Part shown: piece by piece, positions 1 through 64,000 of the stretch
Position numbering within the stretch: the stretch's first letter is position 1
Layout of the letters: every line of letters starts with the position of its first letter
Assembly: GCA_964599625.1 (NCBI GenBank)
Contig: CAZRGC010000004.1
Coordinates: 139,705-203,704 of the forward strand
Direction of reading: 5' to 3'
DNA length: 64,000 bases
DNA from: an uncultured Gammaproteobacteria bacterium
GTDB taxonomy: Bacteria > Patescibacteriota > Microgenomatia > UBA8517
Program-made: the position numbers and the translations under genes
Notes under the pieces: model-generated
The model's database searches: none
Seen by the model: only the letters and a program-made list of their open reading frames with translations
What the model was told of the DNA's origin: nothing

Positions 1-1273
1 ATATCACAAAATATAAGTAAAAAATAAGCGCAGGAACACCATGCTCGGCAGCAACCGATAAATAAAAGTTATGTATATCGAGCGGAATTTTCCCAAAAAT
101 GCTTTGCGGTAGTGTCTCAAGTCCCTCCGGAACTACCATTTTTTTACCCACACCCATGACAAAATTTTTTGAAATCAATTCCGCTGAAGCAACAAACTGT
201 TCCACTCTAAATGTTCCTCCTCCCTGATCAAAGGAGTAGAAAGATTTTTGAAATCTAGGCAAAACAAAATATATGAGTATCGCGATTAGTGGAACAGCAA
301 AGAAAAAAGTATATTTGGGCAACTTAATATTAATTTTGAATTTCTTTACCTTTTCGACAATATAAAGAATGGTTAACAATCCGGCCAAAAAACCCATCCA
401 AGAGCTTCTGCTAAGAGTGAGGAGAAAAATAAGCATAGCAGGGACCACTGCAATAAGAATTAGTGAATTTCCCGAAACTAAATAGTAAACGATCAAAAGT
501 AGTAGCCAAATTGAAAATTCTGCCCCCAATGAGTTGGCATGAAAAAAAGTCCCTACAGGTCTATAAGACAAGTTTCGCTCATCCGGTTGATTCCCCCAAT
601 ATGCAGAGCCCGCTTGATATACAAGACTATTTCCTGTAAGAGAATTGGCTGTAAATTGTTTTACTGAAAGAATTGTTTCAAAAATACAAAGCGCGGCCAG
701 CATGAATATAAAAATTTTATAGAATTTTTGACCATCCTTAATATATGCCTGAAGATAAAAATATAGAATATATGGGTTAAGACTCAAAAGGTTGAAGGCC
801 AAAGATAGCCCAGGTTTTTTGGAAACAAAAAGATCGGACAAAATGGTCCAGGTTATATAGATAATCAGAAGATAACTGTGTTTGTAGAAGTCTTTTAGTA
901 ATAACTTTTTGTTAACCAGATCCCTAACGATTATAAACAGCATGATTGCTGCAAAAACGTTTGACGGCGTCACGACAAGGTATGCCAGAAGTCCGTCCTC
1001 AAAATATATAGGGTCGTATATTCCTCCGGGGATAAGCTCTATTACATATGTTTTTCCGATATAAAGAACCGAACTTATCAAAAAAGTAATCAAAAGGGCG
1101 AATTTATAGTTTTTTATTCTAAAGTTTAAAAATAAAAAAAGCAGTACGAATGCCGCCACAATAAACTTGTAACTGGGACTAAATAACCAAACTGTCAGGT
1201 AAAAGATGAGTGTGGTTAAAAAAATGAAAACATTGTTATCCTTGGTGTCTACTTTTTTCGACAGACTTTTCAA
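1..1273 (-). CDS. O-antigen ligase / Wzy_C-domain polytopic membrane protein (partial; C-terminus runs off window start)
   Basis: Hand translation of the minus strand gives a >400-aa multi-TM protein with the Wzy_C/WaaL-like loop motif LTLSRSSWMGFLAGLL. There is no ATG; the likely start is TTG 1271-1273 or GTG 1310-1312. It is absent from the ORF track because of the non-ATG start and truncation. Confidence 0.5.
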   Translation of the reverse strand, partial: MKSLSKKVDTKDNNVFIFLTTLIFYLTVWLFSPSYKFIVAAFVLLFLFLNFRIKNYKFALLITFLISSVLYIGKTYVIELIPGGIYDPIYFEDGLLAYLVVTPSNVFAAIMLFIIVRDLVNKKLLLKDFYKHSYLLIIYITWTILSDLFVSKKPGLSLAFNLLSLNPYILYFYLQAYIKDGQKFYKIFIFMLAALCIFETILSVKQFTANSLTGNSLVYQAGSAYWGNQPDERNLSYRPVGTFFHANSLGAEFSIWLLLLIVYYLVSGNSLILIAVVPAMLIFLLTLSRSSWMGFLAGLLTILYIVEKVKKFKINIKLPKYTFFFAVPLIAILIYFVLPRFQKSFYSFDQGGGTFRVEQFVASAELISKNFVMGVGKKMVVPEGLETLPQSIFGKIPLDIHNFYLSVAAEHGVPALIFYLYFVI

Positions 1274-1382
1274 ACTGTTAATAAAATGTGATTGTGTTAG
1301 ATAACTATTCACTTCTTTTTAGATTAATTTCATAGATTATAATACATATGATTTTGGATGATCTTGAGCATAAGTTAATAGT

Positions 1383-2471
1383 ATGAAAATTGGAATAGAT
1401 GGACTATTGTTTACTACTAAGTTTCCGTGTGGCACCAGAAATTATGCCGAAAAACTTGTCGCAAATTTAGCACGAATTGACAAAAAAAACGAATATTATA
1501 TTTTTGCGACCAAAGATATAACAGTCCCTAAAAGTAAAAGTTTTCATTTTATAAAAATTAAAAGCAGACTTCCGATTTTCAAGCGCCAGATAATCCTACC
1601 CGCAGTTGCAAAAAGGTATGACATAGACCTATTCCATTATTTGGAACCATTCGGGTCGCTCTTCAACACTCATGGTTCTATAATAACTACGGTTCACGAC
1701 TACAATCTTGGCTATACTTACCCTTATATTAAAAGCTTTTTTAGAAGGGTTAATGGTGAAATATTGAGAAGCTTTACCCTAAGGCGTTCAAAATATTTTA
1801 TTACCGATACAAACAACATAAAGAAGGAGTTAAATAACAACGGCTATTCTCAAAAAATCTTTAATATTTATCTAGGAGTAGACGCAATATTCAAGCCGGC
1901 AAAAGTCGGAAATAGAAAAAACAAATATATATTGGCAATGGCGGATTTTGCACCAAGAAAAAATATTAAAAACACGCTCAAGGCTTTTAGCTTGATTCAC
2001 GATAGACTACCGAAACTTAGCATCAAAGTAATAACAACTAATCAAAAGGCTAAAGAAAGGATCTATCGTGAAGCAAAATGCCTAAAAATAGCCGGGAAAG
2101 TTGATGTTTTAGAAAACGTAGATGACAAACGTTTGGCATCAATGTACAGAAATGCTGAATGTTTCGCCTACCCATCGTTGTATGAAGGGTTTGGCTTACC
2201 AATTTTGGAAGCGATGGCGTCGGGTTGCCCCGTTATAACTTCTGATTTTGGGGCCATGAAAGAAATTTCCGGAGGGGCAGCGGTTCTTGTAGACCCCAAC
2301 GATCCAGGAAGTATATCGGCAGCAATCGTAAAATTAGTTAATAACCCCACATTTAGGATGAGTAAGGTGAAATCAGGTATAAATAACGCAAAACGATTTT
2401 CTTGGAAAAATACGGCTAAAGAAACACTTAACGTATACAACTATGCATACAAACAACTTCAGAGTGAATAA
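1383..2471 (+). CDS. glycosyltransferase family 1 (GT4-type)
   Basis: C-terminal EX7E-type motif YEGFGLPILEAMASGCPVITSD typical of GT1/GT4 retaining glycosyltransferases. Confidence 0.85.
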   Translation: MKIGIDGLLFTTKFPCGTRNYAEKLVANLARIDKKNEYYIFATKDITVPKSKSFHFIKIKSRLPIFKRQIILPAVAKRYDIDLFHYLEPFGSLFNTHGSIITTVHDYNLGYTYPYIKSFFRRVNGEILRSFTLRRSKYFITDTNNIKKELNNNGYSQKIFNIYLGVDAIFKPAKVGNRKNKYILAMADFAPRKNIKNTLKAFSLIHDRLPKLSIKVITTNQKAKERIYREAKCLKIAGKVDVLENVDDKRLASMYRNAECFAYPSLYEGFGLPILEAMASGCPVITSDFGAMKEISGGAAVLVDPNDPGSISAAIVKLVNNPTFRMSKVKSGINNAKRFSWKNTAKETLNVYNYAYKQLQSE

Positions 2472-3249
2472 AAAGTCAGGCAGGGTATTTTTTTATATCT
2501 TAATAAGAGGTTGGAAATGTTACGAAAACTTTGATCAATGCATAGATTCTGTACTTAATCAGACTTACACAAATTTTAAGATAATTTTTGTGGATGATAA
2601 CTCTAACTACACAAAGAAACAAAAGCAACATATTGCAAACAAATTAGAAGGGCACATTGTAGTTTTTAACTCTGCAAGGAAATATGCAATTTACAATCAG
2701 TACCATCTTATTCACAAGTTCGCCGATAATGACGATGCCGTTATAGTTAATCTGGACGCCGATGACCGGTTGTTGAATAAAAACGTTTTGTCATATCTAG
2801 GCAAAATTTACACAAAATACCCAAAATGCAACTTTACATATGGTGAGTGCTTGATTGAAGATGAAAATGGAGTTTCTAAAAACGTTTCCGGTAAGCTTCT
2901 GGAACATGCAAATCAAAAGTATCCACCTGATGTTGTAAATAAAAAGGCATACAGAAAGTTTCCTTTTCTGCCACTCCACCCACGAACATTTAAGGTCAGG
3001 ATGTTTAAAAAGATTAAAAAAGAGGATTTCAAACGTTCTGATGGATCATGGTTGAGATTTGCCGAAGATCAGAGTGTTTTCTTCCCGCTTCTGGAGATGA
3101 ACATAGAAGGGCTTTTGGTGATCAAAAAACCACTTTACATTTATAATGCCTCAAATACCAAATCTGATGTAAAGATAAATACACTCGCACTCTTGAGAGA
3201 CGAACTCGAGATTCGTAGAAAAAACATATATGAAAACATTGATATCTGA
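2443..3249 (+). CDS. glycosyltransferase family 2
   Basis: CIDSVLNQTYTNFKIIFVDDNS and a DxD (NLDADD) motif; start uncertain (overlaps the upstream gene by 29 nt). Confidence 0.7.
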   Translation: MHTNNFRVNKKSGRVFFYILIRGWKCYENFDQCIDSVLNQTYTNFKIIFVDDNSNYTKKQKQHIANKLEGHIVVFNSARKYAIYNQYHLIHKFADNDDAVIVNLDADDRLLNKNVLSYLGKIYTKYPKCNFTYGECLIEDENGVSKNVSGKLLEHANQKYPPDVVNKKAYRKFPFLPLHPRTFKVRMFKKIKKEDFKRSDGSWLRFAEDQSVFFPLLEMNIEGLLVIKKPLYIYNASNTKSDVKINTLALLRDELEIRRKNIYENIDI

Positions 3250-3643
3250 TAAAACGATTACTGTAGGTACAACAAAGGTTAAATTTTTGAGAAATATAAC
3301 CGCGTTCTTGCAGTTTGTTTTTCACCGTGTTGGGTTGCAAAAAAAAATATATTTGTCAGATGGATATTACGGATGGAATAAAATGTTGGTTGAAGATATA
3401 AACCGTTTATACAAAATTGCTCGAATTGAAGATCTTGGCTTGGGTCTTCTGACAGAAAAAATATTGATAAAAAAAGTGGTAGACATTCAGCACAAGATCA
3501 ATCTGAATAGTTTTTCTAAAGACCAACTATACTCTGCCATGTGGACACTGGTTTTTTGCGACTATGCATCGGAGATGTCTAAAAAGAACATCAAGAAGAT
3601 ACTTCCGTCTGATTTCCCCGTATATTTTGGAGCCCTGGGATAG
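3230..3643 (+). CDS. hypothetical protein
   Basis: 137-aa ORF between glycosyltransferase genes; no recognisable motif. Confidence 0.3.
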   Translation: MKTLISDKTITVGTTKVKFLRNITAFLQFVFHRVGLQKKIYLSDGYYGWNKMLVEDINRLYKIARIEDLGLGLLTEKILIKKVVDIQHKINLNSFSKDQLYSAMWTLVFCDYASEMSKKNIKKILPSDFPVYFGALG

Positions 3644-4718
3644 ATAAAACATCACTCAGCTTCTTTTGAATACCGTTGTTTTTCAGAATTTTGAGAGTTT
3701 TTGCTTTCGAAATTTTAACACTCGAAGCGCTTTCGCAAACCTTTTTGATTGTATTAACAAAGTCCTCTTTTGTTTTATATGTGTATATTGGTATTTTTTC
3801 TTTGAGCTCTTTTGAGATTTTTAGTTCCGGACATATTGTGGGAACGCCCATACTCAGATAGTCATATATTTTTATCGGGTTTGAATATAAGTTGAAAATA
3901 TCACTCCGGATATAGGGAATAATTCCAGCCCCGCACTTTGGAAGTTTACTTATTTTTTTAATACTTAAATACTTAACGTTTTTGCAACTAACTATTTTCC
4001 CCCACAACTTACCGCGTTCTACATCGGCATCTTCTTGATAATATTTGTTTAAATATACTTCTCCGGCAAAGTAGAAGGTATAATCCGGTAAATTTTTAAC
4101 AGCGTATAAAACCAACCTGTAGTCTATCCTTTGCGATATTCCACCATAAAACAATACCGATTTTTTGTTTTCAGATTTTTGGTCATATATTTGAGGACTT
4201 TCTATATATCCAGATGACACAATCTGCACATTATTGTTTAATGCAGATAACAACTTTTGCATATATCTTGTGTTTGTCAAAACAATATCCATCTCTTCAA
4301 TAAATTTTTTACGTAAATCAAACTCACCTTTATGAATATCGGGGCAATCAAAAATTTTTAGGTCTGAAGGTATTTTGGAATAAATTGGGTCATAATATGC
4401 AGAAGTTGTAATCAGTATTATTTTATGTCTCAAAATTAACTTTTTAAACCATAATAGACAATTGAGGATCAAATACATAAGTTTGTTTTTTGGGTAATTG
4501 TCCCAAACAAAAAAGTTCTTTTTTCCAAGGGCCAAGAGTGGAATGTTGGCAATAAAACGGTATGGAAATTTGGATGACACAAAACTTTTGGTTGTCGGGA
4601 GGCTTACAAAAAAAATGTCATGTTTTTTTGATAATTTTTTTGTAAAAAAAACCCTGTGATGTGGTGGGTATCCGTATGGAACTACAGAGCAGTATACAAT
4701 AGTATTTCTTTTGGTCAT
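3591..4718 (-). CDS. glycosyltransferase, GT1-like (GT-B fold)
   Basis: C-terminal half resembles the GT1 donor-binding domain (VLFYGGISQRIDYRL...GAGIIPYI...IYDYLSMGVPTI). Confidence 0.55.
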   Translation of the reverse strand: MTKRNTIVYCSVVPYGYPPHHRVFFTKKLSKKHDIFFVSLPTTKSFVSSKFPYRFIANIPLLALGKKNFFVWDNYPKNKLMYLILNCLLWFKKLILRHKIILITTSAYYDPIYSKIPSDLKIFDCPDIHKGEFDLRKKFIEEMDIVLTNTRYMQKLLSALNNNVQIVSSGYIESPQIYDQKSENKKSVLFYGGISQRIDYRLVLYAVKNLPDYTFYFAGEVYLNKYYQEDADVERGKLWGKIVSCKNVKYLSIKKISKLPKCGAGIIPYIRSDIFNLYSNPIKIYDYLSMGVPTICPELKISKELKEKIPIYTYKTKEDFVNTIKKVCESASSVKISKAKTLKILKNNGIQKKLSDVLSIPGLQNIRGNQTEVSS

Positions 4719-5644
4719 TTATTAATTGGCTTCTTATAAAAACCGTAAATATAACCGCAAAGAAATATAAAATTCAAAAGTAACATTGCCGGGACGTACT
4801 TCAGACGAGGCTTTCCTGCTCTGTAGGGGAAGGTGGAAAAAAAGTTTTTAGTTGCAAAAATACACCTATTTGTGAAGGTTGTTTTTTTTGGTAGGAGCAA
4901 TGTTAGGTGATATGTGCTTTTACCCAAACCGTAATAGAACCACTGTTTCACAAAACCCTCAAAGGTGGTTCTGTAGTCGTGTTTAACGCTTATTTTTTTA
5001 TGAAAGTAAATATGTGCCCCGTGTTTGACAAGTTTTTTGGAAAAATCATGATCCTCCGATGAATAAGCAAGTCTGTTATCGAATTTTATATTGTTTTTGA
5101 CAAGGAAAGATTTTTTGTAAACAGAATTCCCCGCTGGGACACTGAATACAATTCCTTCGTAGTCGAATTCGTGGCCCGATATTGAATTCCACACCCCATT
5201 CCAATAGTTATTTCCGTGTTTTGGTATTTTTGGTCCACACAAAACATCTAGTGTGGGATCTGACAAAAAGATATCTCTTACGTTTGCCACCCAATCTGCT
5301 GGCATGTATTCGTCATCGTCGATAAAAGCAAAAAAATTCGATTTCACACTTCTTAGAGCTTCATTTCTGGAAAATGCCAAACCTTTGTGTGGAACTTTAA
5401 TGTGTTTAAAATTAATTTTGCGTTTCTTAATAATCGAACTGTATTGTTTAACATCATCCGAGGATACATTGTCTGATGCATCAATTACAAAAACATTTTG
5501 TGGTTTTACTTTGTTGGTTGCGATTCTGCTAAGACATGACTTTAGTTGGGGAACCCTGTTTCTAGTAATTATAGCTATATCTATTTTGAATTTAGTCATA
5601 CTTATCAGCTTTAACCTTTCTTTTGGAATATTTCTCAAGAACAC
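4715..5644 (-). CDS. glycosyltransferase family 2
   Basis: IAIITRNRVPQLKSCLSRI...VFVIDASDN and a DDDEY motif; GT-A fold. Confidence 0.75.
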   Translation of the reverse strand: MFLRNIPKERLKLISMTKFKIDIAIITRNRVPQLKSCLSRIATNKVKPQNVFVIDASDNVSSDDVKQYSSIIKKRKINFKHIKVPHKGLAFSRNEALRSVKSNFFAFIDDDEYMPADWVANVRDIFLSDPTLDVLCGPKIPKHGNNYWNGVWNSISGHEFDYEGIVFSVPAGNSVYKKSFLVKNNIKFDNRLAYSSEDHDFSKKLVKHGAHIYFHKKISVKHDYRTTFEGFVKQWFYYGLGKSTYHLTLLLPKKTTFTNRCIFATKNFFSTFPYRAGKPRLKYVPAMLLLNFIFLCGYIYGFYKKPINK

Positions 5645-6329
5645 TAACTTTACCCTCTTTTACCAGCTTTCCTTCCGAAAGCCACACTATTTTAGAACAA
5701 ATTGATTTTAGAAAACCCAAATCATGACTCACAAATATCATTGTTTTACCCGATTTTCTAAACTCATCAATTTTTTGTAAACATTTTTTTCTAAATTTTT
5801 CATCTCCAACCGATACATTTTCATCCAAGAGGTAAATATCTGCATCAGTGTGAACTACTATCGAAAATCCCAAACGAAGTTTCATTCCTTGAGAGTAAGT
5901 ATAGAAGGGTGAATCAATGAATTTGCCGATTTCTGCAAATTTCACTATTTTTGACATCTTTTCATCAACTTCTTTTTTGGACATTCCAACCAACATGCCA
6001 TTTAGAACAATGTTTTGTCTACCTGTAAGCTCCGGGTGAAAACCAGCATCAAGTTCAATTAAGGACGCAACCTTCTTTGATATTTCAACTATCCCCGAAG
6101 ACGGATAAGTTATTCCTGATATTATTTCCATAAGAGTAGTTTTTCCCGAACCGTTTGACCCGATTATTCCTACGGATTCCCCCGAAAAAATTTTAAGGCT
6201 TATGTTTTTTAACGCCCAGAAGGTTTCGTTTCCAGACCTAGAAAGAAGGCTTTCCACCAACGTTGGCTTTTCCCTGTATAAGGTATATTTTTTGGAAACT
6301 TTTTCGAGAACTACGATTGCTGTTTGCAT
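5592..6329 (-). CDS. polysaccharide/teichoic-acid export ABC transporter ATP-binding protein (Wzt/TagH/KpsT-like)
   Basis: Walker A GSNGSGKTTL, Walker B LLDE, and ABC signature region; paired with an ABC-2 permease. Confidence 0.85.
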   Translation of the reverse strand: MQTAIVVLEKVSKKYTLYREKPTLVESLLSRSGNETFWALKNISLKIFSGESVGIIGSNGSGKTTLMEIISGITYPSSGIVEISKKVASLIELDAGFHPELTGRQNIVLNGMLVGMSKKEVDEKMSKIVKFAEIGKFIDSPFYTYSQGMKLRLGFSIVVHTDADIYLLDENVSVGDEKFRKKCLQKIDEFRKSGKTMIFVSHDLGFLKSICSKIVWLSEGKLVKEGKVSVLEKYSKRKVKADKYD

Positions 6330-6337
6330 AAATTATT

Positions 6338-7129
6338 TTAAAGCCAGTCAACAAAATATCTGCTGTTTTTTCTGAACACCCAAATTCCACATATCAACAT
6401 AAAAATGGTAAGAATCAAATTTGAAATAATCAGATTTTGATTAACGTGTCCCTGACCTGTAATACCCAGATGCATCAGTTCAAATATTGAAGTCAAAGGA
6501 TTTAATGCAAAAATTAAAAACGTTTTTGTGTTTTCAGGTGGTAAATTGTAAAGAATTGGCGTTGCGTAAAACCACAAAGTCAAAACAGTTTGAACAAAAA
6601 AATTAACATCTCTGAATCTCACGTTAAGACTTGATGTGAGAAGTGATACTCCCAAGGTAAAAACCAAAAGCCATATTAGTGCCGGCAGAGCCATCACAAA
6701 AGCGGCTAAATTTACTTTGAAAATAAATGTCAATATAAACGAAAACAAAATCAGTGAGATAAGCATATTAAAAAAATTCGCCAGAACTATTGATATAGGT
6801 ATGGATTCGATTGGAAATTTAGTCTTTTGCAATAAAGTGCGTTCGTGAACTATGCTTGGAGTAGCTTTAGACAGGGAAAGCGAAAAGAATTGCCAAGGAA
6901 GTAGTCCACTGAACAAAAAAGCAAAATAGTTGGGTATATGGATAAAGAAGCTGAAAATAATCCCAATTGTAAGCATTTGGAGAACCGGGTTCAAAATTAC
7001 CCACAAAAAACCAAAAAGCGCTCTTTTGTAGCGTGCACCGATCTCCTTTGCTGTCATTGCGTATAAAAAATCGAAATAGTAAGTAATACCTGCTTTGTTT
7101 ATTTTTCTCACATGCAAATGATACAGCAA
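6338..7129 (-). CDS. ABC-2 type transporter permease (Wzm/TagG/KpsM-like)
   Basis: 263 aa with about 6 TM segments, immediately upstream of the ABC ATPase. Confidence 0.8.
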   Translation of the reverse strand: MLYHLHVRKINKAGITYYFDFLYAMTAKEIGARYKRALFGFLWVILNPVLQMLTIGIIFSFFIHIPNYFAFLFSGLLPWQFFSLSLSKATPSIVHERTLLQKTKFPIESIPISIVLANFFNMLISLILFSFILTFIFKVNLAAFVMALPALIWLLVFTLGVSLLTSSLNVRFRDVNFFVQTVLTLWFYATPILYNLPPENTKTFLIFALNPLTSIFELMHLGITGQGHVNQNLIISNLILTIFMLICGIWVFRKNSRYFVDWL

Positions 7130-7133
7130 AAAA

Positions 7134-8486
7134 TTATTTTGTTGAGGTGATTATGCTTTGTATGCCATGAGCCTTGGAAAAACAGGTGTTTGTCCAATGG
7201 TTGGGGTCGTCACTGACATCTGATTTGTAATTATATTTGTTTATTATCTCTCTTTGGCTAAACGGTGTGCTAATGAGATTAATTTCCGGAACTTTTAGAT
7301 TTAATACACCGGACTCAACCTGCGATGCCATCAATCTGTTGCGGTTTTCAATTTGTATAGAAATATTTTGAGCCTCTTTTATGGCTGATAAGCCGTTGCC
7401 AAACGTGCTTACAACTAAAAAGGACAATAAGGTGAGTTCGAATATTGTACTTTTTGGCATCATCTCAGCCAAAAATACTATTCCCATTATTGCAATTATT
7501 TCAAATGCAAAGGCCCTTCTAAAGTTAAATAATTGTTCGGTGGGAAGGAGAGAAAAACTAAGTATTGTTCCGACAGCGATGGCAAATAAGTGCCAAAAAA
7601 ACGGTTTCTTCAGGTTCGCAAAAAAGTTTGAATTTGTCATAGATACAAACCAGAAAAAAACAAATATCCAACCTAATGTGGTTTGGCCTGCAAAAGTGTC
7701 AAGATTGTTTACAATTCTCTGGTTTAACTGAAGTGGCATTTCGTAGACAGTAGCTTTGAGAAAGTTGCCCTTAGATGAAAACAGAAGAATAGTCCCAAGC
7801 AAATGCAAAGCTGCAACAAGAACTATCGTTTTAGATAACTTGTTTTTGTTTGAGTAAATTTTGTAAGTTATAAAAACAAAAACTGCAGAAATTGCAAGAG
7901 ACATGTGTTCTATAAACATTGAACCTGTTAATGCAGCAGTGGGGTATATAAATTTTTCTAAAGTCGTTAGCTTTTTCTCTTCGTTATTTCTTACAAAATG
8001 AAGAAGTGGAATTGCGGAAACAAGTTCCAGAACAACCCCCCACAAGTAACCAATTGAACCCGTTTTCCATAATGCTATCTCCCCTACCCCTTGAGTAGCA
8101 GAAAAGACAAGGCTGAAGATTAAAAGTAATAAAATAGTGTCCCGGTATCCCCTGGGATCCCTTCCGGTAGCTAGCTTGAAAATCAGGTAGATAAGTGAGG
8201 TAAAAAAAAGAGAATTTAAAAAATTAAAATATGGCAAGGAAGACGGAATGTTTCCGAAAACCAAATAGTTAGACAAATGTGCAAAAAATCTGCCGTTCCA
8301 GTTTATGTATCTGTCTACTGCTGTTGCTATCGCTTCGGGAAAAGTTGTTGATACTGCGATTCTACAGAAATCGTCAGCCCACAATGGTGTTTTTGCATTG
8401 AGGTATAACATAAATAAAAATATTCCGAGAAGCAAAGCAAATGGAATGAGTATATTTATATGGTTTAATTTTTTTTCATTATTCAT
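7134..8486 (-). CDS. polytopic membrane protein, possible glycan polymerase / GT-C-like
   Basis: 450 aa with at least 10 predicted TM segments in the glycan locus; no soluble catalytic motif recognised. Confidence 0.45.
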   Translation of the reverse strand: MNNEKKLNHINILIPFALLLGIFLFMLYLNAKTPLWADDFCRIAVSTTFPEAIATAVDRYINWNGRFFAHLSNYLVFGNIPSSLPYFNFLNSLFFTSLIYLIFKLATGRDPRGYRDTILLLLIFSLVFSATQGVGEIALWKTGSIGYLWGVVLELVSAIPLLHFVRNNEEKKLTTLEKFIYPTAALTGSMFIEHMSLAISAVFVFITYKIYSNKNKLSKTIVLVAALHLLGTILLFSSKGNFLKATVYEMPLQLNQRIVNNLDTFAGQTTLGWIFVFFWFVSMTNSNFFANLKKPFFWHLFAIAVGTILSFSLLPTEQLFNFRRAFAFEIIAIMGIVFLAEMMPKSTIFELTLLSFLVVSTFGNGLSAIKEAQNISIQIENRNRLMASQVESGVLNLKVPEINLISTPFSQREIINKYNYKSDVSDDPNHWTNTCFSKAHGIQSIITSTK

Positions 8487-8494
8487 AAGCTATT

Positions 8495-9664
8495 TTAAAA
8501 AGCCCAGTTCCCTTGTATGAACAGATACAAAAAGACAGCCTGCAACAAAATAAAAAGACTTACGGTTCCAATAAAAAAAGATTTCGACTTACTAATAAGT
8601 GCAAGTGAGATAAAAAGCGGGAATATCGGAAGTGCAAACCTGGGCATGCTTGCCCATGTTGGAGTTAGTGTGACGAGGCCCAACGAAAGTAATACATAAA
8701 CCGAATACGACAGTCTTATCTTTTTAAATAGTCCTGCAAATGCCATTAAAATGTTATAAATCCAGGAAACAACCACAGCCCCACCCTCCATTATCCAATC
8801 TCGCGGACCAAGCACAAAAAATTTATTATAACTTCTGACTATCGCATACCACGGAACTGTTATGAATTCCCAATAGTCTGTTTTTAATGAGTCCATGTAT
8901 TCAAACGGATTACCAAAGATTTTCTTGTTTAGGATCAAATATGAGCAAAATGCCACAGGCACAAGTCCTAGCCACAAGATGTTTTTTTTGATTTTTTTGT
9001 AATCAAAATTAACAGACTGAAAATATTCCGTAATCAGAAAGATAAAGATTACTATTCCGTTTAGTCTGGTGAGAGTCGCCAAAAATCCCAATATTCCTGT
9101 AATTTTCCATTTGCCCAACCTGGCATAGTAAACGGATGCAAAAAGTGTAGCCATGTATAAACTCTCCGAATATCCTGCGTGCAAAAAGTATGCAGTGGGA
9201 AATGAAACAAGATACACAACCGTTTTCCATGAGACTTCGTCGTCGTAGTCTAACCTTACTATTTTGTATAAATAATAAATTGCTATCAAAAATGAAACAT
9301 TTGCAATTAAAAGCGAAGATAAAAGATAGCTGTTTGTTAACAGAGTAAAAGATCTTATCAACCATGGAAATAACGGCATGTATGGAATTGATGCATGGTT
9401 AAGTAAAGAAGCCTTGAGATACCCGTTTTCGGCTAAATTTAAATAGTGCAGTGTATCCCACCTCAGCCATATGTTTAGGTCAAAAATGTACTTGTTTTGG
9501 GATATTTGAAAATAAAATAAAGATATGAGAAAAGTTATAAAGATACTTGCCAAAGAGTAATAAAGTATTTCACGAAGCTCCTTTTTGATCGTCATTGCCA
9601 AACAATTATATATTAATCGATTGTTACATTTTGGATAAAAAACAAGCTTGCGATGCAAATGCAA
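8495..9664 (-). CDS. polytopic membrane protein, GT-C-type glycosyltransferase-like (PMT_2/DUF2029-like)
   Basis: 389 aa, multi-TM, in the glycan locus. Confidence 0.4.
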   Translation of the reverse strand: MHLHRKLVFYPKCNNRLIYNCLAMTIKKELREILYYSLASIFITFLISLFYFQISQNKYIFDLNIWLRWDTLHYLNLAENGYLKASLLNHASIPYMPLFPWLIRSFTLLTNSYLLSSLLIANVSFLIAIYYLYKIVRLDYDDEVSWKTVVYLVSFPTAYFLHAGYSESLYMATLFASVYYARLGKWKITGILGFLATLTRLNGIVIFIFLITEYFQSVNFDYKKIKKNILWLGLVPVAFCSYLILNKKIFGNPFEYMDSLKTDYWEFITVPWYAIVRSYNKFFVLGPRDWIMEGGAVVVSWIYNILMAFAGLFKKIRLSYSVYVLLSLGLVTLTPTWASMPRFALPIFPLFISLALISKSKSFFIGTVSLFILLQAVFLYLFIQGNWAF

Positions 9665-11153
9665 TAAAGATATTATTCAAGTGGAAAAAATGGATAAAAA
9701 TGTTTGTCTAACAATTGACCTTGAATCAGATTATGCGGGATTTGGGAAGTATTATTATCACTGTTGGGAAGAAAATAAAATCAAATCATTATTAAAAGTC
9801 TTAAAAAAATACAACGCTCCACTAACAATATTTGTAGTTGCCAATACCCTAAAAAAGCATAAAAAAATTATCTCACTATTCCAAAAGGCCGGATGTGAAT
9901 TTCACCTTCATTCCTATTCTCATGATATCAAGAACTCAGACAGTCTGGATCAGATAATGCGAGGACAAAAGGAATTTAGAAATCAACTTGGATACAATCC
10001 CTCCGGATACAGGGCGCCAATGGGCTATATTACTCCTGAAGGTCTAGCTAACCTAAAAAAACTTGGATTTGAGTTCGATTCCAGTGTGTTTCCGTCTTTT
10101 TGGCCTAAAATTTCTTTTTTTACAAAACCCAACTATTCGTATATAGACAAGGATTCGGGAATTTTGGAACTTCCAATTTCGACAATCTCGCCGATGAGAT
10201 TTTTGATAACTTTAAGTTGGTTAAAACTCTTGGGGTGGAAATTTTACAAGTTCGTACTAGAAAATTTTAAAATGCGTAACATTGTTGTTTTTGGTTTTCA
10301 TCTTCACGATGTTTGGGAGTCTCCGGCAAAAGAAATGCTCCCTGTTTCTTGGAAAATAAGGTACCTAAACAATTCGGGAATGGGACTTACTTATTTAGAA
10401 AAATTTATAAAATTTGCAAAGAAAAACAATTACAACTTCTGTTATTTGAGTGACGTTGCGAAAAAAGAAAAACTGGCCTCCAGAAAAAAAGAGCTTTTCT
10501 ACAACACCGATCACACTTCGCTAAAAACATGGATTACCAAAATCGAAACATCCAAACGCGTGAAATATATATTTAATGAATTACTAAAAAAATCTGAAAT
10601 TCGCGGAAAGACTTTTTTGGAAGTGGGTATCGGCTTTGGGGATGTATCTCAACGCGCGACAGACTTGGGCGCAAAAATTACAGGTGTGGATATTGGTGCA
10701 AAATTTGTTGCTTTGGCAAAACGTAAAATGAAAAAAGGTCATTTTTTACTGGCTTCGACAGAAATACTACCTTTTAAGGATAATTCATTTGATATTGTGG
10801 TCTGTAGTCAAGTCCTGCGCCACGTAGCTAGGCCACATGAGGCGATTTCTGAAATGCTAAGAGTTGTAAAACCCGGTGGAACCATAATAATAACAGCACC
10901 TAATAAACTTTTCATGCCTCTGGGGATGCTTATGAGTAAGATTCAGAAATACAAAGGCTATGAGAACTGGTTTTACCCCGCCGAAATCGGTCGTTTGTTT
11001 ACCAAAAATGGTGGAAAAGTAGTTGCACAAAGATATTTCCATCCATTTTCGGATAACTTTATACTGAAGTTTCTCGAAGGCTCCAAATATTTTATGAGTA
11101 TTTTGCCCGATTTTGCTTTAAAAATTAAAAAAATACACAAAAGCGACGAATGA
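9648..11153 (+). CDS. fusion protein: NodB-type polysaccharide deacetylase + class I SAM-dependent methyltransferase
   Basis: N-terminal HLHSYSHD His motif of polysaccharide deacetylases. C-terminal LEVGIGFGDVS (motif I GxGxG) and VVKPGGTIIITAPN (motif post-I/II) of SAM methyltransferases. Confidence 0.7.
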   Translation: MRCKCNKDIIQVEKMDKNVCLTIDLESDYAGFGKYYYHCWEENKIKSLLKVLKKYNAPLTIFVVANTLKKHKKIISLFQKAGCEFHLHSYSHDIKNSDSLDQIMRGQKEFRNQLGYNPSGYRAPMGYITPEGLANLKKLGFEFDSSVFPSFWPKISFFTKPNYSYIDKDSGILELPISTISPMRFLITLSWLKLLGWKFYKFVLENFKMRNIVVFGFHLHDVWESPAKEMLPVSWKIRYLNNSGMGLTYLEKFIKFAKKNNYNFCYLSDVAKKEKLASRKKELFYNTDHTSLKTWITKIETSKRVKYIFNELLKKSEIRGKTFLEVGIGFGDVSQRATDLGAKITGVDIGAKFVALAKRKMKKGHFLLASTEILPFKDNSFDIVVCSQVLRHVARPHEAISEMLRVVKPGGTIIITAPNKLFMPLGMLMSKIQKYKGYENWFYPAEIGRLFTKNGGKVVAQRYFHPFSDNFILKFLEGSKYFMSILPDFALKIKKIHKSDE

Positions 11154-12181
11154 AGCAAAAATTCATAGGTATTGGCCTGCTTATTGTTTCTAGTGTTTTT
11201 TCTGTTGTCGTTTTGGATATGACAATAGGCAAATTTATGGTAAATAAGCTTCTTGGACACTCCTGGTTAAATTGGAGAAACAATGAAGACAATTTTAGTA
11301 ACACAGGTTGTTATAAGTTGTCTCCAACTTTGGGGTTTGAGCCTGTGTGGGGAAGTTGCAACTACCCAGGTTTGGGTTTTATAAATAACCTAGTTGGCGA
11401 CAAAGAGGTTTTGGGAGTTAATTCAGGGCAAAAAAATATATTGATTATCGGAGACTCAAATACTGCCCGGTCAGGATATGCGCCCGAGCTTGAGAATCGG
11501 CTTAACAGTTATTTATCCCAAAACGGTTTCAGGGTCAAGATAACCAAAGTGGGTGTAGAGTCTTACAACACAAAACAAGAGGTTGGTCTCCTTAAAGAAA
11601 GCTTATACAAGTTGTCACCTGACTTATTGGTTTTGCAGTTTACCGAAAACGATTTTGACTTTTCTCCCGTTGCCGTAAAAGTTGATGAAAAAATTGTATA
11701 TTTTTCTTCTCAGGGAGAAAAATCTGAAGAAAAAAACCCTTTTTTATTTAAAAACAGTAACCTTTACAGACTTTTTACTCTCAGAAATTTATTAATTGAC
11801 AAGACTGATATTCCGCCCGGAAAGATTAGCAATCAAAGATTTTGGGACAATCATTTTTGGGACGCAAAGGTAGAGAATATGGACAAGACTATGGGCGAAC
11901 TAAAATCGTTTGTTGATGACAATCATATTAATATAGTTTTTTTGGTATATCCCAAATTTGACATGGGCCCTCCAACCAGAGAAGCAAAATCCATGCTTGA
12001 TATTCTAGACAAATACCAGATTCCATATTTGGACCTGCGTTTGTACACAGAACCTTTTGGGGGCCCCTACAGTTTCCATAGCAGCTTTGAAGATGGAAGC
12101 AATGATTCCGTACACCCACAAAGAAATTTTGATACAATTGTCTCTGAAGTTTTGTTTGGCTATATATCGAAAAATTTATAG
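11150..12181 (+). CDS. SGNH/GDSL hydrolase with N-terminal TM anchor
   Basis: Block I ILIIGDSNTARSG and block V DSVHP. Confidence 0.65.
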   Translation: MKQKFIGIGLLIVSSVFSVVVLDMTIGKFMVNKLLGHSWLNWRNNEDNFSNTGCYKLSPTLGFEPVWGSCNYPGLGFINNLVGDKEVLGVNSGQKNILIIGDSNTARSGYAPELENRLNSYLSQNGFRVKITKVGVESYNTKQEVGLLKESLYKLSPDLLVLQFTENDFDFSPVAVKVDEKIVYFSSQGEKSEEKNPFLFKNSNLYRLFTLRNLLIDKTDIPPGKISNQRFWDNHFWDAKVENMDKTMGELKSFVDDNHINIVFLVYPKFDMGPPTREAKSMLDILDKYQIPYLDLRLYTEPFGGPYSFHSSFEDGSNDSVHPQRNFDTIVSEVLFGYISKNL

Positions 12182-12185
12182 GATA

Positions 12186-12338
12186 ATGTTTTCATCGATT
12201 AAGCAATTGTTGATTCTTTTAAAAAGCTCGAAAAAATACTGGTTGGCTCCCGTGGTTATTGCAATTTTGGTCGGCGCCATCCTGGTTGTAGTAGCCGAAG
12301 TTTCACCTGTCCCACTATTTATCTATCCTTTAATATGA
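12186..12338 (+). CDS. small membrane protein (50 aa), SxtK/DUF5989-like by context
   Basis: MFSSIKQLLILLKSSKKYWLAPVVIAILVGAILVVVA..., single TM. The track ORF 12057-12338 is trimmed to this ATG because the upstream part overlaps the SGNH gene. Confidence 0.4.
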   Translation: MFSSIKQLLILLKSSKKYWLAPVVIAILVGAILVVVAEVSPVPLFIYPLI

Positions 12339-12532
12339 AAAATGTTGTAAAAAGAGTCAATCGTGCGATCTCAACTTTTGTACTTGTTACCGTTTACCTT
12401 TTTGTTGTAGGTCTTATTCATTTTTTCTACAAAATCTATATCTCAACAACAGGAAAAAATAAAAAAACTGAGTGGAAGACGACCGAATTACTCTCTGATG
12501 TAACCTGGGAAAGCCTGAGTTCTCCTTACTGA
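12335..12532 (+). CDS. small membrane protein (65 aa)
   Basis: Single hydrophobic segment; translationally coupled (overlapping stop/start) with both flanking genes and directly upstream of the carbamoyltransferase. Confidence 0.4.
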   Translation: MKNVVKRVNRAISTFVLVTVYLFVVGLIHFFYKIYISTTGKNKKTEWKTTELLSDVTWESLSSPY

Positions 12533-12533
12533 G

Positions 12534-14225
12534 ATGTACATTTTAGGTATTTCTGCATATTACCACGACAGCGCTGCTGTATTGGTTAAAGATGGTGTTC
12601 CTGTGTGCGGGTTTGAGGAAGAGCGTTTTACCAGGATAAAACACGATAACACATTCCCCGCAAATGCAATTCAGGCGTGTCTTAAAAAAGAAAAGATAAG
12701 CATAAATAACATAGATTTTGTAGCGTATTACGAAAAACCCCTTCTTAAATTTGAACGAATTGTAGAAAACTTTGTTCGTACATATCCATATTCTTTAAGT
12801 AATTTTATAACAGCCTTACCTGAGTGGCTTGGGGAGAAAATTAATGTGGAAAATAACATAAGATCAATTACCGGTTACAAAGGAGATATAAAGTATGTTC
12901 CCCACCACCTGTCACACGCATCCTCTGGCTTTTATACCTCTCCTTACAAGAAATCGGCGGTATTGACTGTTGACGGCATAGGTGAATATGAGACTACAGT
13001 TCTTTGGCTTGGGTCCGAAAAAGGTTTTACCAAAATAAAGTATTTAGATTTTCCCGATTCATTAGGATTACTATATTCGACATTTACATCCTTTCTGGGC
13101 TTCAAGGTTAATAGTGACGAATATAAAATGATGGGGCTTTCGGCTTATGGGAAGCCAAAATATAAAAAGAAAATTCTAAAAATTATAAAGGTGGGAGGTA
13201 ACGGAAGTTTCTCGTTAGATATGAGCTTTTTTGAGTTTCATAAAAGCACTACCATGTGGAGCCGTAAATTTGAAAAGCTTTTTGGTAGTCCGAGACAGTA
13301 CGGCACAAAAATTGCGCAAAAGCACAGAGATTTGGCCGCCAGCATACAATCTGTAACTGAGGATATTTACTTTATGATTCTCAACCACCTGCAAGAAATC
13401 ACAGGTGAAACAAATTTATGTATCAGTGGAGGTGTAGCCCTTAATTCTTTGGCAAACGGGAAGATTTTTGAAAGAACTAAATTCAAAAACATACACAACC
13501 TGGGTTGCGCGGGAGATAGTGGGGGCGCAATTGGCGCAGCTCTGTACGTTTACTATTTATCAACACAAAATAGAAAAAGCTACCCCAAAGCTTTCTCGTT
13601 GGCTCTGGGTAACGAGTATGGGGACGTTGAGGTAGAAAGTATTTTGAGAGAAAGGGGTTCCAAATATGTAAGTTATCGTTCAGAAAAAGAATTATTGCGT
13701 TTTGTGGCTAATAAGTTGGCTCAAGATAAAATAGTCGGTTGGTTTAATGGCTCAATGGAGTTTGGGCCTAGAGCCTTGGGGAAAAGATCTATTTTGGCAA
13801 ACCCGAGAATGAGGGCTATGAAAAAACTTATGAACAAGATTAAAAGACGTGAGGCATTCAGACCTTTTGCGGGATCGGTCCTCGAAGAAAAGGTTTTTGA
13901 TATGTTTAAGATACCTGATACACAAACAAACTTTTCTTATATGAATTTTTGTTTCAAGACAAAAAAAGAATTTGCAAACAAGATTTCGGCCATTGTTCAC
14001 AAAGACGGCACTTGTCGGATACAAACAGTTGGAAAACAGGATGGAATTTATTACAGATTAATTAATGAATTTTGTAGAAATACTGGTATTCCATGCTTGT
14101 TAAACACAAGCTTTAACGTTAATAATGAGCCAATAGTGGAAAGTCCTTTGCAAGCCATAAACGACTTTGAGAACAATCCGTTTGACTATTTGGTTATAAA
14201 TAGGTTTATTATGTCTAAAAAATGA
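12534..14225 (+). CDS. carbamoyltransferase (NodU/CmcH family)
   Basis: N-terminus MYILGISAYYHDSAAVLVKDG and HHLSHAASGF are hallmarks of the NodU/CmcH/HypF-like carbamoyltransferase family. Confidence 0.9.
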   Translation: MYILGISAYYHDSAAVLVKDGVPVCGFEEERFTRIKHDNTFPANAIQACLKKEKISINNIDFVAYYEKPLLKFERIVENFVRTYPYSLSNFITALPEWLGEKINVENNIRSITGYKGDIKYVPHHLSHASSGFYTSPYKKSAVLTVDGIGEYETTVLWLGSEKGFTKIKYLDFPDSLGLLYSTFTSFLGFKVNSDEYKMMGLSAYGKPKYKKKILKIIKVGGNGSFSLDMSFFEFHKSTTMWSRKFEKLFGSPRQYGTKIAQKHRDLAASIQSVTEDIYFMILNHLQEITGETNLCISGGVALNSLANGKIFERTKFKNIHNLGCAGDSGGAIGAALYVYYLSTQNRKSYPKAFSLALGNEYGDVEVESILRERGSKYVSYRSEKELLRFVANKLAQDKIVGWFNGSMEFGPRALGKRSILANPRMRAMKKLMNKIKRREAFRPFAGSVLEEKVFDMFKIPDTQTNFSYMNFCFKTKKEFANKISAIVHKDGTCRIQTVGKQDGIYYRLINEFCRNTGIPCLLNTSFNVNNEPIVESPLQAINDFENNPFDYLVINRFIMSKK

Positions 14226-14836
14226 AAAAGAGTTACTACCATGATTCACTAACGAAAAGGTTGTTGGACTTAACTGTGTCGTTGGCTTTGCTTATATTTT
14301 TTTTGCCATTTCTGTTGGTTATTGCTGTTTTGTTAATGTTGACTCAGGGGCCGCCACTTTTTTTTATCCAAAACAGGACTGGAAAAGATGGAAAGGTTTT
14401 TAAAATGATCAAGTTCAGATCAATGATTCCCAACGCCGACAAAATGAAAAACAAACTCGCTTCATTAAATGAGTCTGACGGACCTGTTTTTAAGATCAAA
14501 AACGACCCTAGATTTACCTTTGTAGGAAAGTGGCTGTCGGGGTCGGGTTTAGACGAACTCCCACAGATATTTAATGTTCTAAAAGGAGATATGAGTATAG
14601 TTGGCCCTCGTCCGCTACCTGTTTACGAAGAAAAAAGACTCAAAAGAACACACCGTCAAAGAAACCTGATAAGACCAGGAATTACAAGCGGATGGGTTGT
14701 GAATGGTTCTCATTCACTTAGTTTTTCAAAATGGATGAGGCTGGATATTGAATATATTAAAAACGGCAATTTTTCTACAGATATATTTATCATTATTAAA
14801 ACAACCATTTTTATGTTGAGTAAATATTGGCAGTGA
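14222..14836 (+). CDS. undecaprenyl-phosphate sugar phosphotransferase (WbaP/ExoY-type bacterial sugar transferase)
   Basis: KRLLDLTVSLALLIFFLPFLLV...FKMIKFRSM...DELPQIFNVLKGDMSIVGPRP, the classic PF02397 signature. Confidence 0.9.
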   Translation: MKKSYYHDSLTKRLLDLTVSLALLIFFLPFLLVIAVLLMLTQGPPLFFIQNRTGKDGKVFKMIKFRSMIPNADKMKNKLASLNESDGPVFKIKNDPRFTFVGKWLSGSGLDELPQIFNVLKGDMSIVGPRPLPVYEEKRLKRTHRQRNLIRPGITSGWVVNGSHSLSFSKWMRLDIEYIKNGNFSTDIFIIIKTTIFMLSKYWQ

Positions 14837-14863
14837 CCCCCAAAAAAAACGCTTTAATAACTT

Positions 14864-16156
14864 ATGGTTACCAAAAAGTTAATATTTTTAGCTTTAATTC
14901 TGATTTTGACAGGTATAATTCTGGTATCTTATATATCAAAATTGCAATCCGTACCGTTTTTTGTAGACGAGTATCATTTTTTACGAAAAGCTTATTACTT
15001 CAATCTTTTTTTTGTTGACAATGACAGATCGAATGCAAAATTCTACACTGAGTTTGAGGCCGCACAACCCAAAATTGGAATATACATATATGGTGCCACT
15101 TTGTATTTATATGGCGTCAAAGACGTAAACACATTCCTGAGCAGATTTGAAATAAAAAGTTGGCCAAAAAGTGTTGGTCCGCTGATGACAAGTTTTGGCG
15201 GTACAAAGTTGTCCAACTTTCCGAGTCACATGAATGACTTTGTGAAAGTTATCTTTAACCAAAGGAAAGTTTCTCTTTTTTTTACCTTCTTGTCATTTGT
15301 GTTGATTTTTTTAATTTGCAGTAAGGTGATGGGTTATCTGTATGCCTTTTTGACAACATATTTGGTAAGTTCGAACACACTTGTAGTTTATACAAATTCG
15401 GTAGCAACTACAGATTCGATGTTAATGTTTTTTACGTTCTTATGTTTTTTTGTCACTATTAAGTTAACAGAGGCGCTTAAGAACAATTCAAAAAAAATAT
15501 ACCAATATTCTTTTCTGTTGGGGATTTGCATGGCTTTTGCAGCGGGTGTAAAGGTGACTGGCATTGTTATAGTTTTTTACGCATTATGTTTTCTTGCCGT
15601 TTCTATATGGTCTTCATGGAACGATATAGTAAAACGCGCAGCCATCTTAAAGGGTCTTTTAGTTACAATTGTTAGCTTCTTCGTAGTATTTGTTTATTTT
15701 CACCCCTTTTTGTACAAAGAAACTTTGGAAAATTTTATACTAATGTTCGTCGGACGATATAAAGGTATTGCCGACGCACAACTCCAAAATACCGTCGCAG
15801 ATGTTCCCACACGTGTTCAAGCTTTAAAACTAATTTTAAAGGAAACACTTTTGCCCGGTGGTTTATATACAAACTTTGAACTTGGATACGTGCCTATCGA
15901 TTTGGTGCTATTTTTGTTTGGAGCAACGTTATTAATCAAGAATTTATTTCAAAAGTATAAATTTTTTGGCCAACCACCTCTTGAGGCGATGGTCTTAATT
16001 TTGTTTTTGCTGACATTGTCAGCACTTGTTATGTATTTGAAGGTCAACTGGCCACGTTACTTTATGCAGACCGAAATATTAATATCGATGGTTCAGTGTT
16101 ATGGGTTGGCAATTTTTTTGGCATGGTACAGAAAGTTGATGGTAAAATTATTTTGA
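14864..16156 (+). CDS. GT-C glycosyltransferase, PMT/ArnT-like (GT39/GT83-like)
   Basis: Multi-TM protein with an N-terminal-loop DE motif, FFVDEYHF (compare PMT VFDEVHF, ArnT DExRY). Confidence 0.55.
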   Translation: MVTKKLIFLALILILTGIILVSYISKLQSVPFFVDEYHFLRKAYYFNLFFVDNDRSNAKFYTEFEAAQPKIGIYIYGATLYLYGVKDVNTFLSRFEIKSWPKSVGPLMTSFGGTKLSNFPSHMNDFVKVIFNQRKVSLFFTFLSFVLIFLICSKVMGYLYAFLTTYLVSSNTLVVYTNSVATTDSMLMFFTFLCFFVTIKLTEALKNNSKKIYQYSFLLGICMAFAAGVKVTGIVIVFYALCFLAVSIWSSWNDIVKRAAILKGLLVTIVSFFVVFVYFHPFLYKETLENFILMFVGRYKGIADAQLQNTVADVPTRVQALKLILKETLLPGGLYTNFELGYVPIDLVLFLFGATLLIKNLFQKYKFFGQPPLEAMVLILFLLTLSALVMYLKVNWPRYFMQTEILISMVQCYGLAIFLAWYRKLMVKLF

Positions 16157-16208
16157 AGACTGTAGGAGGTGTTGTGTTGATTGTTTGTCTTACAGTTGTT
16201 AGACTGAA

Positions 16209-17108
16209 ATGATGACAAAGTATAACAGTAAAAATGAAAGTGGACAGGCTCTCGTTTTGGTACTCCTTTCGTTGGCGGTTGTTCTAACTCTTGTGCTTTT
16301 TGTACTGGCCAGGAGTGTTACAGATGTTGCAGTTTCATCGCGCTCCGAAGACGCTGTAAGGGCATTCTCTGCTGCAGAGGCCGGGGTGGAACAGGCATTG
16401 ATATTAGGCACAGGTGGAACTAGTCAGATTGGAAATGCAACATTTACAAGCACTGTTACCAACTTTGCTTCAGGTCAGCAGTCTTTGGTTTATCCTATCA
16501 CCCTGTCACCGGGCGAGACTTCGACACTTTGGTTTATGAATCATAGTGCTTCGGGTGCGCCTGTTTGTGACGCAACCCATCCATGTTTTACAGGTAGAAA
16601 CCTCCAAGTTTGTTGGGGGCGGGAGGGCACAAGCAGCTCCTCTTCTACCACACCTGCAATTGAGCTTACAATTGTGTACGAGACAACCCCTGGTAACCCT
16701 GCCACAGCAAGAATCGCTCGGGCCGCATTTGATCCTAACTCAGCAAGAACAGCCACAAACAACTTCGCTAGTTCGGATCCCGGGACTTGTACTATAAACG
16801 GTGAAGTTTTCGCATTTCAAAAGACGGTTGATCTATCTACTTTGGGGATTGGAGCAGGAACGTACAATACTGCTGGTGGTCTAAATTATGCAAGGACCAG
16901 AATTTTTTACAACTCTGATCAGAACCATGATGTTGGATTTAACGTTGCTTTGGTTGGTGGGTCTTCTCTTCCGACACAAGGCCTCCAAGTTGACTCAAGC
17001 GGCACTGCTGGACAAAGTCAAAGAAGATTGAACGTTTTTCAGAGTTGGGCAGAGATTCCGAGTGACTTTGATTTTGCAATTTACAGCCCGTCTGGAGTCA
17101 GTAAGTAG
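16209..17108 (+). CDS. type IV pilin-like protein, PilX N-terminal-domain type (minor pilin/pseudopilin)
   Basis: Short polar leader ending in G, followed by a hydrophobic helix QALVLVLLSLAVVLTLVLFVLA (PilX_N-like, no Glu5). The rest is Ser/Thr/Gly-rich. Noticeably higher GC than the upstream locus. Confidence 0.6.
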   Translation: MMTKYNSKNESGQALVLVLLSLAVVLTLVLFVLARSVTDVAVSSRSEDAVRAFSAAEAGVEQALILGTGGTSQIGNATFTSTVTNFASGQQSLVYPITLSPGETSTLWFMNHSASGAPVCDATHPCFTGRNLQVCWGREGTSSSSSTTPAIELTIVYETTPGNPATARIARAAFDPNSARTATNNFASSDPGTCTINGEVFAFQKTVDLSTLGIGAGTYNTAGGLNYARTRIFYNSDQNHDVGFNVALVGGSSLPTQGLQVDSSGTAGQSQRRLNVFQSWAEIPSDFDFAIYSPSGVSK

Positions 17109-17192
17109 AAATTTAACTATGCAGACTGGCCAAAAATTGATAGTATTAATTGAGCTGCCCTTCAAGCCGTATGGGCATTTGTTTATAAACAT

Positions 17193-18203
17193 ATGGTAGG
17201 AATAGATATTGGAAGTAAAACAATCAAAATAGTAGAGCTTCAAAAAGAAGGTAATGGTGTTACTTTGTCGGCGTCGGGTATTGTAGGCTATTCCGGTCAA
17301 TCTGTGGACAAAATGGTCGACGACAAGGAATTTGCTGTTTTGGGTGATGTCGTCAAGAAACTTCACTCGGAAGCTGGAGTGTCTTCGAAAGAAATTGTAA
17401 TCGCTCTTCCTGAACAACAAGTTTTTACAAGAACTATCAAGTTTCCACTTCTGACGGATGCGGAAATTGCAAGTGCAGTTAAGTGGGAATCGGAACAATA
17501 TATTCCTATTCCGGTTAACGAAGCCATAATCCAACACAGCATTCTGGCACGCAATGAAACTTCTACCCCACCCGAGGTGATTGTACTTTTGGTTGCCGCA
17601 CCTCGTGTTGTGATCGAAAAATATACGAAGGTTATTTCTGCTGCAGGACTTACAACCCAGGCTGTGGAGACCGAGTTGATAGCACTTACAAGATCGCTGG
17701 CCCCAGTTGACAAGACTGTTTTGCTTTTGGATTTGGGAGCTAACTCAACCGATATAGCAATAGCAAGAAACGGATTGCTTTCTTTTTCCCGTTCAATACC
17801 AATTGCTGGTGAAGCTTTTACCAGGGCTGTTTCTCAGGGTTTGGGCATCTCTGCCGTACAAGCTGAGGAATACAAAAAAACCTACGGATTAGAAACAAAA
17901 GAATTGGAAGGAAAAATAAAAGTATCTTTGGAGCCAGTGCTCAGAATGGTCGTTGATGAGGTAAAGAAAGCAATCAACTTTTATCAAACTGAAGAAAAAG
18001 GTGATGCACCAACTGCAGTGATACTTTCCGGTGGAAGTAGCGGAATGCCTCAGATGATTTCTACACTAAGCTCACTTTTGGGTTTGGAGGTTTTAGTTGC
18101 TAACCCCTTTTCGAAAATTGCTGTTGATCCGGAAACAGCTCAACGCCTTGCCCCTTATGCGCCCCTGTACTCGGTGGCTGCCGGGTTGGCAATGAGGGAA
18201 TAA
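17193..18203 (+). CDS. pilM: type IV pilus assembly protein PilM
   Basis: MVGIDIGSKTIKIVEL... actin-like ATPase fold typical of PilM; followed by pilN/pilO. Confidence 0.85.
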   Translation: MVGIDIGSKTIKIVELQKEGNGVTLSASGIVGYSGQSVDKMVDDKEFAVLGDVVKKLHSEAGVSSKEIVIALPEQQVFTRTIKFPLLTDAEIASAVKWESEQYIPIPVNEAIIQHSILARNETSTPPEVIVLLVAAPRVVIEKYTKVISAAGLTTQAVETELIALTRSLAPVDKTVLLLDLGANSTDIAIARNGLLSFSRSIPIAGEAFTRAVSQGLGISAVQAEEYKKTYGLETKELEGKIKVSLEPVLRMVVDEVKKAINFYQTEEKGDAPTAVILSGGSSGMPQMISTLSSLLGLEVLVANPFSKIAVDPETAQRLAPYAPLYSVAAGLAMRE

Positions 18204-18210
18204 TTTTGAT

Positions 18211-18738
18211 ATGGCTATTAAGATAAATTTATTGCCTCCAGAAGCCACTATCACTGGACCTGTGGCTCAATTGATGAAATTGGCAAGGATGTTAAACGTT
18301 GTTTTTCTCGCGATTTTTATAGTTGTAGGCTTTGGTTTGGGTATTTTTTTTGTAGTAAGCAGCCTACAACTGCAGGATTTGAATACTTCCAACAATAAGC
18401 TCAAAGGGCAAATAACAGCTCAGGAGACCAGTGAACAGCAACTTGTACTTCTGAAAGACAGGTTGGCCAAAATTCAAACAATTAAAAATCTTCCTGACAC
18501 TACAAAAAACATGGTTAAAGTAGATCCTTTTATTCGTGAACTTGTTGGCAACACCTCTTTAACAGAACTTGAAGTAGACGCTCAAAAAACTGACCTTTCG
18601 GTGCTTTTTAGAAGTAATTCCGATCTTACAAATTTTCTTAAAAGTATGTCAGAAAATGAAGTATATAAGTCCTCGATTTTGTCGTCATTTGGTTACAATC
18701 CGTCGAGCGGTTATTTGGTGAGTGTTCATTTGTTGTAA
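18211..18738 (+). CDS. pilN: type IV pilus assembly protein PilN
   Basis: MAIKINLLPPE start, single TM and coiled coil. Confidence 0.8.
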   Translation: MAIKINLLPPEATITGPVAQLMKLARMLNVVFLAIFIVVGFGLGIFFVVSSLQLQDLNTSNNKLKGQITAQETSEQQLVLLKDRLAKIQTIKNLPDTTKNMVKVDPFIRELVGNTSLTELEVDAQKTDLSVLFRSNSDLTNFLKSMSENEVYKSSILSSFGYNPSSGYLVSVHLL

Positions 18739-18742
18739 AAAT

Positions 18743-19417
18743 ATGAAAGGACTAACTGAAAGTTCAAAAATGCAGCTTATGGCATTTGGGCCATTGGTTG
18801 CTGTGATTCTTTTAACATATTTTGTTTGGTCGTTTGGATACAGCAAAGTTTCAGAAATAAGGCGAAATATTAAAAAAGCCCAAAGCGATCAAACAATTTT
18901 AAATCAAAAATTGGGCACACTTACCAACGTACCAGAGAACGTTATTTTGGGTGCCCAAAACGCGACCATAGCTTTTCCTGAATCGAACCCATCAGTGGTA
19001 CTACTTTCCCAGATAAGAAGTTTGAGTCAGGCAAATAGTGTAAGAATTGGAAATATCAAAAGCGGCAGCGAAGTTGCAGACTCTTCAGGTCTTCAAAGGG
19101 TAGATGTGAGCTTTGATATTACCGGAGGTCGTGGTGAGGTAATACAGACAATCTTGGATATCCAAAACTTGGCGCCCATTACGGTTTTGGATAAAGTAAA
19201 AATCAATGAAACCGGCGGCCTTGCCCGCTCAACTGTGAGTGTTAAGTCTTTTTGGGCTCCACTGCCCACAAAGCTACCTGCTCTTACAGAAAAAGTCACC
19301 GATTTGAATGCCAACGAAGTGAACCTCTTGGAGTTAATAAATGGCCTTAGGATGCCAGACTTTTCTACCATAACCGCAAGTGACGGTGCAGGAAAATCTG
19401 ATCCATTTACACCCTGA
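18743..19417 (+). CDS. pilO: type IV pilus assembly protein PilO-like
   Basis: TM (LMAFGPLVAVILLTYFVW) plus coiled coil, directly after pilN. Start trimmed to the ATG immediately after the pilN stop. Confidence 0.55.
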   Translation: MKGLTESSKMQLMAFGPLVAVILLTYFVWSFGYSKVSEIRRNIKKAQSDQTILNQKLGTLTNVPENVILGAQNATIAFPESNPSVVLLSQIRSLSQANSVRIGNIKSGSEVADSSGLQRVDVSFDITGGRGEVIQTILDIQNLAPITVLDKVKINETGGLARSTVSVKSFWAPLPTKLPALTEKVTDLNANEVNLLELINGLRMPDFSTITASDGAGKSDPFTP

Positions 19418-19445
19418 ACCATTTTTTATGAAGTGTTACTGAAGC

Positions 19446-19673
19446 TTACTCTGTAACTTCCAGACCAACAGCCTTTTTTTCCAAGGTAGCCCTTACTTTT
19501 AGAAGATTTCTAAGGGCGTGAATTGTTTTACCACCCTTGCCTATCACTAAACCTATGTTTTCTGGTTTAGTCTTAATTGAATATACAGTTCTACCTTCTG
19601 ATTCGCTTTCGGATACGGAAAAGTCTTCTTCACCAAGAAGTCCTTTTAGCATGAAGTTAAGTAAATCTATCAT
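19446..19673 (-). CDS. KH-domain RNA-binding protein (YlqC-like)
   Basis: GLVIGKGGKTIHALR (GxxG KH loop); conserved position downstream of rpsP. Confidence 0.8.
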   Translation of the reverse strand: MIDLLNFMLKGLLGEEDFSVSESESEGRTVYSIKTKPENIGLVIGKGGKTIHALRNLLKVRATLEKKAVGLEVTE

Positions 19674-19674
19674 A

Positions 19675-19893
19675 TTAGCCTATCAACTTTTTAACAGCCG
19701 AGCTGATTTGGGCACCTTTTTCAACCCAAACCTTAACCTTGTCAGAATCGATTTTCTTTGTGTTTTTTGCAGGATTCCAAAATCCAAGGATGTCCAAAAA
19801 CTCACCATTGACCTTTTTTCTTGAATCAATGGCTACTACCCTATAAAAAGGGCCTTTTTTCCTGCCTAATCTTGCCAAGCGAATTGCAATCAT
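19675..19893 (-). CDS. rpsP: 30S ribosomal protein S16
   Basis: MIAIRLARLGRKKGPFYRVVAIDSR matches the S16 N-terminus; the track ORF is trimmed to this internal ATG. Confidence 0.9.
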   Translation of the reverse strand: MIAIRLARLGRKKGPFYRVVAIDSRKKVNGEFLDILGFWNPAKNTKKIDSDKVKVWVEKGAQISSAVKKLIG

Positions 19894-19932
19894 GAGTGAT
19901 ATTTTACTATATGAGGTGCACTCTGCCAAGTG

Positions 19933-20607
19933 CTAAGGCTTAACTTTGTCCAAAATGGCATTTGTGGCAGCCTCTTGTTCTGCTAGGCTCTTGCTTCGGC
20001 CTTGGCCGACGCCCCACACATCCCCATTAACAAGTACCTGTATTGTGAAAGTTTTATTGTGATCCGGGCCTGTTTCGTCTGAAACAACATACTTTGGCGC
20101 GGGAAGTGAAAGCGACTGAACATGCTCCTGCAGAACCGATTTTGAGTCTTTTAGGGGAGACTTTGCGCGTGCATCCAGGTTGTCCAAAAGATTTTCCCTT
20201 ATAAATTTTTCAGCAGCAACAACCCCTCGGTCCAAGAATATTGCTCCAATAATCGCTTCAACAGTATCTGCTAAAAGTGAAGTGTTTGTGCGGCCTCCAC
20301 TATCCTCCTCACCTTTGGATAAATAAAGTATGTCGCCAAGGTTGAGATTTTTGGCAATTTCCGACAACGAAACTGTGTTTACAAGATTTGCGCGGAGGGC
20401 CGTCAGATAACCTTCTTCTTTGTCCTGAAACTTGGTGTATATCTCCTTTGAAACAACAAACTCGAGGACTGCATCACCCAAAAACTCTAGTCTTTCGTTG
20501 TGAGTCCTTACACCCTTGTGTTCATTTACCCACGATCTGTGGGTAAGGGCCAGGTCAAAAAGTTCAGCGTTTTTGAAACTTTCTTTGAGTTTTTTTATGT
20601 CGGTCAT
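19933..20607 (-). CDS. rnc: ribonuclease III
   Basis: RNase III signature ERLEFLGDAVLE and a C-terminal dsRBD. Confidence 0.9.
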   Translation of the reverse strand: MTDIKKLKESFKNAELFDLALTHRSWVNEHKGVRTHNERLEFLGDAVLEFVVSKEIYTKFQDKEEGYLTALRANLVNTVSLSEIAKNLNLGDILYLSKGEEDSGGRTNTSLLADTVEAIIGAIFLDRGVVAAEKFIRENLLDNLDARAKSPLKDSKSVLQEHVQSLSLPAPKYVVSDETGPDHNKTFTIQVLVNGDVWGVGQGRSKSLAEQEAATNAILDKVKP

Positions 20608-20608
20608 A

Positions 20609-20851
20609 CTATTCTTGAGCGGTTACAGCATCTACAAGCTCGCCGAATGTTTCCACCTCCGTAAAGTCAAGCTTGGAGGTGTCATATCCTGCAGTTGTGA
20701 GGATTTCGGAAAAATCAGTCAAATCTGTGGGCTGCATATGAAGATCTTCAGACAAAACCGAGTCATCTTCGATATCTTCCGGGTCTACTCCCTGGTAATC
20801 AGCCAGTTCTCGCCTGATCTTCTCTTTTATTTTTATGAGTTCGCTATCCAT
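20609..20851 (-). CDS. acyl carrier protein-like (divergent)
   Basis: 80 aa, acidic, four-helix ACP-like pattern (IKEKIRRELADYQGVDPEDIEDDSVLSEDL...). Strong SD AAGGAGG 8 nt upstream of ATG 20851; syntenic acp-rnc arrangement as in B. subtilis. The canonical DSL serine is not evident. Confidence 0.45.
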   Translation of the reverse strand: MDSELIKIKEKIRRELADYQGVDPEDIEDDSVLSEDLHMQPTDLTDFSEILTTAGYDTSKLDFTEVETFGELVDAVTAQE

Positions 20852-21212
20852 CTTTTGAAGCCTCCTTATCTTGAAATATAGTACCAAGGACACCATTTAC
20901 AAAAGAGGAGGAAGATTCACTCCCAAACTCTTTGGCAAGTTCCACTGCTTCGTCAATTACAACCTTGGGTGGGGTGTCTTCGTTGTCTAGTTCGTATACT
21001 GCCAGTCGAAGTACTGCGAGGTCGATTCTGTTTAACTTTTCAATTGGCCAGGCGGGTGCTGCTTGCTGAATCTTGGAATCAATTTTATCTTTTTGAGCTA
21101 ATATTTTTGTTGCAACTTCCGGATAGTCTGGCTGGTGTACAAAAGTATCCGCAAATAGCGCCTTAACTGTTTCACGCCTTCTTATGTGTCTTGGATCTGT
21201 CGATGTTTTCAT
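20844..21212 (-). CDS. nusB: transcription antitermination factor NusB
   Basis: RHIRRRETVKALF...DLAVLRLAVYEL matches NusB conserved blocks. Confidence 0.8.
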   Translation of the reverse strand: MKTSTDPRHIRRRETVKALFADTFVHQPDYPEVATKILAQKDKIDSKIQQAAPAWPIEKLNRIDLAVLRLAVYELDNEDTPPKVVIDEAVELAKEFGSESSSSFVNGVLGTIFQDKEASKDG

Positions 21213-21465
21213 ATGAGGTTAGTATAGATAGCAAAAAAGATTGAAGCAAGGAGAAAACGCGCATTCTGGTAAAATATAGCTGATGAATAAAGAAGGAGAC
21301 CCTGGTTGGCGAGATATTGTTTTGCAAAAAGTTAAGCAAAAAATTATCACCTTAAGGTTGGTTAAAGTGGACAAAAAACCGACAAAACAAAACACTAACC
21401 CTGAAACACCGAATATTAGTTTGTCGGAATCCTCCAAAACCGAAATCGAAAACTTGGATAAAGAA

Positions 21466-22053
21466 TCAAGGTAACTTATTCTTCAAAAAATGTTGCAAAA
21501 GGACGTTTTTGATAATTTGATAAATTATTTTGTGACCGTGTTCGTTTGGGTGTTTGGAATCATATTTTCGACCTTTTTCGAGGCTGGGGGTACAGTCAAC
21601 CAATCTGACGTTTTGTGCGCAAATCTTTTTAAGTAAATCGCGATCATCGAAGTATTTCAGCACGTAAATATTGTTTGAGTACGACTTTGCCTCAAAAAGT
21701 AGTCTTACATATTGATTCACAAACTCCGCATCCAAATTGTCATTTATTCCCAAAGCAAAAATGAATATATTTTTTGTGTTTCTTTTTTGTCTAGAATCCG
21801 TTTCGCTTCTGAAACGGACAAAGGTTTCAGCTACGGTTGATCCTGGAACGCTCAAATTGTAGACAGTGAAATATTCACCCGACTGTTTAGAGATTGATTT
21901 CATGTTGTTTCTCAGGAGGTATTTCATCAGACGACTGGACCAACCCCCTCCTGCGGGGTCATATTTGCCCCAGGCTACACTATCGCCAAAAATAAACAAA
22001 TTGTAATAGTACATATGATTACGTATGATATACTCCCTCCAAAGAATGGGCAA
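21466..22053 (-). CDS. SGNH/GDSL-family hydrolase
   Basis: FGDSVAWG (block I), GINDN (block III), HPNEHGH (block V). Confidence 0.7.
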   Translation of the reverse strand: MPILWREYIIRNHMYYYNLFIFGDSVAWGKYDPAGGGWSSRLMKYLLRNNMKSISKQSGEYFTVYNLSVPGSTVAETFVRFRSETDSRQKRNTKNIFIFALGINDNLDAEFVNQYVRLLFEAKSYSNNIYVLKYFDDRDLLKKICAQNVRLVDCTPSLEKGRKYDSKHPNEHGHKIIYQIIKNVLLQHFLKNKLP

Positions 22054-22711
22054 TATTGAAAGAAAAAGGTTTGAGATCGAGCTTGAAAATATACTGAAAA
22101 CCGACGAATCACTAAAAAATTACGGGAAGCTCTGTAATGCTTTGGGGTACGACGTTGTAGTGAGTGGATTGGAAAAGATTGAAGCTGTTTCAAAAGGTCC
22201 ATGTTTAATAATATCTAACCACCCAGGTTCACTTGATTTAGCCTCAATAGTTTTCGCTTTATACAGTTACGACAACTTCAAAAGAGACGACATCCAAATA
22301 TTAGTTTCACAAACGACCTACCCGTTTTACCTGGAGTATTTTGATGAAAGACATTTTTTGAAAGCAACCGATGAGCCCAGGAAGGTCGCAAGTCTTATTG
22401 CAAATATATCAAGTTACATTGATAAAGGTGGAATTTTCGTTATGTTTCCCTCAAAAAGAAACTCACCCGATCAATATAAACAGATAGTGTTTGAGTCTGG
22501 TCTTGGCTATACGCTTAGGTGCCTGGACAATAAAACAACTGTTGCCAGCTTTTCGATTAGGTATGCCAATAGCGAAATAAGCCTGGCTTTAGATGTTCAT
22601 GAAGCGGGCTGGTGGAAGAATGGTGTCAACTTTAACCTAGGAAATTTTGAGATAAACAAGACTTTAAGTGCAAAATACGTTGATTTGCACACATCAAACC
22701 TAAATAATTAA
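22025..22711 (+). CDS. lysophospholipid acyltransferase (PlsC-like) family protein
   Basis: HX4D motif ISNHPGSLD of glycerolipid acyltransferases. Confidence 0.45.
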   Translation: MIYSLQRMGNIERKRFEIELENILKTDESLKNYGKLCNALGYDVVVSGLEKIEAVSKGPCLIISNHPGSLDLASIVFALYSYDNFKRDDIQILVSQTTYPFYLEYFDERHFLKATDEPRKVASLIANISSYIDKGGIFVMFPSKRNSPDQYKQIVFESGLGYTLRCLDNKTTVASFSIRYANSEISLALDVHEAGWWKNGVNFNLGNFEINKTLSAKYVDLHTSNLNN

Positions 22712-22714
22712 GCT

Positions 22715-22873
22715 TTATCTGTAGAATCCGCAGTAAGGACAAGCTCTGTGGGACTCCCTTAGTTTGCCACAATTAGAGCATTTGGTAAGATTTCCAAGCT
22801 TAAGCTTGGGTTGACCTGCGCGTCTGATATTTGAACGCGACCTGGTGTGTTTTCGTTTTGGAAGCGGTACCAT
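22715..22873 (-). CDS. rpmF: 50S ribosomal protein L32 (zinc-ribbon type)
   Basis: Hand-translated 52-aa ORF, shorter than the track's 60-aa cutoff: MVPLPKRKHTRSRSNIRRAG...CSNCG...CPYCGFYR. It matches C4-type bL32. Confidence 0.8.
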   Translation of the reverse strand: MVPLPKRKHTRSRSNIRRAGQPKLKLGNLTKCSNCGKLRESHRACPYCGFYR

Positions 22874-22916
22874 AGGCGTAATTCTATCATGAACTGTTAA
22901 TTTGTGGCAAGCCTGG

Positions 22917-23540
22917 TTATAGGTGGCTTGTGTCGTTCCAGGCTAGAAGCTTTAGCTCTCCAAACTTGTCTTTTTCCAAAATGGTTACACCCGTGTTTTC
23001 GGATCCCATTCCATATCTCATCTTGGTAAATATTTTTGGAGTCAAGTCTTTGCCGAATATGGTCTTGGAGACCATGAAACGGATAAATGTGCCATGGGAA
23101 ACACAAACTATGTTTTCGCTGCTATGATTATTGAACAAGTGCTCCAAAACCCTACTTGCCCGATTATCCAAGTCAAAAAAATTTTCTTCATCTGAATAGT
23201 GCCAGTCCGGGTTGCCAAAGTTCTTTTTTACCTGTGACATTATTTTCCCGGCGACAGGGTCTTTCCCAGCTCTACCTCTTACTTCTTTTGGTCTGGTTAT
23301 TTCTATCAGATCCTGCCATTCCTCAACCCTTACTCCTGTATATTTTGAAATTATATCTGCGGTATCCCTGGCTCTTAAGTGTGTACTTGTATAAATGAGA
23401 TCCAAGGGAACGCTTCTTAATCTTTCAGCGACTTGTTTGGCCTGGTTTAAGCCCTGTTCCGTTAACGGGGTTTCGGCAGTCTGGTAAAAATCATTTACGT
23501 TGCCTGTGGTTTGCCCGTGACGTACAAAATATATTTTCAT
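22917..23540 (-). CDS. histidine phosphatase family protein (phosphoglycerate mutase-like)
   Basis: MKIYFVRHGQTTGN (RHG catalytic motif). Confidence 0.8.
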   Translation of the reverse strand: MKIYFVRHGQTTGNVNDFYQTAETPLTEQGLNQAKQVAERLRSVPLDLIYTSTHLRARDTADIISKYTGVRVEEWQDLIEITRPKEVRGRAGKDPVAGKIMSQVKKNFGNPDWHYSDEENFFDLDNRASRVLEHLFNNHSSENIVCVSHGTFIRFMVSKTIFGKDLTPKIFTKMRYGMGSENTGVTILEKDKFGELKLLAWNDTSHL

Positions 23541-23542
23541 AA

Positions 23543-24634
23543 CTAATTATAGCTGTTAATTAATTTAGTTAAAATTTCCACCCCTTTAACTATATTTTCA
23601 AAGCTACAGTATTCGTTAGGTTTATGCATAACTTCCGGTTCACCAGGTCCGAATATGATGGCAGGAATCCCCATCTCCGTAAAAAATGGCATATCGCTTG
23701 ATCCTGTGAACTTTTTAACAGGAAAGCCTTGTTTTTTCATCAGCTTTACAACCATCTCGGTTTCTTGGGTATAAGCATAGCCGACGGGTTCATAAACATT
23801 TTCCAACAAACAATTCTCCGGAATGACTTTAGTTATTTCATCAATGGCTCTGCCGTGCATTTCCGGCACGGTTCTTATATCAAAAGTTGCATGACAAGTA
23901 TCGGGAAATTTGTTTGGTGACAAGGGATTTCCAGCACTTATAGAAGTTGCAACGCTAAGTGAGGGTGAACCTAAATGTTTGTTTTTGTATTTTCTTTGCC
24001 AAGTTTTTCCCAAATTTTCGAGATTTTTAATGACTTTGTACATGATAAGAACTGAGTGTTGGTTTTCTTTTATAGGACTACTACCATGACCCGACGCCCC
24101 TTTGGTTGTGATTTTCAAAAAGATATTGCCTTTGTGCCCCAAACAAAAGTAAGAAGAATTGGTGGGTTCGGTTACCACCGCTGAGATTTTTGTGTATTTA
24201 TTCAAATATTTATCTTTTAAAACTTTTGCCGTAATTTTTGTTCCGTGACCGTCAATTTCCTCACCTCCCGTAAAGGTGATAATGAGGTTACATTTGGGTT
24301 TATTAACCGAAAACTCTTTGGCCAAAGTTAATAGCATGGCAACCGATGCTTTGTTGTCACTTGCTCCAAGGCCGTAGACCTTTCTCCCAAGCTCTGTGGC
24401 GTCAAATGGGCCGTGAGTCCACTGATTTATGTTGCCGGGGCTTACAGTGTCTACGTGTGCGTTAAAGATGACACATTTTGCAGCGTCGTGACCTTCGATC
24501 TCCACAACAATATTACCTTCAAAGATTGAGGGCTTGTGTCCGTACGAGGTCAGGAGATTCAGAATGTACTCCTGAATCTCCGCCTCGTTTCCGGAAACTG
24601 AATTGATTTGGATTAACTTTTTAAGTATTTCCAT
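23543..24634 (-). CDS. M20-family metallopeptidase / N-acyl-amino-acid deacylase (ArgE/DapE-like)
   Basis: NAHVDTV and GASDNK metal-binding motifs; 363 aa. Confidence 0.85.
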   Translation of the reverse strand: MEILKKLIQINSVSGNEAEIQEYILNLLTSYGHKPSIFEGNIVVEIEGHDAAKCVIFNAHVDTVSPGNINQWTHGPFDATELGRKVYGLGASDNKASVAMLLTLAKEFSVNKPKCNLIITFTGGEEIDGHGTKITAKVLKDKYLNKYTKISAVVTEPTNSSYFCLGHKGNIFLKITTKGASGHGSSPIKENQHSVLIMYKVIKNLENLGKTWQRKYKNKHLGSPSLSVATSISAGNPLSPNKFPDTCHATFDIRTVPEMHGRAIDEITKVIPENCLLENVYEPVGYAYTQETEMVVKLMKKQGFPVKKFTGSSDMPFFTEMGIPAIIFGPGEPEVMHKPNEYCSFENIVKGVEILTKLINSYN

Positions 24635-24640
24635 ATTTTG

Positions 24641-25174
24641 TTACAGCTTTCTTATTATTACAGGAATATCGCAACAAAGTTTTCCTTGCGCTTTTGTATC
24701 CTGAAATTTTGGGCAGCTAACACATTCACCAAAGACTTCTTTCGGTAATTCTGTAGGATCTGTCAGTATCTCAGCCCCGTTATCCAAAAAAAGTTTGAGA
24801 CTTTTTTCATTGCACAAAGCAAAAAGATTTGCATTAGGGTATTTGGCCGAAGCCAAAGCTATAAGATCTTTGGTTATGGCATGTCCCACGCCTGATTTTC
24901 TAAAACCCTTATCTACAACAATTGCTCCCAACTCGACCCAGTTGTTGGGCCACACAAATGTAATAGCCCCGAACCCAACGGGGATAGCTTCTCTACCGTA
25001 GGACCAAGCTGCCACAGCGTTGCCCTCTTTTATAAATGTCTTGATATCCTCAGGACTTTTGGGAAGCATTGTTCCAGCCTCCATAGTCCATTTGGAAACC
25101 TTGGAAGCCAAAAAATTAATCACATACTCCGCAAACATCTCGTCTGTTTTTTGAATTTCATTTTCTTTATTCAT
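24641..25174 (-). CDS. GNAT-family N-acetyltransferase (possibly amino-acid N-acetyltransferase), Cys-rich C-terminus
   Basis: GNAT motif A LGAIVVDKGFRKSGVGHAI. Start trimmed to ATG 25174, which has a perfect SD AAGGAGGTGA 7 nt upstream; the longer track ORF would overlap the terminator. Confidence 0.75.
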   Translation of the reverse strand: MNKENEIQKTDEMFAEYVINFLASKVSKWTMEAGTMLPKSPEDIKTFIKEGNAVAAWSYGREAIPVGFGAITFVWPNNWVELGAIVVDKGFRKSGVGHAITKDLIALASAKYPNANLFALCNEKSLKLFLDNGAEILTDPTELPKEVFGECVSCPKFQDTKAQGKLCCDIPVIIRKL

Positions 25175-25197
25175 ATTTCTCACCTCCTTTCGAGCAC

Positions 25198-25452
25198 AAA
25201 AAAGCCCCTCTGAACTCCGACATGCGTCAGGATTCAAAGGGGCCTTTGGTAGGCGGTACCACCCTTTTTCGATTACCTTTAAACCAAAAATCCGGCTATG
25301 CGCCGGAAATTTTCAAATTAAAGGATAATCCTCATTATTTGAGTTCTCCGCTTAGCGACAAACTCTAGCTTATTTTTACGGTTAGCTTCCGTCGGTCATT
25401 TTGGACCGCTGCTCGTGGGGCGCGAACCCACTTATACGCATTTATTTAAATG
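25198..25452 (-). promoter_or_regulatory. T-box riboswitch leader (copy 2) upstream of GNAT-M20 operon
   Basis: Minus strand carries AAAGGGUGGUACCGCC (13/14 to the T-box core AGGGUGGNACCGCG) at 25253-25267. It is followed by a long intrinsic terminator (25204-25243, GCCCCUUUGAA.../...UUCAGAGGGGC) plus a U-tract ending 20 nt before the SD. Upstream AACCGUAA (F-box-like) and a stem-III-like hairpin UCCGGCGCAUAGCCGGA are present. Confidence 0.6.
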
Positions 25453-25458
25453 TAACCT

Positions 25459-25486
25459 ATAATAACACCTGTATATTTTTTGTCAA
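25459..25486 (-). promoter_or_regulatory. sigma70-like promoter for T-box leader 2
   Basis: TTGACA-N16-TATTAT on the minus strand, immediately after the recG stop codon. Confidence 0.45.
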
Positions 25487-27550
25487 CTATATCAAAGAAG
25501 CATTTGATAATTGCTCCGTAATTTGTGGGTATTTATCTGGGTCTTTGACTATTTCATCGGCCAGATCCTTAATTCTTTTTATAAGTTTGTGGTCGTTCCA
25601 GGCTGCGATTTTTAGTTCCGAAAACCCTGACTGCATAGTTCCAAATATTTCCCCCGGACCCCTGAGTTCCAGGTCAATTTCAGCCAATTCAAATCCTGAA
25701 TGGGTTTTTTCCATGGCTTTAAGTCGTTTGGAATATTTTATATTTGAAAACAGTAGGCAGTATGATTTTTGGGTGCCGCGACCAACTCTACCCCTAAGCT
25801 GATGAAGTTGAGCTAATCCAAATCTTTCCGCTGCTTCAATTATCATTATTGTCGCGTTTGGAATATCAATTCCCACTTCCACAACCGGCGTTGCAACAAG
25901 AATATCGGTTTTTTTATTTTTGAAGTCTGACAAGACCTGGTCTTTTTCTTTCACTTTCATCCTGCCGTGCAAAAGACCAAGTTTTCGGTCCCTGAACACC
26001 CTTTTTAATTTTTCATATTCCGATGTAACTGACTTCACGTCAGTTAGGGTTTCCGATTCAGAATCTTCAATCAGTGGACAAACCACAAAAACCTGAGACG
26101 CAGTTTCTTTAATTTGTTTTTCAACCCATGCGTAGGCACCTTTGCGCTTTTGTTCAGGAACAACCCAGGTCGTAACAACCTGCCTGCCTTTTGGGCTTTC
26201 TTTTAGAATTGATAAATTCAAATCACCGTACGTAGTTAGAGCAACGGTGCGCGGGATTGGTGTTGCTGTCATGGTTAGAACGTGAGGAGTACCCGACTTT
26301 TTGGCAAGATGAGCGCGCTGCTCTACACCAAAGCGGTGTTGTTCATCTATTACTACAAACGCCACCTTATCAAAACTCACTTTGCTGTGAATAAGAGCAT
26401 GAGTTCCAACAAAAATGTCAGTTCTTCCCAATTCCATCTTTTTGCTTGCCGAAGTTAGTAACGAAACTCTTACGTTAAAGGGTTCAAAAATTTTTTTGAG
26501 TGTTTCGTAATGTTGGTTTGCCAGGATTTGAGTAGGTGCCATAATAAGCGACTGATACCCATTTACGAATGCGGCAAAAGCTCCGGCAGCGGCCACAACC
26601 GTCTTTCCGCTACCAACATCTCCCTCCAGAAGTCTGTTCATCGGTGTTGGTTTTTCTAAATCAGACACAATTTCTTCAATTGCGATACCTTGTGAATCGG
26701 TTAACTCATAAGGCAAACTTTTTATAAAACTATTAAGCGCAGACCCGTCAATTTTTAACCTGTACTTAACTTTGTTTTGTTTCCAATTGAGTTTTCTGTA
26801 TTCACTTTTTAGTTGGAGGTTCAAAAGCTCGTTAAAGCCCAGCCTTTCGCGACCTTGTAAAGCATCAACTTCTTTTTGAGGAAAGTGAACCAAAGACAAG
26901 GCAGTCTTTAGATCTACGAGATTTTCCCTTTTAAGAATGTCTTTTGGTAAAAAATCTCTTATTTCCATACTTGGATCCTGGTATGCATTTCTTACAAGTG
27001 TTCTCAGCCATTTGGAGGATAGTCCAGCAGTTTCTGGATAAAGAGGAACCAGTTTGCCTGTATGATAAGTTTCACCGTCTTCTTCCTCCATAATTTCGTA
27101 GTCTGGTGAGGTGAGACAAAGTTTTCTGTTAAAAAAACCAACCTTACCGGAAAGCGAAACCAGACGTCCCGGATAAAGCATTTTGGTAAGAAATGGCTGG
27201 TTGAACCAAATAACCATAAGTTTACCAGTTGAATCTTCTACACTTCCTATTTGCATTCGTCTGCCTTTTTTGGAAAAAATGTTCGCGATAGAAATAATTT
27301 TGGCGTGAATTGTAACTGTCTCCCCAAGTCTAAGACCTTTTATGGTGGTTATTTGAGAGTAGTCCAGGTAGCGTGAAGGTACATGATAAAAAAGGTCGTT
27401 GATTGTTCTTATTCCCAGTTTTTCAAGTTTTTTGGAAAGAATTGGTCCAACTTTTGGAAGATCTGTAATAGAGGAGTTTAGATCCATTAGATTGTCAGGC
27501 GTATAACATATAGGGCAATATTGCGCTGACAATAAGTGCCAACATTGCAA
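25487..27550 (-). CDS. recG: ATP-dependent DNA helicase RecG
   Basis: Walker A GDVGSGKT, DEQH box VIDEQHRFGV, and the RecG wedge/helicase architecture. Confidence 0.9.
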   Translation of the reverse strand: MQCWHLLSAQYCPICYTPDNLMDLNSSITDLPKVGPILSKKLEKLGIRTINDLFYHVPSRYLDYSQITTIKGLRLGETVTIHAKIISIANIFSKKGRRMQIGSVEDSTGKLMVIWFNQPFLTKMLYPGRLVSLSGKVGFFNRKLCLTSPDYEIMEEEDGETYHTGKLVPLYPETAGLSSKWLRTLVRNAYQDPSMEIRDFLPKDILKRENLVDLKTALSLVHFPQKEVDALQGRERLGFNELLNLQLKSEYRKLNWKQNKVKYRLKIDGSALNSFIKSLPYELTDSQGIAIEEIVSDLEKPTPMNRLLEGDVGSGKTVVAAAGAFAAFVNGYQSLIMAPTQILANQHYETLKKIFEPFNVRVSLLTSASKKMELGRTDIFVGTHALIHSKVSFDKVAFVVIDEQHRFGVEQRAHLAKKSGTPHVLTMTATPIPRTVALTTYGDLNLSILKESPKGRQVVTTWVVPEQKRKGAYAWVEKQIKETASQVFVVCPLIEDSESETLTDVKSVTSEYEKLKRVFRDRKLGLLHGRMKVKEKDQVLSDFKNKKTDILVATPVVEVGIDIPNATIMIIEAAERFGLAQLHQLRGRVGRGTQKSYCLLFSNIKYSKRLKAMEKTHSGFELAEIDLELRGPGEIFGTMQSGFSELKIAAWNDHKLIKRIKDLADEIVKDPDKYPQITEQLSNASLI

Positions 27551-27592
27551 TTATGATAATGACAGTAAATATTTTTTTGCCTCTTTTAGATA

Positions 27593-28744
27593 TCATTTTG
27601 CTTTAAGAAATGTTCGGCTACCCACTTTTATTTCGTCGCCGGATTGGACGATGTAGGATCCGTCTGAAACCCTTTCTCCATTCACCTCTACGGCATTTTG
27701 TTTAAGCAATCTCTTTGCGTCGCTTGTGCTTTGCAAAGAAGTAAATGGAGTTATTGTTTGCACCAGTGTGGAGTTTGCGTCGACCTTTATGTCAAAGTCT
27801 GGTTTTTTGTTCTGAAAAGTTTTGGCGAACTTGTCCTGCGCATCATTTGCCGCTGATTCCCCCCACAAAAACTTTACAACCTCAAATGCCAGATTTTTCT
27901 TTTCTCCCATAGGATCTTTTTGAACTTTTTGAGAAAGATTTGTTAAATCTACTTCGGTAAGAAGTTCAAATCCCAACTCGATAACTTCGTCGGGAAACGA
28001 CATGATTCCGGCATAAAAGTCAGACGGATGCGAGTCCATAAAAAGGGCATTACCTGTGGTTTTACCAACTTTCTTACCTTCTTTATCAACCAAAAGTTTA
28101 GTAGTAAGAACATACTTCTCCTTGTTTTTGATTGCTTTCATTAAGGTCCTGCCTGCCATCATATTGAAAAGTTGATCGTTGCCGCCGACTTCCAAGTCAA
28201 CATCCATGGCAACTGAGTCATACCCTTGGGCAACCGGATATAAAAATTCATGGAGATAAATTGGAGCCTTGGTTTTTATTCTTTCCTGGAACATGTCCCT
28301 CTCAATCATCTGCTGCACTGTTAAATTTGAGGTTATTTCAATAAGATCTTTAAAAGTTATTTTGTCGCTCCACTCGGAGTTGAACAGTATTTTTGCAGGG
28401 TTTTCTCCTTCGAAGTCCAGGACACGCCCCGCTTGCTCCATCCAGGCCTTTGCGTTTTCCAAAACTTCTGTTCGAGTAAGTTTTTTCCTTGTTGCGAGCT
28501 TGTCGGTGGGATCACCAATCATGCCGGTAAAGTCGCCAACCAAAAAGATAACCTCGTGCCCCAGTTTTTGGAACTGTCGAAGTTTCATAAGGCCCACAAA
28601 GTTGCCAAGATGCAAAGAAGGTGCGGATGGGTCAAAACCCTGAAAAAGTTTTATTTTTCTTTTGGACAAAAGATCCACCAGCCCGTCTTTACCTGGGAGT
28701 ATCTGCGATACACCTCGTGTGAGAATTTCATCAATGTTATTCAT
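27593..28744 (-). CDS. tyrS: tyrosyl-tRNA synthetase
   Basis: GFDPSAPSLHLGN (HIGH region), KVGKT (KMSKS-like), and a C-terminal S4 domain. Confidence 0.9.
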   Translation of the reverse strand: MNNIDEILTRGVSQILPGKDGLVDLLSKRKIKLFQGFDPSAPSLHLGNFVGLMKLRQFQKLGHEVIFLVGDFTGMIGDPTDKLATRKKLTRTEVLENAKAWMEQAGRVLDFEGENPAKILFNSEWSDKITFKDLIEITSNLTVQQMIERDMFQERIKTKAPIYLHEFLYPVAQGYDSVAMDVDLEVGGNDQLFNMMAGRTLMKAIKNKEKYVLTTKLLVDKEGKKVGKTTGNALFMDSHPSDFYAGIMSFPDEVIELGFELLTEVDLTNLSQKVQKDPMGEKKNLAFEVVKFLWGESAANDAQDKFAKTFQNKKPDFDIKVDANSTLVQTITPFTSLQSTSDAKRLLKQNAVEVNGERVSDGSYIVQSGDEIKVGSRTFLKAK

Positions 28745-28812
28745 AACTTTATTATTATGTTTTTGCTCCAGTCTATTTTATTCTGTATACAATGGCCAGT
28801 CAAAGTGTTGAT

Positions 28813-29904
28813 TTAATAGTTTTCTACAAAATCTTTTAAACCTTCAAAAAACTTAAGGCATGAAGAAATGCTTATCCACTCTGTTTCCGAATGTATCTCT
28901 CCACCCATTGGTTTCATCATAAGAACAGGAATATTGTATTTTGCAAAATGCCGAGCATCACTTGCACCATATGTATGTGTTACAACTATTTTTTTCTTGT
29001 AGACTTTTTCCATACTCTGCAAAAAAGTTCTAACCATTTCGTCTGATTCATCGGTGAAAGTCGGAAGGCCTGTAGAGGCTTTGGCCACCTCAACTCTTTC
29101 TGAAATCTTTTTTGCTATATCAGTCACCTTTTGTGTAATTTTTTCGATGCTATCAGATTCAGGATAACGAAAATCCAGTTTCATTACTGCCTCGGGGCAA
29201 ACTTGATTTAGCGAGATACCACCCTGTACCTGGCCTATATTCAAAGTTGTATTCCAATTTTCTTTCAGGCTGTTTTTGCCGTAAATCTTAAGAAGTTCAT
29301 GCCCAATCTTTATAATCGAGTCCAGAGCATTTTTTCCCATCCAAGGCCTGCTCGCGTGTGCAGGAGACCCTTTGGCAGTTAGGATTAGCTGACAAACGCC
29401 CTTAGCTTTATTTACAAAAGTTAAATTATCCCCTCCGTCGGGAACAATCAAACATTTGGGAACAATTTTAAGATTGTCGGCGACGAACTTTCCTCCATCG
29501 AACCCTCCCACCTCTTCGTCTGTGGTGATAATTAATGAAAAAGATTTTTTGGACTTTGACTCAATCAAATCGTTCAATATTGCCACACCCAAAGGTATGG
29601 AAAATTTCATATCACTTGCACCTCGGCCAAACAATTTATCACCCTTCGATACAGCTCTAAACTGGTCGGGTCTGGCTGCGACCACGTCCATGTGCACCAT
29701 ATATCCTAGTTCAGGTTTTGTGGTATCTGTGTTGCTTGCTATCAAAATTTCAGCATTTCCATTTTTCAGACGTTTGACTAGTGCTTTTTTGTGCAAGATT
29801 GATTTCACAAAGTCCAAAGCCTTTGAATTTTCGGGCACATTTCCGCTAACTGTTTCAAACGAAATCAATTTTGTTAACTGTTTTACAAATAAATCTTTGT
29901 TCAT
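28813..29904 (-). CDS. M20-family metallopeptidase / deacylase (ArgE/DapE-like), paralog of 23543-24634
   Basis: HMDVV and GASDMK motifs; same length (363 aa) as the other M20. Confidence 0.85.
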   Translation of the reverse strand: MNKDLFVKQLTKLISFETVSGNVPENSKALDFVKSILHKKALVKRLKNGNAEILIASNTDTTKPELGYMVHMDVVAARPDQFRAVSKGDKLFGRGASDMKFSIPLGVAILNDLIESKSKKSFSLIITTDEEVGGFDGGKFVADNLKIVPKCLIVPDGGDNLTFVNKAKGVCQLILTAKGSPAHASRPWMGKNALDSIIKIGHELLKIYGKNSLKENWNTTLNIGQVQGGISLNQVCPEAVMKLDFRYPESDSIEKITQKVTDIAKKISERVEVAKASTGLPTFTDESDEMVRTFLQSMEKVYKKKIVVTHTYGASDARHFAKYNIPVLMMKPMGGEIHSETEWISISSCLKFFEGLKDFVENY

Positions 29905-29952
29905 ATTCTATATGCGATTCTAAAACTTTGACGGGTCATCGTCAAAGTAAAC

Positions 29953-29974
29953 AAAAAAACCTCCTTGCGGAGGC
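29953..29974 (-). terminator. intrinsic terminator (GCAA tetraloop hairpin + U7)
   Basis: Minus strand GCCUCCGCAAGGAGGU followed by UUUUUUU. Confidence 0.6.
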
Positions 29975-30002
29975 TTGCCTTGGTTTAATGTTTCTTTAGC
30001 CA

Positions 30003-30062
30003 CTAAACGGCAACCCCGCTTGAGAGGTTGTAGTGATAGTGCCAGTTCGAAATAGTGTTCAT
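30003..30062 (-). CDS. candidate leader peptide (19 aa, MNTISNWHYHYNLSSGVAV)
   Basis: ATG lies 8 nt downstream of a TTGACA-N16-TATGAT promoter; the ORF ends about 30 nt before the terminator. Paralogous in layout and N-terminus (MNT..W.Y) to the cassette at 53379-53459. Confidence 0.3.
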   Translation of the reverse strand: MNTISNWHYHYNLSSGVAV

Positions 30063-30070
30063 ATTCCCCA

Positions 30071-30098
30071 ATCATAGCACAAAGCCTTTTCTTGTCAA
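30071..30098 (-). promoter_or_regulatory. sigma70-like promoter (TTGACA-N16-TATGAT)
   Basis: Near-consensus hexamers on the minus strand between the GNAT-like gene stop and the mini-ORF. Confidence 0.5.
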
Positions 30099-30114
30099 AA
30101 CTTGCCAGGTTTGG

Positions 30115-30810
30115 CTATTTAAAAATGTATCCTGCAAATATAATTGCATCACCCTTAAGATAGTTAAAGTCTGGTTTTTTGATAGCTATCGAATCAAATC
30201 TGGCAATATCTTCGTAAAGACTTTGGCCGCCATACCTTTCTTTATCAATTGGACCTTCCTGGGTGTCTTGCATATTTCCGGTACCAATTAGCCCCGCCAC
30301 CTCTCGGGCTAGGTCTGCGTCAAAACGAGATACTTTCTGCCCCAGCTTTTCCATTAGGACCGACTGTGTGTGAAACGCAATAATGTCTGTACTTGTAACC
30401 ATAAGCTCTCTTTGTAATATTGCTACAGAAAAATTTTTATGGTGCAGTGTGGGGTCCACAATTATTCCACCAAGGTGATACACGTTATTTTCTCTATGTT
30501 TTGCGAATCCTGCGGCAATAAAGGCAATAACTTTTCCTGACGAATCTCTGAAAACGGAAAGCCGGTCGCAGGGCACAACATGGTTATATACGTCTTCGTA
30601 CAGCCTCTGATATCCCTCTCGTGTTGTCAAATCCCTCATAAACCCAAGTCCGGTAATTGGGGTTAGCTCGTGTGATAATAATTCTTTTGCTTCGTTATCA
30701 AGTGTTCTGTCCGGCATAAGAATTACTTGCTTTGTCACGCCGGCAAAATTTTCGGCTTCCGTTCTCCCTCCAATAATAAATGTTTCTTTTTCGCTTCTCA
30801 TATAATTCAA
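30115..30810 (-). CDS. GNAT-fold acyltransferase-like protein (divergent paralog of 24641-25174)
   Basis: NNVYHLGGIIVDPTLHHKNFSVAILQREL aligns with the GNAT motif-A region NNWVELGAIVVDKGFRKSGVGHAITKDLI of the other GNAT. Start is TTG 30810 or ATG 30801. Confidence 0.5.
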   Translation of the reverse strand: MNYMRSEKETFIIGGRTEAENFAGVTKQVILMPDRTLDNEAKELLSHELTPITGLGFMRDLTTREGYQRLYEDVYNHVVPCDRLSVFRDSSGKVIAFIAAGFAKHRENNVYHLGGIIVDPTLHHKNFSVAILQRELMVTSTDIIAFHTQSVLMEKLGQKVSRFDADLAREVAGLIGTGNMQDTQEGPIDKERYGGQSLYEDIARFDSIAIKKPDFNYLKGDAIIFAGYIFK

Positions 30811-31040
30811 AAAAAACTCGCCTTCACAACCGACAAATGTCGGTCATAAGGGCGAGTTTTCTCGCTGTGCCACCTTAATTCGTTAAAAAGTTGCCTTTTT
30901 AACCTTAAAAACTAACTCCGCCTGTGCGACATTAGTTTTGAATATTACGGTTTCCTCCGGAGCCTGGTACTTTCCTTGCGGATGATTCTCAGGTCAGCTC
31001 GGTGAGTCCATTCCCTCACCTCAAGTGCATTTCAACTGTA
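30809..31040 (-). promoter_or_regulatory. T-box riboswitch leader (copy 1), possible Trp specificity
   Basis: Minus strand carries AAUUAAGGUGGCACAGCGAG (T-box core, 12/14) at 30861-30880. An antiterminator helix GCGAG-AAAA-CUCGC overlaps the terminator CUCGCC...GGCGAG (30817-30856) plus U8, which abuts the start codon. An F-box-like AACCGUAA is present. The 5' hairpin GGUGAG-GGAAUGGA-CUCACC has UGG-A in its loop, and the bulge UGGC would pair a G73 tRNA. Confidence 0.6.
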
Positions 31041-31044
31041 AAAA

Positions 31045-31073
31045 AGTATAAAAATGTTTTTCTAAAATGTCAA
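31045..31073 (-). promoter_or_regulatory. sigma70-like promoter for T-box leader 1 (TTGACA-N17-TATACT)
   Basis: Consensus -35 and near-consensus -10 on the minus strand, just downstream of the TDO-like gene stop. Confidence 0.5.
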
Positions 31074-31090
31074 ATTTACGGCTAAATAAG

Positions 31091-32218
31091 TTAATTATCA
31101 GTGAAAATCAGTTGAATAATATTTCCAAAGTTGTTGATTCTGTTCCTCAAAAACGATTCAGAATCGTTAACACCGCTAGTGCCTTCGATTGGTCCACTAA
31201 TTGTGTTCAAAAGTTGTTTTTGTGTAGATCTTAAGTGGGCCACTCTAAAATTCAAAATAAGATTCAAGTTTGTATCCAAAACATCCCTTACCTCTTTTGT
31301 TGGCTTATTGGCCATTAGTTTTGTTACAATGCTACCCTCTTCGATTGATTTTTTGAGATAATGGTCTATCTGCTTCATGCCGCTTACAGGAAAGTATTGT
31401 CTGTATTTTTGGAAATAATCTTGGTAACTTTTGCCCAATTTGTCACCGGCCAAAAGCACTTCCGCAAGTGGCACCCTTGCTGTAAATTGACCACTAGGGC
31501 CGGACAAACCGTTGACGGGGTGTGTTTGCAAGTAGTCTCTAAAGTATACAAAGTCTGACACAGGCATATCTCTACCTATCCTGCCAGTGTATTCGACTAG
31601 AAATCTCAGTCCTTTTTGGCTTTCTGCCAGATGTTGAAAAATCAAATCAGAGTTTGGCTGTGTTTTTGATTTGTCAAAAACAAACTTCAGGTGATCAAGA
31701 GATTTTTCCATCTCCTTTTCAATAAGCAAGTGGCCTTCATAAAAATCGGACTCTGACTCACCCACCTTGCCGGGGGTAAAGACCCTTTTGTCTAGCGTAG
31801 GGTTATTTAGAACTATATCTTCATAGGTAATGTGAGCAGGCATGCCGCTAAGTGTGACTATTTTCTCCAAAACTTTCTGGAACTTTGGCCCGGGAGTTAT
31901 GGGTGAAGCAAGTATTCCGGACTTTTGTAATAAGCGTGAAGAGTGTGCAATTCCACTATCCAACATCAAAAGGTCAAGCCTAGCCAAAGAAAGTGTGTCA
32001 GGACTCAGCTTGCCGTCTTTTATTAGTATTCCGTAGTCAAAATTTTCCATATAACCCTCGAGGTAATCTCTCAAGATTATTAATGATCCCACTGAAGCAC
32101 TATCTCTTATTTCGGCAAGCCTTCCCGGAAGTTCTTCGACGACAAAATGACTCAAATACCCAAGAGGTCTTTGTTCGCTACGGGCAAAATGTTCGTCTTT
32201 AAAAATTTCCCGTCCCAC
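31091..32218 (-). CDS. hypothetical protein, weak resemblance to tryptophan 2,3-dioxygenase family
   Basis: GTG start. FVYFRDYLQTHPVNGLSGPSGQF resembles TDO FNDFREYLSPASGFQSLQF, and the C-terminal GTSG block resembles TDO GTGGSSG. A leaderless TTGACA-N17-TATATA promoter lies at 32226-32254. Confidence 0.35.
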   Translation of the reverse strand: MGREIFKDEHFARSEQRPLGYLSHFVVEELPGRLAEIRDSASVGSLIILRDYLEGYMENFDYGILIKDGKLSPDTLSLARLDLLMLDSGIAHSSRLLQKSGILASPITPGPKFQKVLEKIVTLSGMPAHITYEDIVLNNPTLDKRVFTPGKVGESESDFYEGHLLIEKEMEKSLDHLKFVFDKSKTQPNSDLIFQHLAESQKGLRFLVEYTGRIGRDMPVSDFVYFRDYLQTHPVNGLSGPSGQFTARVPLAEVLLAGDKLGKSYQDYFQKYRQYFPVSGMKQIDHYLKKSIEEGSIVTKLMANKPTKEVRDVLDTNLNLILNFRVAHLRSTQKQLLNTISGPIEGTSGVNDSESFLRNRINNFGNIIQLIFTDN

Positions 32219-32343
32219 TTATTTCTATATATACCTATTTTCAATCGATGTCAAAAAAAAGGTGTATACTCCAAAAGTTATTTCGCACGTTCAAATAACC
32301 TGTGGTGTTTTTTATTTCATAACCCGGAAAGGAGGTTTAGAAA

Positions 32344-33366
32344 ATGACCACTAAAAGAGTTCTAACCGGAATGAGAACAACCGGTAGTTTGCACTTAGGA
32401 CATTATGCCGGGGCTCTCAAACGCTGGTTGGAAATTCAAGAAAGTAACAAGTACGAAAACTTTTTTCTACTTGCAGACATTCAGGCACTCACAACACATG
32501 CGGATCAGCCTGAGCTTCTCAAAAAATCGATTCGGGATGTGACACTTGACTGGTTGAGTGTTGGTCTTGACCCCTTCCGGTCTGATGTCCATTTTGTTTT
32601 GCAAAGCCAGGTGCCTGCAAGGGCAGAGCTTTCAATACTTTTTACAATGATCGCCCAGTACCATGAGGTGCTGAGAAATCCGACACTCAAAGACGAACTA
32701 GCCAATCAAAAGCAACCTTCGCTCGGATTCATCAACTACCCTGTGGATCAGGCTGCCGACATTTATATGGTTTCACCTGTAAATCCGTCGGGTGGTGATC
32801 AATTGCTTGTGCCCGTAGGACAAGATCAGGTTGCTCATCTGGAATTTGCCAACAGACTTGCCAGGAAGATTAACAACAAATACGGAAACATCGTTCTCCC
32901 TTGTGATCCGCTTGTAGGACACGTTGGCAGGCTTCCCGGAGTTGGCGGAGGTGACAAAATGAGTAAAAGTAAAGGAAACTCAATCGACCTTACGGACGAC
33001 GCCGAGACAGTGAGACGAAAAGTGATGAAGATGTATACAGATCCCAATCGCATTTCACCCAATATGCCTGGGGACGTGATCAATAATCCAGTATTCATCT
33101 ATCACAGAGCGTTCAACGACGACCGCAACCAGGTTTTGGAACTGTCTGATCTTTACAAAGTTGGAAAAGTTGGTGATGTTGAGGTTAAAGAAAGACTTGC
33201 CGAAGCATTAAACCGCTTTTTGGACCCTATCCGCGAAAGGCGCAAAAAATTTGAAAAGGTCAATCTACGCGACTTGCTTGTAAGTGGTTCGGAAGCTGCT
33301 CAAAAATATTGCTTGCCGGTAACTGAAGCTTTACGGGAAAAAATGTTTTTGGGTTATCCTGACTAA
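32344..33366 (+). CDS. trpS: tryptophanyl-tRNA synthetase
   Basis: TGSLHLGHYAG (HIGH) and KMSKSKGN (KMSKS). SD GGAAAGGAGG upstream of the ATG. Confidence 0.9.
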   Translation: MTTKRVLTGMRTTGSLHLGHYAGALKRWLEIQESNKYENFFLLADIQALTTHADQPELLKKSIRDVTLDWLSVGLDPFRSDVHFVLQSQVPARAELSILFTMIAQYHEVLRNPTLKDELANQKQPSLGFINYPVDQAADIYMVSPVNPSGGDQLLVPVGQDQVAHLEFANRLARKINNKYGNIVLPCDPLVGHVGRLPGVGGGDKMSKSKGNSIDLTDDAETVRRKVMKMYTDPNRISPNMPGDVINNPVFIYHRAFNDDRNQVLELSDLYKVGKVGDVEVKERLAEALNRFLDPIRERRKKFEKVNLRDLLVSGSEAAQKYCLPVTEALREKMFLGYPD

Positions 33367-33370
33367 ACTT

Positions 33371-33412
33371 GAGCGTGGTGCTTATCGATTGAAAAAGCCC
33401 ACGCTCTTTTTG
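33371..33412 (+). terminator. intrinsic terminator after trpS
   Basis: GAGCGUGG...CCACGCUC 8-bp stem followed by a U-tract. Confidence 0.45.
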
Positions 33413-33413
33413 T

Positions 33414-36011
33414 TTGTATTTTTTTGAGTCTCTGGTTAAAATCAGAGTAATGTGGAGGGACAGGCTCAGAAGAAGAAGACGAGTGTTTAACGGCAGACAA
33501 AACTTATCCAGGAGCAGACTTTTGGTGAAAATTGCCCAGTTTGGCTTTTTGGGAGTTGTCTTGATAGTTATAGCTTTTTTTATAGCACTGCCTTTGCTTT
33601 CACTGGCTCTGCCATCCCCTGACAAAATAGTAAGAACTCAGGGATTTTCGACACAAATAACCGATAGAAACGGACAAATTTTGTATGAGGTTTATGCAAA
33701 CCAAAACAGAACTCCTGTAAAACTTCAAGACATGCCTTTGTACCTAAGACAAGCTACAATTGCGATTGAAGATAAGAACTTTTATTCACATTCAGGTTTT
33801 GACCCAATAGGTATTGTTAGAGGCTTTTTAAGGATTTTCAAAAGCGGGAGAGCAGCCGGAGGTTCCACTCTCACCCAACAACTGGTCAAAAATTCACTTC
33901 TAACCAGTGATAGAACTTTAGTAAGAAAAATAAAAGAATTCGTTTTGTCAGTTGAAATTGAAAAAAAGTATTCTAAAGATCAGATTTTACAAATGTATCT
34001 TAACGAAGTTCCCTACGGAGGGACTGCTTGGGGTGTTGGCGCTGCCTCACAGACTTATTTTGGCAAAGAGGTTAAAGACTTGGACTTGATTGAAAGTGCA
34101 ATCTTGGCAGGACTACCCCAAAGTCCTTCTAATTACTCTCCTTATTCAAGCAAACCAAAGGCATACATAGGAAGAACCAAGGAGGTCTTAAGGAGAATGA
34201 GAGAAGATGGGTATATAACTGCAGACCAGGAAAAATCTGCCGTAGATTCATTGGAAGGTGTTACTTTCCAGACCAGAGGTGCAGGGTTTAAGGCACCGCA
34301 TTTTGTACAGTACGTCCAAAAAATTCTAGAGGACAGATACGGCCAGGCATCTGTCGAACAAGGTGGTCTAAAGGTTCAGACCACTTTGGACCTGACTCTT
34401 CAAGAGACGGCGCAAAGTATTGTTTCAGAAGAAATAGCCAAGGTTGAAAAACAACATATAACCAATGGAGCAGCAGTGGTTTTGAACCCAGACACCGGTG
34501 AAATTGTTGCAATGGTGGGCTCCAAAGATTTTAATGCAGCAGATTACGACGGCCAAGTAAACGTTACAACTTCACTAAGACAACCGGGTTCGTCATTTAA
34601 ACCGTTCACATATGTCACCGGTCTTAAAAAGGGCTACACGGCTGCAACTATGTTTATGGATGTTCCCACAAGTTTTCCCGGTGGTGCGAATAACGCCGAT
34701 TACAACCCTGTTAATTACGATGGAAAATATAGGGGTCCTGTTCAAATGCGATATGCACTGGCCAATTCTATAAACGTCCCGGCAGTCAAAATGCTTGCAA
34801 TGGTTGGTATCAAAGATGTCCTGCAGACAGCAACTGACATGGGAATTACTACACTACCCCCAACCAACGAGACACTTAGACGTGTAGGTCTCTCACTAAC
34901 TCTTGGTGGAGGTGAAGTTAGACTTATCGATCTTACGAATGCATATTCAGCGTTTGTTAACACTGGCTATCGGGTTGACCCTATTGCAATTCTCAAGGTA
35001 ACGGATGTTAACGGTAAAGTTTTGGAGGACAACACACCCCAAAAAGGAAAAAGAGTTTTGTCGGAAGAACAAGCATTTATCATCAACCACATCTTGTCAG
35101 ACAATAATGCCAGGAAAGATGTGTTTGGCCCGAATTCGCTTTTAAACATACCCAATGTCATGGTCAAAACAGGAACCACCAACGACAAACGGGATAACTG
35201 GACCATTGGGGGAAACATGAACGCGGTCGTGGGTGTTTGGGTTGGCAACAATGACAACTCACCCATGTTGAATGTGGCTTCAGGTGTCAGTGGTGCTTCC
35301 CCCATCTGGCGCAGAATTCTTTTGGAAGCCGTAAAGGGAAAACCTGAGGTAAAATTCGACCCGCCGGGAAATATTGTCCAAATCGATGTCGACACAATAT
35401 CCGGCGCCAGATCTCATGATGGTTTTGCATCGCGGAGTGAATATTTTCAAAAAGGTACGGAGCCGGGTGAAGATACAACACATGTCATGCTTAAACTTTG
35501 CAAAAGTGAACAAAAACTTGCCAATCCTTCTGATGTCGCAGCCGGAAACTATGACAGCAAAGAGTTTTTGCAATTTAAAGAAGAAGATCCGACTGCTGCA
35601 CCGGGAGGCACCAATCGATGGCAGGAGGCAATTATTAACTGGGTAAATGGCCAAGCGGATTCCAAATATCATCCTCCAAGTGAATACTGTGGTGCAAGTA
35701 ATCCTATAAATGTGGAGTTTGTCAGTCCAACCGACAGAAATTCTAATGTGCCCAATAATACAACGATAAAATTCAGAGTTGATGCAGTGAATGATATTGT
35801 ACAGGCGGAATTATATATAGATTCTAAAAAAGTAAGAAGCTTCTCAAGTGTCCCATTTGAATTCACAAGTGACTCGTCCAGTTTGCCAAATGGTGTTCAT
35901 ACTTTGCGTGCGGTTGCAACCGACTCGACCGGAAAAAGCTCGGACAGAGTAATAACAATTGGAGTTAATGTTGCCTGGAACGCTACCCCATCTCCAAGTC
36001 CGTCACCCTAA
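33414..36011 (+). CDS. class A penicillin-binding protein (bifunctional transglycosylase/transpeptidase) with C-terminal Ig-like extension
   Basis: GT51 motifs IAIEDKNFYSHSGFD and GGSTLTQQL. Transpeptidase SSFKPF (SxxK), SINVP (SxN) and KTGTT. Confidence 0.85.
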   Translation: MYFFESLVKIRVMWRDRLRRRRRVFNGRQNLSRSRLLVKIAQFGFLGVVLIVIAFFIALPLLSLALPSPDKIVRTQGFSTQITDRNGQILYEVYANQNRTPVKLQDMPLYLRQATIAIEDKNFYSHSGFDPIGIVRGFLRIFKSGRAAGGSTLTQQLVKNSLLTSDRTLVRKIKEFVLSVEIEKKYSKDQILQMYLNEVPYGGTAWGVGAASQTYFGKEVKDLDLIESAILAGLPQSPSNYSPYSSKPKAYIGRTKEVLRRMREDGYITADQEKSAVDSLEGVTFQTRGAGFKAPHFVQYVQKILEDRYGQASVEQGGLKVQTTLDLTLQETAQSIVSEEIAKVEKQHITNGAAVVLNPDTGEIVAMVGSKDFNAADYDGQVNVTTSLRQPGSSFKPFTYVTGLKKGYTAATMFMDVPTSFPGGANNADYNPVNYDGKYRGPVQMRYALANSINVPAVKMLAMVGIKDVLQTATDMGITTLPPTNETLRRVGLSLTLGGGEVRLIDLTNAYSAFVNTGYRVDPIAILKVTDVNGKVLEDNTPQKGKRVLSEEQAFIINHILSDNNARKDVFGPNSLLNIPNVMVKTGTTNDKRDNWTIGGNMNAVVGVWVGNNDNSPMLNVASGVSGASPIWRRILLEAVKGKPEVKFDPPGNIVQIDVDTISGARSHDGFASRSEYFQKGTEPGEDTTHVMLKLCKSEQKLANPSDVAAGNYDSKEFLQFKEEDPTAAPGGTNRWQEAIINWVNGQADSKYHPPSEYCGASNPINVEFVSPTDRNSNVPNNTTIKFRVDAVNDIVQAELYIDSKKVRSFSSVPFEFTSDSSSLPNGVHTLRAVATDSTGKSSDRVITIGVNVAWNATPSPSPSP

Positions 36012-37960
36012 TTAACGGAACCTCCAAATTTGTTTAGAACTGAAGCAATTAGGTGATCATTTATCTTATTGGCTTCTTCATCCGTAAGGTTTTTGCTTGG
36101 GTCCAGATAAAAGATTCTGAACGTGTGGTTACCGTTATAGACTGCTGTAAGTTCGGCGGAATCGACATACTTTTGATTCAGTAAAGCTTCGAGAACGTTT
36201 CCGATATAAGTTTTTTCAGGGAACGAAAACGTAATATCTCTTATGGCAGCTGGAAATTTGGATGGAGGTTTGTATTTTCCTATATTTGTGTGGCTTGTGA
36301 ACAAAGTTTCGACCCCAAACTCATAATATACCAGTTCAGAGTTCTCCAGGTACCCGATTTTGCCAATAAGCTGTCCGTTGTGTTTTATTTCAGCCATTTT
36401 TCCGGATTCAAAACCAGACTCCTCAGATGGCAAAAATTCAGTGTTAATGTTAATTTTTTGGAGTAGTGCTTCGACTACACCTTTTGCATCATTATATTGA
36501 TAGCCGTAAAATACCCCACCCAAAATCATTGTTTCGGCTGGCAAATCTTTCTTTTTGGGAAGATAAACATTAGCCATTTCAAATATGTGAAATTGGCTTG
36601 AAAGTTTGGAATTTTCTAAAGCAGCACTTTTGAGTGAAGGCATAAGCGACGTTCTCAAATATTCTGTATCACGGCCAAGCGGATTTTTGAGAGCTAACGC
36701 GTTCACCCCTGCCATGCTCCGCGAAACAAGTGACAGTGAGTAAACTTCCACGCCACCAAAACCTGACAAAAAATCTTTAAGTCGATCTTCAAAATCAAAC
36801 AACTGCGAAGGAGACCTATCTGGTATAGATGTTGCCATTATTCTGCTTGGAAGGTTGTGATAGCCGTATATCCTGGCAATTTCTTCCACCAAATCTTCGG
36901 AGTCTAAAATATCTTTTTGTCTATACGAGGGAATAATTCCGGTAAGTGAGTCGCCGTTCCATGAATTTTTTATGCCAAGAGAGTTCAGATACGACGATAT
37001 TTCTTTTTGGGAAATGACAATTCCCAGCCTTGATGTAATAAACTTGTCCGATACTTTTACCTTTTTATCTTTGGGCGGTGCGGGATAAAGATCAAGTATT
37101 TTTGATTCGACCTCACCTTTGCATAGACTTTTGAAAAGCTCTATGGCCTTAAGAATTCCTGGCGTAACAAGCTCCGTATCCAGTCCTTTTTCAAATATGG
37201 CAGCGGCGTTGGTTCTTTGAGCCAAAGACATCGAAGTTTTTCTGATGTGCTCAGGGCTATAAGTTTGCACAAAAAGCAAAACGTTTTTGGTATTTTCATC
37301 AACCATGCTTAGATTGCCACCCATAACACCTGCCAAATCAATAAGCCTCCCTTCACCGTCTTCTATAACAATGTCACCACCTTCAAGTTTGAAAGTTTTT
37401 CCATCTAATGTAGTTATAGATTCCCCTTTCTTACTCTCACGAAGGTTCATTTGTGATTTTTTAATTTTGTCGTAGTCAAATGTGTGCACGGGTTGTCCTA
37501 AGTCAAGCATTATGTAATTACTTATATCTACAACGTTGTTTATTGATCTAACACCAGCGGATTCCAATCTTCTGACTACGAAATCAGGTGAAGATCCAAC
37601 CTTTACTTCTTTAACCAAAACAGCGGTAAATCTTGAGCAAAGTTTTCCATCTACCTCTGCTTTTATATAGGGCACAGATTTAGTGAAAGTGTAGTTTTTA
37701 TCAGAGGTTGAAATTTCTTTTAGTTTGGCGCCAACTCCAAACCTCGGAAGAATCGCAGCCGCTTCACGGGCAATTCCATACACAGAAGCCGTGTCAATTC
37801 TATTGGTGGTGACTTCAATATCGTACAACCAATCGTTGCCATATTTTTCCACTCTTTCAACCGATGGCCCACACAAAGACAAATATTCACCAAGTTTCTG
37901 TGGTGAAACCTTGGAATCCAGATAATCGCGCAACCAACTGTCCAGTATTTTTAAATCCAT
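36008..37960 (-). CDS. pheT: phenylalanyl-tRNA synthetase beta subunit
   Basis: N-terminus MDLKILDSWLRDYL like PheT, B3/4 and B5 regions; directly downstream of pheS. Confidence 0.85.
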   Translation of the reverse strand: MDLKILDSWLRDYLDSKVSPQKLGEYLSLCGPSVERVEKYGNDWLYDIEVTTNRIDTASVYGIAREAAAILPRFGVGAKLKEISTSDKNYTFTKSVPYIKAEVDGKLCSRFTAVLVKEVKVGSSPDFVVRRLESAGVRSINNVVDISNYIMLDLGQPVHTFDYDKIKKSQMNLRESKKGESITTLDGKTFKLEGGDIVIEDGEGRLIDLAGVMGGNLSMVDENTKNVLLFVQTYSPEHIRKTSMSLAQRTNAAAIFEKGLDTELVTPGILKAIELFKSLCKGEVESKILDLYPAPPKDKKVKVSDKFITSRLGIVISQKEISSYLNSLGIKNSWNGDSLTGIIPSYRQKDILDSEDLVEEIARIYGYHNLPSRIMATSIPDRSPSQLFDFEDRLKDFLSGFGGVEVYSLSLVSRSMAGVNALALKNPLGRDTEYLRTSLMPSLKSAALENSKLSSQFHIFEMANVYLPKKKDLPAETMILGGVFYGYQYNDAKGVVEALLQKININTEFLPSEESGFESGKMAEIKHNGQLIGKIGYLENSELVYYEFGVETLFTSHTNIGKYKPPSKFPAAIRDITFSFPEKTYIGNVLEALLNQKYVDSAELTAVYNGNHTFRIFYLDPSKNLTDEEANKINDHLIASVLNKFGGSVN

Positions 37961-37968
37961 ATTTTTAT

Positions 37969-39015
37969 TTAAAACTGTGTCAAAAATCTAAGATCGGGAC
38001 TATACAAAAGTCTAAGATCGGGAATGGAAATACCCGAACGCATCATAAGAACGCGCTCCACTCCCCAGCCAAATGCAAATCCGGAGTACTTTTTGGTATC
38101 AATTCCTCCCGCTTTCAATACGTTGGGATGCACCATTCCGGCTCCCCCCATTTCTAACCAACCTGCTTTGCAAACCTTGCAACCCTTACCATCACAAATT
38201 CCACAAGTAATGTCTACCTCAAAAGACGGTTCTGTAAACTGAAAGTGATATGGTCTTAGCCTGGTTTTTCTTTCTGGACCAAAAAAAGTCCTGGCAAAAT
38301 AGTCCAAAGTGCCTTTCAGATTAACGATTGAAATATCTTCGTCTACCACAAGTCCTTCAAACTGATGAAACATTTGCGAGTGAGACACGTCAGATTGCCT
38401 TCTATAGCATTTTGCAATGTTGATCATCCTGATGGGAGCCTGCCTGCCGGCAGGCAGGGCATTTTTTACTCTAAGCATTTCCCTTACCTGTCCGTTTGAT
38501 GTATGAGGTGTCAGGACCATTTTTCCATACTCACTACTTTCTGGTGCATCTACAAAAAATGTTTCCCACTCATCTCTTGCGGGATGTGTTTTGGGCATAT
38601 TTAGTGCCTCAAAAGCAAAATAATCCCAGTCAGCTTCCGGGTACCTTAAACGTTCAAAACCGATTCTGGAAAATACCGAAGAAATTTCTCTGATTGCCTG
38701 GGTAACCAGATGAATATGTCCAATTTTGGGTTTGACACCCGGGATGGTGGGATCAAACCAAACACGTGCGTTTTGCCTAAGACTGTTATTTTGGGATTTT
38801 AAAAGACTCTCTATCGTATTTTTAACATCATTAATAGTTAAACCTATTTGTTTTCTTGTTTCAGGAGTAGCATTTTTAATGTTTTTAATAAGCAAGGTAA
38901 GCTTACCGTTTTTACCCAGAAGATTTATACGTATATTTTCCAGCTCTTCAGATGAACCTGCTGACATAATCTGTGCAATCGCTTGATTTTTGAGACTGAT
39001 TATTTCCTCGTTCAT
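37969..39015 (-). CDS. pheS: phenylalanyl-tRNA synthetase alpha subunit
   Basis: Class II motifs including LRPYHFQFTEPSFEVD and GWGVERVLM. Confidence 0.9.
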   Translation of the reverse strand: MNEEIISLKNQAIAQIMSAGSSEELENIRINLLGKNGKLTLLIKNIKNATPETRKQIGLTINDVKNTIESLLKSQNNSLRQNARVWFDPTIPGVKPKIGHIHLVTQAIREISSVFSRIGFERLRYPEADWDYFAFEALNMPKTHPARDEWETFFVDAPESSEYGKMVLTPHTSNGQVREMLRVKNALPAGRQAPIRMINIAKCYRRQSDVSHSQMFHQFEGLVVDEDISIVNLKGTLDYFARTFFGPERKTRLRPYHFQFTEPSFEVDITCGICDGKGCKVCKAGWLEMGGAGMVHPNVLKAGGIDTKKYSGFAFGWGVERVLMMRSGISIPDLRLLYSPDLRFLTQF

Positions 39016-39084
39016 ATATAGTAATTATACAAGCATTCTATAGCGCTTGTACGTCATCTTTTTGTAAAAAAAATGTTACAAAAC

Positions 39085-39110
39085 TAAAAAAGCCTCCCTT
39101 TTAGGAGGCC
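39085..39110 (-). terminator. intrinsic terminator between rplT and pheS
   Basis: Minus strand GGCCUCC-UAAAA-GGGAGGC followed by UUUUUU. Confidence 0.5.
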
Positions 39111-39135
39111 TAATAAGATTATCAGTTTACCCCCC

Positions 39136-39486
39136 TTACTTTTGGTTGGTAAAGCCTGCACTTTTCATTATTTCTTTAAAGGTAGGAAGATCTTTAACTA
39201 TAATATCCGAAAGAATTTTTCGATCGATTTGAATATTGGCTCTTTTGAGTGCGGCAACAAACTTGGAGTATGAAACACCTTCTTGTCTTACAGCTGCGTT
39301 AAGCCTGACAATCCAAAGACTTCTAAGGTCTCTTTTCTTGAGTTTTCGACCATGATAAGCATAGGCACCTGCGTGAACTATTGCTTCTTTTGCGGTTTGG
39401 ATTCTACGGCTTCTTGCCTGCCTAAAACCTTTGGCACGCGCCAAAAATTTCCTATGTCTTCTAGCTGATACAGATTTAATTCTCAT
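39136..39486 (-). CDS. rplT: 50S ribosomal protein L20
   Basis: MRIKSVSARRHRKFLARAKGFRQARSR...YAYHGRK matches L20. Confidence 0.9.
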   Translation of the reverse strand: MRIKSVSARRHRKFLARAKGFRQARSRRIQTAKEAIVHAGAYAYHGRKLKKRDLRSLWIVRLNAAVRQEGVSYSKFVAALKRANIQIDRKILSDIIVKDLPTFKEIMKSAGFTNQK

Positions 39487-39489
39487 AGT

Positions 39490-39714
39490 TTATTTGGTTC
39501 TTCCTCCGTGACTGACCCTTTTTCTAATAGTTTTTCTCACCTTTTTGGCATAGAAGCCCTTAAGCTCCGTAACCCTTTTAAGGTTTTTTAATCTCTTTGC
39601 CGACTTGGCACTCTTCAAATGACGCCTAAAACTGTGGCGTCTTAGAATTTTGCCGTTTTTGGTAATTTTAAGTCTGTTGACCAGGAGTTTCCTGGATTTG
39701 ATTTTTGTTTTCAT
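39490..39714 (-). CDS. rpmI: 50S ribosomal protein L35
   Basis: MKTKIKSRK... basic; conserved infC-rpmI-rplT order. The start overlaps the infC 3' end by 47 nt. Confidence 0.7.
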   Translation of the reverse strand: MKTKIKSRKLLVNRLKITKNGKILRRHSFRRHLKSAKSAKRLKNLKRVTELKGFYAKKVRKTIRKRVSHGGRTK

Positions 39715-40261
39715 TTTCTAAGTTTTCTTTCTGTTTTTTACCTTTTCCTACAGCGGAAATAACTGTAACCAGGTGTTTTCCCAAAAACTTGGGTTCCATG
39801 TCGGTTGCTATTCCGTCTCCGAATTCAGCTTTAATTTTGTTAAGAACCGCATAGCCTGTGTGCTTTACCCTCATTTGAGGTCCTGTAAACACTACAACCA
39901 CACGAACTTTGTTCTTTTCTTCAAAAAACTCTTTTATTCTTTCGAGTCTGGTATTAAAGTCGTTTTCGGCTATAAAAGGACTAAATCTTATTTCCTTCAC
40001 CTCACCACCTTTGGCCCCTTTGGCAACTTTCCTCTGCTTCTTCTCCTCTTGATACTTGAACTTGCCAAAATCAACTATTTTAGCAACAGGGGGAGCTGCG
40101 TTTGGTGCTATCTCCACAAGGGTAAGCCCTTCCTCTTTGGCTTTTTTGATTGCCTCGTCACGCCTAAGCTCACCAAGGAGCTTTCCGTCTGAACCGATTA
40201 CCCTTAAAGATTGGGCACGGATTTGATAATCTGTTCGCCAAAAAGAATTTGTTTTTCCCAA
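39668..40261 (-). CDS. infC: translation initiation factor IF-3 (non-AUG start)
   Basis: QIRAQSLRVIGSDGKLLGEL...KEIRFSPFIAENDF...RVVVVFTGPQ matches the IF3 N- and C-domains. TTG start, with an in-frame ATA 3 codons upstream. Lys-rich C-terminal tail. Confidence 0.85.
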   Translation of the reverse strand: MGKTNSFWRTDYQIRAQSLRVIGSDGKLLGELRRDEAIKKAKEEGLTLVEIAPNAAPPVAKIVDFGKFKYQEEKKQRKVAKGAKGGEVKEIRFSPFIAENDFNTRLERIKEFFEEKNKVRVVVVFTGPQMRVKHTGYAVLNKIKAEFGDGIATDMEPKFLGKHLVTVISAVGKGKKQKENLENENKNQIQETPGQQT

Positions 40262-40328
40262 AGTTACTATCTTTCTAATCTGGAATTGTATCTAAAAGTA
40301 GCCTAAATCGCAAGAGTGAAAGGCTCCC

Positions 40329-41633
40329 TTACTTTCTGGATTTGATTTCACTCAAAGCTAAATCGGTAAATTCGGAGATTTTCATTACCCCAAGGTCCTC
40401 TCCGTCGCGCCTTCTGACGCTCACAGAGTCGCCTGCAACCTCTTTGTCCCCCACAACAAGCATAAAACTTGCTTTTTCAAGTTGTGAATCGCGGATTTTG
40501 GCACTCAGCCGTTCATTTCTGTTATCAAGCTCGACTCTGATACCTGCTTCTCTAAATTGCAGAAAAAGACTTTCACAAAAGCTGTTTTGTTTTTCGGAAA
40601 TAGGCAAAATTTTTACTTGAACGGGAGAAAGCCACAAGGGAAAGTTTCCCTTATATTTCTCGATTAAAAATGCAATAAGTCTTTCTATTGCCCCAATTGA
40701 TGAACGGTGGACAACCACAGCCTCCTCCATTTCACCTTTTTCGTTTACATACTCTAACTTGAACCTTTTGGGCATTACGAAGTCGTACTGAACCGTAAAT
40801 GCAGTATCTTCTTTGCCATTGGCGTTGACCATCTGGATGTCAATTTTGGGGCCATAGAAGGCCGCCTCCCCTTGAGCTTCTACAAATTTGGACTTCCTGC
40901 CTGTCAAAACTTTGCGAAGAATCTCTTCTGCGTGATCCCATGCCGCGTCGTCTTTAAAATATTTTTTGTCGTCGCTTCTGTCTCCCAGGGACAACCGGAA
41001 GTGGTAGTCTGTATCCTTGATTAAACCCAAAACACCGGCAACTTTTTCTATAAGGTCCAAAACAGAATTAATTTCAGCCTCAGCCTGGTCCTTTTTGCAA
41101 ATTATATGTGCATCAGCCAAACAGAAGCTTCTGACTCTTTGGAGCCCCATAAGTTCACCTGATTTTTCAAATCTGTAAAGTTTTGCAAGCTCTGCGAACC
41201 TAATCGGCAAGTCTCTGTAACTTCTGGGTTTATCCAGGTAGAGTTCAAAATGATGCGGACATGTCATGGGACGGAGCATAAATTCTTCATCCTCAATTTG
41301 AATAGGAGAATACATTGAATCTTTGTAATAGGGGTAGTGACCAGATTTCTTATAAAGATCGAGTTTTGCAATATCGGGAGTATAAACATGTGAATAGCCA
41401 CACTTTACTTCTTCATCAACAATAAATCTCTCCACCTCGCGCCTGATTGCGGCGCCTTTAGCGGTCCAAAGCGGCAGACCTTTACCCACAGTGTCAGAGA
41501 ACGTAAACAAATCAAGTTCGCGTCCTAGTTTCTTGTGATCCCAATCTTTTTCACCCTCAAAAACATCGTTTTTAACGGGTTCCTGTATTACATTGTTGCT
41601 CATAAAAATACAACCTTTTTGAAGACGATTCAT
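40329..41633 (-). CDS. thrS: threonyl-tRNA synthetase (short form lacking N-terminal TGS/editing domains)
   Basis: Class II catalytic core with MLRPMTCPHHFELY (zinc site) plus an anticodon-binding domain; 434 aa. Confidence 0.85.
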   Translation of the reverse strand: MNRLQKGCIFMSNNVIQEPVKNDVFEGEKDWDHKKLGRELDLFTFSDTVGKGLPLWTAKGAAIRREVERFIVDEEVKCGYSHVYTPDIAKLDLYKKSGHYPYYKDSMYSPIQIEDEEFMLRPMTCPHHFELYLDKPRSYRDLPIRFAELAKLYRFEKSGELMGLQRVRSFCLADAHIICKKDQAEAEINSVLDLIEKVAGVLGLIKDTDYHFRLSLGDRSDDKKYFKDDAAWDHAEEILRKVLTGRKSKFVEAQGEAAFYGPKIDIQMVNANGKEDTAFTVQYDFVMPKRFKLEYVNEKGEMEEAVVVHRSSIGAIERLIAFLIEKYKGNFPLWLSPVQVKILPISEKQNSFCESLFLQFREAGIRVELDNRNERLSAKIRDSQLEKASFMLVVGDKEVAGDSVSVRRRDGEDLGVMKISEFTDLALSEIKSRK

Positions 41634-41781
41634 GAAGTCAGCCTAGGCTGAGCTTGTCGAAGCGTGGTCCCACTTCAATTACTTCTTTTTTTATTGGTCT
41701 CAACTTTCCGGTTGGTGAGTCCGAATATTAACGTCTAAACCAATGAATATAATTTACATCCACACACGTTCAAAGTCAACA

Positions 41782-41818
41782 AAAAAAGGGTATGCAACTT
41801 TTTCAAATTGCATACCCT
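41782..41818 (-). terminator. intrinsic terminator
   Basis: Minus strand 10-bp stem GGGUAUGCAA/UUGCAUACCC followed by UUUUUUU. Confidence 0.55.
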
Positions 41819-41823
41819 GCCGG

Positions 41824-42105
41824 TCAACTCAAAATTGAGGTTTTGCAACCTGTTTCTTGGGTGATCTTGCTTGCCAGTTCCAGGCGTTTGCCCTGATGTT
41901 CCATTTCCAGTCCAAAAATAAAGATCATTGTTTTTTGGACAAAGAGCATGTTTTGGTCTTCAATGACAACCGGAACTGCATCAGATCTGACAAAACACGT
42001 GCCGCCATCCCAGTCATGCCCGCCTTCAGAAATGTTTCTGGCGACAATGGGTGCCAATTTTGCAAGCTCTGCATCACTTTTGGTGGTTACGAGTACAAAA
42101 ATCAT
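41824..42105 (-). CDS. hypothetical protein
   Basis: 93-aa ORF upstream of thrS; no confident family. Confidence 0.3.
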   Translation of the reverse strand: MIFVLVTTKSDAELAKLAPIVARNISEGGHDWDGGTCFVRSDAVPVVIEDQNMLFVQKTMIFIFGLEMEHQGKRLELASKITQETGCKTSILS

Positions 42106-42182
42106 TAAATGGCTCCTTAAATTGTTAAATGTAAAGTTCCAACTGCAGAAGAATTATATTCTCGGGGTTATGGAAGTCAAAT

Positions 42183-44000
42183 TTAAGCCTTTTTTCCCAT
42201 CTTGGCTGCTTTTCTTGCTTCGACTTCGTCCAAAATCATTTTCCTTATGCGGATCGACTTTGGTGTAACCTCTACAAGTTCTGTGTCGTCAATGTATTCC
42301 AATGCATCTTCTAAACCCATTGTTCTTGGAGTATTGAAATGTTCCATTGTTCCATCTCCTTTACTTCTCATGTTGCTAAGCTTTTTCTCTTTGCACACAT
42401 TGACTCTAAGGTCTCCAGATCTTGCGTTTTGACCAACCACCTGCCCTTTATATACCTTGGTTGCAGGGCCTACAAAAAACTCACCCTGATCCTGGACTTG
42501 TGTCATTCCATAAAGTCTGGTTTCACCAGACTCAAAAGCAATAAGACTTCCACGGTCTCTTTCTCTTTGAAATCCGTCATCTTTTTGAAACTCATAAAAT
42601 GCGGAATTCATTATTCCAAGCCCTTTTGTGTCTGTTATAAATTCACTTCTGAATCCGATAAGTTCCTTTGTGGCAACAGTAAATTCCAGGTAAACAATCC
42701 CCTCACGTGTTTCCATGTTGTCCATCTTGGCGTGCCTAACTCCCATTTTTTGAATAACAACCCCAGAATATGCTTCAGGCACTTCTACATAAACTTTTTC
42801 AAATGGTGTCATGTTCACGCCATCTACAATTTTATTGATAACGTGTGGTCTACTTACCTGAAATTCATAACCCTCTCTTCTCATACGCTCAATTAGAATT
42901 GCCAAATGAAGTTCTCCTCTTCCCTTTACGGTCCAAGTCCCGTCATTGTTGTCAGCTACTTTCAAAGCAACATCTGTTTCCAGTTCTTTGTAAAGCCTTT
43001 CTCTTATTTGGCTGGAGGTTTTGAATTCACCTTCATGACCACCAAAAGGAGAATTGTTGACCATGAATATCATTTTTACTGTAGGCTCCTCGATATTAAT
43101 AAGCGGCAAGGCAACCGGGGTTAACGGATCTGCTATTGTTTCGCCGATATTAACATCCAAAACTCCGGTTACAGCAACCAAATCCCCGGCAAGTGCTTCC
43201 TGTTCTTCGATTTTACCCAAACCTTTGAAAGTAGAAAGAGATGTCACTTTGCATTTTTTGATGACTCCATCTCGGTTGATATGTGCTATCTCTTGTCCAT
43301 TTACAATTTTCCCGGCGTGGATCTTGCCTATAGAAATGCGACCTTTGTAGTTGTCTTTGCCTATATTGCTTACTAGCATTTGCAGTGGTTGATCGGGGTA
43401 GGCCTTGGGCTCCGGAATGTGCTCCATTATTGCTTCAAAAAGAGGTGTGATATCTGACATCGTGGAAAGGTCAGGTTCCAAACCGGCTTTTCCGTCACGG
43501 CCGGAGGCATAAACGGTTGGAAAAAATGCTGTTTCCTCGCTCGCGCCCAGTTCAACAAACAAATCAAAAGTCTTTCCCTGGACCCAATCTGGCCTGGCAC
43601 CGGTTTTATCAATTTTGTTTACAACAACAACAATCTTAAGTCCCAGCTTGAGTGCATGTTTAAGAACAAACCTGGTTTGAGGCATTGGCCCTTCTTTAGC
43701 ATCAACCAAAAGCAGTGCTCCATCAGCCATCGAAAGAACTCGTTCCACCTCACCCCCAAAGTCTGCATGACCCGGTGTATCGATAATGTTAATTTTGGTT
43801 CCTTTGTAATTAACTGAAGCGTTTTTGCTGAAGATCGTGATTCCGCGCTCCCTTTCCAACTCGTTGGAGTCCATAATGGCTTCTTGCTCAGCCACTTCCT
43901 TTTTCATTTCCGTATGTGATTGGCGCAAAAGCGCATCCACCAATGTAGTCTTTCCATGGTCTACGTGGGCAATAATTGCAATGTTTCTTAAATTGATCAT
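42183..44000 (-). CDS. typA: translational GTPase TypA/BipA
   Basis: MINLRNIAIIAHVDHGKTTLVDALL, closely matching the BipA N-terminus; EF-G-like domain order. Confidence 0.9.
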   Translation of the reverse strand: MINLRNIAIIAHVDHGKTTLVDALLRQSHTEMKKEVAEQEAIMDSNELERERGITIFSKNASVNYKGTKINIIDTPGHADFGGEVERVLSMADGALLLVDAKEGPMPQTRFVLKHALKLGLKIVVVVNKIDKTGARPDWVQGKTFDLFVELGASEETAFFPTVYASGRDGKAGLEPDLSTMSDITPLFEAIMEHIPEPKAYPDQPLQMLVSNIGKDNYKGRISIGKIHAGKIVNGQEIAHINRDGVIKKCKVTSLSTFKGLGKIEEQEALAGDLVAVTGVLDVNIGETIADPLTPVALPLINIEEPTVKMIFMVNNSPFGGHEGEFKTSSQIRERLYKELETDVALKVADNNDGTWTVKGRGELHLAILIERMRREGYEFQVSRPHVINKIVDGVNMTPFEKVYVEVPEAYSGVVIQKMGVRHAKMDNMETREGIVYLEFTVATKELIGFRSEFITDTKGLGIMNSAFYEFQKDDGFQRERDRGSLIAFESGETRLYGMTQVQDQGEFFVGPATKVYKGQVVGQNARSGDLRVNVCKEKKLSNMRSKGDGTMEHFNTPRTMGLEDALEYIDDTELVEVTPKSIRIRKMILDEVEARKAAKMGKKA

Positions 44001-44022
44001 ATTTTTAATAACTAACGGCCAT

Positions 44023-44050
44023 CAAAAAAGCCACCTATTAGCCGTGGCCT
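44023..44050 (-). terminator. intrinsic terminator
   Basis: Minus strand AGCCACGGCUAAUAGGUGGCU hairpin followed by UUUUUU. Confidence 0.45.
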
Positions 44051-44063
44051 TTTAAAAAAGATA

Positions 44064-44279
44064 CTATTTTTTGCGAACAAACTGATATTTGGTCAAAAGA
44101 CGATGGTTTTCATCGTCTATTATTACCTGTGTACCAGCGTCGTAAAACCTTGTTGCCAAATCTCTTTTTTCCGAAGTGATTTTGGCAATTTCTTCCCTAA
44201 ATTCGGCACTTTCCTGAACGCCATAGCAACCTTTTGTAAGTTTTGTAACCAAAAAGTCTGCCATACGCTCCAATGACAT
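44064..44279 (-). CDS. hypothetical small protein (71 aa)
   Basis: Track ORF 44064-44381 trimmed to M35 (MSLERMADF...) because its N-terminal part overlaps tRNA-Ala. Confidence 0.3.
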   Translation of the reverse strand: MSLERMADFLVTKLTKGCYGVQESAEFREEIAKITSEKRDLATRFYDAGTQVIIDDENHRLLTKYQFVRKK

Positions 44280-44324
44280 ATTAAAATTATACCCTATATT
44301 GTTTTTTATTAAAAGGGTCTTGAG

Positions 44325-44395
44325 TGGACTCAGGGGGAATCGAACCCCCGTTCCATGACTGCCAGCCATGTGTCCTACCATTGAACGACGAGCCC
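44325..44395 (-). tRNA. tRNA-Ala (anticodon GGC)
   Basis: Hand-folded cloverleaf: acceptor GGGCUCG/UGAGUCC with the G3:U70 Ala identity pair, D arm GUUC-AAUGGUA-GGAC, anticodon loop CU-GGC-AG, T arm GGGGG-UUCGAUU-CCCCC, discriminator A. CCA is not encoded. Confidence 0.85.
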
Positions 44396-44648
44396 TCGAG
44401 TCTTCGAGAGGGCTAGTGAAATGGCAAGCTTGCCTACTTTGAGCAAATTGCGAGAAGCAAGATGCTGCAGCTTACCATTGAACGACGAGCCCTCGTCGCA
44501 AAGCGACGAGCTATGCCGCTCACAAAAACTATTCAGTTTTTGGATCGCAACGCTTCGTCGATTGCTCCTCTCAAAATTCTTTCAGAATTTTGGTAGCTGA
44601 GGGAGCAAAATAATTGCCTGTGAATTATATCATGTATATACTGATCTT

Positions 44649-45416
44649 ATGAACCCTTTGCATGTTGCAGTATTGGCGGCAGTTGAAGGCATAACTGAGT
44701 TTTTACCAATTTCTTCTACCGGACACCTGGTGCTTGCCAGCAAGCTCGTGGGTATTCCACAAACCGATCTTCTGAAAACTTTTCAAATAGTTATCCAGCT
44801 TGGTGCAATATTGGCAATTTTAGTTTTATACTTTAGAAAAATAGTTACAAACTTTTCGCTTATCAAAAAAATTTGCATAGCTTTTGTACCAACAGCAGTA
44901 GTCGGATTTACGCTATACCCTTTGATAAAATCTTCGCTTTTGGGTAATTCGGCCATAACACTGAATGCTTTGTTTTTTGGCGGAATGGCACTCATTGGGA
45001 TTGAATGGTTTCTAAAAAAATCTCAGCGGGAAGTAAAAGATTCTGTAGACATAACATACAAACAAGCCCTTATGATAGGCACCTTTCAATCGCTTTCAAT
45101 AGTTCCTGGAGTTTCCCGGGCTGCCGCGACAATTATGGGCGGACTTTTATCTGGTTTGAATCGGAGCGCCGCAACCGAATTTTCTTTTTTGCTGGCAATT
45201 CCCACCATGTTTGCGGCCACTGCACTTGATCTTTGGAAATCAAAAGAACTTATAACACAAGGCTGGACTCTGACGCTTTTGGGAGGAACAACACTTTCGT
45301 TTATTTTTGCGATACTTGCAGTTAAGTTTTTAGTTGGTTATGTAAGAAAACATGACTTTACGGCATTTGGAATATACAGAATTGTTTTAGCCATAGTTTT
45401 TTGGTTAATTTACTAG
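44649..45416 (+). CDS. uppP: undecaprenyl-diphosphate phosphatase
   Basis: MNPLHVAVLAAVEGITEFLPISSTGHL, the BacA/UppP N-terminal signature; 8 TM. Confidence 0.9.
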   Translation: MNPLHVAVLAAVEGITEFLPISSTGHLVLASKLVGIPQTDLLKTFQIVIQLGAILAILVLYFRKIVTNFSLIKKICIAFVPTAVVGFTLYPLIKSSLLGNSAITLNALFFGGMALIGIEWFLKKSQREVKDSVDITYKQALMIGTFQSLSIVPGVSRAAATIMGGLLSGLNRSAATEFSFLLAIPTMFAATALDLWKSKELITQGWTLTLLGGTTLSFIFAILAVKFLVGYVRKHDFTAFGIYRIVLAIVFWLIY

Positions 45417-47012
45417 CGCTGTTCTTGGGTCTCCTAGTTTTTGAATTTCCTTCCAGTCTTCAGAATGCAAATTTATATCTTTACCTTTTGAGAGAAAAAG
45501 CATCTGTGTATATGAATGGAAGAAATCAAGAGCGCGGGCCAATGCCTGTTCTTTTGTGGTAACCAAACCATCTAATTGGTCAAAATAAACCGATTGCAAA
45601 ACTACACCAACCCAAACCCCGCCTTGTTTTGTACCCAACCTATCCATCAAGGGCTGGCCCATTAAAATTTTTTCAGGAGATTTTTGATCAACTTTTAAAT
45701 GTTTAGATTTTTCTAAGAGCCAAGTCTGCCATGCGTTCAAGTCCTCAACGTCTTCCCTTTTGAAATGATAACCCGCAGGGTTCCTTCCTCGTTGGTCTGC
45801 TTCTGCCAATAACGAAATCATATAAATGTTGGTGTTTCCCCCGTCCGGATAACTCTTTTTGTCACCGTTTTGAAGCTTATTTGACAAATGAACTATTGCT
45901 CGGCGTTGATCGATGTTCCGCTTTATCTCGTTTTGCCAAAATTCTTTAGGTTTAAGATGCTCTGCAACAAGCGGTAGGATTTTCTTGGTTAAGTCACTTA
46001 TGCTTCTAGCTTTTTTATCAGAAAATACACGTTCGACAAATGTTCTCGAAGGCTCGACGCCCGCCTGTTCGTGTCCGCGTGACCTTATAGCACCTTCTAT
46101 GTACTCGGTAGTACCTGGTTTTCCGAAGTCGTGGCACAAGGCTGAAATAATTAATATCAGTTTATCTTCTTTGTTGAGATGTTCTCTTTCAGCAATCTCT
46201 GCAGCCGCATCCACCACCTGCATAGTATGAGTCCACACATCTCCTTCCGGATGCCAGTTTGGTTCTTGAGGGACACCAATCAAGGCATTAAGTTCTGGCC
46301 AGTATTTTTCTGTTAATCCGATTCTTCGGGCTAACTCAAATCCAACCGAAGGCCTTCTGGCTTTTAAAAGAAGTTTCTCAAATTCTTCTTGTACTCGCTC
46401 GCGCGACAAAAAATCCAGATCTCCGTTTGTGACCATCTCTGTGCATAGTTGTAAGGTTTCGTTGTCAACAGAGTATTCAAAGCGCGCCGCAAACTGTATT
46501 AGCCTGTAAACTCTGAGTGGGTCATCCTGAAAAAGTTTTTTGTCTGTTACTTGTATTGTTTTATTTTCTATATCAAATACACCAAGATAAGGGTCGTACA
46601 AAATATCTTCCAATGGATCAAAAGCCATGGAGTTAATTACAAAGTCTCTTCTTTTTGCAGCCTCCCGAACGTTCATTGAAGGGTCGCCGTGAACTTTGAT
46701 ACTGCTTCTTCTTGGGCCGTTGTCCACTTTGGAATCACGCCTGGGAATGCTTATATCAACTTCAATGTCGGTTCCAGGAAGTGTTATTTTTAAAACCTCA
46801 AAAGATTTGCCTTTGGTGTCTACGGACTCCATTCCCGTCATTTCTGCAACAAGTTTTTCAACCATTTCGGAGCCAAGTCCGTAAATTTCCAAATCAAAGT
46901 CTTTTGAATTGACTTTTTCACCTTTGTTATGACTTATAATAGCGTCTCTAACAGCACCTCCAACCAACAAAAGTCTTCCGCCGTATCCTTCAATAGTTTT
47001 TGCAAAATCCAA
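45405..47012 (-). CDS. cca: CCA-adding tRNA nucleotidyltransferase with HD domain
   Basis: Pol-beta-like head LLLVGGAVRD...DFDLEIYGL and HD motif ALCHDFGK; TTG start. Confidence 0.8.
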   Translation of the reverse strand: MDFAKTIEGYGGRLLLVGGAVRDAIISHNKGEKVNSKDFDLEIYGLGSEMVEKLVAEMTGMESVDTKGKSFEVLKITLPGTDIEVDISIPRRDSKVDNGPRRSSIKVHGDPSMNVREAAKRRDFVINSMAFDPLEDILYDPYLGVFDIENKTIQVTDKKLFQDDPLRVYRLIQFAARFEYSVDNETLQLCTEMVTNGDLDFLSRERVQEEFEKLLLKARRPSVGFELARRIGLTEKYWPELNALIGVPQEPNWHPEGDVWTHTMQVVDAAAEIAEREHLNKEDKLILIISALCHDFGKPGTTEYIEGAIRSRGHEQAGVEPSRTFVERVFSDKKARSISDLTKKILPLVAEHLKPKEFWQNEIKRNIDQRRAIVHLSNKLQNGDKKSYPDGGNTNIYMISLLAEADQRGRNPAGYHFKREDVEDLNAWQTWLLEKSKHLKVDQKSPEKILMGQPLMDRLGTKQGGVWVGVVLQSVYFDQLDGLVTTKEQALARALDFFHSYTQMLFLSKGKDINLHSEDWKEIQKLGDPRTALVN

Positions 47013-47165
47013 TATTCCCAGCGGTACTTCAAAGTCAAAAAATCGGTATTTTTGATTAGAGTCTGTTGCAAAATGAGGGCCAAGGAAAGATTCGGTAACA
47101 CCGAATTTATATGTGTAGACGAGAAGGTTGGGTTACGGAACCTTTAATTGTTCCATATATCTTAT

Positions 47166-47194
47166 AGTATATCATAGGATGATAATTCAATCAA
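47166..47194 (-). promoter_or_regulatory. sigma70-like promoter (TTGATT-N17-TATACT) for cca
   Basis: Near-consensus hexamers; they predict a ~150-nt 5'UTR containing the hairpin GGAACAAUUAAAGGUUCC. Confidence 0.4.
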
Positions 47195-47195
47195 G

Positions 47196-47699
47196 TTATA
47201 TACCCAAATGAGAAGGATTGAAGTTATATGGCAAAAGTGCTTTTAATGATGTGACTTTACGCACTTCTCCATTTGTGTCAGCAACCACAACAATACAATT
47301 GTCTGCGTGTTCAACCATCCTTTGCAAACACTCCCCGCAGGGTCCACTGTCACCATCGTGAACAACTGCCACAGCTTTTAAAAATTTGCGGTTCCTGTTG
47401 CCTTCACCTTCGTTGTTGGCCATGGAAATTGCCGTACCCTCTGCGTGATTAGTAGGTGAATAAGATACGAATTCGGAGTTTGAACCGCCATAAATGTCCC
47501 CACGGTCTGTCAAAATCGCAGCCCCTACTTTGTAATGTGAATATGGAGAATAGGAGTTCTCTCTATATGCTACGGCGGTGTTAACAAGTTCGGTCAATTT
47601 TTCTGTACCAATTTCCAAAACTTCACGTTTAATAAAATCCAGCTCTCTGATGGTGTCGTTAAATTCAGGTGCCCAAAACTTTTCTTTTATTCTTTCCAC
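47196..47699 (-). CDS. cdd: cytidine deaminase
   Basis: Zinc-binding motifs HAEGTAI and PCGECLQ of the cytidine/deoxycytidylate deaminase family. Confidence 0.75.
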   Translation of the reverse strand: MERIKEKFWAPEFNDTIRELDFIKREVLEIGTEKLTELVNTAVAYRENSYSPYSHYKVGAAILTDRGDIYGGSNSEFVSYSPTNHAEGTAISMANNEGEGNRNRKFLKAVAVVHDGDSGPCGECLQRMVEHADNCIVVVADTNGEVRKVTSLKALLPYNFNPSHLGI

Positions 47700-47769
47700 A
47701 TCTCCTTTATAACAAAAACTACTTGTAATACAAGTAGTTGTACTTCATATGATTTTTGAATATTAAAAA

Positions 47770-48054
47770 ATGATACAATTTAGACCAATGGAGAGAATAA
47801 GGCATGAAAACCTTGATGAGTTTTTCTTTGCCTCCCCAGTTTGGGATAACGACGGAAACATTGTTCCCGCTCCACCCGAAGCAATCGCAAAGTACACAGA
47901 CCTCAGGGATAATTGGATGGAAAATCATCCCAGACTGGAAAACGAAATTCCGACAGTTGCAATTTTCCCCGTATATTCATCGGAGCGCGAGGGGTACATT
48001 GTCTATACACAAATAATCTATAAGCCAATTAATATTCCAGAAGAAAACCAGTAA
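47770..48054 (+). CDS. hypothetical protein
   Basis: 94-aa ORF in an otherwise empty interval; no motif. Confidence 0.25.
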   Translation: MIQFRPMERIRHENLDEFFFASPVWDNDGNIVPAPPEAIAKYTDLRDNWMENHPRLENEIPTVAIFPVYSSEREGYIVYTQIIYKPINIPEENQ

Positions 48055-48057
48055 TTT

Positions 48058-48678
48058 TCAAACATTAACACCTTTTGATTTTAGTGTAGTAAGGAAGTTC
48101 TCAAACCCTGCAAACAGAAAAGTTTCGATTCCTAAACTCTTGGCACCTGTGATATTTTCAACATTATCATCTGAAAAGATAATTTCTGATGCTTCCACCC
48201 CTGAAACATTGATTAGCTCCTGGAAAATTTTGGTGTCTGGTTTAGCAAACCCAACTTCATAAGAAAGTGCTTTGCCGTCAAAGTCACTCAAAAAACCAAA
48301 CCTTTTATCCAACCCCTCAATCCTTGCGGGGAAATTGTTGGAACAAATTAAAGTCTTGTAACCATTTGCTCTAACCTTCTTTACAATATCACGAACATTG
48401 GAGTCAACCTCGTAACCAGAAATAAGAAGGTCAATTAATTCCTGCCAACTTCTGCCAATGTTCCACTCAGAGGATGCCCAAGTCCAAAATTCCTCATCTT
48501 CCAGCTGTCCGGTTTTGTAGAGTTTGTTCATTTGGTCGCTCTGAAGAAAAACCCTTTTGGCTTCCGATTCATCCACACCAAGGTTCACTAAGTTGGCAAT
48601 AAAATTAGCCTTCCCGTTTATGAAGTAAACTCCGTCCAAATCAAAGGTAATCGCTTTAATCATTATATTCACAACCAA
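48058..48678 (-). CDS. HAD-superfamily hydrolase
   Basis: Motif I ITFDLDGV and C-terminal motif IV SDD. Confidence 0.75.
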   Translation of the reverse strand: MVVNIMIKAITFDLDGVYFINGKANFIANLVNLGVDESEAKRVFLQSDQMNKLYKTGQLEDEEFWTWASSEWNIGRSWQELIDLLISGYEVDSNVRDIVKKVRANGYKTLICSNNFPARIEGLDKRFGFLSDFDGKALSYEVGFAKPDTKIFQELINVSGVEASEIIFSDDNVENITGAKSLGIETFLFAGFENFLTTLKSKGVNV

Positions 48679-49613
48679 TCTGCTATAACTTTTGCCAAGT
48701 CGTTTCTTTTTCCGCTAAACCTATGGTCAGCACCCTGTACGGTTTTATAATCAAGATCAGGGTTATATTTTTTTAGAATTTCTATAGCCTTTTCTCCGGA
48801 ACCAAGTGCAAACTCGTCCAATTCTCCATAAATAATCAAAGAATCTTTTTTAATTTCGGAAAAATATCCAAACAATGGCTTAGTGGAAAGTTTAACTCCT
48901 TCTGATTCTTCCAAAAATGGAAAGCAGTTGTAATCTCCATCGGGGTTTGCAATGTCCCAAAAACCTTTGTAGGCAAAAATCTCGTCAGGCAATAATTCTT
49001 TTACCAAATCGTCGCCGTGCCCGCGTATAACAAGTCCTTCCGACTCTTTAAGAAGCTTGTGGAACTTTTCCGAGCCCAAAATTTGATAATAAATTCCCGT
49101 GTCGTCTCCGCCGGAAACCAAAATATATTTGGATATTTCGTTTTTTGGTTTGTAATGATTATATACACAGATCTTATTGGCGCCTGTTGAGTTGCCTTGA
49201 AGATAGAATTCTTTGTAGCCTTCTTTTTTCAGAAACTCTATAGCTCCTTCGATATCTTCTACACATTCTTTGATCACCTCATATGCACAACCGAAACGCA
49301 AACGTTCAGTTGCGTTATCTTTTTTGACATCTAACTTTTTGATGATGTGAGCGCCACGGTTATTGAACTTGAGAAGAGAGATTCCTTTTTCCGCAAGTGC
49401 ATTTGGCAAGTCCATTCCTTCGGCAACATCGTAAAAAACAGACGAAGACCCGTTACCATGCAAATAGATTACGACTTTATCTTTTTTTCCTGCTTCAAAC
49501 AAAAGTCCCGGAAGTGTTAGTCCGTCAGATGTTGGAAATTCTACAAATTTCATCATTTGTTTAAATATACTACAAAGACCTACAAAATCTAGAATTCGAA
49601 GAATCAAAAACAA
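48669..49613 (-). CDS. alpha/beta hydrolase-fold protein
   Basis: YLHGNGSS and nucleophile elbow GNSTG. Confidence 0.5.
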   Translation of the reverse strand: MFLILRILDFVGLCSIFKQMMKFVEFPTSDGLTLPGLLFEAGKKDKVVIYLHGNGSSSVFYDVAEGMDLPNALAEKGISLLKFNNRGAHIIKKLDVKKDNATERLRFGCAYEVIKECVEDIEGAIEFLKKEGYKEFYLQGNSTGANKICVYNHYKPKNEISKYILVSGGDDTGIYYQILGSEKFHKLLKESEGLVIRGHGDDLVKELLPDEIFAYKGFWDIANPDGDYNCFPFLEESEGVKLSTKPLFGYFSEIKKDSLIIYGELDEFALGSGEKAIEILKKYNPDLDYKTVQGADHRFSGKRNDLAKVIADWL

Positions 49614-49621
49614 AATCGCAG

Positions 49622-49843
49622 GTGCTGTATAATCAATTTGTGCCAGAAGATTTCTTTGATTTGGGGATTATCAGCGTAATCGGGCTACTAACAGCACTAC
49701 CACTAATCATTCTGCTTATATTTTCTATAAAGAAGATGTTGCAACCCCTAGATGACTTAGACAAAGCCGAAATTGCATTCAGATGCCTTTACATTGGTTT
49801 TGCTGCAGGATTTGTTGCGGCAGGACTTATGTTAAGACAATAG
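49622..49843 (+). CDS. small membrane protein
   Basis: 73 aa with two hydrophobic segments. Confidence 0.3.
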   Translation: MLYNQFVPEDFFDLGIISVIGLLTALPLIILLIFSIKKMLQPLDDLDKAEIAFRCLYIGFAAGFVAAGLMLRQ

Positions 49844-49859
49844 GCACTGGTAACTCTTG

Positions 49860-49933
49860 TGGACGCTAAGGGACTCGAACCCCTGACCTCTTTCACGTCA
49901 AGAAAGCGCTCTAGCCAACTGAGCTAAGCGTCC
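49860..49933 (-). tRNA. tRNA-Val (anticodon GAC)
   Basis: Hand-folded: acceptor GGACGCU/AGCGUCC, D arm GCUC-AGUUGGCUA-GAGC, anticodon stem CUUUC/GAAAG with loop UU-GAC-GU, T arm AGGGG-UUCGAGU-CCCUU, discriminator A. CCA is not encoded. Confidence 0.85.
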
Positions 49934-50149
49934 GCTTCGCGGACTTTGCGACTCGCCCACATGGGCTCGTCGTACTTGTGCCTTTCGGCAAAAGCGTCCA
50001 TTCGTCCAAACGGATTTCGCTTTTGAGTTTACCGCTTACGCTTAAACCCATTCGCTCCATCGTTTCTCCTCTCAAAACTTTTTTAAAGTTTTGGTTGGGA
50101 ACAGGACATGCAATTATAGCAATTGTGGTCACCAAAGGGAATCGGAAGG

Positions 50150-50959
50150 CTAGTCGGGTGGGTGGAAGGCAAATCTGGAAAAAGATTCTTCTGCATTCAA
50201 AACTTCGTAACCCAAGCTTAGAGCAACAACTTTTCGGGCTAGGGCTTTGAGCGGATCTACCATCAAAAAGTCTTTGTTTCCGTCAAGAGCCAAAGAAATC
50301 TCAGTACACCCTGCGATAATTAACTCTGATCCTCTTTTTGTCAATTTATCGGCACTTTCCAATAGTATTTTGCGGGCCACGGGACTGACATTTTCTCCCG
50401 TTTCTTTTACTCCAAACCTTTTTGAGTAAATTGCTTCCATTACCTTTTTTTGGTCTTTTGAATCGTTTTGGAAACAGATGACCTCAATACCAAATTTCGT
50501 TAAGGCTTTCTGATACAACTTTGTTTTCAATGTTCCTGTGGTCGCTAGAATTCCCACTTTTTTGACGCCGTGATACTTAAGGGCAACCTCTCTAACTGTT
50601 TGGTCGATAATTGAAACAAACGGCACAGACAGTTTCCGTGCAACATGAGGCATATAGTAGTGAGCCGTGTTGCAAGTTGCTACTACAAAGTCGGCACCCA
50701 TAGACTCAAGAACCTTAGAAAAATAAATCATATGGCGCAAGGGATTTTTCCCATCGCCTGTGATACTTTTTGTCCGGTCAGGAGTTGAGGATCCACTGAC
50801 AGTGAACCATATAGGGGTGTTTTGATCGCCGGTGACCCCCAACTCCTTGCAAATAGAAATAAGGTGATTTTCGAATTGAATATGACTTAGCGGTCCCATT
50901 CCTCCGTAAATTCCCGGTATTAGCCTTTGCCCATTTGATAAAAAGTTAGTTTTTAACAT
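50150..50959 (-). CDS. Asp/Glu racemase family protein (aspartate-racemase-like)
   Basis: Catalytic cysteine motifs VATCNTAHYY and AGCTEISL. Confidence 0.7.
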   Translation of the reverse strand: MLKTNFLSNGQRLIPGIYGGMGPLSHIQFENHLISICKELGVTGDQNTPIWFTVSGSSTPDRTKSITGDGKNPLRHMIYFSKVLESMGADFVVATCNTAHYYMPHVARKLSVPFVSIIDQTVREVALKYHGVKKVGILATTGTLKTKLYQKALTKFGIEVICFQNDSKDQKKVMEAIYSKRFGVKETGENVSPVARKILLESADKLTKRGSELIIAGCTEISLALDGNKDFLMVDPLKALARKVVALSLGYEVLNAEESFSRFAFHPPD

Positions 50960-51824
50960 TTAAGTATTGTGATAAAACCCTTTCGGCGTTTTTGTATGCA
51001 ATTTTCTCCAGGTCGGCGTTTTTGTAACCCCTGTTTATTAAAATATTCAATAAATCTTCCAGTTTTGTTACATTCTCCAAGCCTTTTGGGGTTCCTGTTG
51101 TAATTCCTCCAAAGTCGCTTCCGATTGCGGCAACTTCAATGCCGCCAGTTTGGACCAGGTGGTCCATGTGGTTGGCAACATCTTGGATGGTGGGTGGAGA
51201 TTTGGAATTTATATATTTTCCTGAGAAAAATATTCCAATAACACCGCCCAGTTTGGAAATGGTTCTTATCTGCTCATCAGTTGTATTTCTGGGATTACCT
51301 TCAACAGAAAAGCTTGCAGTATGAGAAACAACAGGGGGTTTATCTAAAATTTTCAATGTATCCATAACAGACTTTTTACTCATGTGTGCCATGTCAACCA
51401 AAAGTCCCCTTCGAAGAGATTTTTTAACAAGATTTTTTCCTTTTGTGGATAGACCTTCCTGCGAAATGCCGGAAGAACTTCCACACAGTCCGTTATCGTG
51501 GGTATGTGCAAGGCCAATTGATTTAAGTCCACGCTCAACATATTTTTCAAAAAGTGAAGGGTCATTGGCCAAAATTTGTGCACCCTCAAGGTGAGGAAAA
51601 ACCTTAAAAACACTTTTTGAGCTCCTTATGAACTTTTCTGTTTCCAGAAACATGAGTTCGGTTTTTCCCAATTCGTCATCGTAAGAAAACCCTGCCAAAA
51701 TTGTAGAGACTTCTGTCTTTTCCAAAAGAGACGCATTTATTTGCGAAGAAGTGTTTACACCAAATAGCGTGTCAAGTTTTGCCTCCCCTAAAATAAAATC
51801 TGTGTGCAAATCGACTATTTTCAT
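50946..51824 (-). CDS. membrane dipeptidase (peptidase family M19)
   Basis: DLHTDF, HLEG, GLAHTHDN, LVDMAH, VSHTAS and GSDFGG blocks matching renal-dipeptidase-family motifs. Confidence 0.75.
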   Translation of the reverse strand: MKIVDLHTDFILGEAKLDTLFGVNTSSQINASLLEKTEVSTILAGFSYDDELGKTELMFLETEKFIRSSKSVFKVFPHLEGAQILANDPSLFEKYVERGLKSIGLAHTHDNGLCGSSSGISQEGLSTKGKNLVKKSLRRGLLVDMAHMSKKSVMDTLKILDKPPVVSHTASFSVEGNPRNTTDEQIRTISKLGGVIGIFFSGKYINSKSPPTIQDVANHMDHLVQTGGIEVAAIGSDFGGITTGTPKGLENVTKLEDLLNILINRGYKNADLEKIAYKNAERVLSQYLNVKN

Positions 51825-53272
51825 AATATTTCGGATATTTTTGACTTGAATACACCCGTGGCTATTGAAAGCTGGGAAAGATTCAATTTGTAAAATGTTT
51901 CGGGTAACACAAGAGCTGGATCATCCGGAATGTTTTCCATGGGATGCGAGTTTTGTGTAAACCGTGACAAAAATGCAGCTGACAAATCCTTGTGTAAACC
52001 ACGCGACACAAAGTCTTCAGCAACACGACCTACATAATCCAAACTTTTATTTTTAGAGGGTTTATCCTGCGGCTCCTTAGATATTTGTTCCAAAAAACTA
52101 TTAACCGCAGATACTTCGGCTTTTTGGTTTTTGTGAGGAAGAAGCTGAAAAATACCAGCAGGCATCAGAGTATAGGCTATAGGTAATACAGCTTCTTTGC
52201 TTCCTTTGGTGATAAGTGCCATCAAAAGTTTAAGGTCTGACACGGCGCTTTGAAAATAGCCCCGGTCGCGCCCAACTCCAGCCATCTGAAGACCTCCCCA
52301 GTGAAAATGAGGATTTATTTTACCCTGCGATTTTACTCCTTGAGTAAAATCCGTATCCAATAATGCAAAGGTGAGCATCAAAAATTCTTTACCCATTAAC
52401 GGCATCTTTTCCGGTAAACTCCGTGCTATTTCCACAAATTTTTCCGGATGTGAAGCAATATATAAATTAATTTTCAACCTTGCCAATAAGTCGTCCCATG
52501 AATAATACTTCCCATTTTCTGTCACTCCATTGTCACCAACAGAAAAGTTACTTTTGCTCACAACTCCATCAATATTTACCCAGCGGTCAAATACTTTGGA
52601 CAAAGTTTTTTTTCTTTGAAACGGGTCGCTATCCAATAAAACTCTTTGGATCACGTTTCTGATATTCGATTCAAGATGATCCCAGTTTTCATACAAAACA
52701 TCTGAGGAATAAACTGCGTTTTGCAAATTCCGCAAACGGAGCCTGTGTATGTGGTTGATTGCCATTAATCCGTCTTTTGTATTTGCAACAACAAAGGGTG
52801 AATACAATGCCTCGCCCTGCACCGCGTGGAATCTGCCGTGTCTAAGAACATACTTGGGTAAATCCACAACTTGCCCTTTTTCCAAAATGGTTCCTGGGTA
52901 ATACAAATTATCACCCAATCCTCCACCAGGGGTCATGTTTGTGTCAAACAACAGTGGGTATCCAAGCCCCAACTCCGTTACACCTCTATTGAAAGCTACA
53001 CTCCCGCCGCCACCTTGAGCAATTGCTTCCCAACTTCCACCAATATGCCCGGTTCGAGGCGCGAACACATAGTCACGGTGGTTTGTTATCCAGCTATAGA
53101 AATGTTCAAAAGGTATTTTACTTTCACCAACATCTTTCCAGGAAAAAACATTGGTAGCTTCCAAAACTTCTTTTTCTGATTTAGCCAACCCTAACTCCAC
53201 GTAAACCTCTGCCGCGTCCAATCTGCGGTTAACTTTTAGTTCCAGTTCTTGGTTTTTGTTTTCGATTGTCAT
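51821..53272 (-). CDS. hypothetical protein (483 aa), Gly-rich GHIGGSWEAIAQGGGGSVAF region
   Basis: Long ORF translationally coupled to the M19 dipeptidase; no confident family assignment. Confidence 0.5.
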   Translation of the reverse strand: MTIENKNQELELKVNRRLDAAEVYVELGLAKSEKEVLEATNVFSWKDVGESKIPFEHFYSWITNHRDYVFAPRTGHIGGSWEAIAQGGGGSVAFNRGVTELGLGYPLLFDTNMTPGGGLGDNLYYPGTILEKGQVVDLPKYVLRHGRFHAVQGEALYSPFVVANTKDGLMAINHIHRLRLRNLQNAVYSSDVLYENWDHLESNIRNVIQRVLLDSDPFQRKKTLSKVFDRWVNIDGVVSKSNFSVGDNGVTENGKYYSWDDLLARLKINLYIASHPEKFVEIARSLPEKMPLMGKEFLMLTFALLDTDFTQGVKSQGKINPHFHWGGLQMAGVGRDRGYFQSAVSDLKLLMALITKGSKEAVLPIAYTLMPAGIFQLLPHKNQKAEVSAVNSFLEQISKEPQDKPSKNKSLDYVGRVAEDFVSRGLHKDLSAAFLSRFTQNSHPMENIPDDPALVLPETFYKLNLSQLSIATGVFKSKISEIL

Positions 53273-53327
53273 AGGTTAAACAGAATCTACCTCGACATAA
53301 ATCTTCGGTAGTTTCCGCCTTCGGCAT

Positions 53328-53350
53328 AAAAAAACCTCTCTTGCGAGAGG
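53328..53350 (-). terminator. intrinsic terminator (GCAA tetraloop hairpin + U7)
   Basis: Minus strand CCUCUC-GCAA-GAGAGG followed by UUUUUUU; A-tract on the other side, so possibly bidirectional. Confidence 0.6.
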
Positions 53351-53378
53351 TTGTCTTTTTCTATTTTTTTTGTTTTTA

Positions 53379-53459
53379 CTAGCTTTGAACTTCTCTCGCC
53401 ACGTTATATAAGCCCTTAATAAGGGTAAAACAGACGAGCATGTACCAAGCCGTATTCAT
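53379..53459 (-). CDS. candidate leader peptide (26 aa, MNTAWYMLVCFTLIKGLYNVAREVQS)
   Basis: ATG lies 11 nt downstream of a TTGACA-N18-TAGAAT promoter and the ORF ends about 28 nt before the terminator. Same geometry as cassette 30003-30098. Confidence 0.3.
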   Translation of the reverse strand: MNTAWYMLVCFTLIKGLYNVAREVQS

Positions 53460-53470
53460 TTCAAGTCTAA

Positions 53471-53500
53471 ATTCTAAAAAACACACCAGCTATCTGTCAA
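53471..53500 (-). promoter_or_regulatory. sigma70-like promoter (TTGACA-N18-TAGAAT)
   Basis: Consensus -35 on the minus strand immediately after the M20 gene stop. Confidence 0.45.
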
Positions 53501-53510
53501 CAGGTAAAAA

Positions 53511-54830
53511 TTACTCAGTTAACATTTCGCGGCTAAACTCCAATCCTTTGTGTATCAATTCAATGTCAAAATTTTCGTCAATTCCGTGCATATTGCAGTC
53601 TTCGTTGCAAAGAGGAATCAAAAGCGTATCGATATTAAAGGCGTTTTTAAAATCTGCAACCACAGGTATGGCTCCTCCGACAAATTTTTTGTTTATTTTT
53701 TGTCCGTAAACCTTTTCCAATACAATTTTGGCTTCTTCATAAAATTTATTATTAGAATCAACTTTTATTGGTTCGTGAAATCCTCCAGCAGATAACGAAT
53801 ATTCAACATAATCTGGGGTATTTTCTTTTACATATTTTTTGAAACCTTCATAAACATCCTCCGGCTTTTGCGAGGTGACAATTCTAAAGTTAAGTCTGGT
53901 TTCGGCTTCTGCGGGAACAATGTTGGCATAACCCTGGCCAATATAGCCCGTATTAATGCCTGTTATCTGAATTGTAGGTTTGTTGCCGGTGAGCGTAAAG
54001 AAATCTACATTTTTTTCTCCCAGCAAACGTTTAACGCCGGCAAGTGCGGCAATATTTTCTGATTCTTTTTCCAAACATATGTTATTTTCCAAATCCTCGG
54101 GCAATATCGAATCCACGTCATTATAAAAGTCCGGATAAGAAATTGAGTTGTCGTCATTGAAAAGCTTGGAAAGAAATTTAGACATCTCGGTGCCGGCATT
54201 TGGAATTGCTCCTCCAAAAATTCCCGAATGCAAATTTGTTTTGCCGGTTTTGTATTTGAGTGTTACGTTAAAACCACCACGCAGAGAAACCTCTATTGTT
54301 GGTTTGCCGTTGGTAAGCTCGCCATCTGATATCAAAACAATGTCGCATTCCATTTCTTTCTGTTTATTTTTTATTATTCCGTAAAGTTCGCCGCTGCCTG
54401 ATTCCTCGTTGCCTTCCACCAAGAACTTAACATTGTATTTAAGTTTTCCGGCTTTAACTGCTTCTACCGCCGTCAATATGTGCATTAGTATTTGTCCTTT
54501 ATTGTCAACCACTCCTCTGCCGTAAAGCTTCTTTTCTCCAATGCGCAAGGCAAATGGTTCGGACTCCCAACCATCTTTGACAGAAGCCGGTTGAACATCG
54601 TAATGCCCGTAAATAAGCATTGTGGGAAGATTTACGTCTTTTACGTAAGATGCAAAAACAACCGGATTGGCATCCTCCGCTGTCCATATTTGAGCATCAA
54701 ATCCACCATCGGAAAGTATATTTTTAATCCATTCAACAGTTTTTTCCATCTCCCCGTAATACTTGGGGTTAGTGGAAATACTTTTGAAACTTATAAATTC
54801 AGCCAGTTTGTTTAAATAATCTTGATACAT
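53511..54830 (-). CDS. M20-family dipeptidase (PepV/DapE-like)
   Basis: MLIYGHYDVQPA, GVVDNKG and EGNEESG metal-site motifs; 439 aa. Confidence 0.8.
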   Translation of the reverse strand: MYQDYLNKLAEFISFKSISTNPKYYGEMEKTVEWIKNILSDGGFDAQIWTAEDANPVVFASYVKDVNLPTMLIYGHYDVQPASVKDGWESEPFALRIGEKKLYGRGVVDNKGQILMHILTAVEAVKAGKLKYNVKFLVEGNEESGSGELYGIIKNKQKEMECDIVLISDGELTNGKPTIEVSLRGGFNVTLKYKTGKTNLHSGIFGGAIPNAGTEMSKFLSKLFNDDNSISYPDFYNDVDSILPEDLENNICLEKESENIAALAGVKRLLGEKNVDFFTLTGNKPTIQITGINTGYIGQGYANIVPAEAETRLNFRIVTSQKPEDVYEGFKKYVKENTPDYVEYSLSAGGFHEPIKVDSNNKFYEEAKIVLEKVYGQKINKKFVGGAIPVVADFKNAFNIDTLLIPLCNEDCNMHGIDENFDIELIHKGLEFSREMLTE

Positions 54831-54843
54831 TTTCTATAAAAAC

Positions 54844-54869
54844 AAAAAAACTCTCCTTTTTGGTGAGAG
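54844..54869 (-). terminator. intrinsic terminator / possible attenuator 13 nt upstream of the M20 start
   Basis: Minus strand CUCUCACC-AAAAA-GGAGAG followed by UUUUUUU. Confidence 0.4.
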
Positions 54870-55037
54870 TTTTGCTTGTTTAAGCTTAAATTAATTTTTT
54901 TATATACCTCTCTCACCACGCATAACCTTCTTCCACGAATGGAAATAGGAGTTAAACATGTAGGAAAGACGTGTCATTGTCTGTATTTTAGCTTTTAAAG
55001 ACACTGAAGGTCAAGAAGATTCCGAATTATCGGCAAA

Positions 55038-56225
55038 TTACCCTTCAAGTGACAACCCGTTTGCAACCAACTGCCCAATATCTTCCATATCTTCGGAGGT
55101 GCGAAGTATGAAGTTTTGCGGTACTTTCACACCCGACTTTCGGCACGATTCGGCAATCATGTTCATCCACTTGTTTCTTATGTCCGGTTCGTCATATTCA
55201 TCAAAAAGTGTTTGAGGTTCTCTAAACATAAGCATTTCCTCACGGCTGGGGTTTGTCCAATCAAAAACAATCAAATCAATTCTGCCTGTTTCTGCAAGCT
55301 GCATACATGCCGAAAGATTTGCCTCAGTGATAATATCCACCCCCTTAAATCTTCCGTCTTTCTGTAGCTTTTGATGCAGATTGTCCCTAACCCGGCCGTA
55401 ATTGTACAGATCGTTTTCAACCAAAAGTATAGTTGCCGGACCAAAAACCCTCCGCCCATTCTCGATACTCACGACATCCAAATTCCCGAAAGTTTCCGAC
55501 AAAGGGATATTGGGATTACGCTTGTCAGCCTCCCATTTCGTCCTTTCTTTGATAACGTTGGCTTCATACAAAACGTGTTCTTTTATACGCTTTTCTTTTT
55601 TGCCTGCTAAACTAACTGCCTTAGTCAAAAATTTATCTACACCAGGAATTGAACCTGACTCCATGAGTTTTCGAAGGTCTTCAGATTTTGACAAAATCGG
55701 AGGCATATGAAGTCCGCGGGACTTCATATGGGTCATAATCACCAAATAAATGTTTTCAAAGTAGCTGTCTTGGTCAGACAGGCTCTCCAAAGTAATTCGT
55801 TCGAAGTCCATAAACGGAACTTCGGTGTCGGGACCACCTCTCATACGGCTAAACTCATCCATTACCAATTTTCTTGTTTTGATTGGATCTGTTAAGTCAG
55901 ATTTCGGAATCTCTCCGGACACATTTGTCATGCCGCCAACAGAAAAAATCTTTTTACCGTTAAATGCTACTCCCCACGATTTTGTGGGCAAATAAGTATC
56001 TCCATCTGTGTGTCTGTCTGAATATTCGATCCTGGCTAAAATTTTATATTCCGCACCCTCTCCCGACAAAGTTAGAGCAAACGTAAAAAACTCCTGAGAT
56101 CTTTTGCCTGTTATTTTGTTTTGAAGTTCAGGGAAAAGGCTCTGCTCTGTAGCGTCTAACCCTGTTATGTCAGCGAAAAACTTTGCTTCTGTCGCCAGTT
56201 CACTGTTTTTGATTCTTTCTTTCAT
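55038..56225 (-). CDS. hypothetical protein with C-terminal response-regulator receiver-like domain
   Basis: C-terminal ATILLVENDLYNYGRVRDNL...GRIDLIVFDW resembles REC-domain beta1 and beta3. The N-terminal ~250 aa is unassigned. Confidence 0.45.
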   Translation of the reverse strand: MKERIKNSELATEAKFFADITGLDATEQSLFPELQNKITGKRSQEFFTFALTLSGEGAEYKILARIEYSDRHTDGDTYLPTKSWGVAFNGKKIFSVGGMTNVSGEIPKSDLTDPIKTRKLVMDEFSRMRGGPDTEVPFMDFERITLESLSDQDSYFENIYLVIMTHMKSRGLHMPPILSKSEDLRKLMESGSIPGVDKFLTKAVSLAGKKEKRIKEHVLYEANVIKERTKWEADKRNPNIPLSETFGNLDVVSIENGRRVFGPATILLVENDLYNYGRVRDNLHQKLQKDGRFKGVDIITEANLSACMQLAETGRIDLIVFDWTNPSREEMLMFREPQTLFDEYDEPDIRNKWMNMIAESCRKSGVKVPQNFILRTSEDMEDIGQLVANGLSLEG

Positions 56226-56243
56226 TGCCCTTTATGCAAGTTT

Positions 56244-56876
56244 TTAGCCTGCAGACCTTTGTAAGTAGTGGTCGGGCGAAAGAAGGAAGGAGCTTCCTTT
56301 CTTTTTGTACATACTCCAATAGTTTTTCTTTTCGGCACGTTTGTTGGAACTTTGAAGCCAAACAGAAGCTTCGTTTATTTTTTTGCGAAAAGATTGAAGG
56401 AAGTTGAGAACCTTCTCAAAAAACAGAACATGATAAACCCCAGGGTTGGCTGGTGCCTGGACCATGGCAACCTGAGTCGCCTCTGCCAAATTTTGGGTGC
56501 TTTGAGCCACTTTGGAAATTTCCTGGGTAATCGCTTGAAGCTGTACTCTTAATTCGTTGCTTTTTTGTTCCGCCAGCCTGGCTTGTTCACCGGAAAGACG
56601 TCTTTCAAGCCCAATCTGAGCACGTAGTTTTTTGTTTTCCTCCTCTTTTCCGCTTAGGATGTCAGCCATAGACAAAGACTCACCCATAGAAATATCACCG
56701 GAGCGCCTTGGAGCGGCCTTAGGAAGCCCCAAAAGCTCTTTAAAAAAGTCTTCTGAGGTCTTTTTGAAAAGGTCGGATTTGATTGAATCGGACGCGGAAT
56801 TACCCAGATCCTTGAGCGACTCAAGAACGTTTTGCTTAGTCCTTATATTGCCTTTGGTTTTTTTATTGTCCGCCAT
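56244..56876 (-). CDS. hypothetical coiled-coil protein
   Basis: Central heptad-rich region (LRAQIGLERRLSGEQARLAEQKSNELRVQLQAITQEISK). Confidence 0.4.
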   Translation of the reverse strand: MADNKKTKGNIRTKQNVLESLKDLGNSASDSIKSDLFKKTSEDFFKELLGLPKAAPRRSGDISMGESLSMADILSGKEEENKKLRAQIGLERRLSGEQARLAEQKSNELRVQLQAITQEISKVAQSTQNLAEATQVAMVQAPANPGVYHVLFFEKVLNFLQSFRKKINEASVWLQSSNKRAEKKNYWSMYKKKGSSFLLSPDHYLQRSAG

Positions 56877-56908
56877 TGGCCGAAGTTTAACTCAATTTAA
56901 GGCTATTA

Positions 56909-57799
56909 TCAAGAAATTGCAAGAAGACTATCAAGTGCCATTCTGCGCCTGAGAATTGATTCTACCAAGCGTTTTCTGCCTTCGGGATCGGAGTCTTTAG
57001 TGGTTGATTGGGACATCTCAAGAGCCGAGCTGAGTTCTGATTCATTAACTTTGAGGCCTTCTACCTCTGCAACCTTGGTAAGTGCCAGATCGAGTGTAAT
57101 GGCATCTTTTGCCTGTTGGGCATACTCGGCTTTCAAATCCTCAACCTTCTTATTAATAGAATTTAGGTAATTTTCCAATGCCAAACCCAACTTTTCCAGT
57201 CTTGCCAACAGGTTAGAAAGACGACTGTTTGCTTCTTCTTCAACTAAAATCTGAGGAATTTCTATTTTTATGCTGTCCAAAAGGGCTTTTATTACAATTC
57301 CTTCTTTTTCTTCTTTTGTCAGACCCTCTTTACCAGCTGCCACTTTGTCAGGTGTTACGATGCTATCCTTTCTGAGTGCTCCCGCAATTTCTTTCTTGTA
57401 ATCACCTAACTTGACTTCGGGAAGTTCACAAGTGGTCCCTTTAATCTGCCATGGTTCGTTCTCCTTGGCACTTATAAGTTCAAATTTGGGGTAAATAGCA
57501 AGTTTAAGGTTGTTTTTTTCTATTGCCTCACCCAATGCGGATGGAAGTATATGACCCAAAGAATGTTCAACAAGCTCACTTGGGTTGATTTTTTCTCTTA
57601 CCTTGGCAAGTGGTGCTTTGCCTTTCCTGAAACCGGGAACTTCAATATTGACAGCCATTTCAGCAACGGTGTCTTCTTGGGCTTTTTGTACTGTCGCAAA
57701 AGGAATTGTAAAAGTTATTTGGATGTTGCCATTACTATCACGAGCCACAACGGAGGTAACCCCTTCTGCCTTGCTGTGTGTATGTGTTGCCATTTTCAA
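56909..57799 (-). CDS. tig: trigger factor (short form)
   Basis: Ribosome-binding signature PGFRKGKAP in the N-terminal domain; 296 aa, so lacks part of the PPIase/C-terminal modules. Confidence 0.7.
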   Translation of the reverse strand: MKMATHTHSKAEGVTSVVARDSNGNIQITFTIPFATVQKAQEDTVAEMAVNIEVPGFRKGKAPLAKVREKINPSELVEHSLGHILPSALGEAIEKNNLKLAIYPKFELISAKENEPWQIKGTTCELPEVKLGDYKKEIAGALRKDSIVTPDKVAAGKEGLTKEEKEGIVIKALLDSIKIEIPQILVEEEANSRLSNLLARLEKLGLALENYLNSINKKVEDLKAEYAQQAKDAITLDLALTKVAEVEGLKVNESELSSALEMSQSTTKDSDPEGRKRLVESILRRRMALDSLLAIS

Positions 57800-57864
57800 A
57801 AAATTACCACGCCCTAAGCGTGGAACAGGTATAGTTTAGCCTTAAAAACCCAAAACTGCAAGAA

Positions 57865-58044
57865 TTATTTACCTCCGGCACCCTTGCTTTGGGTTATTCT
57901 GATTTGGGGTGGTGTAACCTTGGCTCCTCCGCCAAACTTTTTACCTCCAACGTTTACACCTCCGGAAAAAACAGAGGTTTTTCGCCCAAACATTGAGGGC
58001 ATTTTAGGCGGCTCACTCACTCTGATTTTGTCATTGTTTGCCAT
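57865..58044 (-). CDS. hypothetical small Gly/Lys-rich protein
   Basis: Track ORF trimmed to the internal ATG (MANNDKIRVSEPPK...GGKKFGGGAKV...). Confidence 0.25.
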   Translation of the reverse strand: MANNDKIRVSEPPKMPSMFGRKTSVFSGGVNVGGKKFGGGAKVTPPQIRITQSKGAGGK

Positions 58045-58224
58045 ATATACGCTTATATTATATAATAACATTGTTATTTTCAAAGGAGGTGTGCCTAAGT
58101 ATTTGAAGTAAGGAGTTTTCCGTTCTTCGTAAGCTTTCTGCCGTCCCTCACAAAAGTAGCTCATGAAAGGAGGTGACACATAAACTAAACCCACAAAACT
58201 TGTTTTTGTGGAAAAAACATTACT

Positions 58225-58485
58225 ATGCAAAATAAATTATTCGTTGGAAACTTGGATTTTTCAGTTGTAGCCGATGATCTTAGATCTTTGTTCGCAGGTG
58301 CCGGTACAGTTACCGATGCAGCTGTTATCATGGACAAGATGACCGGAAGAAGCAGAGGATTTGGATTTGTTACTATGAGCACAGATGAAGAAGCTAATGC
58401 TGCTATCGAAAAGTTCAATCAGTACGACCTCAAAGGAAGAAAGATCAATGTCAACATTGCTCGTCCGATGGAACCAAGACAATAA
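58225..58485 (+). CDS. RRM-type RNA-binding protein
   Basis: RNP-2 LFVGNL and RNP-1 RGFGFVTM. Confidence 0.85.
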   Translation: MQNKLFVGNLDFSVVADDLRSLFAGAGTVTDAAVIMDKMTGRSRGFGFVTMSTDEEANAAIEKFNQYDLKGRKINVNIARPMEPRQ

Positions 58486-58501
58486 CATTGTCTTGTAGGT
58501 C

Positions 58502-58537
58502 AAAAAAAAACGCGTCACGAAAAGGCGCGTTTTTTGT
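58502..58537. terminator. bidirectional intrinsic terminator
   Basis: A9-ACGCG...CGCGU-U6 hairpin between convergent genes. Confidence 0.55.
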
Positions 58538-58595
58538 TGGTAAACCCAAAAAAAAGTTTCCACTCCGTAGCCAACTTGATGTGAGAACAAATCGT

Positions 58596-58934
58596 CTACT
58601 CTGTAGCCAATTTGTTGAGAAACCAGGAGACCAAAGAAAGAACAATGGAGGCAATTATAGCGGTCTGGAAGCTAACAATTTCGAATCCTGGAACCGCCTG
58701 TGAAGAAAACCACAAGAGTGCAACATTGATAAGAAATGCGGAAATGCCAAAGGTGAGAATGGAAATGGGAAGAGCGACAAATTGCAAAATTGGCTTAAGA
58801 AGTGTATTAACAATTCCCAACACTATTGAAGCAACAACAGCCGAACCAAAACTTGCAATCTTGAACCCCGGAACCAAATAAGCAACCACAAAAAGCGCTA
58901 TTACATTAACCGCCATTTTGTATACAAGTCTCAT
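58596..58934 (-). CDS. DUF360 / phage-holin-family-4-like small membrane protein
   Basis: 112 aa with 3-4 TM segments and an internal repeat (VPGFKIASFGSAVVASIVLGIVN / VPGFEIVSFQTAIIASIVLSLVS). Confidence 0.6.
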   Translation of the reverse strand: MRLVYKMAVNVIALFVVAYLVPGFKIASFGSAVVASIVLGIVNTLLKPILQFVALPISILTFGISAFLINVALLWFSSQAVPGFEIVSFQTAIIASIVLSLVSWFLNKLATE

Positions 58935-58970
58935 TACTTAAGTATTTAATATGAAAGTTCTATTGTCAAG

Positions 58971-59969
58971 TTAGTTTGAATTAAAAAATTCTAAACTTTG
59001 CAAAATTGCAGTGTCCCACCCAGGGGTCAGATTGTGATTTGCACCCGCGTGTTTGACATAGGAAATATCAACACCCTCCTTCTTTATTTTTGTATTAAGT
59101 GCGTCATTCCACACAAAGGGCACGGCCTCGTCCGCAGTTCCCTGGTGCAATTGAATTTTTGTTTCTTTGTTTATCCTCCCCAAATAACTCTGAATGGAAT
59201 ACTTGGTCACATCGTAGTCGGACATAAAAGAAGAAAGCTTGGTAATTATAAGTTTCCCTTCGTCACTAGCCTCATCCAAATAATAGAGAATGGAATATGG
59301 GAACTTGGCAGAGTTTGGTGCCCATAAAACAGTCGTATAGGGTTTTTCTGTTATCTCCAACATAGCCAGAGCAATCTGCCCTCCATTACTGTGTCCCCAA
59401 ATAGAAACTTTGCCGTTGCCATTTTGGATATTCTCCGCTGCTTTGAGGGTAGCCAGAGCTGTTGTATAAGTTTGGAATCTTGATTCAAAAATATCACCGG
59501 CCTCAGTATCTGAACCAGCATAACCCAAAAAGTCGGGGGCAATTGTTATATATCCGTTAGACGCAAAAAATTCACCTCCGTGTTGCGTCCCCATTCCTGT
59601 CACATACAATTTCTGATCAACATAACCGCGGAACATTACAATTACAGGAAAAGTGCCTTCGCCTTTGGGAATATTAATAAGGCCTGTTATTTTTTTCTTT
59701 TGACCTTTTGCTGTTGCAGGCTCAAATGTCAAAGAAAACTCGTTTGATGTAAATTTGGGGTAATCTTTCACAAGACTACCGACTTCAAGTTGGTATTCAG
59801 GCACCACCCACCGGGAAAGGTTATCAAAAGAATATTTCTCCAAGGGATATTGCTTGATTTCCGAAACAATATTTCCCGGTTTTCTGGGCAAATGATATGC
59901 ACTATTTGCAAACCAGCCTATCAAAACGAACACAACCGCTATGGAAAAATAATAGAAGAACTGCTTCAC
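58971..59969 (-). CDS. alpha/beta hydrolase (S9/dienelactone-hydrolase-like) with N-terminal TM
   Basis: Nucleophile elbow GHSNGG. Confidence 0.6.
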   Translation of the reverse strand: MKQFFYYFSIAVVFVLIGWFANSAYHLPRKPGNIVSEIKQYPLEKYSFDNLSRWVVPEYQLEVGSLVKDYPKFTSNEFSLTFEPATAKGQKKKITGLINIPKGEGTFPVIVMFRGYVDQKLYVTGMGTQHGGEFFASNGYITIAPDFLGYAGSDTEAGDIFESRFQTYTTALATLKAAENIQNGNGKVSIWGHSNGGQIALAMLEITEKPYTTVLWAPNSAKFPYSILYYLDEASDEGKLIITKLSSFMSDYDVTKYSIQSYLGRINKETKIQLHQGTADEAVPFVWNDALNTKIKKEGVDISYVKHAGANHNLTPGWDTAILQSLEFFNSN

Positions 59970-59972
59970 AGA

Positions 59973-60410
59973 CTATTCTAACATCTTTTTAAGCCACTCT
60001 TCCCTATACACAAGCTTCCTGGCACTGGGTGTCGAAAGTCCTTGGATAACACCACCAAGGAGAAATCCTCGCGTAAGCCAAAAGTCCAAAACAACATTGT
60101 TTATTAGTATGGAAACCACTAAAAGCAGAGAAAAGTTGAACCAATGGTGAAAGTGGATCACCCTGCCTTTAATCGTTATTCTTATACTTGGCAAAAGTTC
60201 TAATCTTTTTATTCTTAGATGAGGGAATTTGTGCCAAACTTTGGATTTGGGATGAGTAAACAAGTTGCAGATTTTGTAGCTAATTAAAGTTGCTAAAATT
60301 GTAAAAATGTAAGTCACGTTATATAGCTTAGCACAATCTTCAAAGATGCAAAACACATCTTGACTTCGTGTTTTATTCGGGTATAAAAATAAGTATGACG
60401 CAAAAGCCAA
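59973..60410 (-). CDS. hypothetical membrane protein
   Basis: 145-aa ORF abutting the hydrolase gene start; low complexity. Confidence 0.25.
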   Translation of the reverse strand: MAFASYLFLYPNKTRSQDVFCIFEDCAKLYNVTYIFTILATLISYKICNLFTHPKSKVWHKFPHLRIKRLELLPSIRITIKGRVIHFHHWFNFSLLLVVSILINNVVLDFWLTRGFLLGGVIQGLSTPSARKLVYREEWLKKMLE

Positions 60411-60655
60411 ACTCTCCCATTTCTGTTGGTGTGAGTTTCGATCACGTCAAAAAAGTAATATCCCCCCGTTGGATTTTATGGAACGGCAGGACACACAAAA
60501 TTGAGAAGATTGGATTGCACCACACTTATCGAAGCGGCAGAACTTTGTTTCATGTATTTTCGGTTACCGGTAAGACTTTATTTTTTCGTTTAGTGCTGGA
60601 CACAGAAACTCTGGGATGGAAACTGGCTGAAATAAGTGACGGGCTACCGGACTAG
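60368..60655 (+). CDS. hypothetical protein, co-transcribed partner of Y-family polymerase
   Basis: 95-aa ORF ending 3 nt before the polymerase start codon. Confidence 0.3.
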   Translation: MFYSGIKISMTQKPNSPISVGVSFDHVKKVISPRWILWNGRTHKIEKIGLHHTYRSGRTLFHVFSVTGKTLFFRLVLDTETLGWKLAEISDGLPD

Positions 60656-60657
60656 GT

Positions 60658-61902
60658 ATGATTTTGAATTTTAACTCAACTCCAAGTTACAGAATGCACA
60701 TCGACCTCAACTCCTGTTTTGCGACAGTGGAACAGCAGGCAAACCCACTACTTCGCGGGAGGCCTGTTGTTGTGGCTGCCTACAAAAGCCCAGGTGGATG
60801 CATTTTGGCATCTTCAATAGAAGCGAAAAGATTGGGTATTAAAACCGGAATGAGAGTTGGTGACGGAAAGAAAATTTACAGAAGTTTAATAGTCTTGGAA
60901 TCCGACCCTTGGAAATATAGAGACGTACACAAAAAACTAAAAAGACTTTTGTCTGAATATACATACAACTTTGTTCCCAAAAGCATTGATGAATTTGCTC
61001 TCAACTTCAAGGGTTTTCCGGCATATCAAAAAGGGATGATTAACATAGGACGGGAAATAAAGTTGAGAATAAAAAAAGAAATAGGTGAATGGCTCACTGT
61101 GTCGGTGGGCATTGCCCCAAACAGATATTTGGCAAAAATTGCCGCAGGACTCATCAAACCGGACGGCCTGGAAGAAATAAACAAAGATAATTTTTTGAAT
61201 ATTTATTCTAAGTTAAAACTTACCGACCTTACAGGAATAAAAGAAAGAAACGAAATAAGACTCAACTCTGTCGGAATAAACTCTGTTCTGGATTTTTACC
61301 GCGCCCCTCCCAATATTTTAAGGATTGCATTCCACTCAATAACCGGACTCTATTGGCACACCCGCCTGTCTGGTTACGAGGTAGATGATGTTGAATTTGC
61401 AAGAAGAAGTTATGGCAACTCCGTTGCTTTGGGTGCAAAAGTGGCAGAAAGAGAAGAAATTTTACCTGTGCTTTCTAATCTGGTTGAAAAGATGAGTGCC
61501 AGGTTAAGACGGGCGGGCTACAAAGCCAAAGGGGTTCATTTGGCTTTGTCATACAAAGACGGTTCTTTCTGGCATAGGGGGGAACTTTGTCAAAAATCTC
61601 TTTTTGACTCCAGAGATATTTTTAGGGAATCTCTGAGGATTCTTGAATACCACTCTTTCGGCAAACCTCTAAGAAATATTGCCGTTTCCGTATTTGATCT
61701 AACCAAAACTCAAAACCTGCAGTTGGATTTTTTTGACGATGTGGAGAAAAAGGACATACTTATGAAAGCAGTGGATGGTGTCAATGAAAGATGGGGTGAC
61801 TTTGTAATAACTCCCGGCAGAATGCTTGCAAGCAAACAAAAAGTTTTGGATAGGATCGCCTTTGGCGGAGTAAAAGAGTTGGAGGAATTTACTCTTGGTT
61901 AA
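60658..61902 (+). CDS. Y-family DNA polymerase (DinB/UmuC-like)
   Basis: HIDLNSCFATVEQ catalytic block and GRPVVVA; thumb and little-finger regions. Confidence 0.8.
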   Translation: MILNFNSTPSYRMHIDLNSCFATVEQQANPLLRGRPVVVAAYKSPGGCILASSIEAKRLGIKTGMRVGDGKKIYRSLIVLESDPWKYRDVHKKLKRLLSEYTYNFVPKSIDEFALNFKGFPAYQKGMINIGREIKLRIKKEIGEWLTVSVGIAPNRYLAKIAAGLIKPDGLEEINKDNFLNIYSKLKLTDLTGIKERNEIRLNSVGINSVLDFYRAPPNILRIAFHSITGLYWHTRLSGYEVDDVEFARRSYGNSVALGAKVAEREEILPVLSNLVEKMSARLRRAGYKAKGVHLALSYKDGSFWHRGELCQKSLFDSRDIFRESLRILEYHSFGKPLRNIAVSVFDLTKTQNLQLDFFDDVEKKDILMKAVDGVNERWGDFVITPGRMLASKQKVLDRIAFGGVKELEEFTLG

Positions 61903-62756
61903 CCTTTAGGGAGTTCAATTTTACCTGCCTCAGCCAAAATTCTGATCGGATGCATCCAAGCGCTTCCAGCAACCTTGACCCATGGCCACATTATTGCAGC
62001 CTTGGAAAAATCTGACAAAGGAAAGTCTTTGCCGGGTTCGTTCAAATGACTGGCGTATGAATAAATGGAGGCGACAAGCTCGTTAAGCAGATCTGAAGCT
62101 TGGGATTTTATAGTCATGTATGCACGCACTGCTTCTGTTCTTCCGATAGATGGTGTGGATTTTAAAATACCCAAAGTCTTTCCTGCACTTTCCAGATTTT
62201 TCCAAAACCTTGATACTATAATTTTTTGTCTAAAAATCTCTTCTCTGGAAGAAATAACCTCACCCGTTGGGTTTAGAGTGGCCATCAAAAAAGGGTCTGT
62301 CTTTGGGGGGATGACGATAGGGGCAACATCCGAGTCTATTCTGGTAGTGATCATTACTCTTGGAGTAGAAACAGGCACCAAGGTTAAAGGTTGTACAACT
62401 ATTTTTTTGTTGGGATCATACGTTTCAATAATTTTGAACGGTTCCCACTTTGGTGTCACATGCGCAGGCATCCTGGGAACCGGAAAAACTTTATTAAATG
62501 CCGGATGGGCGTATGAGTGCACTTTGGATGGCCTTTCCTGATCCATGTGGCGCACCATCCAGTCCACCATTTCGGCAGGAAGCTCACTACCCACACCACT
62601 TTGCCTCAAAGACCCATAGACTTTATCGCTCCATACAACAAAGGCAGGGATATCAATTTGTTTTTGTATACTTGTTTCTTGGCCAGTAGCAACAACCCAC
62701 TCACCGGCTGCTTGCCAGGTAGGTGCCACTGTAAATGTTTGTAATTCTTTTTGCAT
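61899..62756 (-). CDS. hypothetical protein
   Basis: 285-aa ORF with GC visibly higher than the window average; no motif. Confidence 0.45.
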   Translation of the reverse strand: MQKELQTFTVAPTWQAAGEWVVATGQETSIQKQIDIPAFVVWSDKVYGSLRQSGVGSELPAEMVDWMVRHMDQERPSKVHSYAHPAFNKVFPVPRMPAHVTPKWEPFKIIETYDPNKKIVVQPLTLVPVSTPRVMITTRIDSDVAPIVIPPKTDPFLMATLNPTGEVISSREEIFRQKIIVSRFWKNLESAGKTLGILKSTPSIGRTEAVRAYMTIKSQASDLLNELVASIYSYASHLNEPGKDFPLSDFSKAAIMWPWVKVAGSAWMHPIRILAEAGKIELPKG

Positions 62757-62757
62757 T

Positions 62758-63915
62758 TTAGTAACCGGAATAACTTGACCAAAAACGATCTTCTTGTTCT
62801 CGCCTTGCCCGCTCTATTGCCGCCTCTTCCATCAAATGATGACTAAAACCGACCACAATACCGTCTGGGACTGTGTTGGCAAAGGAGGCTGTCAATAAAA
62901 TGGGAAGATGCACCGCTAGTGTAGCAGATCTTGTATTTTTGTCCATTGGTATGCCGTCTATGCCCAAAATGTCTTCCGAAAGGTGTCTTGACAACTTTAA
63001 TACGTTTTCTGTTGCAACGTTTCTTATTTGATAAACGGTGTTATTGAAAGACCAATATTTCCATCTTTCATCATTTGGCATAAGTATCCAACCCTTTGAC
63101 ATAACTTCCCATTCTTTGGATGCACCCCCAACGGTTACCGAAATTGACTGAAGCTGGGTATTATCCTGGTCCAAACGAGGATCACCCAAAAAGGCTGCAA
63201 CAATTGGGGTTTTAAGTGGCATTCCCGTAAATTGAAGCGGCCAGTCCAAGATATGTCTCTCCATCGAAAGTGTTTGCAAGTCTCTCATTTTGGACTTCAA
63301 ATACGGCAGGTGTTTAATATCAACCTTGGCCAACTCACCCGAAGACGTAATCACCTCGGCAACTCTTGAAATCATTGGCAAATTCTCATCAACAAATTCC
63401 GAGTAATGCGGATCTCCAGTAAGCACAAGCGGGACTCTGGCTATCCTCTCTGTGTTGCCACCTTCCACGTCGTACTCCATTATTACAGGGTGGATGTTTG
63501 GAGAAATTTGCGAGTTTGGAAAAAAAGAATAAGCACTCCTTAGCCTGATTCTTCCCGGATTTATATTCTGTGTTTCTCTGGAGATTGTATAGAGTTTGTC
63601 TTGTATATTGGAGCCGGGGTTTCCCAAAAGCTTAATGCCCTCGCTCATATCGGCACCCAATGGATTTTTGAATATAGTTGGTGAACAAATTTGAGCAAGG
63701 CGGTAGTAAATAAGACACTCGGGCCTGTCAAATCTTTGCGACTCCGACCCCAATATGCCAAAATAGTCGGCAAAAAGCTGCTCCAGCCTCCCATGGTTGG
63801 ACGGCTCACTCATATCAAGAGTGGTTACGTCGTCAAAAACGTTTAGAGCATGCTTAAATTCACGCATAACCCTCCATGAAGCCGCCTTCTCCAATACCGT
63901 ATTTTTTTCTGCCAT
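62758..63915 (-). CDS. hypothetical protein
   Basis: 385-aa ORF translationally coupled to the downstream ORF; higher GC; no motif. Confidence 0.45.
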   Translation of the reverse strand: MAEKNTVLEKAASWRVMREFKHALNVFDDVTTLDMSEPSNHGRLEQLFADYFGILGSESQRFDRPECLIYYRLAQICSPTIFKNPLGADMSEGIKLLGNPGSNIQDKLYTISRETQNINPGRIRLRSAYSFFPNSQISPNIHPVIMEYDVEGGNTERIARVPLVLTGDPHYSEFVDENLPMISRVAEVITSSGELAKVDIKHLPYLKSKMRDLQTLSMERHILDWPLQFTGMPLKTPIVAAFLGDPRLDQDNTQLQSISVTVGGASKEWEVMSKGWILMPNDERWKYWSFNNTVYQIRNVATENVLKLSRHLSEDILGIDGIPMDKNTRSATLAVHLPILLTASFANTVPDGIVVGFSHHLMEEAAIERARREQEDRFWSSYSGY

Positions 63916-63921
63916 GTGCGG

Positions 63922-63951
63922 ATTATAGACTTAGATAATATTTGAAGTCAA
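63922..63951 (-). promoter_or_regulatory. sigma70 consensus promoter (TTGACT-N18-TATAAT), leaderless
   Basis: The -10 TATAAT ends 6 nt before ATG 63915, implying a leaderless mRNA. Confidence 0.45.
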
Positions 63952-64000
63952 CTATGGGGTGGCCGGTCAATTCAAATCTTACTCAGATCCACCGGGTCTC

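What the first reader, a model, noticed from the sequence alone, without database searches (positions are those of the whole stretch)
1..17108. Glycan locus with carbamoyl/methyl/deacetyl tailoring and two protein-glycosylation-type enzymes, abutting the pilin gene
One locus combines an initiating phosphoglycosyltransferase, four GT-A/GT-B glycosyltransferases and a Wzm/Wzt ABC exporter (ABC-dependent pathway). It also holds a Wzy_C-domain protein, which in an ABC pathway is a ligase or O-oligosaccharyltransferase (PglL/PilO/WsaB-type) rather than a polymerase. A PMT/ArnT-like GT-C with a DE motif, two further polytopic membrane proteins, and NodB-deacetylase-methyltransferase, SGNH-esterase and NodU-type carbamoyltransferase tailoring enzymes are present. 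It ends 50 bp before a Ser/Thr-rich PilX-type pilin gene. This suggests a heavily decorated glycan (carbamoylated, methylated, de-N-acetylated) that may be transferred onto the pilin or another surface protein, not only onto lipid.
Basis: partly seen in the sequence, partly recalled or inferred. Interest (0 to 1): 0.55.

Follow-up and report, generated by a model that had tools for sequence, protein, structure and literature searches.

The report
Variable surface-glycan locus beside pilus genes
This is a real but largely conventional surface-sugar (glycan) biosynthesis locus from an uncultured ultra-small Woesebacteria bacterium; it lies next to pilus genes because that chromosomal spot often holds variable sugar genes in this group, and nothing here shows that it decorates the pilin.

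Summary
It includes a small phosphoglycosyltransferase, four GT-A/GT-B transferases, a Wzm/Wzt-type ABC-2 exporter, a Wzy_C protein, a PMT-like GT-C with an invariant D35-E36, a deacetylase-methyltransferase fusion, an SGNH protein and a NodU-type carbamoyltransferase. The locus ends 52 bp before a PilX_N-type minor-pilin-like gene.

Corrections:
- The two "further polytopic proteins" are also GT-C-type enzymes: one GtrC-type (DUF6056) and one PIG-V/PMT_2-like.
- Two small genes, one of them DUF5989, fill the apparent gap before the carbamoyltransferase.
- The locus runs at least 17 kb beyond the window start, for at least 33 kb in total.

The Wzy_C protein matches only the WaaL O-antigen ligase by profile and by predicted fold. 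It keeps the three catalytic residues shared by WaaL and PglL, and it lacks the PglL_A motif. It lies 15 kb from the pilin gene on the other strand. It is always paired with an uncharacterised DUF4330 beta-barrel protein. No Wzx flippase is visible.

Across about 22 Woesebacteria, the pilX-pilMNO block is conserved while the DNA upstream varies. Glycan genes abut the block in only some, phylogenetically scattered, genomes. The closest relative lacks the PMT-like gene.

Best reading: an ABC-dependent, GT-C-decorated envelope glycan, ligated to an unknown non-LPS acceptor. Pilin glycosylation is neither supported nor excluded.

The parts
1..1312 (-). WaaL-like Wzy_C membrane protein. The first 437 of 497 aa lie in the window. 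The full length is P0001, read from contig L002.
   Evidence: PF04932 E 6.4e-15. Full-length sequence. The family profile hits only WaaL 7TPG, E 4.6e-8. AlphaFold pLDDT 93.7; the only significant PDB fold match is 7TPG. R302 and R369 are invariant and H414 nearly invariant, aligned to WaaL R215/R288/H338.
1383..2471 (+). GT4 (GT-B) glycosyltransferase
   Evidence: PF00534 E 4e-31
2443..3249 (+). GT2 (GT-A) glycosyltransferase
   Evidence: PF00535 E 3.5e-12
3230..3643 (+). 137-aa protein of unknown family
   Evidence: No family match. It is called as a gene on independent contigs.
3591..4718 (-). Probable GT-B glycosyltransferase (weak call)
   Evidence: Only NCBIfam TuaH, E 5e-10, residues 180-336. 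No Pfam or PDB sequence hit.
4715..5644 (-). GT2 glycosyltransferase with one C-terminal hydrophobic helix
   Evidence: PF00535 E 5.5e-12. Predicted transmembrane helix 281-299. PDB sequence hits are generic GT2 enzymes, not GtrB or DPMS.
5592..6329 (-). ABC exporter ATPase, Wzt/TagH-like. It has the nucleotide-binding domain only, with no C-terminal glycan-binding domain.
   Evidence: PF00005 E 2.4e-21. Best NCBIfam matches are TagH and the galactan Wzt, all below cutoff.
6338..7129 (-). ABC-2 permease, Wzm-like
   Evidence: PF01061 E 4.3e-11. Best NCBIfam match is galactan Wzm/RfbD.
7134..8486 (-). GtrC-type polytopic glycosyltransferase (DUF6056 = GT_STM0557_N)
   Evidence: PF19528 E 2.7e-49, full length. 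The newer family name is shown. STM0557 is gtrC (PMC2909390). DD motif at residues 38-39, about 8 predicted transmembrane helices.
8495..9664 (-). PIG-V/PMT_2-like GT-C glycosyltransferase
   Evidence: PF04188 E 5.7e-7 and PF13231 E 7.6e-7. About 7 predicted transmembrane helices.
9648..11153 (+). Cytoplasmic NodB-type deacetylase fused to a SAM methyltransferase
   Evidence: PF01522 E 4e-16 and PF08241 E 2.8e-24. No predicted transmembrane helix.
11150..12181 (+). Membrane-anchored SGNH/GDSL-like esterase or acyl-modifying enzyme (weak call)
   Evidence: PF00657 E 9e-5, just below cutoff. N-terminal transmembrane helix. Orthologue in L013.
12186..12338 (+).
   Evidence: PF19451 E 2.9e-10, above cutoff. 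Conserved just upstream of the carbamoyltransferase in L013 and L039.
12335..12532 (+). 65-aa single-pass membrane protein, no family
   Evidence: ORF found. No family. Weak similarity to the ORF at the same position in L013.
12534..14225 (+). NodU/CmcH-type O-carbamoyltransferase
   Evidence: PF02543 E 4.8e-83 and PF16861 E 4.4e-63. NodU model 146 bits, far below the equivalog cutoff.
14222..14836 (+). Small initiating polyprenyl-phosphate phosphoglycosyltransferase (Bac_transf)
   Evidence: PF02397 E 4.7e-58. Matches the EPS_sugtrans/WbaP C-terminal catalytic domain.
14864..16156 (+). PMT-like GT-C glycosyltransferase with an invariant D35-E36
   Evidence: PF02366 E 5.5e-10, 39.7 bits against a cutoff of 22.7. 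D35-E36 is invariant in 7 relatives. Only 5 relatives were found in 5.8 billion proteins.
16209..17108 (+). PilX_N-type minor-pilin-like protein. It is a neighbour, not shown to be part of the glycan pathway.
   Evidence: PF14341 matches 12 of 17 orthologues. Invariant G12-Q13 and the RAFSAAEAG motif. Conserved upstream of pilMNO in Woesebacteria.
17193..19417 (+). pilM, pilN-like and pilO-like genes. These form the conserved right flank of the variable locus.
   Evidence: PilM_2 E 2e-50. Weak PilO hit. Conserved block in 21 related loci.

Best explanation
Window 1-16156 is the right-hand half of a surface-glycan biosynthesis locus of at least 33 kb. The host is a Candidatus Woesebacteria genome (Microgenomates, CPR/Patescibacteria).

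Proposed pathway (inferred from family membership unless marked otherwise):
1. The small Bac_transf enzyme starts a glycan on undecaprenyl phosphate.
2. Four cytoplasmic GT2/GT4/GT-B enzymes here, plus more GT4 and a WecG/TagA-type enzyme further left, extend the glycan.
3. Cytoplasmic tailoring enzymes modify amino-sugar residues. These are the NodB-type deacetylase-methyltransferase fusion, the NodU-type carbamoyltransferase with its DUF5989 and small-membrane-protein partners, and the PIG-L deacetylase and methyltransferase further left.
4. The Wzm/Wzt (TagGH-like) ABC-2 exporter moves the finished lipid-linked glycan across the membrane.
5. Outside the membrane, three GT-C enzymes (GtrC-type DUF6056, PIG-V/PMT_2-like and PMT-like) add branch sugars from polyprenyl-phosphate-sugar donors. 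The membrane-anchored SGNH protein edits acyl groups.
6. The WaaL-like Wzy_C protein, with its constant membrane-anchored beta-barrel partner (DUF4330), transfers the glycan as a whole to a final acceptor. That acceptor cannot be lipid A-core in this lineage. It is most likely a surface protein, a membrane glycolipid or a wall polymer.

What is shown: the gene content, the WaaL-like fold and catalytic residues, the conserved Wzy_C-DUF4330 pairing, and the synteny pattern.

The position next to pilX-pilMNO is best read as a recurrent chromosomal site for a fast-evolving, exchangeable surface-antigen locus with a conserved flank. It is not evidence for a dedicated pilin-glycosylation cassette.
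For: Gene families.

Leftward extension on near-identical contigs.

No Wzx-type gene appears in any Pfam listing of this locus or of five related loci, while ABC-2 plus ABC genes are present in three of the six (this locus, L012, L039).

The Wzy_C protein resembles WaaL:
- profile match to 7TPG only, E 4.6e-8;
- fold match to 7TPG only, probability 1.0, TM-score 0.46/0.56;
- R302, R369 and H414 align to WaaL R215, R288 and H338; the role of these residues is given in PMC3643930;
- no real alignment to K-12 Wzy.

The DUF4330 partner lies immediately downstream of Wzy_C in 6 of 6 loci. Its model has one transmembrane helix followed by beta-barrels and is not Wzz-like.

DUF6056 is the GtrC family, which glycosylates O-antigen rather than protein.

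Relatives of the PMT-like gene lie inside glycan loci (L012, L035, L039, L044).

Hypervariable locus with a conserved flank: against L013, the pil, RNase III and RecG proteins are 77-92% identical, but ABC, SGNH, carbamoyltransferase and phosphoglycosyltransferase are only 37-58% identical, and L013 has far fewer genes.

ABC-exported glycopolymers decorated outside the membrane by GT-C enzymes are an established pattern in single-membrane (monoderm) bacteria (PMC9574508). Clusters combining WbaP-type initiator, Wzm/Wzt, methyltransferase and a Wzy_C transferase are known for S-layer glycans (PMC2943079). A CPR genome lacks lipid A/LPS genes, and the CPR envelope is undefined (PMC5220378).
Against: - No acceptor has been identified. 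No LCP ligase, S-layer gene or GtrA/GtrB-type donor-forming genes were seen in the locus or in the window ORFs that were scanned. The donors for the three GT-C enzymes are therefore unexplained.
- All genes are assumed to serve one pathway, but the locus could hold two.
- Genes from 9648 to 19417 form an unbroken same-strand string with gaps of 84 nt or less. No terminator call falls in the 52-nt gap before pilX. Co-transcription with the pilus genes is therefore possible.
- A phosphoglycosyltransferase (with or without the PMT-like gene) sits directly upstream of pilX or pilM in five genomes that are scattered on a marker tree. This could reflect function rather than history.
- Three of the six Wzy_C-DUF4330 loci show no ABC exporter within 10 kb either side.
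Confidence: 0.55

Rival explanations
1. Pilin glycosylation island. The glycan, or single sugars moved by the PMT-like GT-C, is attached to Ser/Thr of the PilX-like protein or of other type IV pilins. This would parallel pilA-tfpO, pilA-tfpW and pglL-pilin gene pairs.
For: - The PMT-like gene ends 52 bp before pilX on the same strand, with no terminator call.
- A phosphoglycosyltransferase or PMT-like gene directly precedes pilX or pilM in the window, L013, L025, L027 and L036. These genomes are not one clade.
- PilX is 22.7% Ser+Thr, with a poly-Ser loop.
- A WaaL-like enzyme in a lineage without LPS needs another acceptor.
- Adjacency of O-oligosaccharyltransferase and pilin genes is a known predictor of the target (PMC3643930).
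Against: - The Wzy_C gene is 14.9 kb away on the opposite strand and has no PglL_A motif.
- Its orthologous modules lie in loci without pil genes.
- The PMT-like gene is missing in the nearest relative L013.
- L025, L027 and L036 keep the glycan genes but have no pilX at the junction.
- About 15 Woesebacteria keep pilX-pilMNO with unrelated genes or pilin/pilC genes upstream.
- The Ser/Thr-rich loop is present regardless of the neighbouring genes.
- PilX is a minor, tip-type pilin rather than a major pilin. In Saccharibacteria, PilX proteins are adhesins and their glycosylation has only been predicted.
Confidence: 0.15
2. Two juxtaposed pathways. One is an ABC-exported wall polymer (TagGH/TagA-like), attached to peptidoglycan by an LCP enzyme encoded elsewhere. 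The other is a separate lipid-linked oligosaccharide handled by Wzy_C-DUF4330. In this reading the GT-C enzymes join or decorate the two chains, as in the lactococcal and enterococcal dual-chain rhamnose-rich wall polysaccharides.
For: - The Wzy_C-DUF4330-methyltransferase-PIG-L-GT4 module travels as a unit. It occurs both with an ABC exporter nearby (this locus, L012, L039) and without one (L011, L037, L038).
- L013 and L025 have the ABC exporter and phosphoglycosyltransferase but no Wzy_C within 10 kb.
- A WecG/TagA-type GT26 lies further left.
- The dual-chain and GT-C models are established in monoderms (PMC9574508).
Against: - Only one initiating phosphoglycosyltransferase is visible in about 34 kb, and there is no Wzx for a second chain.
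- No LCP gene was seen in the window ORFs scanned.
Confidence: 0.2
3. The Wzy_C protein is a Wzy-type polymerase, like TuaE in the Bacillus teichuronic acid operon, and DUF4330 is a new kind of co-polymerase.
For: - The Wzy_C Pfam family includes polymerases.
- NCBIfam gives weak TuaC/TuaG/TuaH-like hits for the neighbouring glycosyltransferases.
- Some related loci carry two or three Wzy_C paralogues (L011, L038), which would fit a polymerase plus a ligase.
Against: - No Wzx flippase or Wzz-type protein is present in this locus or in five related ones.
- Profile and fold match WaaL only, with no meaningful alignment to K-12 Wzy.
- The DUF4330 model has one transmembrane helix plus beta-barrels, unlike the two-helix coiled-coil Wzz proteins.
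Confidence: 0.08

Closest known systems
S-layer glycan (slg) clusters of Geobacillus stearothermophilus and Paenibacillus alvei (WsaP/WsfP, Wzm/Wzt, WsaB/WsfB)
   Same: The host is single-membraned. The cluster combines a WbaP-type initiating phosphoglycosyltransferase, cytoplasmic glycosyltransferases, a methyltransferase, a Wzm/Wzt exporter and a Wzy_C-domain enzyme thought to transfer the finished chain to a non-LPS acceptor (PMC2943079).
   Different: No S-layer protein gene or TPR partner was found here. Instead there is a constant DUF4330 beta-barrel partner, three GT-C enzymes and Nod-like deacetylation, methylation and carbamoylation tailoring. Sequence relatedness to WsaB/WsfB was not tested because no sequences were to hand.
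WaaL O-antigen ligase (Cupriavidus metallidurans 7TPG; E. coli K-12 WaaL)
   Same: It is the only solved structure matched by profile (E 4.6e-8) and by fold (probability 1.0). The equivalents of the R215/R288/H338 catalytic residues are conserved. It follows an ABC exporter in the pathway logic.
   Different: TM-scores are only 0.46/0.56, with 12% identity. The protein is about 80 residues longer, with an extra beta-hairpin in the first outside loop. The lineage is not expected to make lipid A-core. It has an obligate DUF4330 neighbour.
Rhamnose-rich cell-wall polysaccharide loci of streptococci, lactococci and enterococci (rgp/gac/cwps/epa), and the mycobacterial galactan Wzm/Wzt route
   Same: The backbone is exported by an ABC-2 transporter and then decorated outside the membrane by GT-C-fold enzymes. 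The loci are variable (PMC9574508). The best NCBIfam matches for the permease and ATPase here are galactan Wzm/Wzt and TagH.
   Different: No rml genes, GtrA/GtrB- or GacI/J-type donor-forming genes, or LCP ligase were seen. A WaaL-like enzyme is present, which those systems do not use.
Pilin O-glycosylation systems (PglL-pilin, TfpO/PilO-PilA, TfpW-PilA)
   Same: A glycosylation-family membrane enzyme sits on the same strand directly beside a pilin-like gene. TfpW is a GT-C enzyme next to pilA (this is from my own knowledge and was not checked here). PglL and TfpO are Wzy_C enzymes.
   Different: The Wzy_C gene is not adjacent and lacks PglL_A. The neighbour is a minor, tip-type PilX-like protein, not a major pilin. 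The adjacency is not conserved in relatives.
Nod-factor tailoring set (NodB, NodS, NodU, NodI/J)
   Same: The same combination appears here: a NodB-type deacetylase, a SAM methyltransferase (weak NodS hit, E 2e-5), a NodU-type carbamoyltransferase and an ABC-2 exporter.
   Different: This locus builds on a polyprenyl-phosphate carrier, starting with a phosphoglycosyltransferase. It has no NodC or NodA. The NodU model scores far below its cutoff (146 against 1000 bits).

Membership tests
ABC-transporter-dependent (Wzm/Wzt) glycan assembly pathway | Adjacent ABC-2 permease and ATPase genes inside a glycosyltransferase locus | tested here: met
   PF01061 and PF00005 at 7129..5592. Best NCBIfam matches are galactan Wzm/Wzt and TagH, all below the equivalog cutoffs.
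ABC-transporter-dependent (Wzm/Wzt) glycan assembly pathway | No Wzx flippase or Wzz partner for the same glycan | tested here: met
   None appears in the Pfam listings for about 34 kb of this locus. The rest of the genome was not available.
WaaL-type O-antigen ligase | Wzy_C domain and WaaL fold | tested here: met
   PF04932 E 6.4e-15. 7TPG is the only profile hit and the only significant fold hit.
WaaL-type O-antigen ligase | Conserved Arg/Arg/His (E. coli R215, R288, H338) | tested here: met
   R302 and R369 are invariant and H414 is at least 90% conserved in 122 relatives, and they align in register. PglL shares these residues, so they do not tell the two families apart.
WaaL-type O-antigen ligase | Acceptor is lipid A-core | not testable with these tools
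   The genome beyond the window was not available. One CPR genome lacks lpxC and kdsA (PMC5220378), so this acceptor is unlikely.
PglL-type protein O-oligosaccharyltransferase | PglL_A motif (PF15864) flanking the Wzy_C domain | tested here: not met
   The precomputed Pfam for full-length P0001 and for its relatives lists PF04932 only. The scan of the window part at E<=1 also gave Wzy_C only.
PglL-type protein O-oligosaccharyltransferase | Gene next to its pilin target (seen in 21 of 31 predicted PglL genes; frequent but not obligatory) | tested here: not met
   The Wzy_C gene starts at 1312 on the - strand and pilX starts at 16209 on the + strand. Orthologues are not near pil genes.
PMT / GT-C protein O-mannosyltransferase (GT39) | PMT domain with an acidic DE motif in the first outside loop | tested here: met
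   PF02366, 39.7 bits against a cutoff of 22.7, covering residues 128-275 only. D35-E36 is invariant in 7 relatives.
PMT / GT-C protein O-mannosyltransferase (GT39) | Full PMT architecture (about 11 transmembrane helices; eukaryotic forms also have MIR domains) and a protein acceptor | tested here: inconclusive
   The protein is 430 aa with about 7 helices by a crude hydropathy scan and no MIR hit. The acceptor cannot be told from sequence. From my own knowledge, the same Pfam family also includes the lipid A-modifying enzyme ArnT.
GtrC-type O-antigen glucosyltransferase (DUF6056 / GT_STM0557_N) | Full-length match to PF19528 | tested here: met
   E 2.7e-49, profile positions 4-440 of 442.
GtrC-type O-antigen glucosyltransferase (DUF6056 / GT_STM0557_N) | Partner gtrA flippase and gtrB polyprenyl-phosphate glucosyltransferase in the same cluster | tested here: not met
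   No GtrA family hit in the locus. The GT2 with a C-terminal helix does not match GtrB or DPMS structures. Such partners can be encoded elsewhere, as CflA is in L. lactis.
PilX/GspK-class minor pilin | PilX_N N-terminal domain with a hydrophobic helix | tested here: inconclusive
   The query scores 17.3 bits against a cutoff of 25.5. However, 12 of 17 orthologues match, the best at 1.1e-5, and G12-Q13 and the AAEAG motif are invariant.
PilX/GspK-class minor pilin | Encoded with type IV pilus assembly genes | tested here: met
   It lies directly upstream of pilM-pilN-pilO in 16 related loci. In several of them it follows a run of small ORFs that are probably pilins (not verified), or pilC.
NodU/CmcH O-carbamoyltransferase | Carbam_trans_N and Carbam_trans_C domains | tested here: met
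   E 4.8e-83 and 4.4e-63. It is not a NodU equivalog: 146 bits against a cutoff of 1000.

The most novel reading that the evidence does not exclude
The WaaL-like protein and its constant DUF4330 beta-barrel partner form a previously undescribed glycan-transfer machine of CPR bacteria. It would place an ABC-exported, carbamoylated and methylated glycan on type IV pilus or other surface proteins. On this reading, the repeated placement of the phosphoglycosyltransferase/ABC module directly upstream of pilX-pilMNO, on the same strand, reflects co-expression of pilus assembly with pilus glycosylation in these host-attached, ultra-small bacteria.
Probability: 0.12. Interest if true: 0.7.

Novelty: new variant of a known kind. 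Interest (0 to 1): 0.4.

Why it matters
The cell envelope of CPR/Patescibacteria is essentially undescribed (PMC5220378). Their type IV pili and surface glycans are thought to mediate attachment to host cells, and pilin glycosylation in the group has only been predicted (PMC11623550).

This locus gives a concrete, testable parts list for a CPR surface glycan. Two features stand out:
- A WaaL-like ligase in a lineage without LPS, always paired with an uncharacterised DUF4330 protein.
- Three outside-acting GT-C enzymes.

The synteny pattern also shows a surface-antigen locus that is exchanged much faster than its pilus-gene flank. That points to diversifying selection, for example from phages or hosts. 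The practical payoff is modest unless the acceptor is identified.

Tried and rejected
1. Low G+C as a sign of a horizontally acquired island. G+C is 34-37% in the locus and about 40% elsewhere, but third-codon-position G+C is the same in the glycan and pil genes (0.31-0.38). The difference reflects amino-acid composition, so this was not used as evidence.
2. Single-sequence searches of the PDB with the Wzy_C, PMT-like, DUF6056, PIG-V-like and GT-B-like proteins gave nothing useful.
3. Fold search with the DUF4330 model gave no significant match. The best hits were LetB MCE domains (E 0.017) and EF-Tu beta-barrels, so no function could be assigned.
4. Searching for a GtrB/DPMS-type polyprenyl-phosphate sugar synthase. 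The GT2 with a C-terminal helix matches only generic GT2 structures.
5. A metagenome scan with the PMT-like subfamily returned only three loci, two already known. The subfamily is rare: 5 relatives in 5.8 billion proteins.
6. A search for canonical major-pilin N-termini (G-F/M-T-L-I-E type) across the whole window found none.
7. Literature search for DUF4330 found no papers.
8. Cluster look-up for names or accessions of the key proteins returned nothing.
9. The promoter/terminator scan was uninformative, with counts at or below the shuffled expectation.
10. hhalign against single E. coli sequences is weak by design (probability 6.9% for WaaL). It was used only to show which residues align.

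Full report
OBSERVATION

On the minus strand:
- a Wzy_C protein cut by the window edge (1312..1; PF04932, E 6.4e-15);
- a GT-B-like protein (4718..3591; only a TuaH-like hit at 5e-10);
- a GT2 (5644..4715);
- an ABC ATPase (6329..5592) and an ABC-2 permease (7129..6338);
- a DUF6056 protein (8486..7134; E 2.7e-49);
- a PIG-V/PMT_2-like protein (9664..8495).

On the plus strand:
- GT4 (1383-2471) and GT2 (2443-3249);
- a Polysacc_deac_1 + Methyltransf_11 fusion (9648-11153);
- a weak SGNH/GDSL protein (11150-12181);
- a carbamoyltransferase (12534-14225; E 5e-83 and 4e-63);
- a 204-aa Bac_transf phosphoglycosyltransferase (14222-14836; E 5e-58);
- a PMT-like GT-C (14864-16156; PF02366, E 5.5e-10) with D35-E36.

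The next gene (16209-17108) starts 52 bp later. It is followed by pilM and by pilN- and pilO-like genes.

Three amendments are needed:
- The "two further polytopic proteins" are themselves GT-C-type enzymes. DUF6056 now carries the Pfam name GT_STM0557_N, and STM0557 is the gtrC O-antigen glucosyltransferase of Salmonella (PMC2909390). The locus therefore has three GT-C candidates.
- The apparent 350-nt gap before the carbamoyltransferase holds two tightly packed small genes. One is a 50-aa DUF5989 protein (12186-12338; E 2.9e-10) and the other a 65-aa single-pass membrane protein (12335-12532). The DUF5989 gene recurs upstream of the carbamoyltransferase in L013 and L039.
- The window cuts the locus.

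ORIGIN AND FULL EXTENT

PilM relatives place the window in Candidatus Woesebacteria (Microgenomates, CPR). The best hit is 92% identical.

Near-identical assembly contigs (7 mismatches in 5401 nt) extend the locus leftwards. They add the full-length Wzy_C protein (497 aa, P0001), a DUF4330 protein, a methyltransferase, a PIG-L deacetylase, a GT4, a sulfatase-fold protein and a PAPS-reductase-like protein. Further left come a 670-aa phosphodiesterase-fold protein, another GT4, a WecG/TagA-type GT26 and a sugar epimerase/dehydratase.

The locus is therefore at least 33 kb. No Wzx-type flippase, Wzz or LCP gene appears in any of these listings. To the right of pilMNO, the window ORFs that were scanned are mostly housekeeping genes: RNase III, RecG, tRNA synthetases, a class A PBP, BipA and DinB.

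THE WZY_C PROTEIN

It belongs to a small subfamily: 551 representatives at E<=1e-3 among 1.84 billion proteins.

- A profile built from 122 members matches a single PDB sequence, the WaaL O-antigen ligase 7TPG (E 4.6e-8).
- An AlphaFold model (pLDDT 93.7) has 7TPG as its only significant fold match (probability 1.0, TM-score 0.46/0.56).
- R302 and R369 are invariant and H414 nearly invariant. They align with E. coli WaaL R215, R288 and H338.
- The same profile gives no meaningful alignment to the K-12 Wzy polymerase WbbH.

Schulz et al. (PMC3643930) show that these three residues are shared by WaaL and PglL, and that the PglL_A motif (PF15864) separates the two. Precomputed Pfam for the full-length protein and its relatives lists PF04932 only.

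So the protein is WaaL-like in fold and chemistry. It is not a PglL-family member and shows no similarity to the E. coli K-12 Wzy. Sequence alone cannot name its acceptor.

A CONSERVED MODULE

In six of six loci examined, the Wzy_C gene is followed immediately by a DUF4330 gene, and usually by a methyltransferase, a PIG-L deacetylase and a divergent GT4.

The DUF4330 protein is better conserved than Wzy_C (35-54% against 31-40% identity). Its model (pLDDT 87) has one N-terminal transmembrane helix followed by beta-barrel domains, with no significant structural relative. It does not look like a Wzz co-polymerase.

ABC-2 and ABC genes accompany the module in three of the six loci (this one, L012, L039). 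A PMT-type GT-C also accompanies it in those same three, and a carbamoyltransferase in this one and L039. No pil genes are recognisable near the module outside this genome.

SYNTENY WITH THE PILIN GENE

Twenty-one related loci carry pilM-pilN-pilO followed by RNase III and RecG, and 16 of them have the PilX-like gene directly upstream. What lies further upstream varies:
- a run of small ORFs that are probably pilins, or pilC, in L015, L028, L029 and L031-L033;
- Pfam-less minus-strand genes in L014 and L016-L018;
- glycan genes in only a few genomes.

The glycan cases are:
- L013: ABC, methyltransferase, SGNH, DUF5989, carbamoyltransferase, phosphoglycosyltransferase, then pilX. There is no PMT-like gene, and there are no glycosyltransferases, GT-C enzymes or Wzy_C within 10 kb.
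- L025 and L027: the phosphoglycosyltransferase lies directly before pilM, with no pilX.
- L036: phosphoglycosyltransferase, PMT-like gene, then pilM, with no pilX.
- L020: a 6.4-kb insert containing a carbamoyltransferase, between pilX and pilM.

On a neighbour-joining tree of five flanking proteins, these genomes are scattered and their sister genomes lack the arrangement.

Between the window and L013, the flanking pil, RNase III and RecG proteins are 77-92% identical. The shared glycan proteins are only 37-58% identical. This is the signature of a fast-evolving or exchanged surface-antigen locus held between conserved flanks.

The PilX-like family has an invariant G12-Q13 and the PilX_N-type RAFSAAEAG motif, and 12 of 17 members match PF14341. 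Its Ser/Thr-rich loop lies in a variable segment and is Ser/Thr/Ala-rich whether or not glycan genes are adjacent. In Saccharibacteria, PilX proteins are tip adhesins whose glycosylation has only been predicted (PMC11623550).

MECHANISM

The best-supported model is an ABC-transporter-dependent envelope glycan.

1. Synthesis starts on undecaprenyl phosphate through the small phosphoglycosyltransferase.
2. GT2, GT4, GT-B and GT26 enzymes extend the chain in the cytoplasm.
3. Amino sugars are tailored in the cytoplasm by de-N-acetylation, methylation and O-carbamoylation. The deacetylase-methyltransferase fusion has no predicted transmembrane helix.
4. A Wzm/Wzt exporter moves the glycan out. Its best family matches are the teichoic-acid TagH and the mycobacterial galactan Wzm/Wzt.
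5. Three GT-C enzymes and a membrane-anchored SGNH protein decorate the glycan outside the membrane.
6. The WaaL-like enzyme, with DUF4330, transfers the whole glycan to an acceptor.

These steps are inferred from family membership. They follow two established patterns in single-membrane bacteria: S-layer glycan clusters (PMC2943079) and rhamnose-rich wall polysaccharides, which are ABC-exported and GT-C-decorated (PMC9574508).

The acceptor is unknown. Lipid A-core is unlikely, because a studied CPR genome lacks lipid A genes (PMC5220378).

Two gaps remain. No GtrA/GtrB-type donor-forming genes were found. It is also not shown that all the genes serve one polymer.

RIVALS

- Pilin glycosylation keeps some weight. 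The genes from 9648 to 19417 form an unbroken same-strand string, with no terminator call before pilX. The phosphoglycosyltransferase-pilM junction also recurs in scattered lineages. The comparative data argue against a dedicated pilin system.
- A two-pathway mosaic is plausible, because the ABC/phosphoglycosyltransferase module and the Wzy_C/DUF4330 module occur separately in other genomes.
- A polymerase role for Wzy_C is least supported.

NOVELTY AND VERDICT

All the catalytic families are known, and so is the overall logic. Four things are new:
- the setting, a CPR genome without LPS;
- the constant WaaL-like/DUF4330 pair;
- the trio of GT-C enzymes combined with Nod-like tailoring;
- the placement of a hypervariable glycan locus against the pilus assembly genes.

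I rate it a new variant of a known kind, of moderate interest (0.4). The ligase-type reading of Wzy_C is supported. The pilin-target idea is neither supported nor excluded.

Noticed in passing
window 12186-12338 (+) and 12335-12532 (+): Two small membrane-protein genes sit between the SGNH gene and the carbamoyltransferase. One is DUF5989 (50 aa) and the other a family-less 65-aa protein. They are packed tightly: the first starts 5 nt after the SGNH stop codon, the two overlap by 4 nt, and 1 nt separates the second from the carbamoyltransferase. DUF5989 recurs before the carbamoyltransferase in L013 (6342-6491) and L039 (2943-3092). From memory, this resembles the small proteins found beside SxtI-type carbamoyltransferases; that was not checked here.
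   Followed up: partly
L002 5211-7524; L011, L012, L037, L038, L039 around position 10000: A conserved module recurs in six metagenomic loci: divergent GT4 | Wzy_C - DUF4330 - methyltransferase - PIG-L deacetylase | GT4. In some loci the methyltransferase and PIG-L are fused. The DUF4330 partner has no literature and no structural relative.
   Followed up: yes
window 1-19417 compared with L013 3100-12230: Between two genomes whose pilus, RNase III and RecG proteins are 77-92% identical, the shared glycan-locus proteins are only 37-58% identical and the gene content differs greatly. This suggests replacement of the locus by recombination between conserved flanks.
   Followed up: partly
L020 3508-10001; L023 5187-9986: In two Woesebacteria, 4.8-6.4 kb of minus-strand genes are inserted between pilX and pilM. 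In L020 the insert includes a carbamoyltransferase and a methyltransferase-like gene. The pilX/pilM junction seems to be a recurrent insertion point.
   Followed up: no
L013, L017, L019, L027, L028, L032, L033 (record titles): Several genome-collection records whose pilus, RNase III and RecG blocks clearly match Woesebacteria are titled 'uncultured Gammaproteobacteria bacterium' or 'Alphaproteobacteria bacterium'. These are probably mislabelled metagenome-assembled genomes.
   Followed up: no
L045 3725-7947 (left of the window): Two alkaline-phosphatase-superfamily genes flank a PAPS-reductase/CysD-like gene inside the glycan locus. One is a sulfatase-fold protein of 489 aa with an N-terminal helix; the other is a phosphodiesterase-fold protein of 670 aa. 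They may add phosphoryl or sulfuryl substituents to the glycan.
   Followed up: no
window 23543-24634, 28813-29904, 53511-54830 (all -): Three paralogous M20-family peptidase genes lie within 31 kb. There is also a DUF6025 protein at 51821-53272 (-) and two tRNA genes at 44325-44395 and 49860-49933 (-).
   Followed up: no
window 1-16000 compared with 16000-64000: G+C is 34-37% in the glycan locus and about 40% elsewhere, but third-codon-position G+C is the same. The drop comes from amino-acid composition (Lys/Ile/Phe-rich membrane and glycosyltransferase proteins), not from foreign codon usage.
   Followed up: yes

Follow-up and report, generated by a model that had tools for sequence, protein, structure and literature searches.

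A terminator-type T-box leader with an ultrashort Stem I, probably specific for tRNA-Arg, upstream of a GNAT–M20 operon in a CPR-type bacterium

The operon considered here lies on the minus strand of a 64-kb stretch of DNA (64,000 nucleotides; hereafter the window), next to recG. A first-pass annotation had read the order as recG, a TTGACA-N16-TATTAT promoter, a leader of ~255 nt, a GNAT acetyltransferase gene behind a perfect Shine–Dalgarno (SD) sequence, and an M20 peptidase gene, and all of these features are present:

25486–25459, minus: sigma-70-type promoter, TTGACA (25486–25481), 16-nt spacer, TG-extended TATTAT (25464–25459), 11/12 matches
25198–25452, minus: leader, ~255 nt, between promoter and GNAT gene
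25188–25183, minus: SD sequence AGGAGG
24641–25174, minus: GNAT acetyltransferase gene (GNAT2), ATG at 25174, 177 aa
23543–24634, minus: M20 metallohydrolase gene, ArgE/DapE deacylase family, 363 aa
22917–23540, minus: histidine-phosphatase-family gene, starting 2 nt past the M20 stop

The promoter is a strong one, with a TG before its -10, and relatives have promoters at the same position; the identities of recG, GNAT, M20 and the phosphatase (His_Phos_1) were confirmed with Pfam/NCBIfam profiles. The terminator that had been placed 20 nt before the SD also exists, though that distance is only approximate (its stem ends 15 nt and its U-run 9 nt upstream). The histidine-phosphatase gene is probably co-transcribed with the GNAT–M20 pair. 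It sits in the slot taken by argS in most relatives. Two overlapping reading frames were rejected: a 198-aa TTG-start ORF running over the terminator (24641–25237) is a spurious extension, since ATG 25174 has the SD and is where homologues begin, and a plus-strand ORF (25401–25802), antisense to the 3' end of recG and the leader, has no support.

Within the leader, the following elements can be read from 5' to 3':

25411–25439, minus: ultrashort Stem I, pairs G25439-C25411 and C25438-G25412, then a 5-bp helix GUGGG/CCCAC
within 25411–25439, minus: Stem I internal loop GUAUAA/GA, a degenerate K-turn position
25426–25420, minus: Stem I 7-nt terminal loop UUCGCGC
25422–25424, minus: putative specifier triplet CGC (Arg codon), near-invariant U before it and near-invariant purine after it
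25393–25408, minus: minimised Stem II, a 5-bp hairpin with a conserved A-rich loop CAAAAU
25367–25391, minus: Stem IIA hairpin (25391–25379) and IIB pseudoknot (AGCU 25387–25384 with AGCU 25370–25367)
25341–25365, minus: extra linker hairpin GAGUU-UGUCGC-UAA-GCGGAG-AACUC, a lineage-specific insertion
25271–25333, minus: conserved purines GAG (the "RAG" position), then extended Stem III (25330–25271)
25307–25286, minus: inner GC hairpin and U-run inside Stem III, terminator-like
25240–25265, minus: T-box sequence AGGGUGGUACCGCC and antiterminator, A1 GGG/CCC and A2 GCC(U)/(A)GGC
25261–25255, minus: antiterminator 7-nt bulge UGGUACC, between A1 and A2
25198–25244, minus: intrinsic terminator, hairpin 25244–25204 and U6 25203–25198, -28.6 kcal/mol

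A search with the Rfam T-box model RF00230, one of the checks proposed in the first-pass annotation, matched 25445–25235 (minus strand) over the full model (positions 1–219) with 42.3 bits, E = 4e-8 locally and E = 5.5e-6 over both strands of the whole 64-kb window. As this is less than half the curated gathering score of 93 bits, a default gathering scan of the window returned no T-box, and it was a permissive scan that brought out the match; the low score results mainly from the reduction of Stem I to five base pairs and a 7-nt terminal loop, such that 7 nt stand in place of 76 model positions. The reported T-box core was confirmed at 25265–25252 (minus; AGGGTGGTACCGCC), where 13 of 14 positions agree with the 14-mer. 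While the 14-mer alone with three mismatches is within chance, the whole-leader match is beyond it, and the leader fold is far more stable than those of shuffled sequences (z = -7.05). Terminator and antiterminator both form when folded (-28.6 versus about -6 kcal/mol), and they are mutually exclusive because the 3' arm of the antiterminator (25244–25240) is the 5' arm of the terminator.

Comparative evidence comes from an alignment of 20 homologous Arg-type leaders of CPR-type bacteria (Woesebacteria, Saccharimonadales), in which covariation was assessed by direct pair counting. Overall, 94.5% of cells are paired and 25 of 41 pairs show double compensatory changes, whereas slid controls are 33–51% paired and none of 500 shuffles reaches any of the covariation measures. 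Specifically, double changes occur at all five pairs of the Stem I helix, at four of the five outer pairs of the extra linker hairpin and at six of the ten outer pairs of Stem III; Stem II pair 81/90 is seen as UA, AU, GC and CG, and A2 pair 288/333 is UA or CG (nine double changes). Pairing reaches 100% in Stem IIA, which shows one double change, and 90% in IIB, where L033 has the one double change and L002 carries a re-matched variant. The flanks of Stem III (GAG/AAG on the 5' side, GAAAAA on the 3' side) are invariant or near-invariant; a RAG/AA purine motif at this position has been described for T-box discriminator domains (PMC7778990; PMC11297988). A canonical antiterminator of about -6 kcal/mol can form in every leader, always with a bulge that starts UGGU, and the homologous terminators (-20 to -36 kcal/mol, many compensatory pairs) are followed by a U-run (U5–8) in 19 of the 20. 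This architecture is kept across lineages whose GNAT proteins share just 50–60% identity; where strains are nearly identical, their differences are confined to loops or to an insertion between helices. Rfam gives the relatives' leaders 43 bits or fails to detect them: a permissive scan of L001–L003 entirely missed leaders that reading the sequence reveals, so the model is insensitive to this class. L003, one of the GNAT homologues, lacks a leader altogether.

The leader is thus a real T-box, which most probably senses tRNA and would switch on the GNAT–M20 operon by transcription antitermination. The earlier call of a "canonical" T-box antitermination leader holds in its substance (Rfam match, exclusive antiterminator and terminator, covariation), while the adjective does not, given a Stem I without its distal part and a miniature Stem II. 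Neither the drastic shortening of Stem I nor the identity of the specifier had been part of that call. The distal platform (AG bulge, distal loop, interdigitated T-loops) is absent here and in all 20 Arg-type leaders, and a long Stem I hidden upstream was ruled out by the promoter, whose -10 lies only ~20 nt upstream of Stem I and leaves no room for a longer one. At the K-turn site the window has GUAUAA/GA, with UAA where UGA is expected; UGA/GA occurs in some relatives (L002, L028 and L038) and UUA/UA in others. Stem II, at 5 bp only, has no recognisable S-turn. A longer, S-turn-type Stem II (GAGAA...AGUA) is kept in L002 and in another T-box leader of the window (copy 1), which also has a good K-turn (UUGA/GA):

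30845–31034, minus: copy 1, T-box leader with ultrashort Stem I GGUGAG-GGAAUGGA-CUCACC, specifier UGG (Trp), bulge UGGC
30801–30115, minus: divergent GNAT-fold gene downstream of copy 1

The gap at 29905–30114 was considered as a degenerate Tyr T-box or tRNA, and no similarity was found.

Comparison of homologous leaders, the route originally suggested for finding the specifier, points to CGC, which is invariant in 20/20 leaders, has a G or A next to it on the 3' side in all 20, and is the sole triplet common to all loop variants. It stays constant on a variable Stem I helix (GUGGG/CCCAC, GCAGG/CCUGC, CCGGA/UCCGG, GUCUAC/GUAGAC among others) and occupies, after a U, the equivalents of anticodon-loop positions 34–36 in the 7-nt loop. 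The same leader type precedes GNAT–M20–ArgRS genes in eight loci (L002, L007–L011, L013, L024) and ArgRS without the GNAT–M20 pair in L034 and L028. Since the leader drives either GNAT–M20–argS or argS directly in most relatives, this is at root an arginyl-tRNA-synthetase regulon, from which argS was lost in the window's lineage. Control of an acetylase/deacylase pair had been called unusual; the pair is indeed under a T-box, and the unusualness is softened by the argS that most relatives add. Sister leaders with UGG plus a purine at the same loop position precede GNAT1–deacylase–TrpRS operons, so that, with UGG before TrpRS and CGC before ArgRS, the loop triplet tracks the synthetase. The prediction that the UGGU bulge implies a tRNA with A73 is consistent with the one tRNA-Arg that could be read, the tRNA-Arg(CCU) gene of member contig L028, which has A73 and CCA; a CGN-decoding tRNA-Arg (ACG/GCG) of this genome was found neither in the window nor in any fetched locus. 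The cognate tRNA of the leader is most likely tRNA-Arg.

Our preferred reading, which we hold at a probability of about 0.85 from sequence and predicted structure, is that the leader (25198–25452, minus) acts as a tRNA-Arg-specific T-box riboswitch by transcription attenuation. The anticodon of tRNA-Arg (ICG or GCG) would pair with CGC in the Stem I loop, and the IIA/B pseudoknot together with the mini Stem II would support this contact. When the tRNA is uncharged, its A73-CCA end would pair with the bulge UGGU and stabilise the antiterminator, whereupon RNA polymerase would read into the GNAT, M20 and phosphatase genes; when it is charged, the terminator would form and transcription would end at about 25198. 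As Stem I has no distal platform, the tRNA elbow would stay uncontacted in this leader, unlike in canonical terminator-type T-boxes. The Rfam score under half of the threshold, the lack of an elbow platform, the K-turn that is degenerate in the window and variable in the family, and the absence of an obvious S-turn were counted against this reading, as were the leaderless homologue L003 and an Ala triplet that overlaps CGC in every loop.

A different tRNA could in principle be sensed by the same T-box, as every Stem I loop also holds GCG (GCA in L002), a triplet that starts one base further 3' than CGC; it would specify tRNA-Ala, which in the window has A73 and is compatible with UGGU. We consider this very improbable: it is CGC, not GCG, that stands at the 34–36 equivalents after the U, and the relatives' downstream synthetase is always ArgRS and never AlaRS. 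A purine normally follows the specifier of a T-box, and in the window and L001 the base after GCG is a C, whereas CGC has its G or A throughout.

Two further alternatives were weighed. The short Stem I, a trait so far tied to translational control, would suit a translational, class II-like T-box such as that of actinobacterial ileS, with the hairpin as a sequestrator rather than a terminator. There is little chance of this, however, because the alternative hairpin is GC-rich and carries its U5–8 run in 19 of 20 leaders, and the SD lies outside the switch, unpaired and 9 nt past the U-run, all of which is the anatomy of an intrinsic terminator. Just as low are the odds of a decayed, non-responsive relic that now serves as a constitutive leaky terminator or structured 5' UTR. 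The lost Stem I platform and S-turn, the sub-threshold Rfam score and the fact that this lineage's operon no longer has argS would all suit decay; yet compensatory changes have preserved the architecture in lineages whose GNATs are only 50–60% identical, the specifier triplet, bulge and flanking purines are invariant, and near-identical strains vary just in loops or by inter-helix insertion.

Set against known classes, the leader with its probable tRNA-Arg specificity combines features of two. It resembles the Firmicutes class I T-boxes (RF00230, e.g., B. subtilis tyrS and glyQS) in the T-box 14-mer with its 7-nt bulge, where UGGN pairs with NCCA, in the mutually exclusive antiterminator and intrinsic terminator, in a specifier followed by a purine, in the IIA/B pseudoknot, in a Stem III with flanking purines and, among relatives, in a synthetase operon. 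It differs from them in that the AG bulge, distal loop and elbow platform are missing, a 7-nt terminal loop, not an internal Specifier Loop with its S-turn, presents the specifier, Stem II is cut to 5 bp and an A-rich loop, a linker hairpin is added, and Stem III is extended by the inner GC hairpin and U-run. Actinobacterial ileS T-boxes with an intermediate or "ultrashort" Stem I, class II and translational, were reportedly described by Sherwood et al. in 2015. With these the leader shares the truncated Stem I without an elbow motif and the retained Stem II and IIA/B pseudoknot, which presumably compensate at the anticodon in both cases. On the contrary, the ileS elements are Ile-specific, actinobacterial and act by SD sequestration, whereas here an intrinsic terminator with a U-run leaves the SD free, the predicted specificity is Arg (Trp in the sister leader) and the host lineages are CPR-type bacteria.

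A shortened Stem I that lacks the elbow-binding motif while Stem II and IIA/B persist has been treated as a class II trait (PMC7583486; PMC11297988). The elbow-binding platform has been described as essential in transcriptional T-boxes, on a model in which the long Stem I secures a fast capture of tRNA while RNA polymerase is still short of the terminator, and a short Stem I is thought tolerable solely in slower translational switches (PMC7583486). This long-platform rule would be challenged by a conserved family of T-boxes that end in a terminator and have a Stem I, and in many cases also a Stem II, of just 5 bp. Stem II, too, is minimised here, whereas its integrity has been reported as essential in the M. 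tuberculosis ileS T-box (PMC11297988).

In linear arginine biosynthesis, ArgA and ArgE are N-acetylglutamate synthase and N-acetylornithine deacetylase, and the two enzymes of the operon partly recall them. GNAT2 finds its best profile, sequence and fold matches in short ArgA/NAGS GNAT domains (TM about 0.65–0.70), M20, a clear M20-superfamily protein with the dimerisation domain, falls in the ArgE/DapE family and has DapE and ArgE as nearest solved structures, and both stand under a putative arginine-sensing switch. However, the matches stay well below family cut-offs (GNAT2, 40.9 versus 154 bits for PRK07757 and 23.9 versus 180 bits for PRK07922, both ArgA equivalogs; M20, 146 against 460 bits in the ArgE comparison), M20 also falls short of the TIGR01910 cut-off with 190.8 against 217.6 bits, GNAT2 has four invariant Cys in a C-terminal motif, and argB/C/D/F/G/H occur neither in the operon nor in any fetched locus. 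An arginine-related N-acyl amino acid is the most likely target of GNAT2 and M20, whose action would help to restore the arginine pool. An operon is known in which an amino-acid N-acyltransferase of the GNAT family stands beside an M20 deacylase of N-acyl amino acids (bioRxiv 10.1101/2022.03.03.481873). That pathway and the present one have the GNAT–M20 pairing in common, and the enolase-superfamily racemase of the former is absent from all loci here. For the described pathway we know of no T-box control and no linkage to a synthetase gene.

The kind of element, a T-box, is itself known; what is new is a terminator-type T-box with an ultrashort Stem I and a recurring acyltransferase/deacylase/synthetase regulon. 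The first-pass annotation had considered T-boxes unexpected in CPR-like genomes, an expectation that does not survive a single pattern scan of CPR-like contigs, which added some 29 T-boxes of Arg, Tyr and Trp type. Even the long-Stem-I members among CPR T-boxes reach just 68–82 bits in Rfam, and at 42–82 bits, under the threshold, these elements are invisible to standard annotation. Our literature searches found nothing linking T-boxes with CPR, Patescibacteria, Saccharibacteria or Microgenomates, and nothing on an argS T-box specifier.

More tentatively, and with somewhat less than even odds, the minimal terminating T-boxes of CPR/Patescibacteria may form a distinct, previously unannotated class that controls a lineage-specific acylation regulon. 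In such a class, tRNA would be recognised through three elements only, the mini Stem II, the IIA/B pseudoknot and a specifier hairpin resembling an anticodon loop, and its elbow would stay free; the regulon would join an amino-acid N-acyltransferase to an N-acyl-amino-acid deacylase of M20 or AstE/AspA type and to the cognate synthetase, in some cases with the gene of the cognate tRNA as well. CPR-type organisms are thought to lack most biosynthesis, and the repeated Arg, Tyr and Trp operons of acyltransferase, deacylase and synthetase (plus tRNA) would point to uncharacterised amino-acid handling and, under this reading, to an unrecognised acylation/deacylation route managing these three pools; candidates are the salvage of N-acyl amino acids or the removal of synthetase-poisoning D-amino acids. 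As a natural decoding module of very small size, the leader would also be of use in structural work and in engineering. The extra linker hairpin recurs in copy 1 of the window and in the long-Stem-I Tyr leaders.

The first-pass annotation had read the region between recG and a GNAT–M20 operon as a T-box antitermination switch. Its layout (recG, promoter, ~255-nt leader, GNAT gene with Shine–Dalgarno sequence, M20 gene) proved accurate, including the 13/14 match to the T-box core, and all elements were located on the minus strand:

25487 (-), end of recG, upstream of the leader promoter
25486-25459 (-), promoter TTGACA, 16-nt spacer, TG-extended TATTAT; near-consensus, 11/12 positions matched
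25198-25452 (-), leader, ~255 nt, between promoter and GNAT2
25265-25252 (-), T-box core AGGGUGGUACCGCC, 14 nt, one mismatch
25244-25204 (-), GC-rich terminator hairpin, 41 nt, -28.6 kcal/mol, then U6
25188-25183 (-), Shine–Dalgarno sequence (SD) AGGAGG
24641-25174 (-), GNAT2 gene, ATG at 25174, 177 aa
24634-23543 (-), M20 metallohydrolase gene (M20-2), 6 nt past GNAT2
23540-22917 (-), histidine-phosphatase-family gene, 2 nt past the M20 gene

The terminator does lie downstream of the core, but it ends 9 nt (U-run) or 15 nt (stem) from the SD rather than the 20 nt first proposed. The leader folds much more stably than shuffled sequence (z = -7.05).

The GNAT2 family is small (17 clusters among 5.8 billion proteins), its hosts are CPR-type bacteria (named, among others, as Candidatus Woesebacteria and Candidatus Saccharimonadales), and nearly all relatives with upstream sequence carry a homologous leader; one metagenomic pattern scan added 31 loci, two of them chance hits. 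For an alignment of 20 Arg-type leaders, RNAalifold predicted 55 pairs, 28 with compensatory double changes. When a 41-pair T-box structure was specified by hand (Stem I, Stem II, IIA, IIB pseudoknot, linker hairpin, outer Stem III, and antiterminator), 94.5% of cells formed standard pairs, with double changes at 25 pairs; none of 500 shuffles reached any of five measures, and moving partners by 1–3 columns lowered pairing to 33–51%. The Stem I helix covaries at 5/5 pairs. Both proposed conformers form: the canonical antiterminator (helix A1 GGG/CCC, 7-nt bulge UGGUAC[C/A], and helix A2, whose sequence varies in a compensatory way) is available to all 20 leaders at ~-6 kcal/mol, vs. -20 to -36 kcal/mol for the terminator. 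An antiterminator much weaker than its terminator is usual for T-boxes. The purines either side of Stem III are invariant across the aligned leaders, i.e., the RAG...AA motif described in T-boxes (PMC7778990, PMC11297988).

An antiterminator-loop UACCA (25246-25250, minus strand) is complementary to the bulge UGGUA (25257-25261, minus strand), a pairing preferred by RNAfold; present in 9/20 leaders and absent from the rest, it may mimic the tRNA 3' end in cis. A near-identical strain (L004) has a 27-nt leader insertion directly after Stem IIA (~2768-2794), and strain differences in L005 are confined to hairpin loops. One GNAT–M20–(ArgRS) locus (L003; GNAT 58% identical) is without a T-box leader; what adjoins its GNAT gene instead is a tRNA-like fragment lying on the other strand (2948-2985, minus strand, upstream of 3001).

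A default Rfam scan of the window returned two tRNAs only and no T-box. At permissive thresholds, however, the Rfam T-box model RF00230 matches 25445-25235 over its whole length (positions 1-219) at 42.3 bits (E = 4e-8 locally; 5.5e-6 over the full window, both strands), less than half of the curated 93 bits because only 7 nt stand in for the 76 model positions of the entire distal Stem I, and because the linker and Stem III hold large insertions. The long-Stem-I, canonical-looking Tyr T-boxes of related contigs (L036, L035, L020, L043) score 68–82 bits, also below the 93-bit gathering score, and standard annotation would therefore miss these too; most ultrashort-Stem-I leaders go undetected by the model. 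A literature search, itself not exhaustive, found no report of T-boxes in CPR-type phyla, probably because such leaders score below the Rfam threshold or go undetected, and under-detection thus partly explains the earlier expectation that CPR-like genomes generally lack them. The Rfam match, the covariation, and the antiterminator–terminator alternative together support the antitermination reading, and we conclude from these sequence comparisons that the leader would act as a functional, conserved T-box-type switch.

According to reviews, transcriptional T-boxes “generally require” a long Stem I with an elbow-binding motif, while a Stem I of intermediate or ultrashort length characterises translational T-boxes, chiefly those of actinobacterial ileS, in which Stem II and IIA/B make up for the loss (PMC7583486, PMC11297988, PMC7778990). 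Unlike the former, the leader studied here couples an intrinsic terminator to an ultrashort Stem I; it shares the latter feature with the ileS T-boxes but differs from them in carrying that terminator and in a Stem II that, across the Arg group, is also cut to 5 bp, capped by the conserved A-rich sequence CAAAAU. A longer Stem I has no room because of the promoter position. As the alternative hairpin is GC-rich, is followed by a U5-8 run in 19/20 leaders, and leaves the SD outside, its anatomy is that of a transcription attenuator rather than an SD sequestrator. The tRNA-Arg anticodon would pair with CGC; if the tRNA were uncharged, its ACCA end would pair with UGGU, stabilising the antiterminator and giving readthrough, and with charged tRNA the terminator would form. 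Beyond the first-pass annotation, what is notable is that a terminator-type T-box carries so minimal a decoding module, that its specifier is for Arg, and that an acyltransferase/deacylase/synthetase regulon recurs.

Inside Stem III (25286-25307, minus strand), a GC-rich hairpin with a U-run resembles an intrinsic terminator or pause signal and might gain time for tRNA binding; it is kept in Arg and Tyr leaders of the lineage and is absent from copy 1, the window's second T-box leader. In the long-Stem-I Tyr T-boxes of related contigs (specifier UAC), the discriminator halves are almost the same as in the Arg leaders. The linker hairpin and Stem III GC-hairpin/U-run are shared as well and are therefore lineage features rather than compensation for truncation.

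Stem I is a 5-6-bp hairpin with a 7-nt loop, N-U-CGC-R-N, in 19/20 leaders (CGCA in L002); C27-G28-C29 is invariant, the 5' U and 3' purine nearly so, and the helix sequence varies freely. The homologous leaders, through which the specifier was to be sought, point to CGC (Arg), the sole triplet shared across all Stem I loops (20/20). Taken alone, the loop would also be compatible with GCG/GCA and hence tRNA-Ala, but we regard this as very improbable, since the downstream synthetase context is ArgRS and the base 3' of GCG in the window is C, a non-purine. Leaders of the same type precede GNAT–M20–ArgRS (L002, L007-L011, L013, L024), a small ORF then ArgRS (L034), or two hydrolase-like ORFs then ArgRS (L028). 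The tRNA-Arg assignment also agrees with the earlier prediction of an A73 tRNA: the bulge starts UGGU in 20/20 leaders, and in the only tRNA-Arg gene that a member contig offered for comparison (L028, anticodon CCU), CCA comes directly after A73. In the branch to which the window belongs (window, L001, L004-L006), a phosphatase-family gene has taken the place of argS, and no argS was found across the 64-kb window. The unusualness first ascribed to control of a GNAT–M20 pair is partly explained by an ancestral argS context.

GNAT2 has a significant Pfam GNAT match; its best NCBIfam (PRK07757/PRK07922), PDB-sequence (5YGE/5YO2), and fold (2R8V, TM ~0.65-0.70) matches are short ArgA/NAGS GNAT domains, all well below family cut-offs. 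Four C-terminal cysteines, invariant across the GNAT2 family (C-x2-C ... CC, residues 151-168), suggest a metal site, in a region of reduced model confidence (pLDDT ~61-63). M20-2 belongs to the ArgE/DapE deacylase family, with DapE and ArgE the closest solved structures. In amino-acid metabolism, two GNAT–M20 pairings are known, ArgA/ArgE and the Geobacillus D-to-L conversion pathway (bioRxiv 10.1101/2022.03.03.481873), but the fit is incomplete, as other arg genes and a racemase, respectively, were not seen in the operon or the related loci. We provisionally suggest that these two enzymes help replenish the arginine available to the cell from an N-acylated or other unusable form, with low confidence as to any particular chemistry. 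Two more M20-family genes occur in the window, at 28813-29904 (minus strand; M20-1, immediately upstream of tyrS) and 53511-54830 (minus strand; weakly similar to M20-2, 29% over 138 aa).

Copy 1 matches RF00230 likewise, at 47.3 bits:

30845-31034 (-), copy 1 T-box leader, ultrashort Stem I GGUGAG-GGAAUGGA-CUCACC

Its loop is G-GAA-UGG-A, with UGG (Trp) the likely specifier, its bulge is UGGC, its K-turn is well formed, and its Stem II is of the canonical S-turn type. The leader controls GNAT1 (30115-30801, minus strand), a divergent GNAT-fold protein (hhalign 84% probability; fold matches all N-acetyltransferases) whose relatives lie in GNAT1–AstE/AspA-like deacylase–TrpRS operons. Stem I loops of L046 and L039 end in UGG-G; judged from these loops, the ultrashort-Stem-I design is one that recurs with a different predicted specifier. 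The same putative T-box-controlled triad thus appears for three amino acids: the cognate synthetase is accompanied by an acyltransferase-like protein and by a deacylase, which is either an M20 enzyme or of the unrelated AstE/AspA type.

In related contigs, a cognate tRNA-Tyr or tRNA-Trp gene lies on the same strand between T-box terminator and synthetase operon, an arrangement by which the T-boxes seem to govern transcription of the gene for their own ligand:

L043, 3956-4031
L020, 1112-1198
L015, 1179-1263
L021, 1373-1447
L026, 6630-6704
L045, just upstream of 1139 (no T-box seen upstream of the tRNA gene)

The 210-nt gap between GNAT1 and M20-1/tyrS in the window (29905-30114, minus strand) holds a promoter-like TTGACA-17-TATGAT and a stretch of ~112 nt that folds strongly as RNA (-32 kcal/mol) and ends in a GC hairpin and U7; a search of the gap gave no Rfam hit, T-box core, or tRNA. 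In relatives, a Tyr T-box (and tRNA-Tyr) lies upstream of the homologous M20–TyrRS genes.
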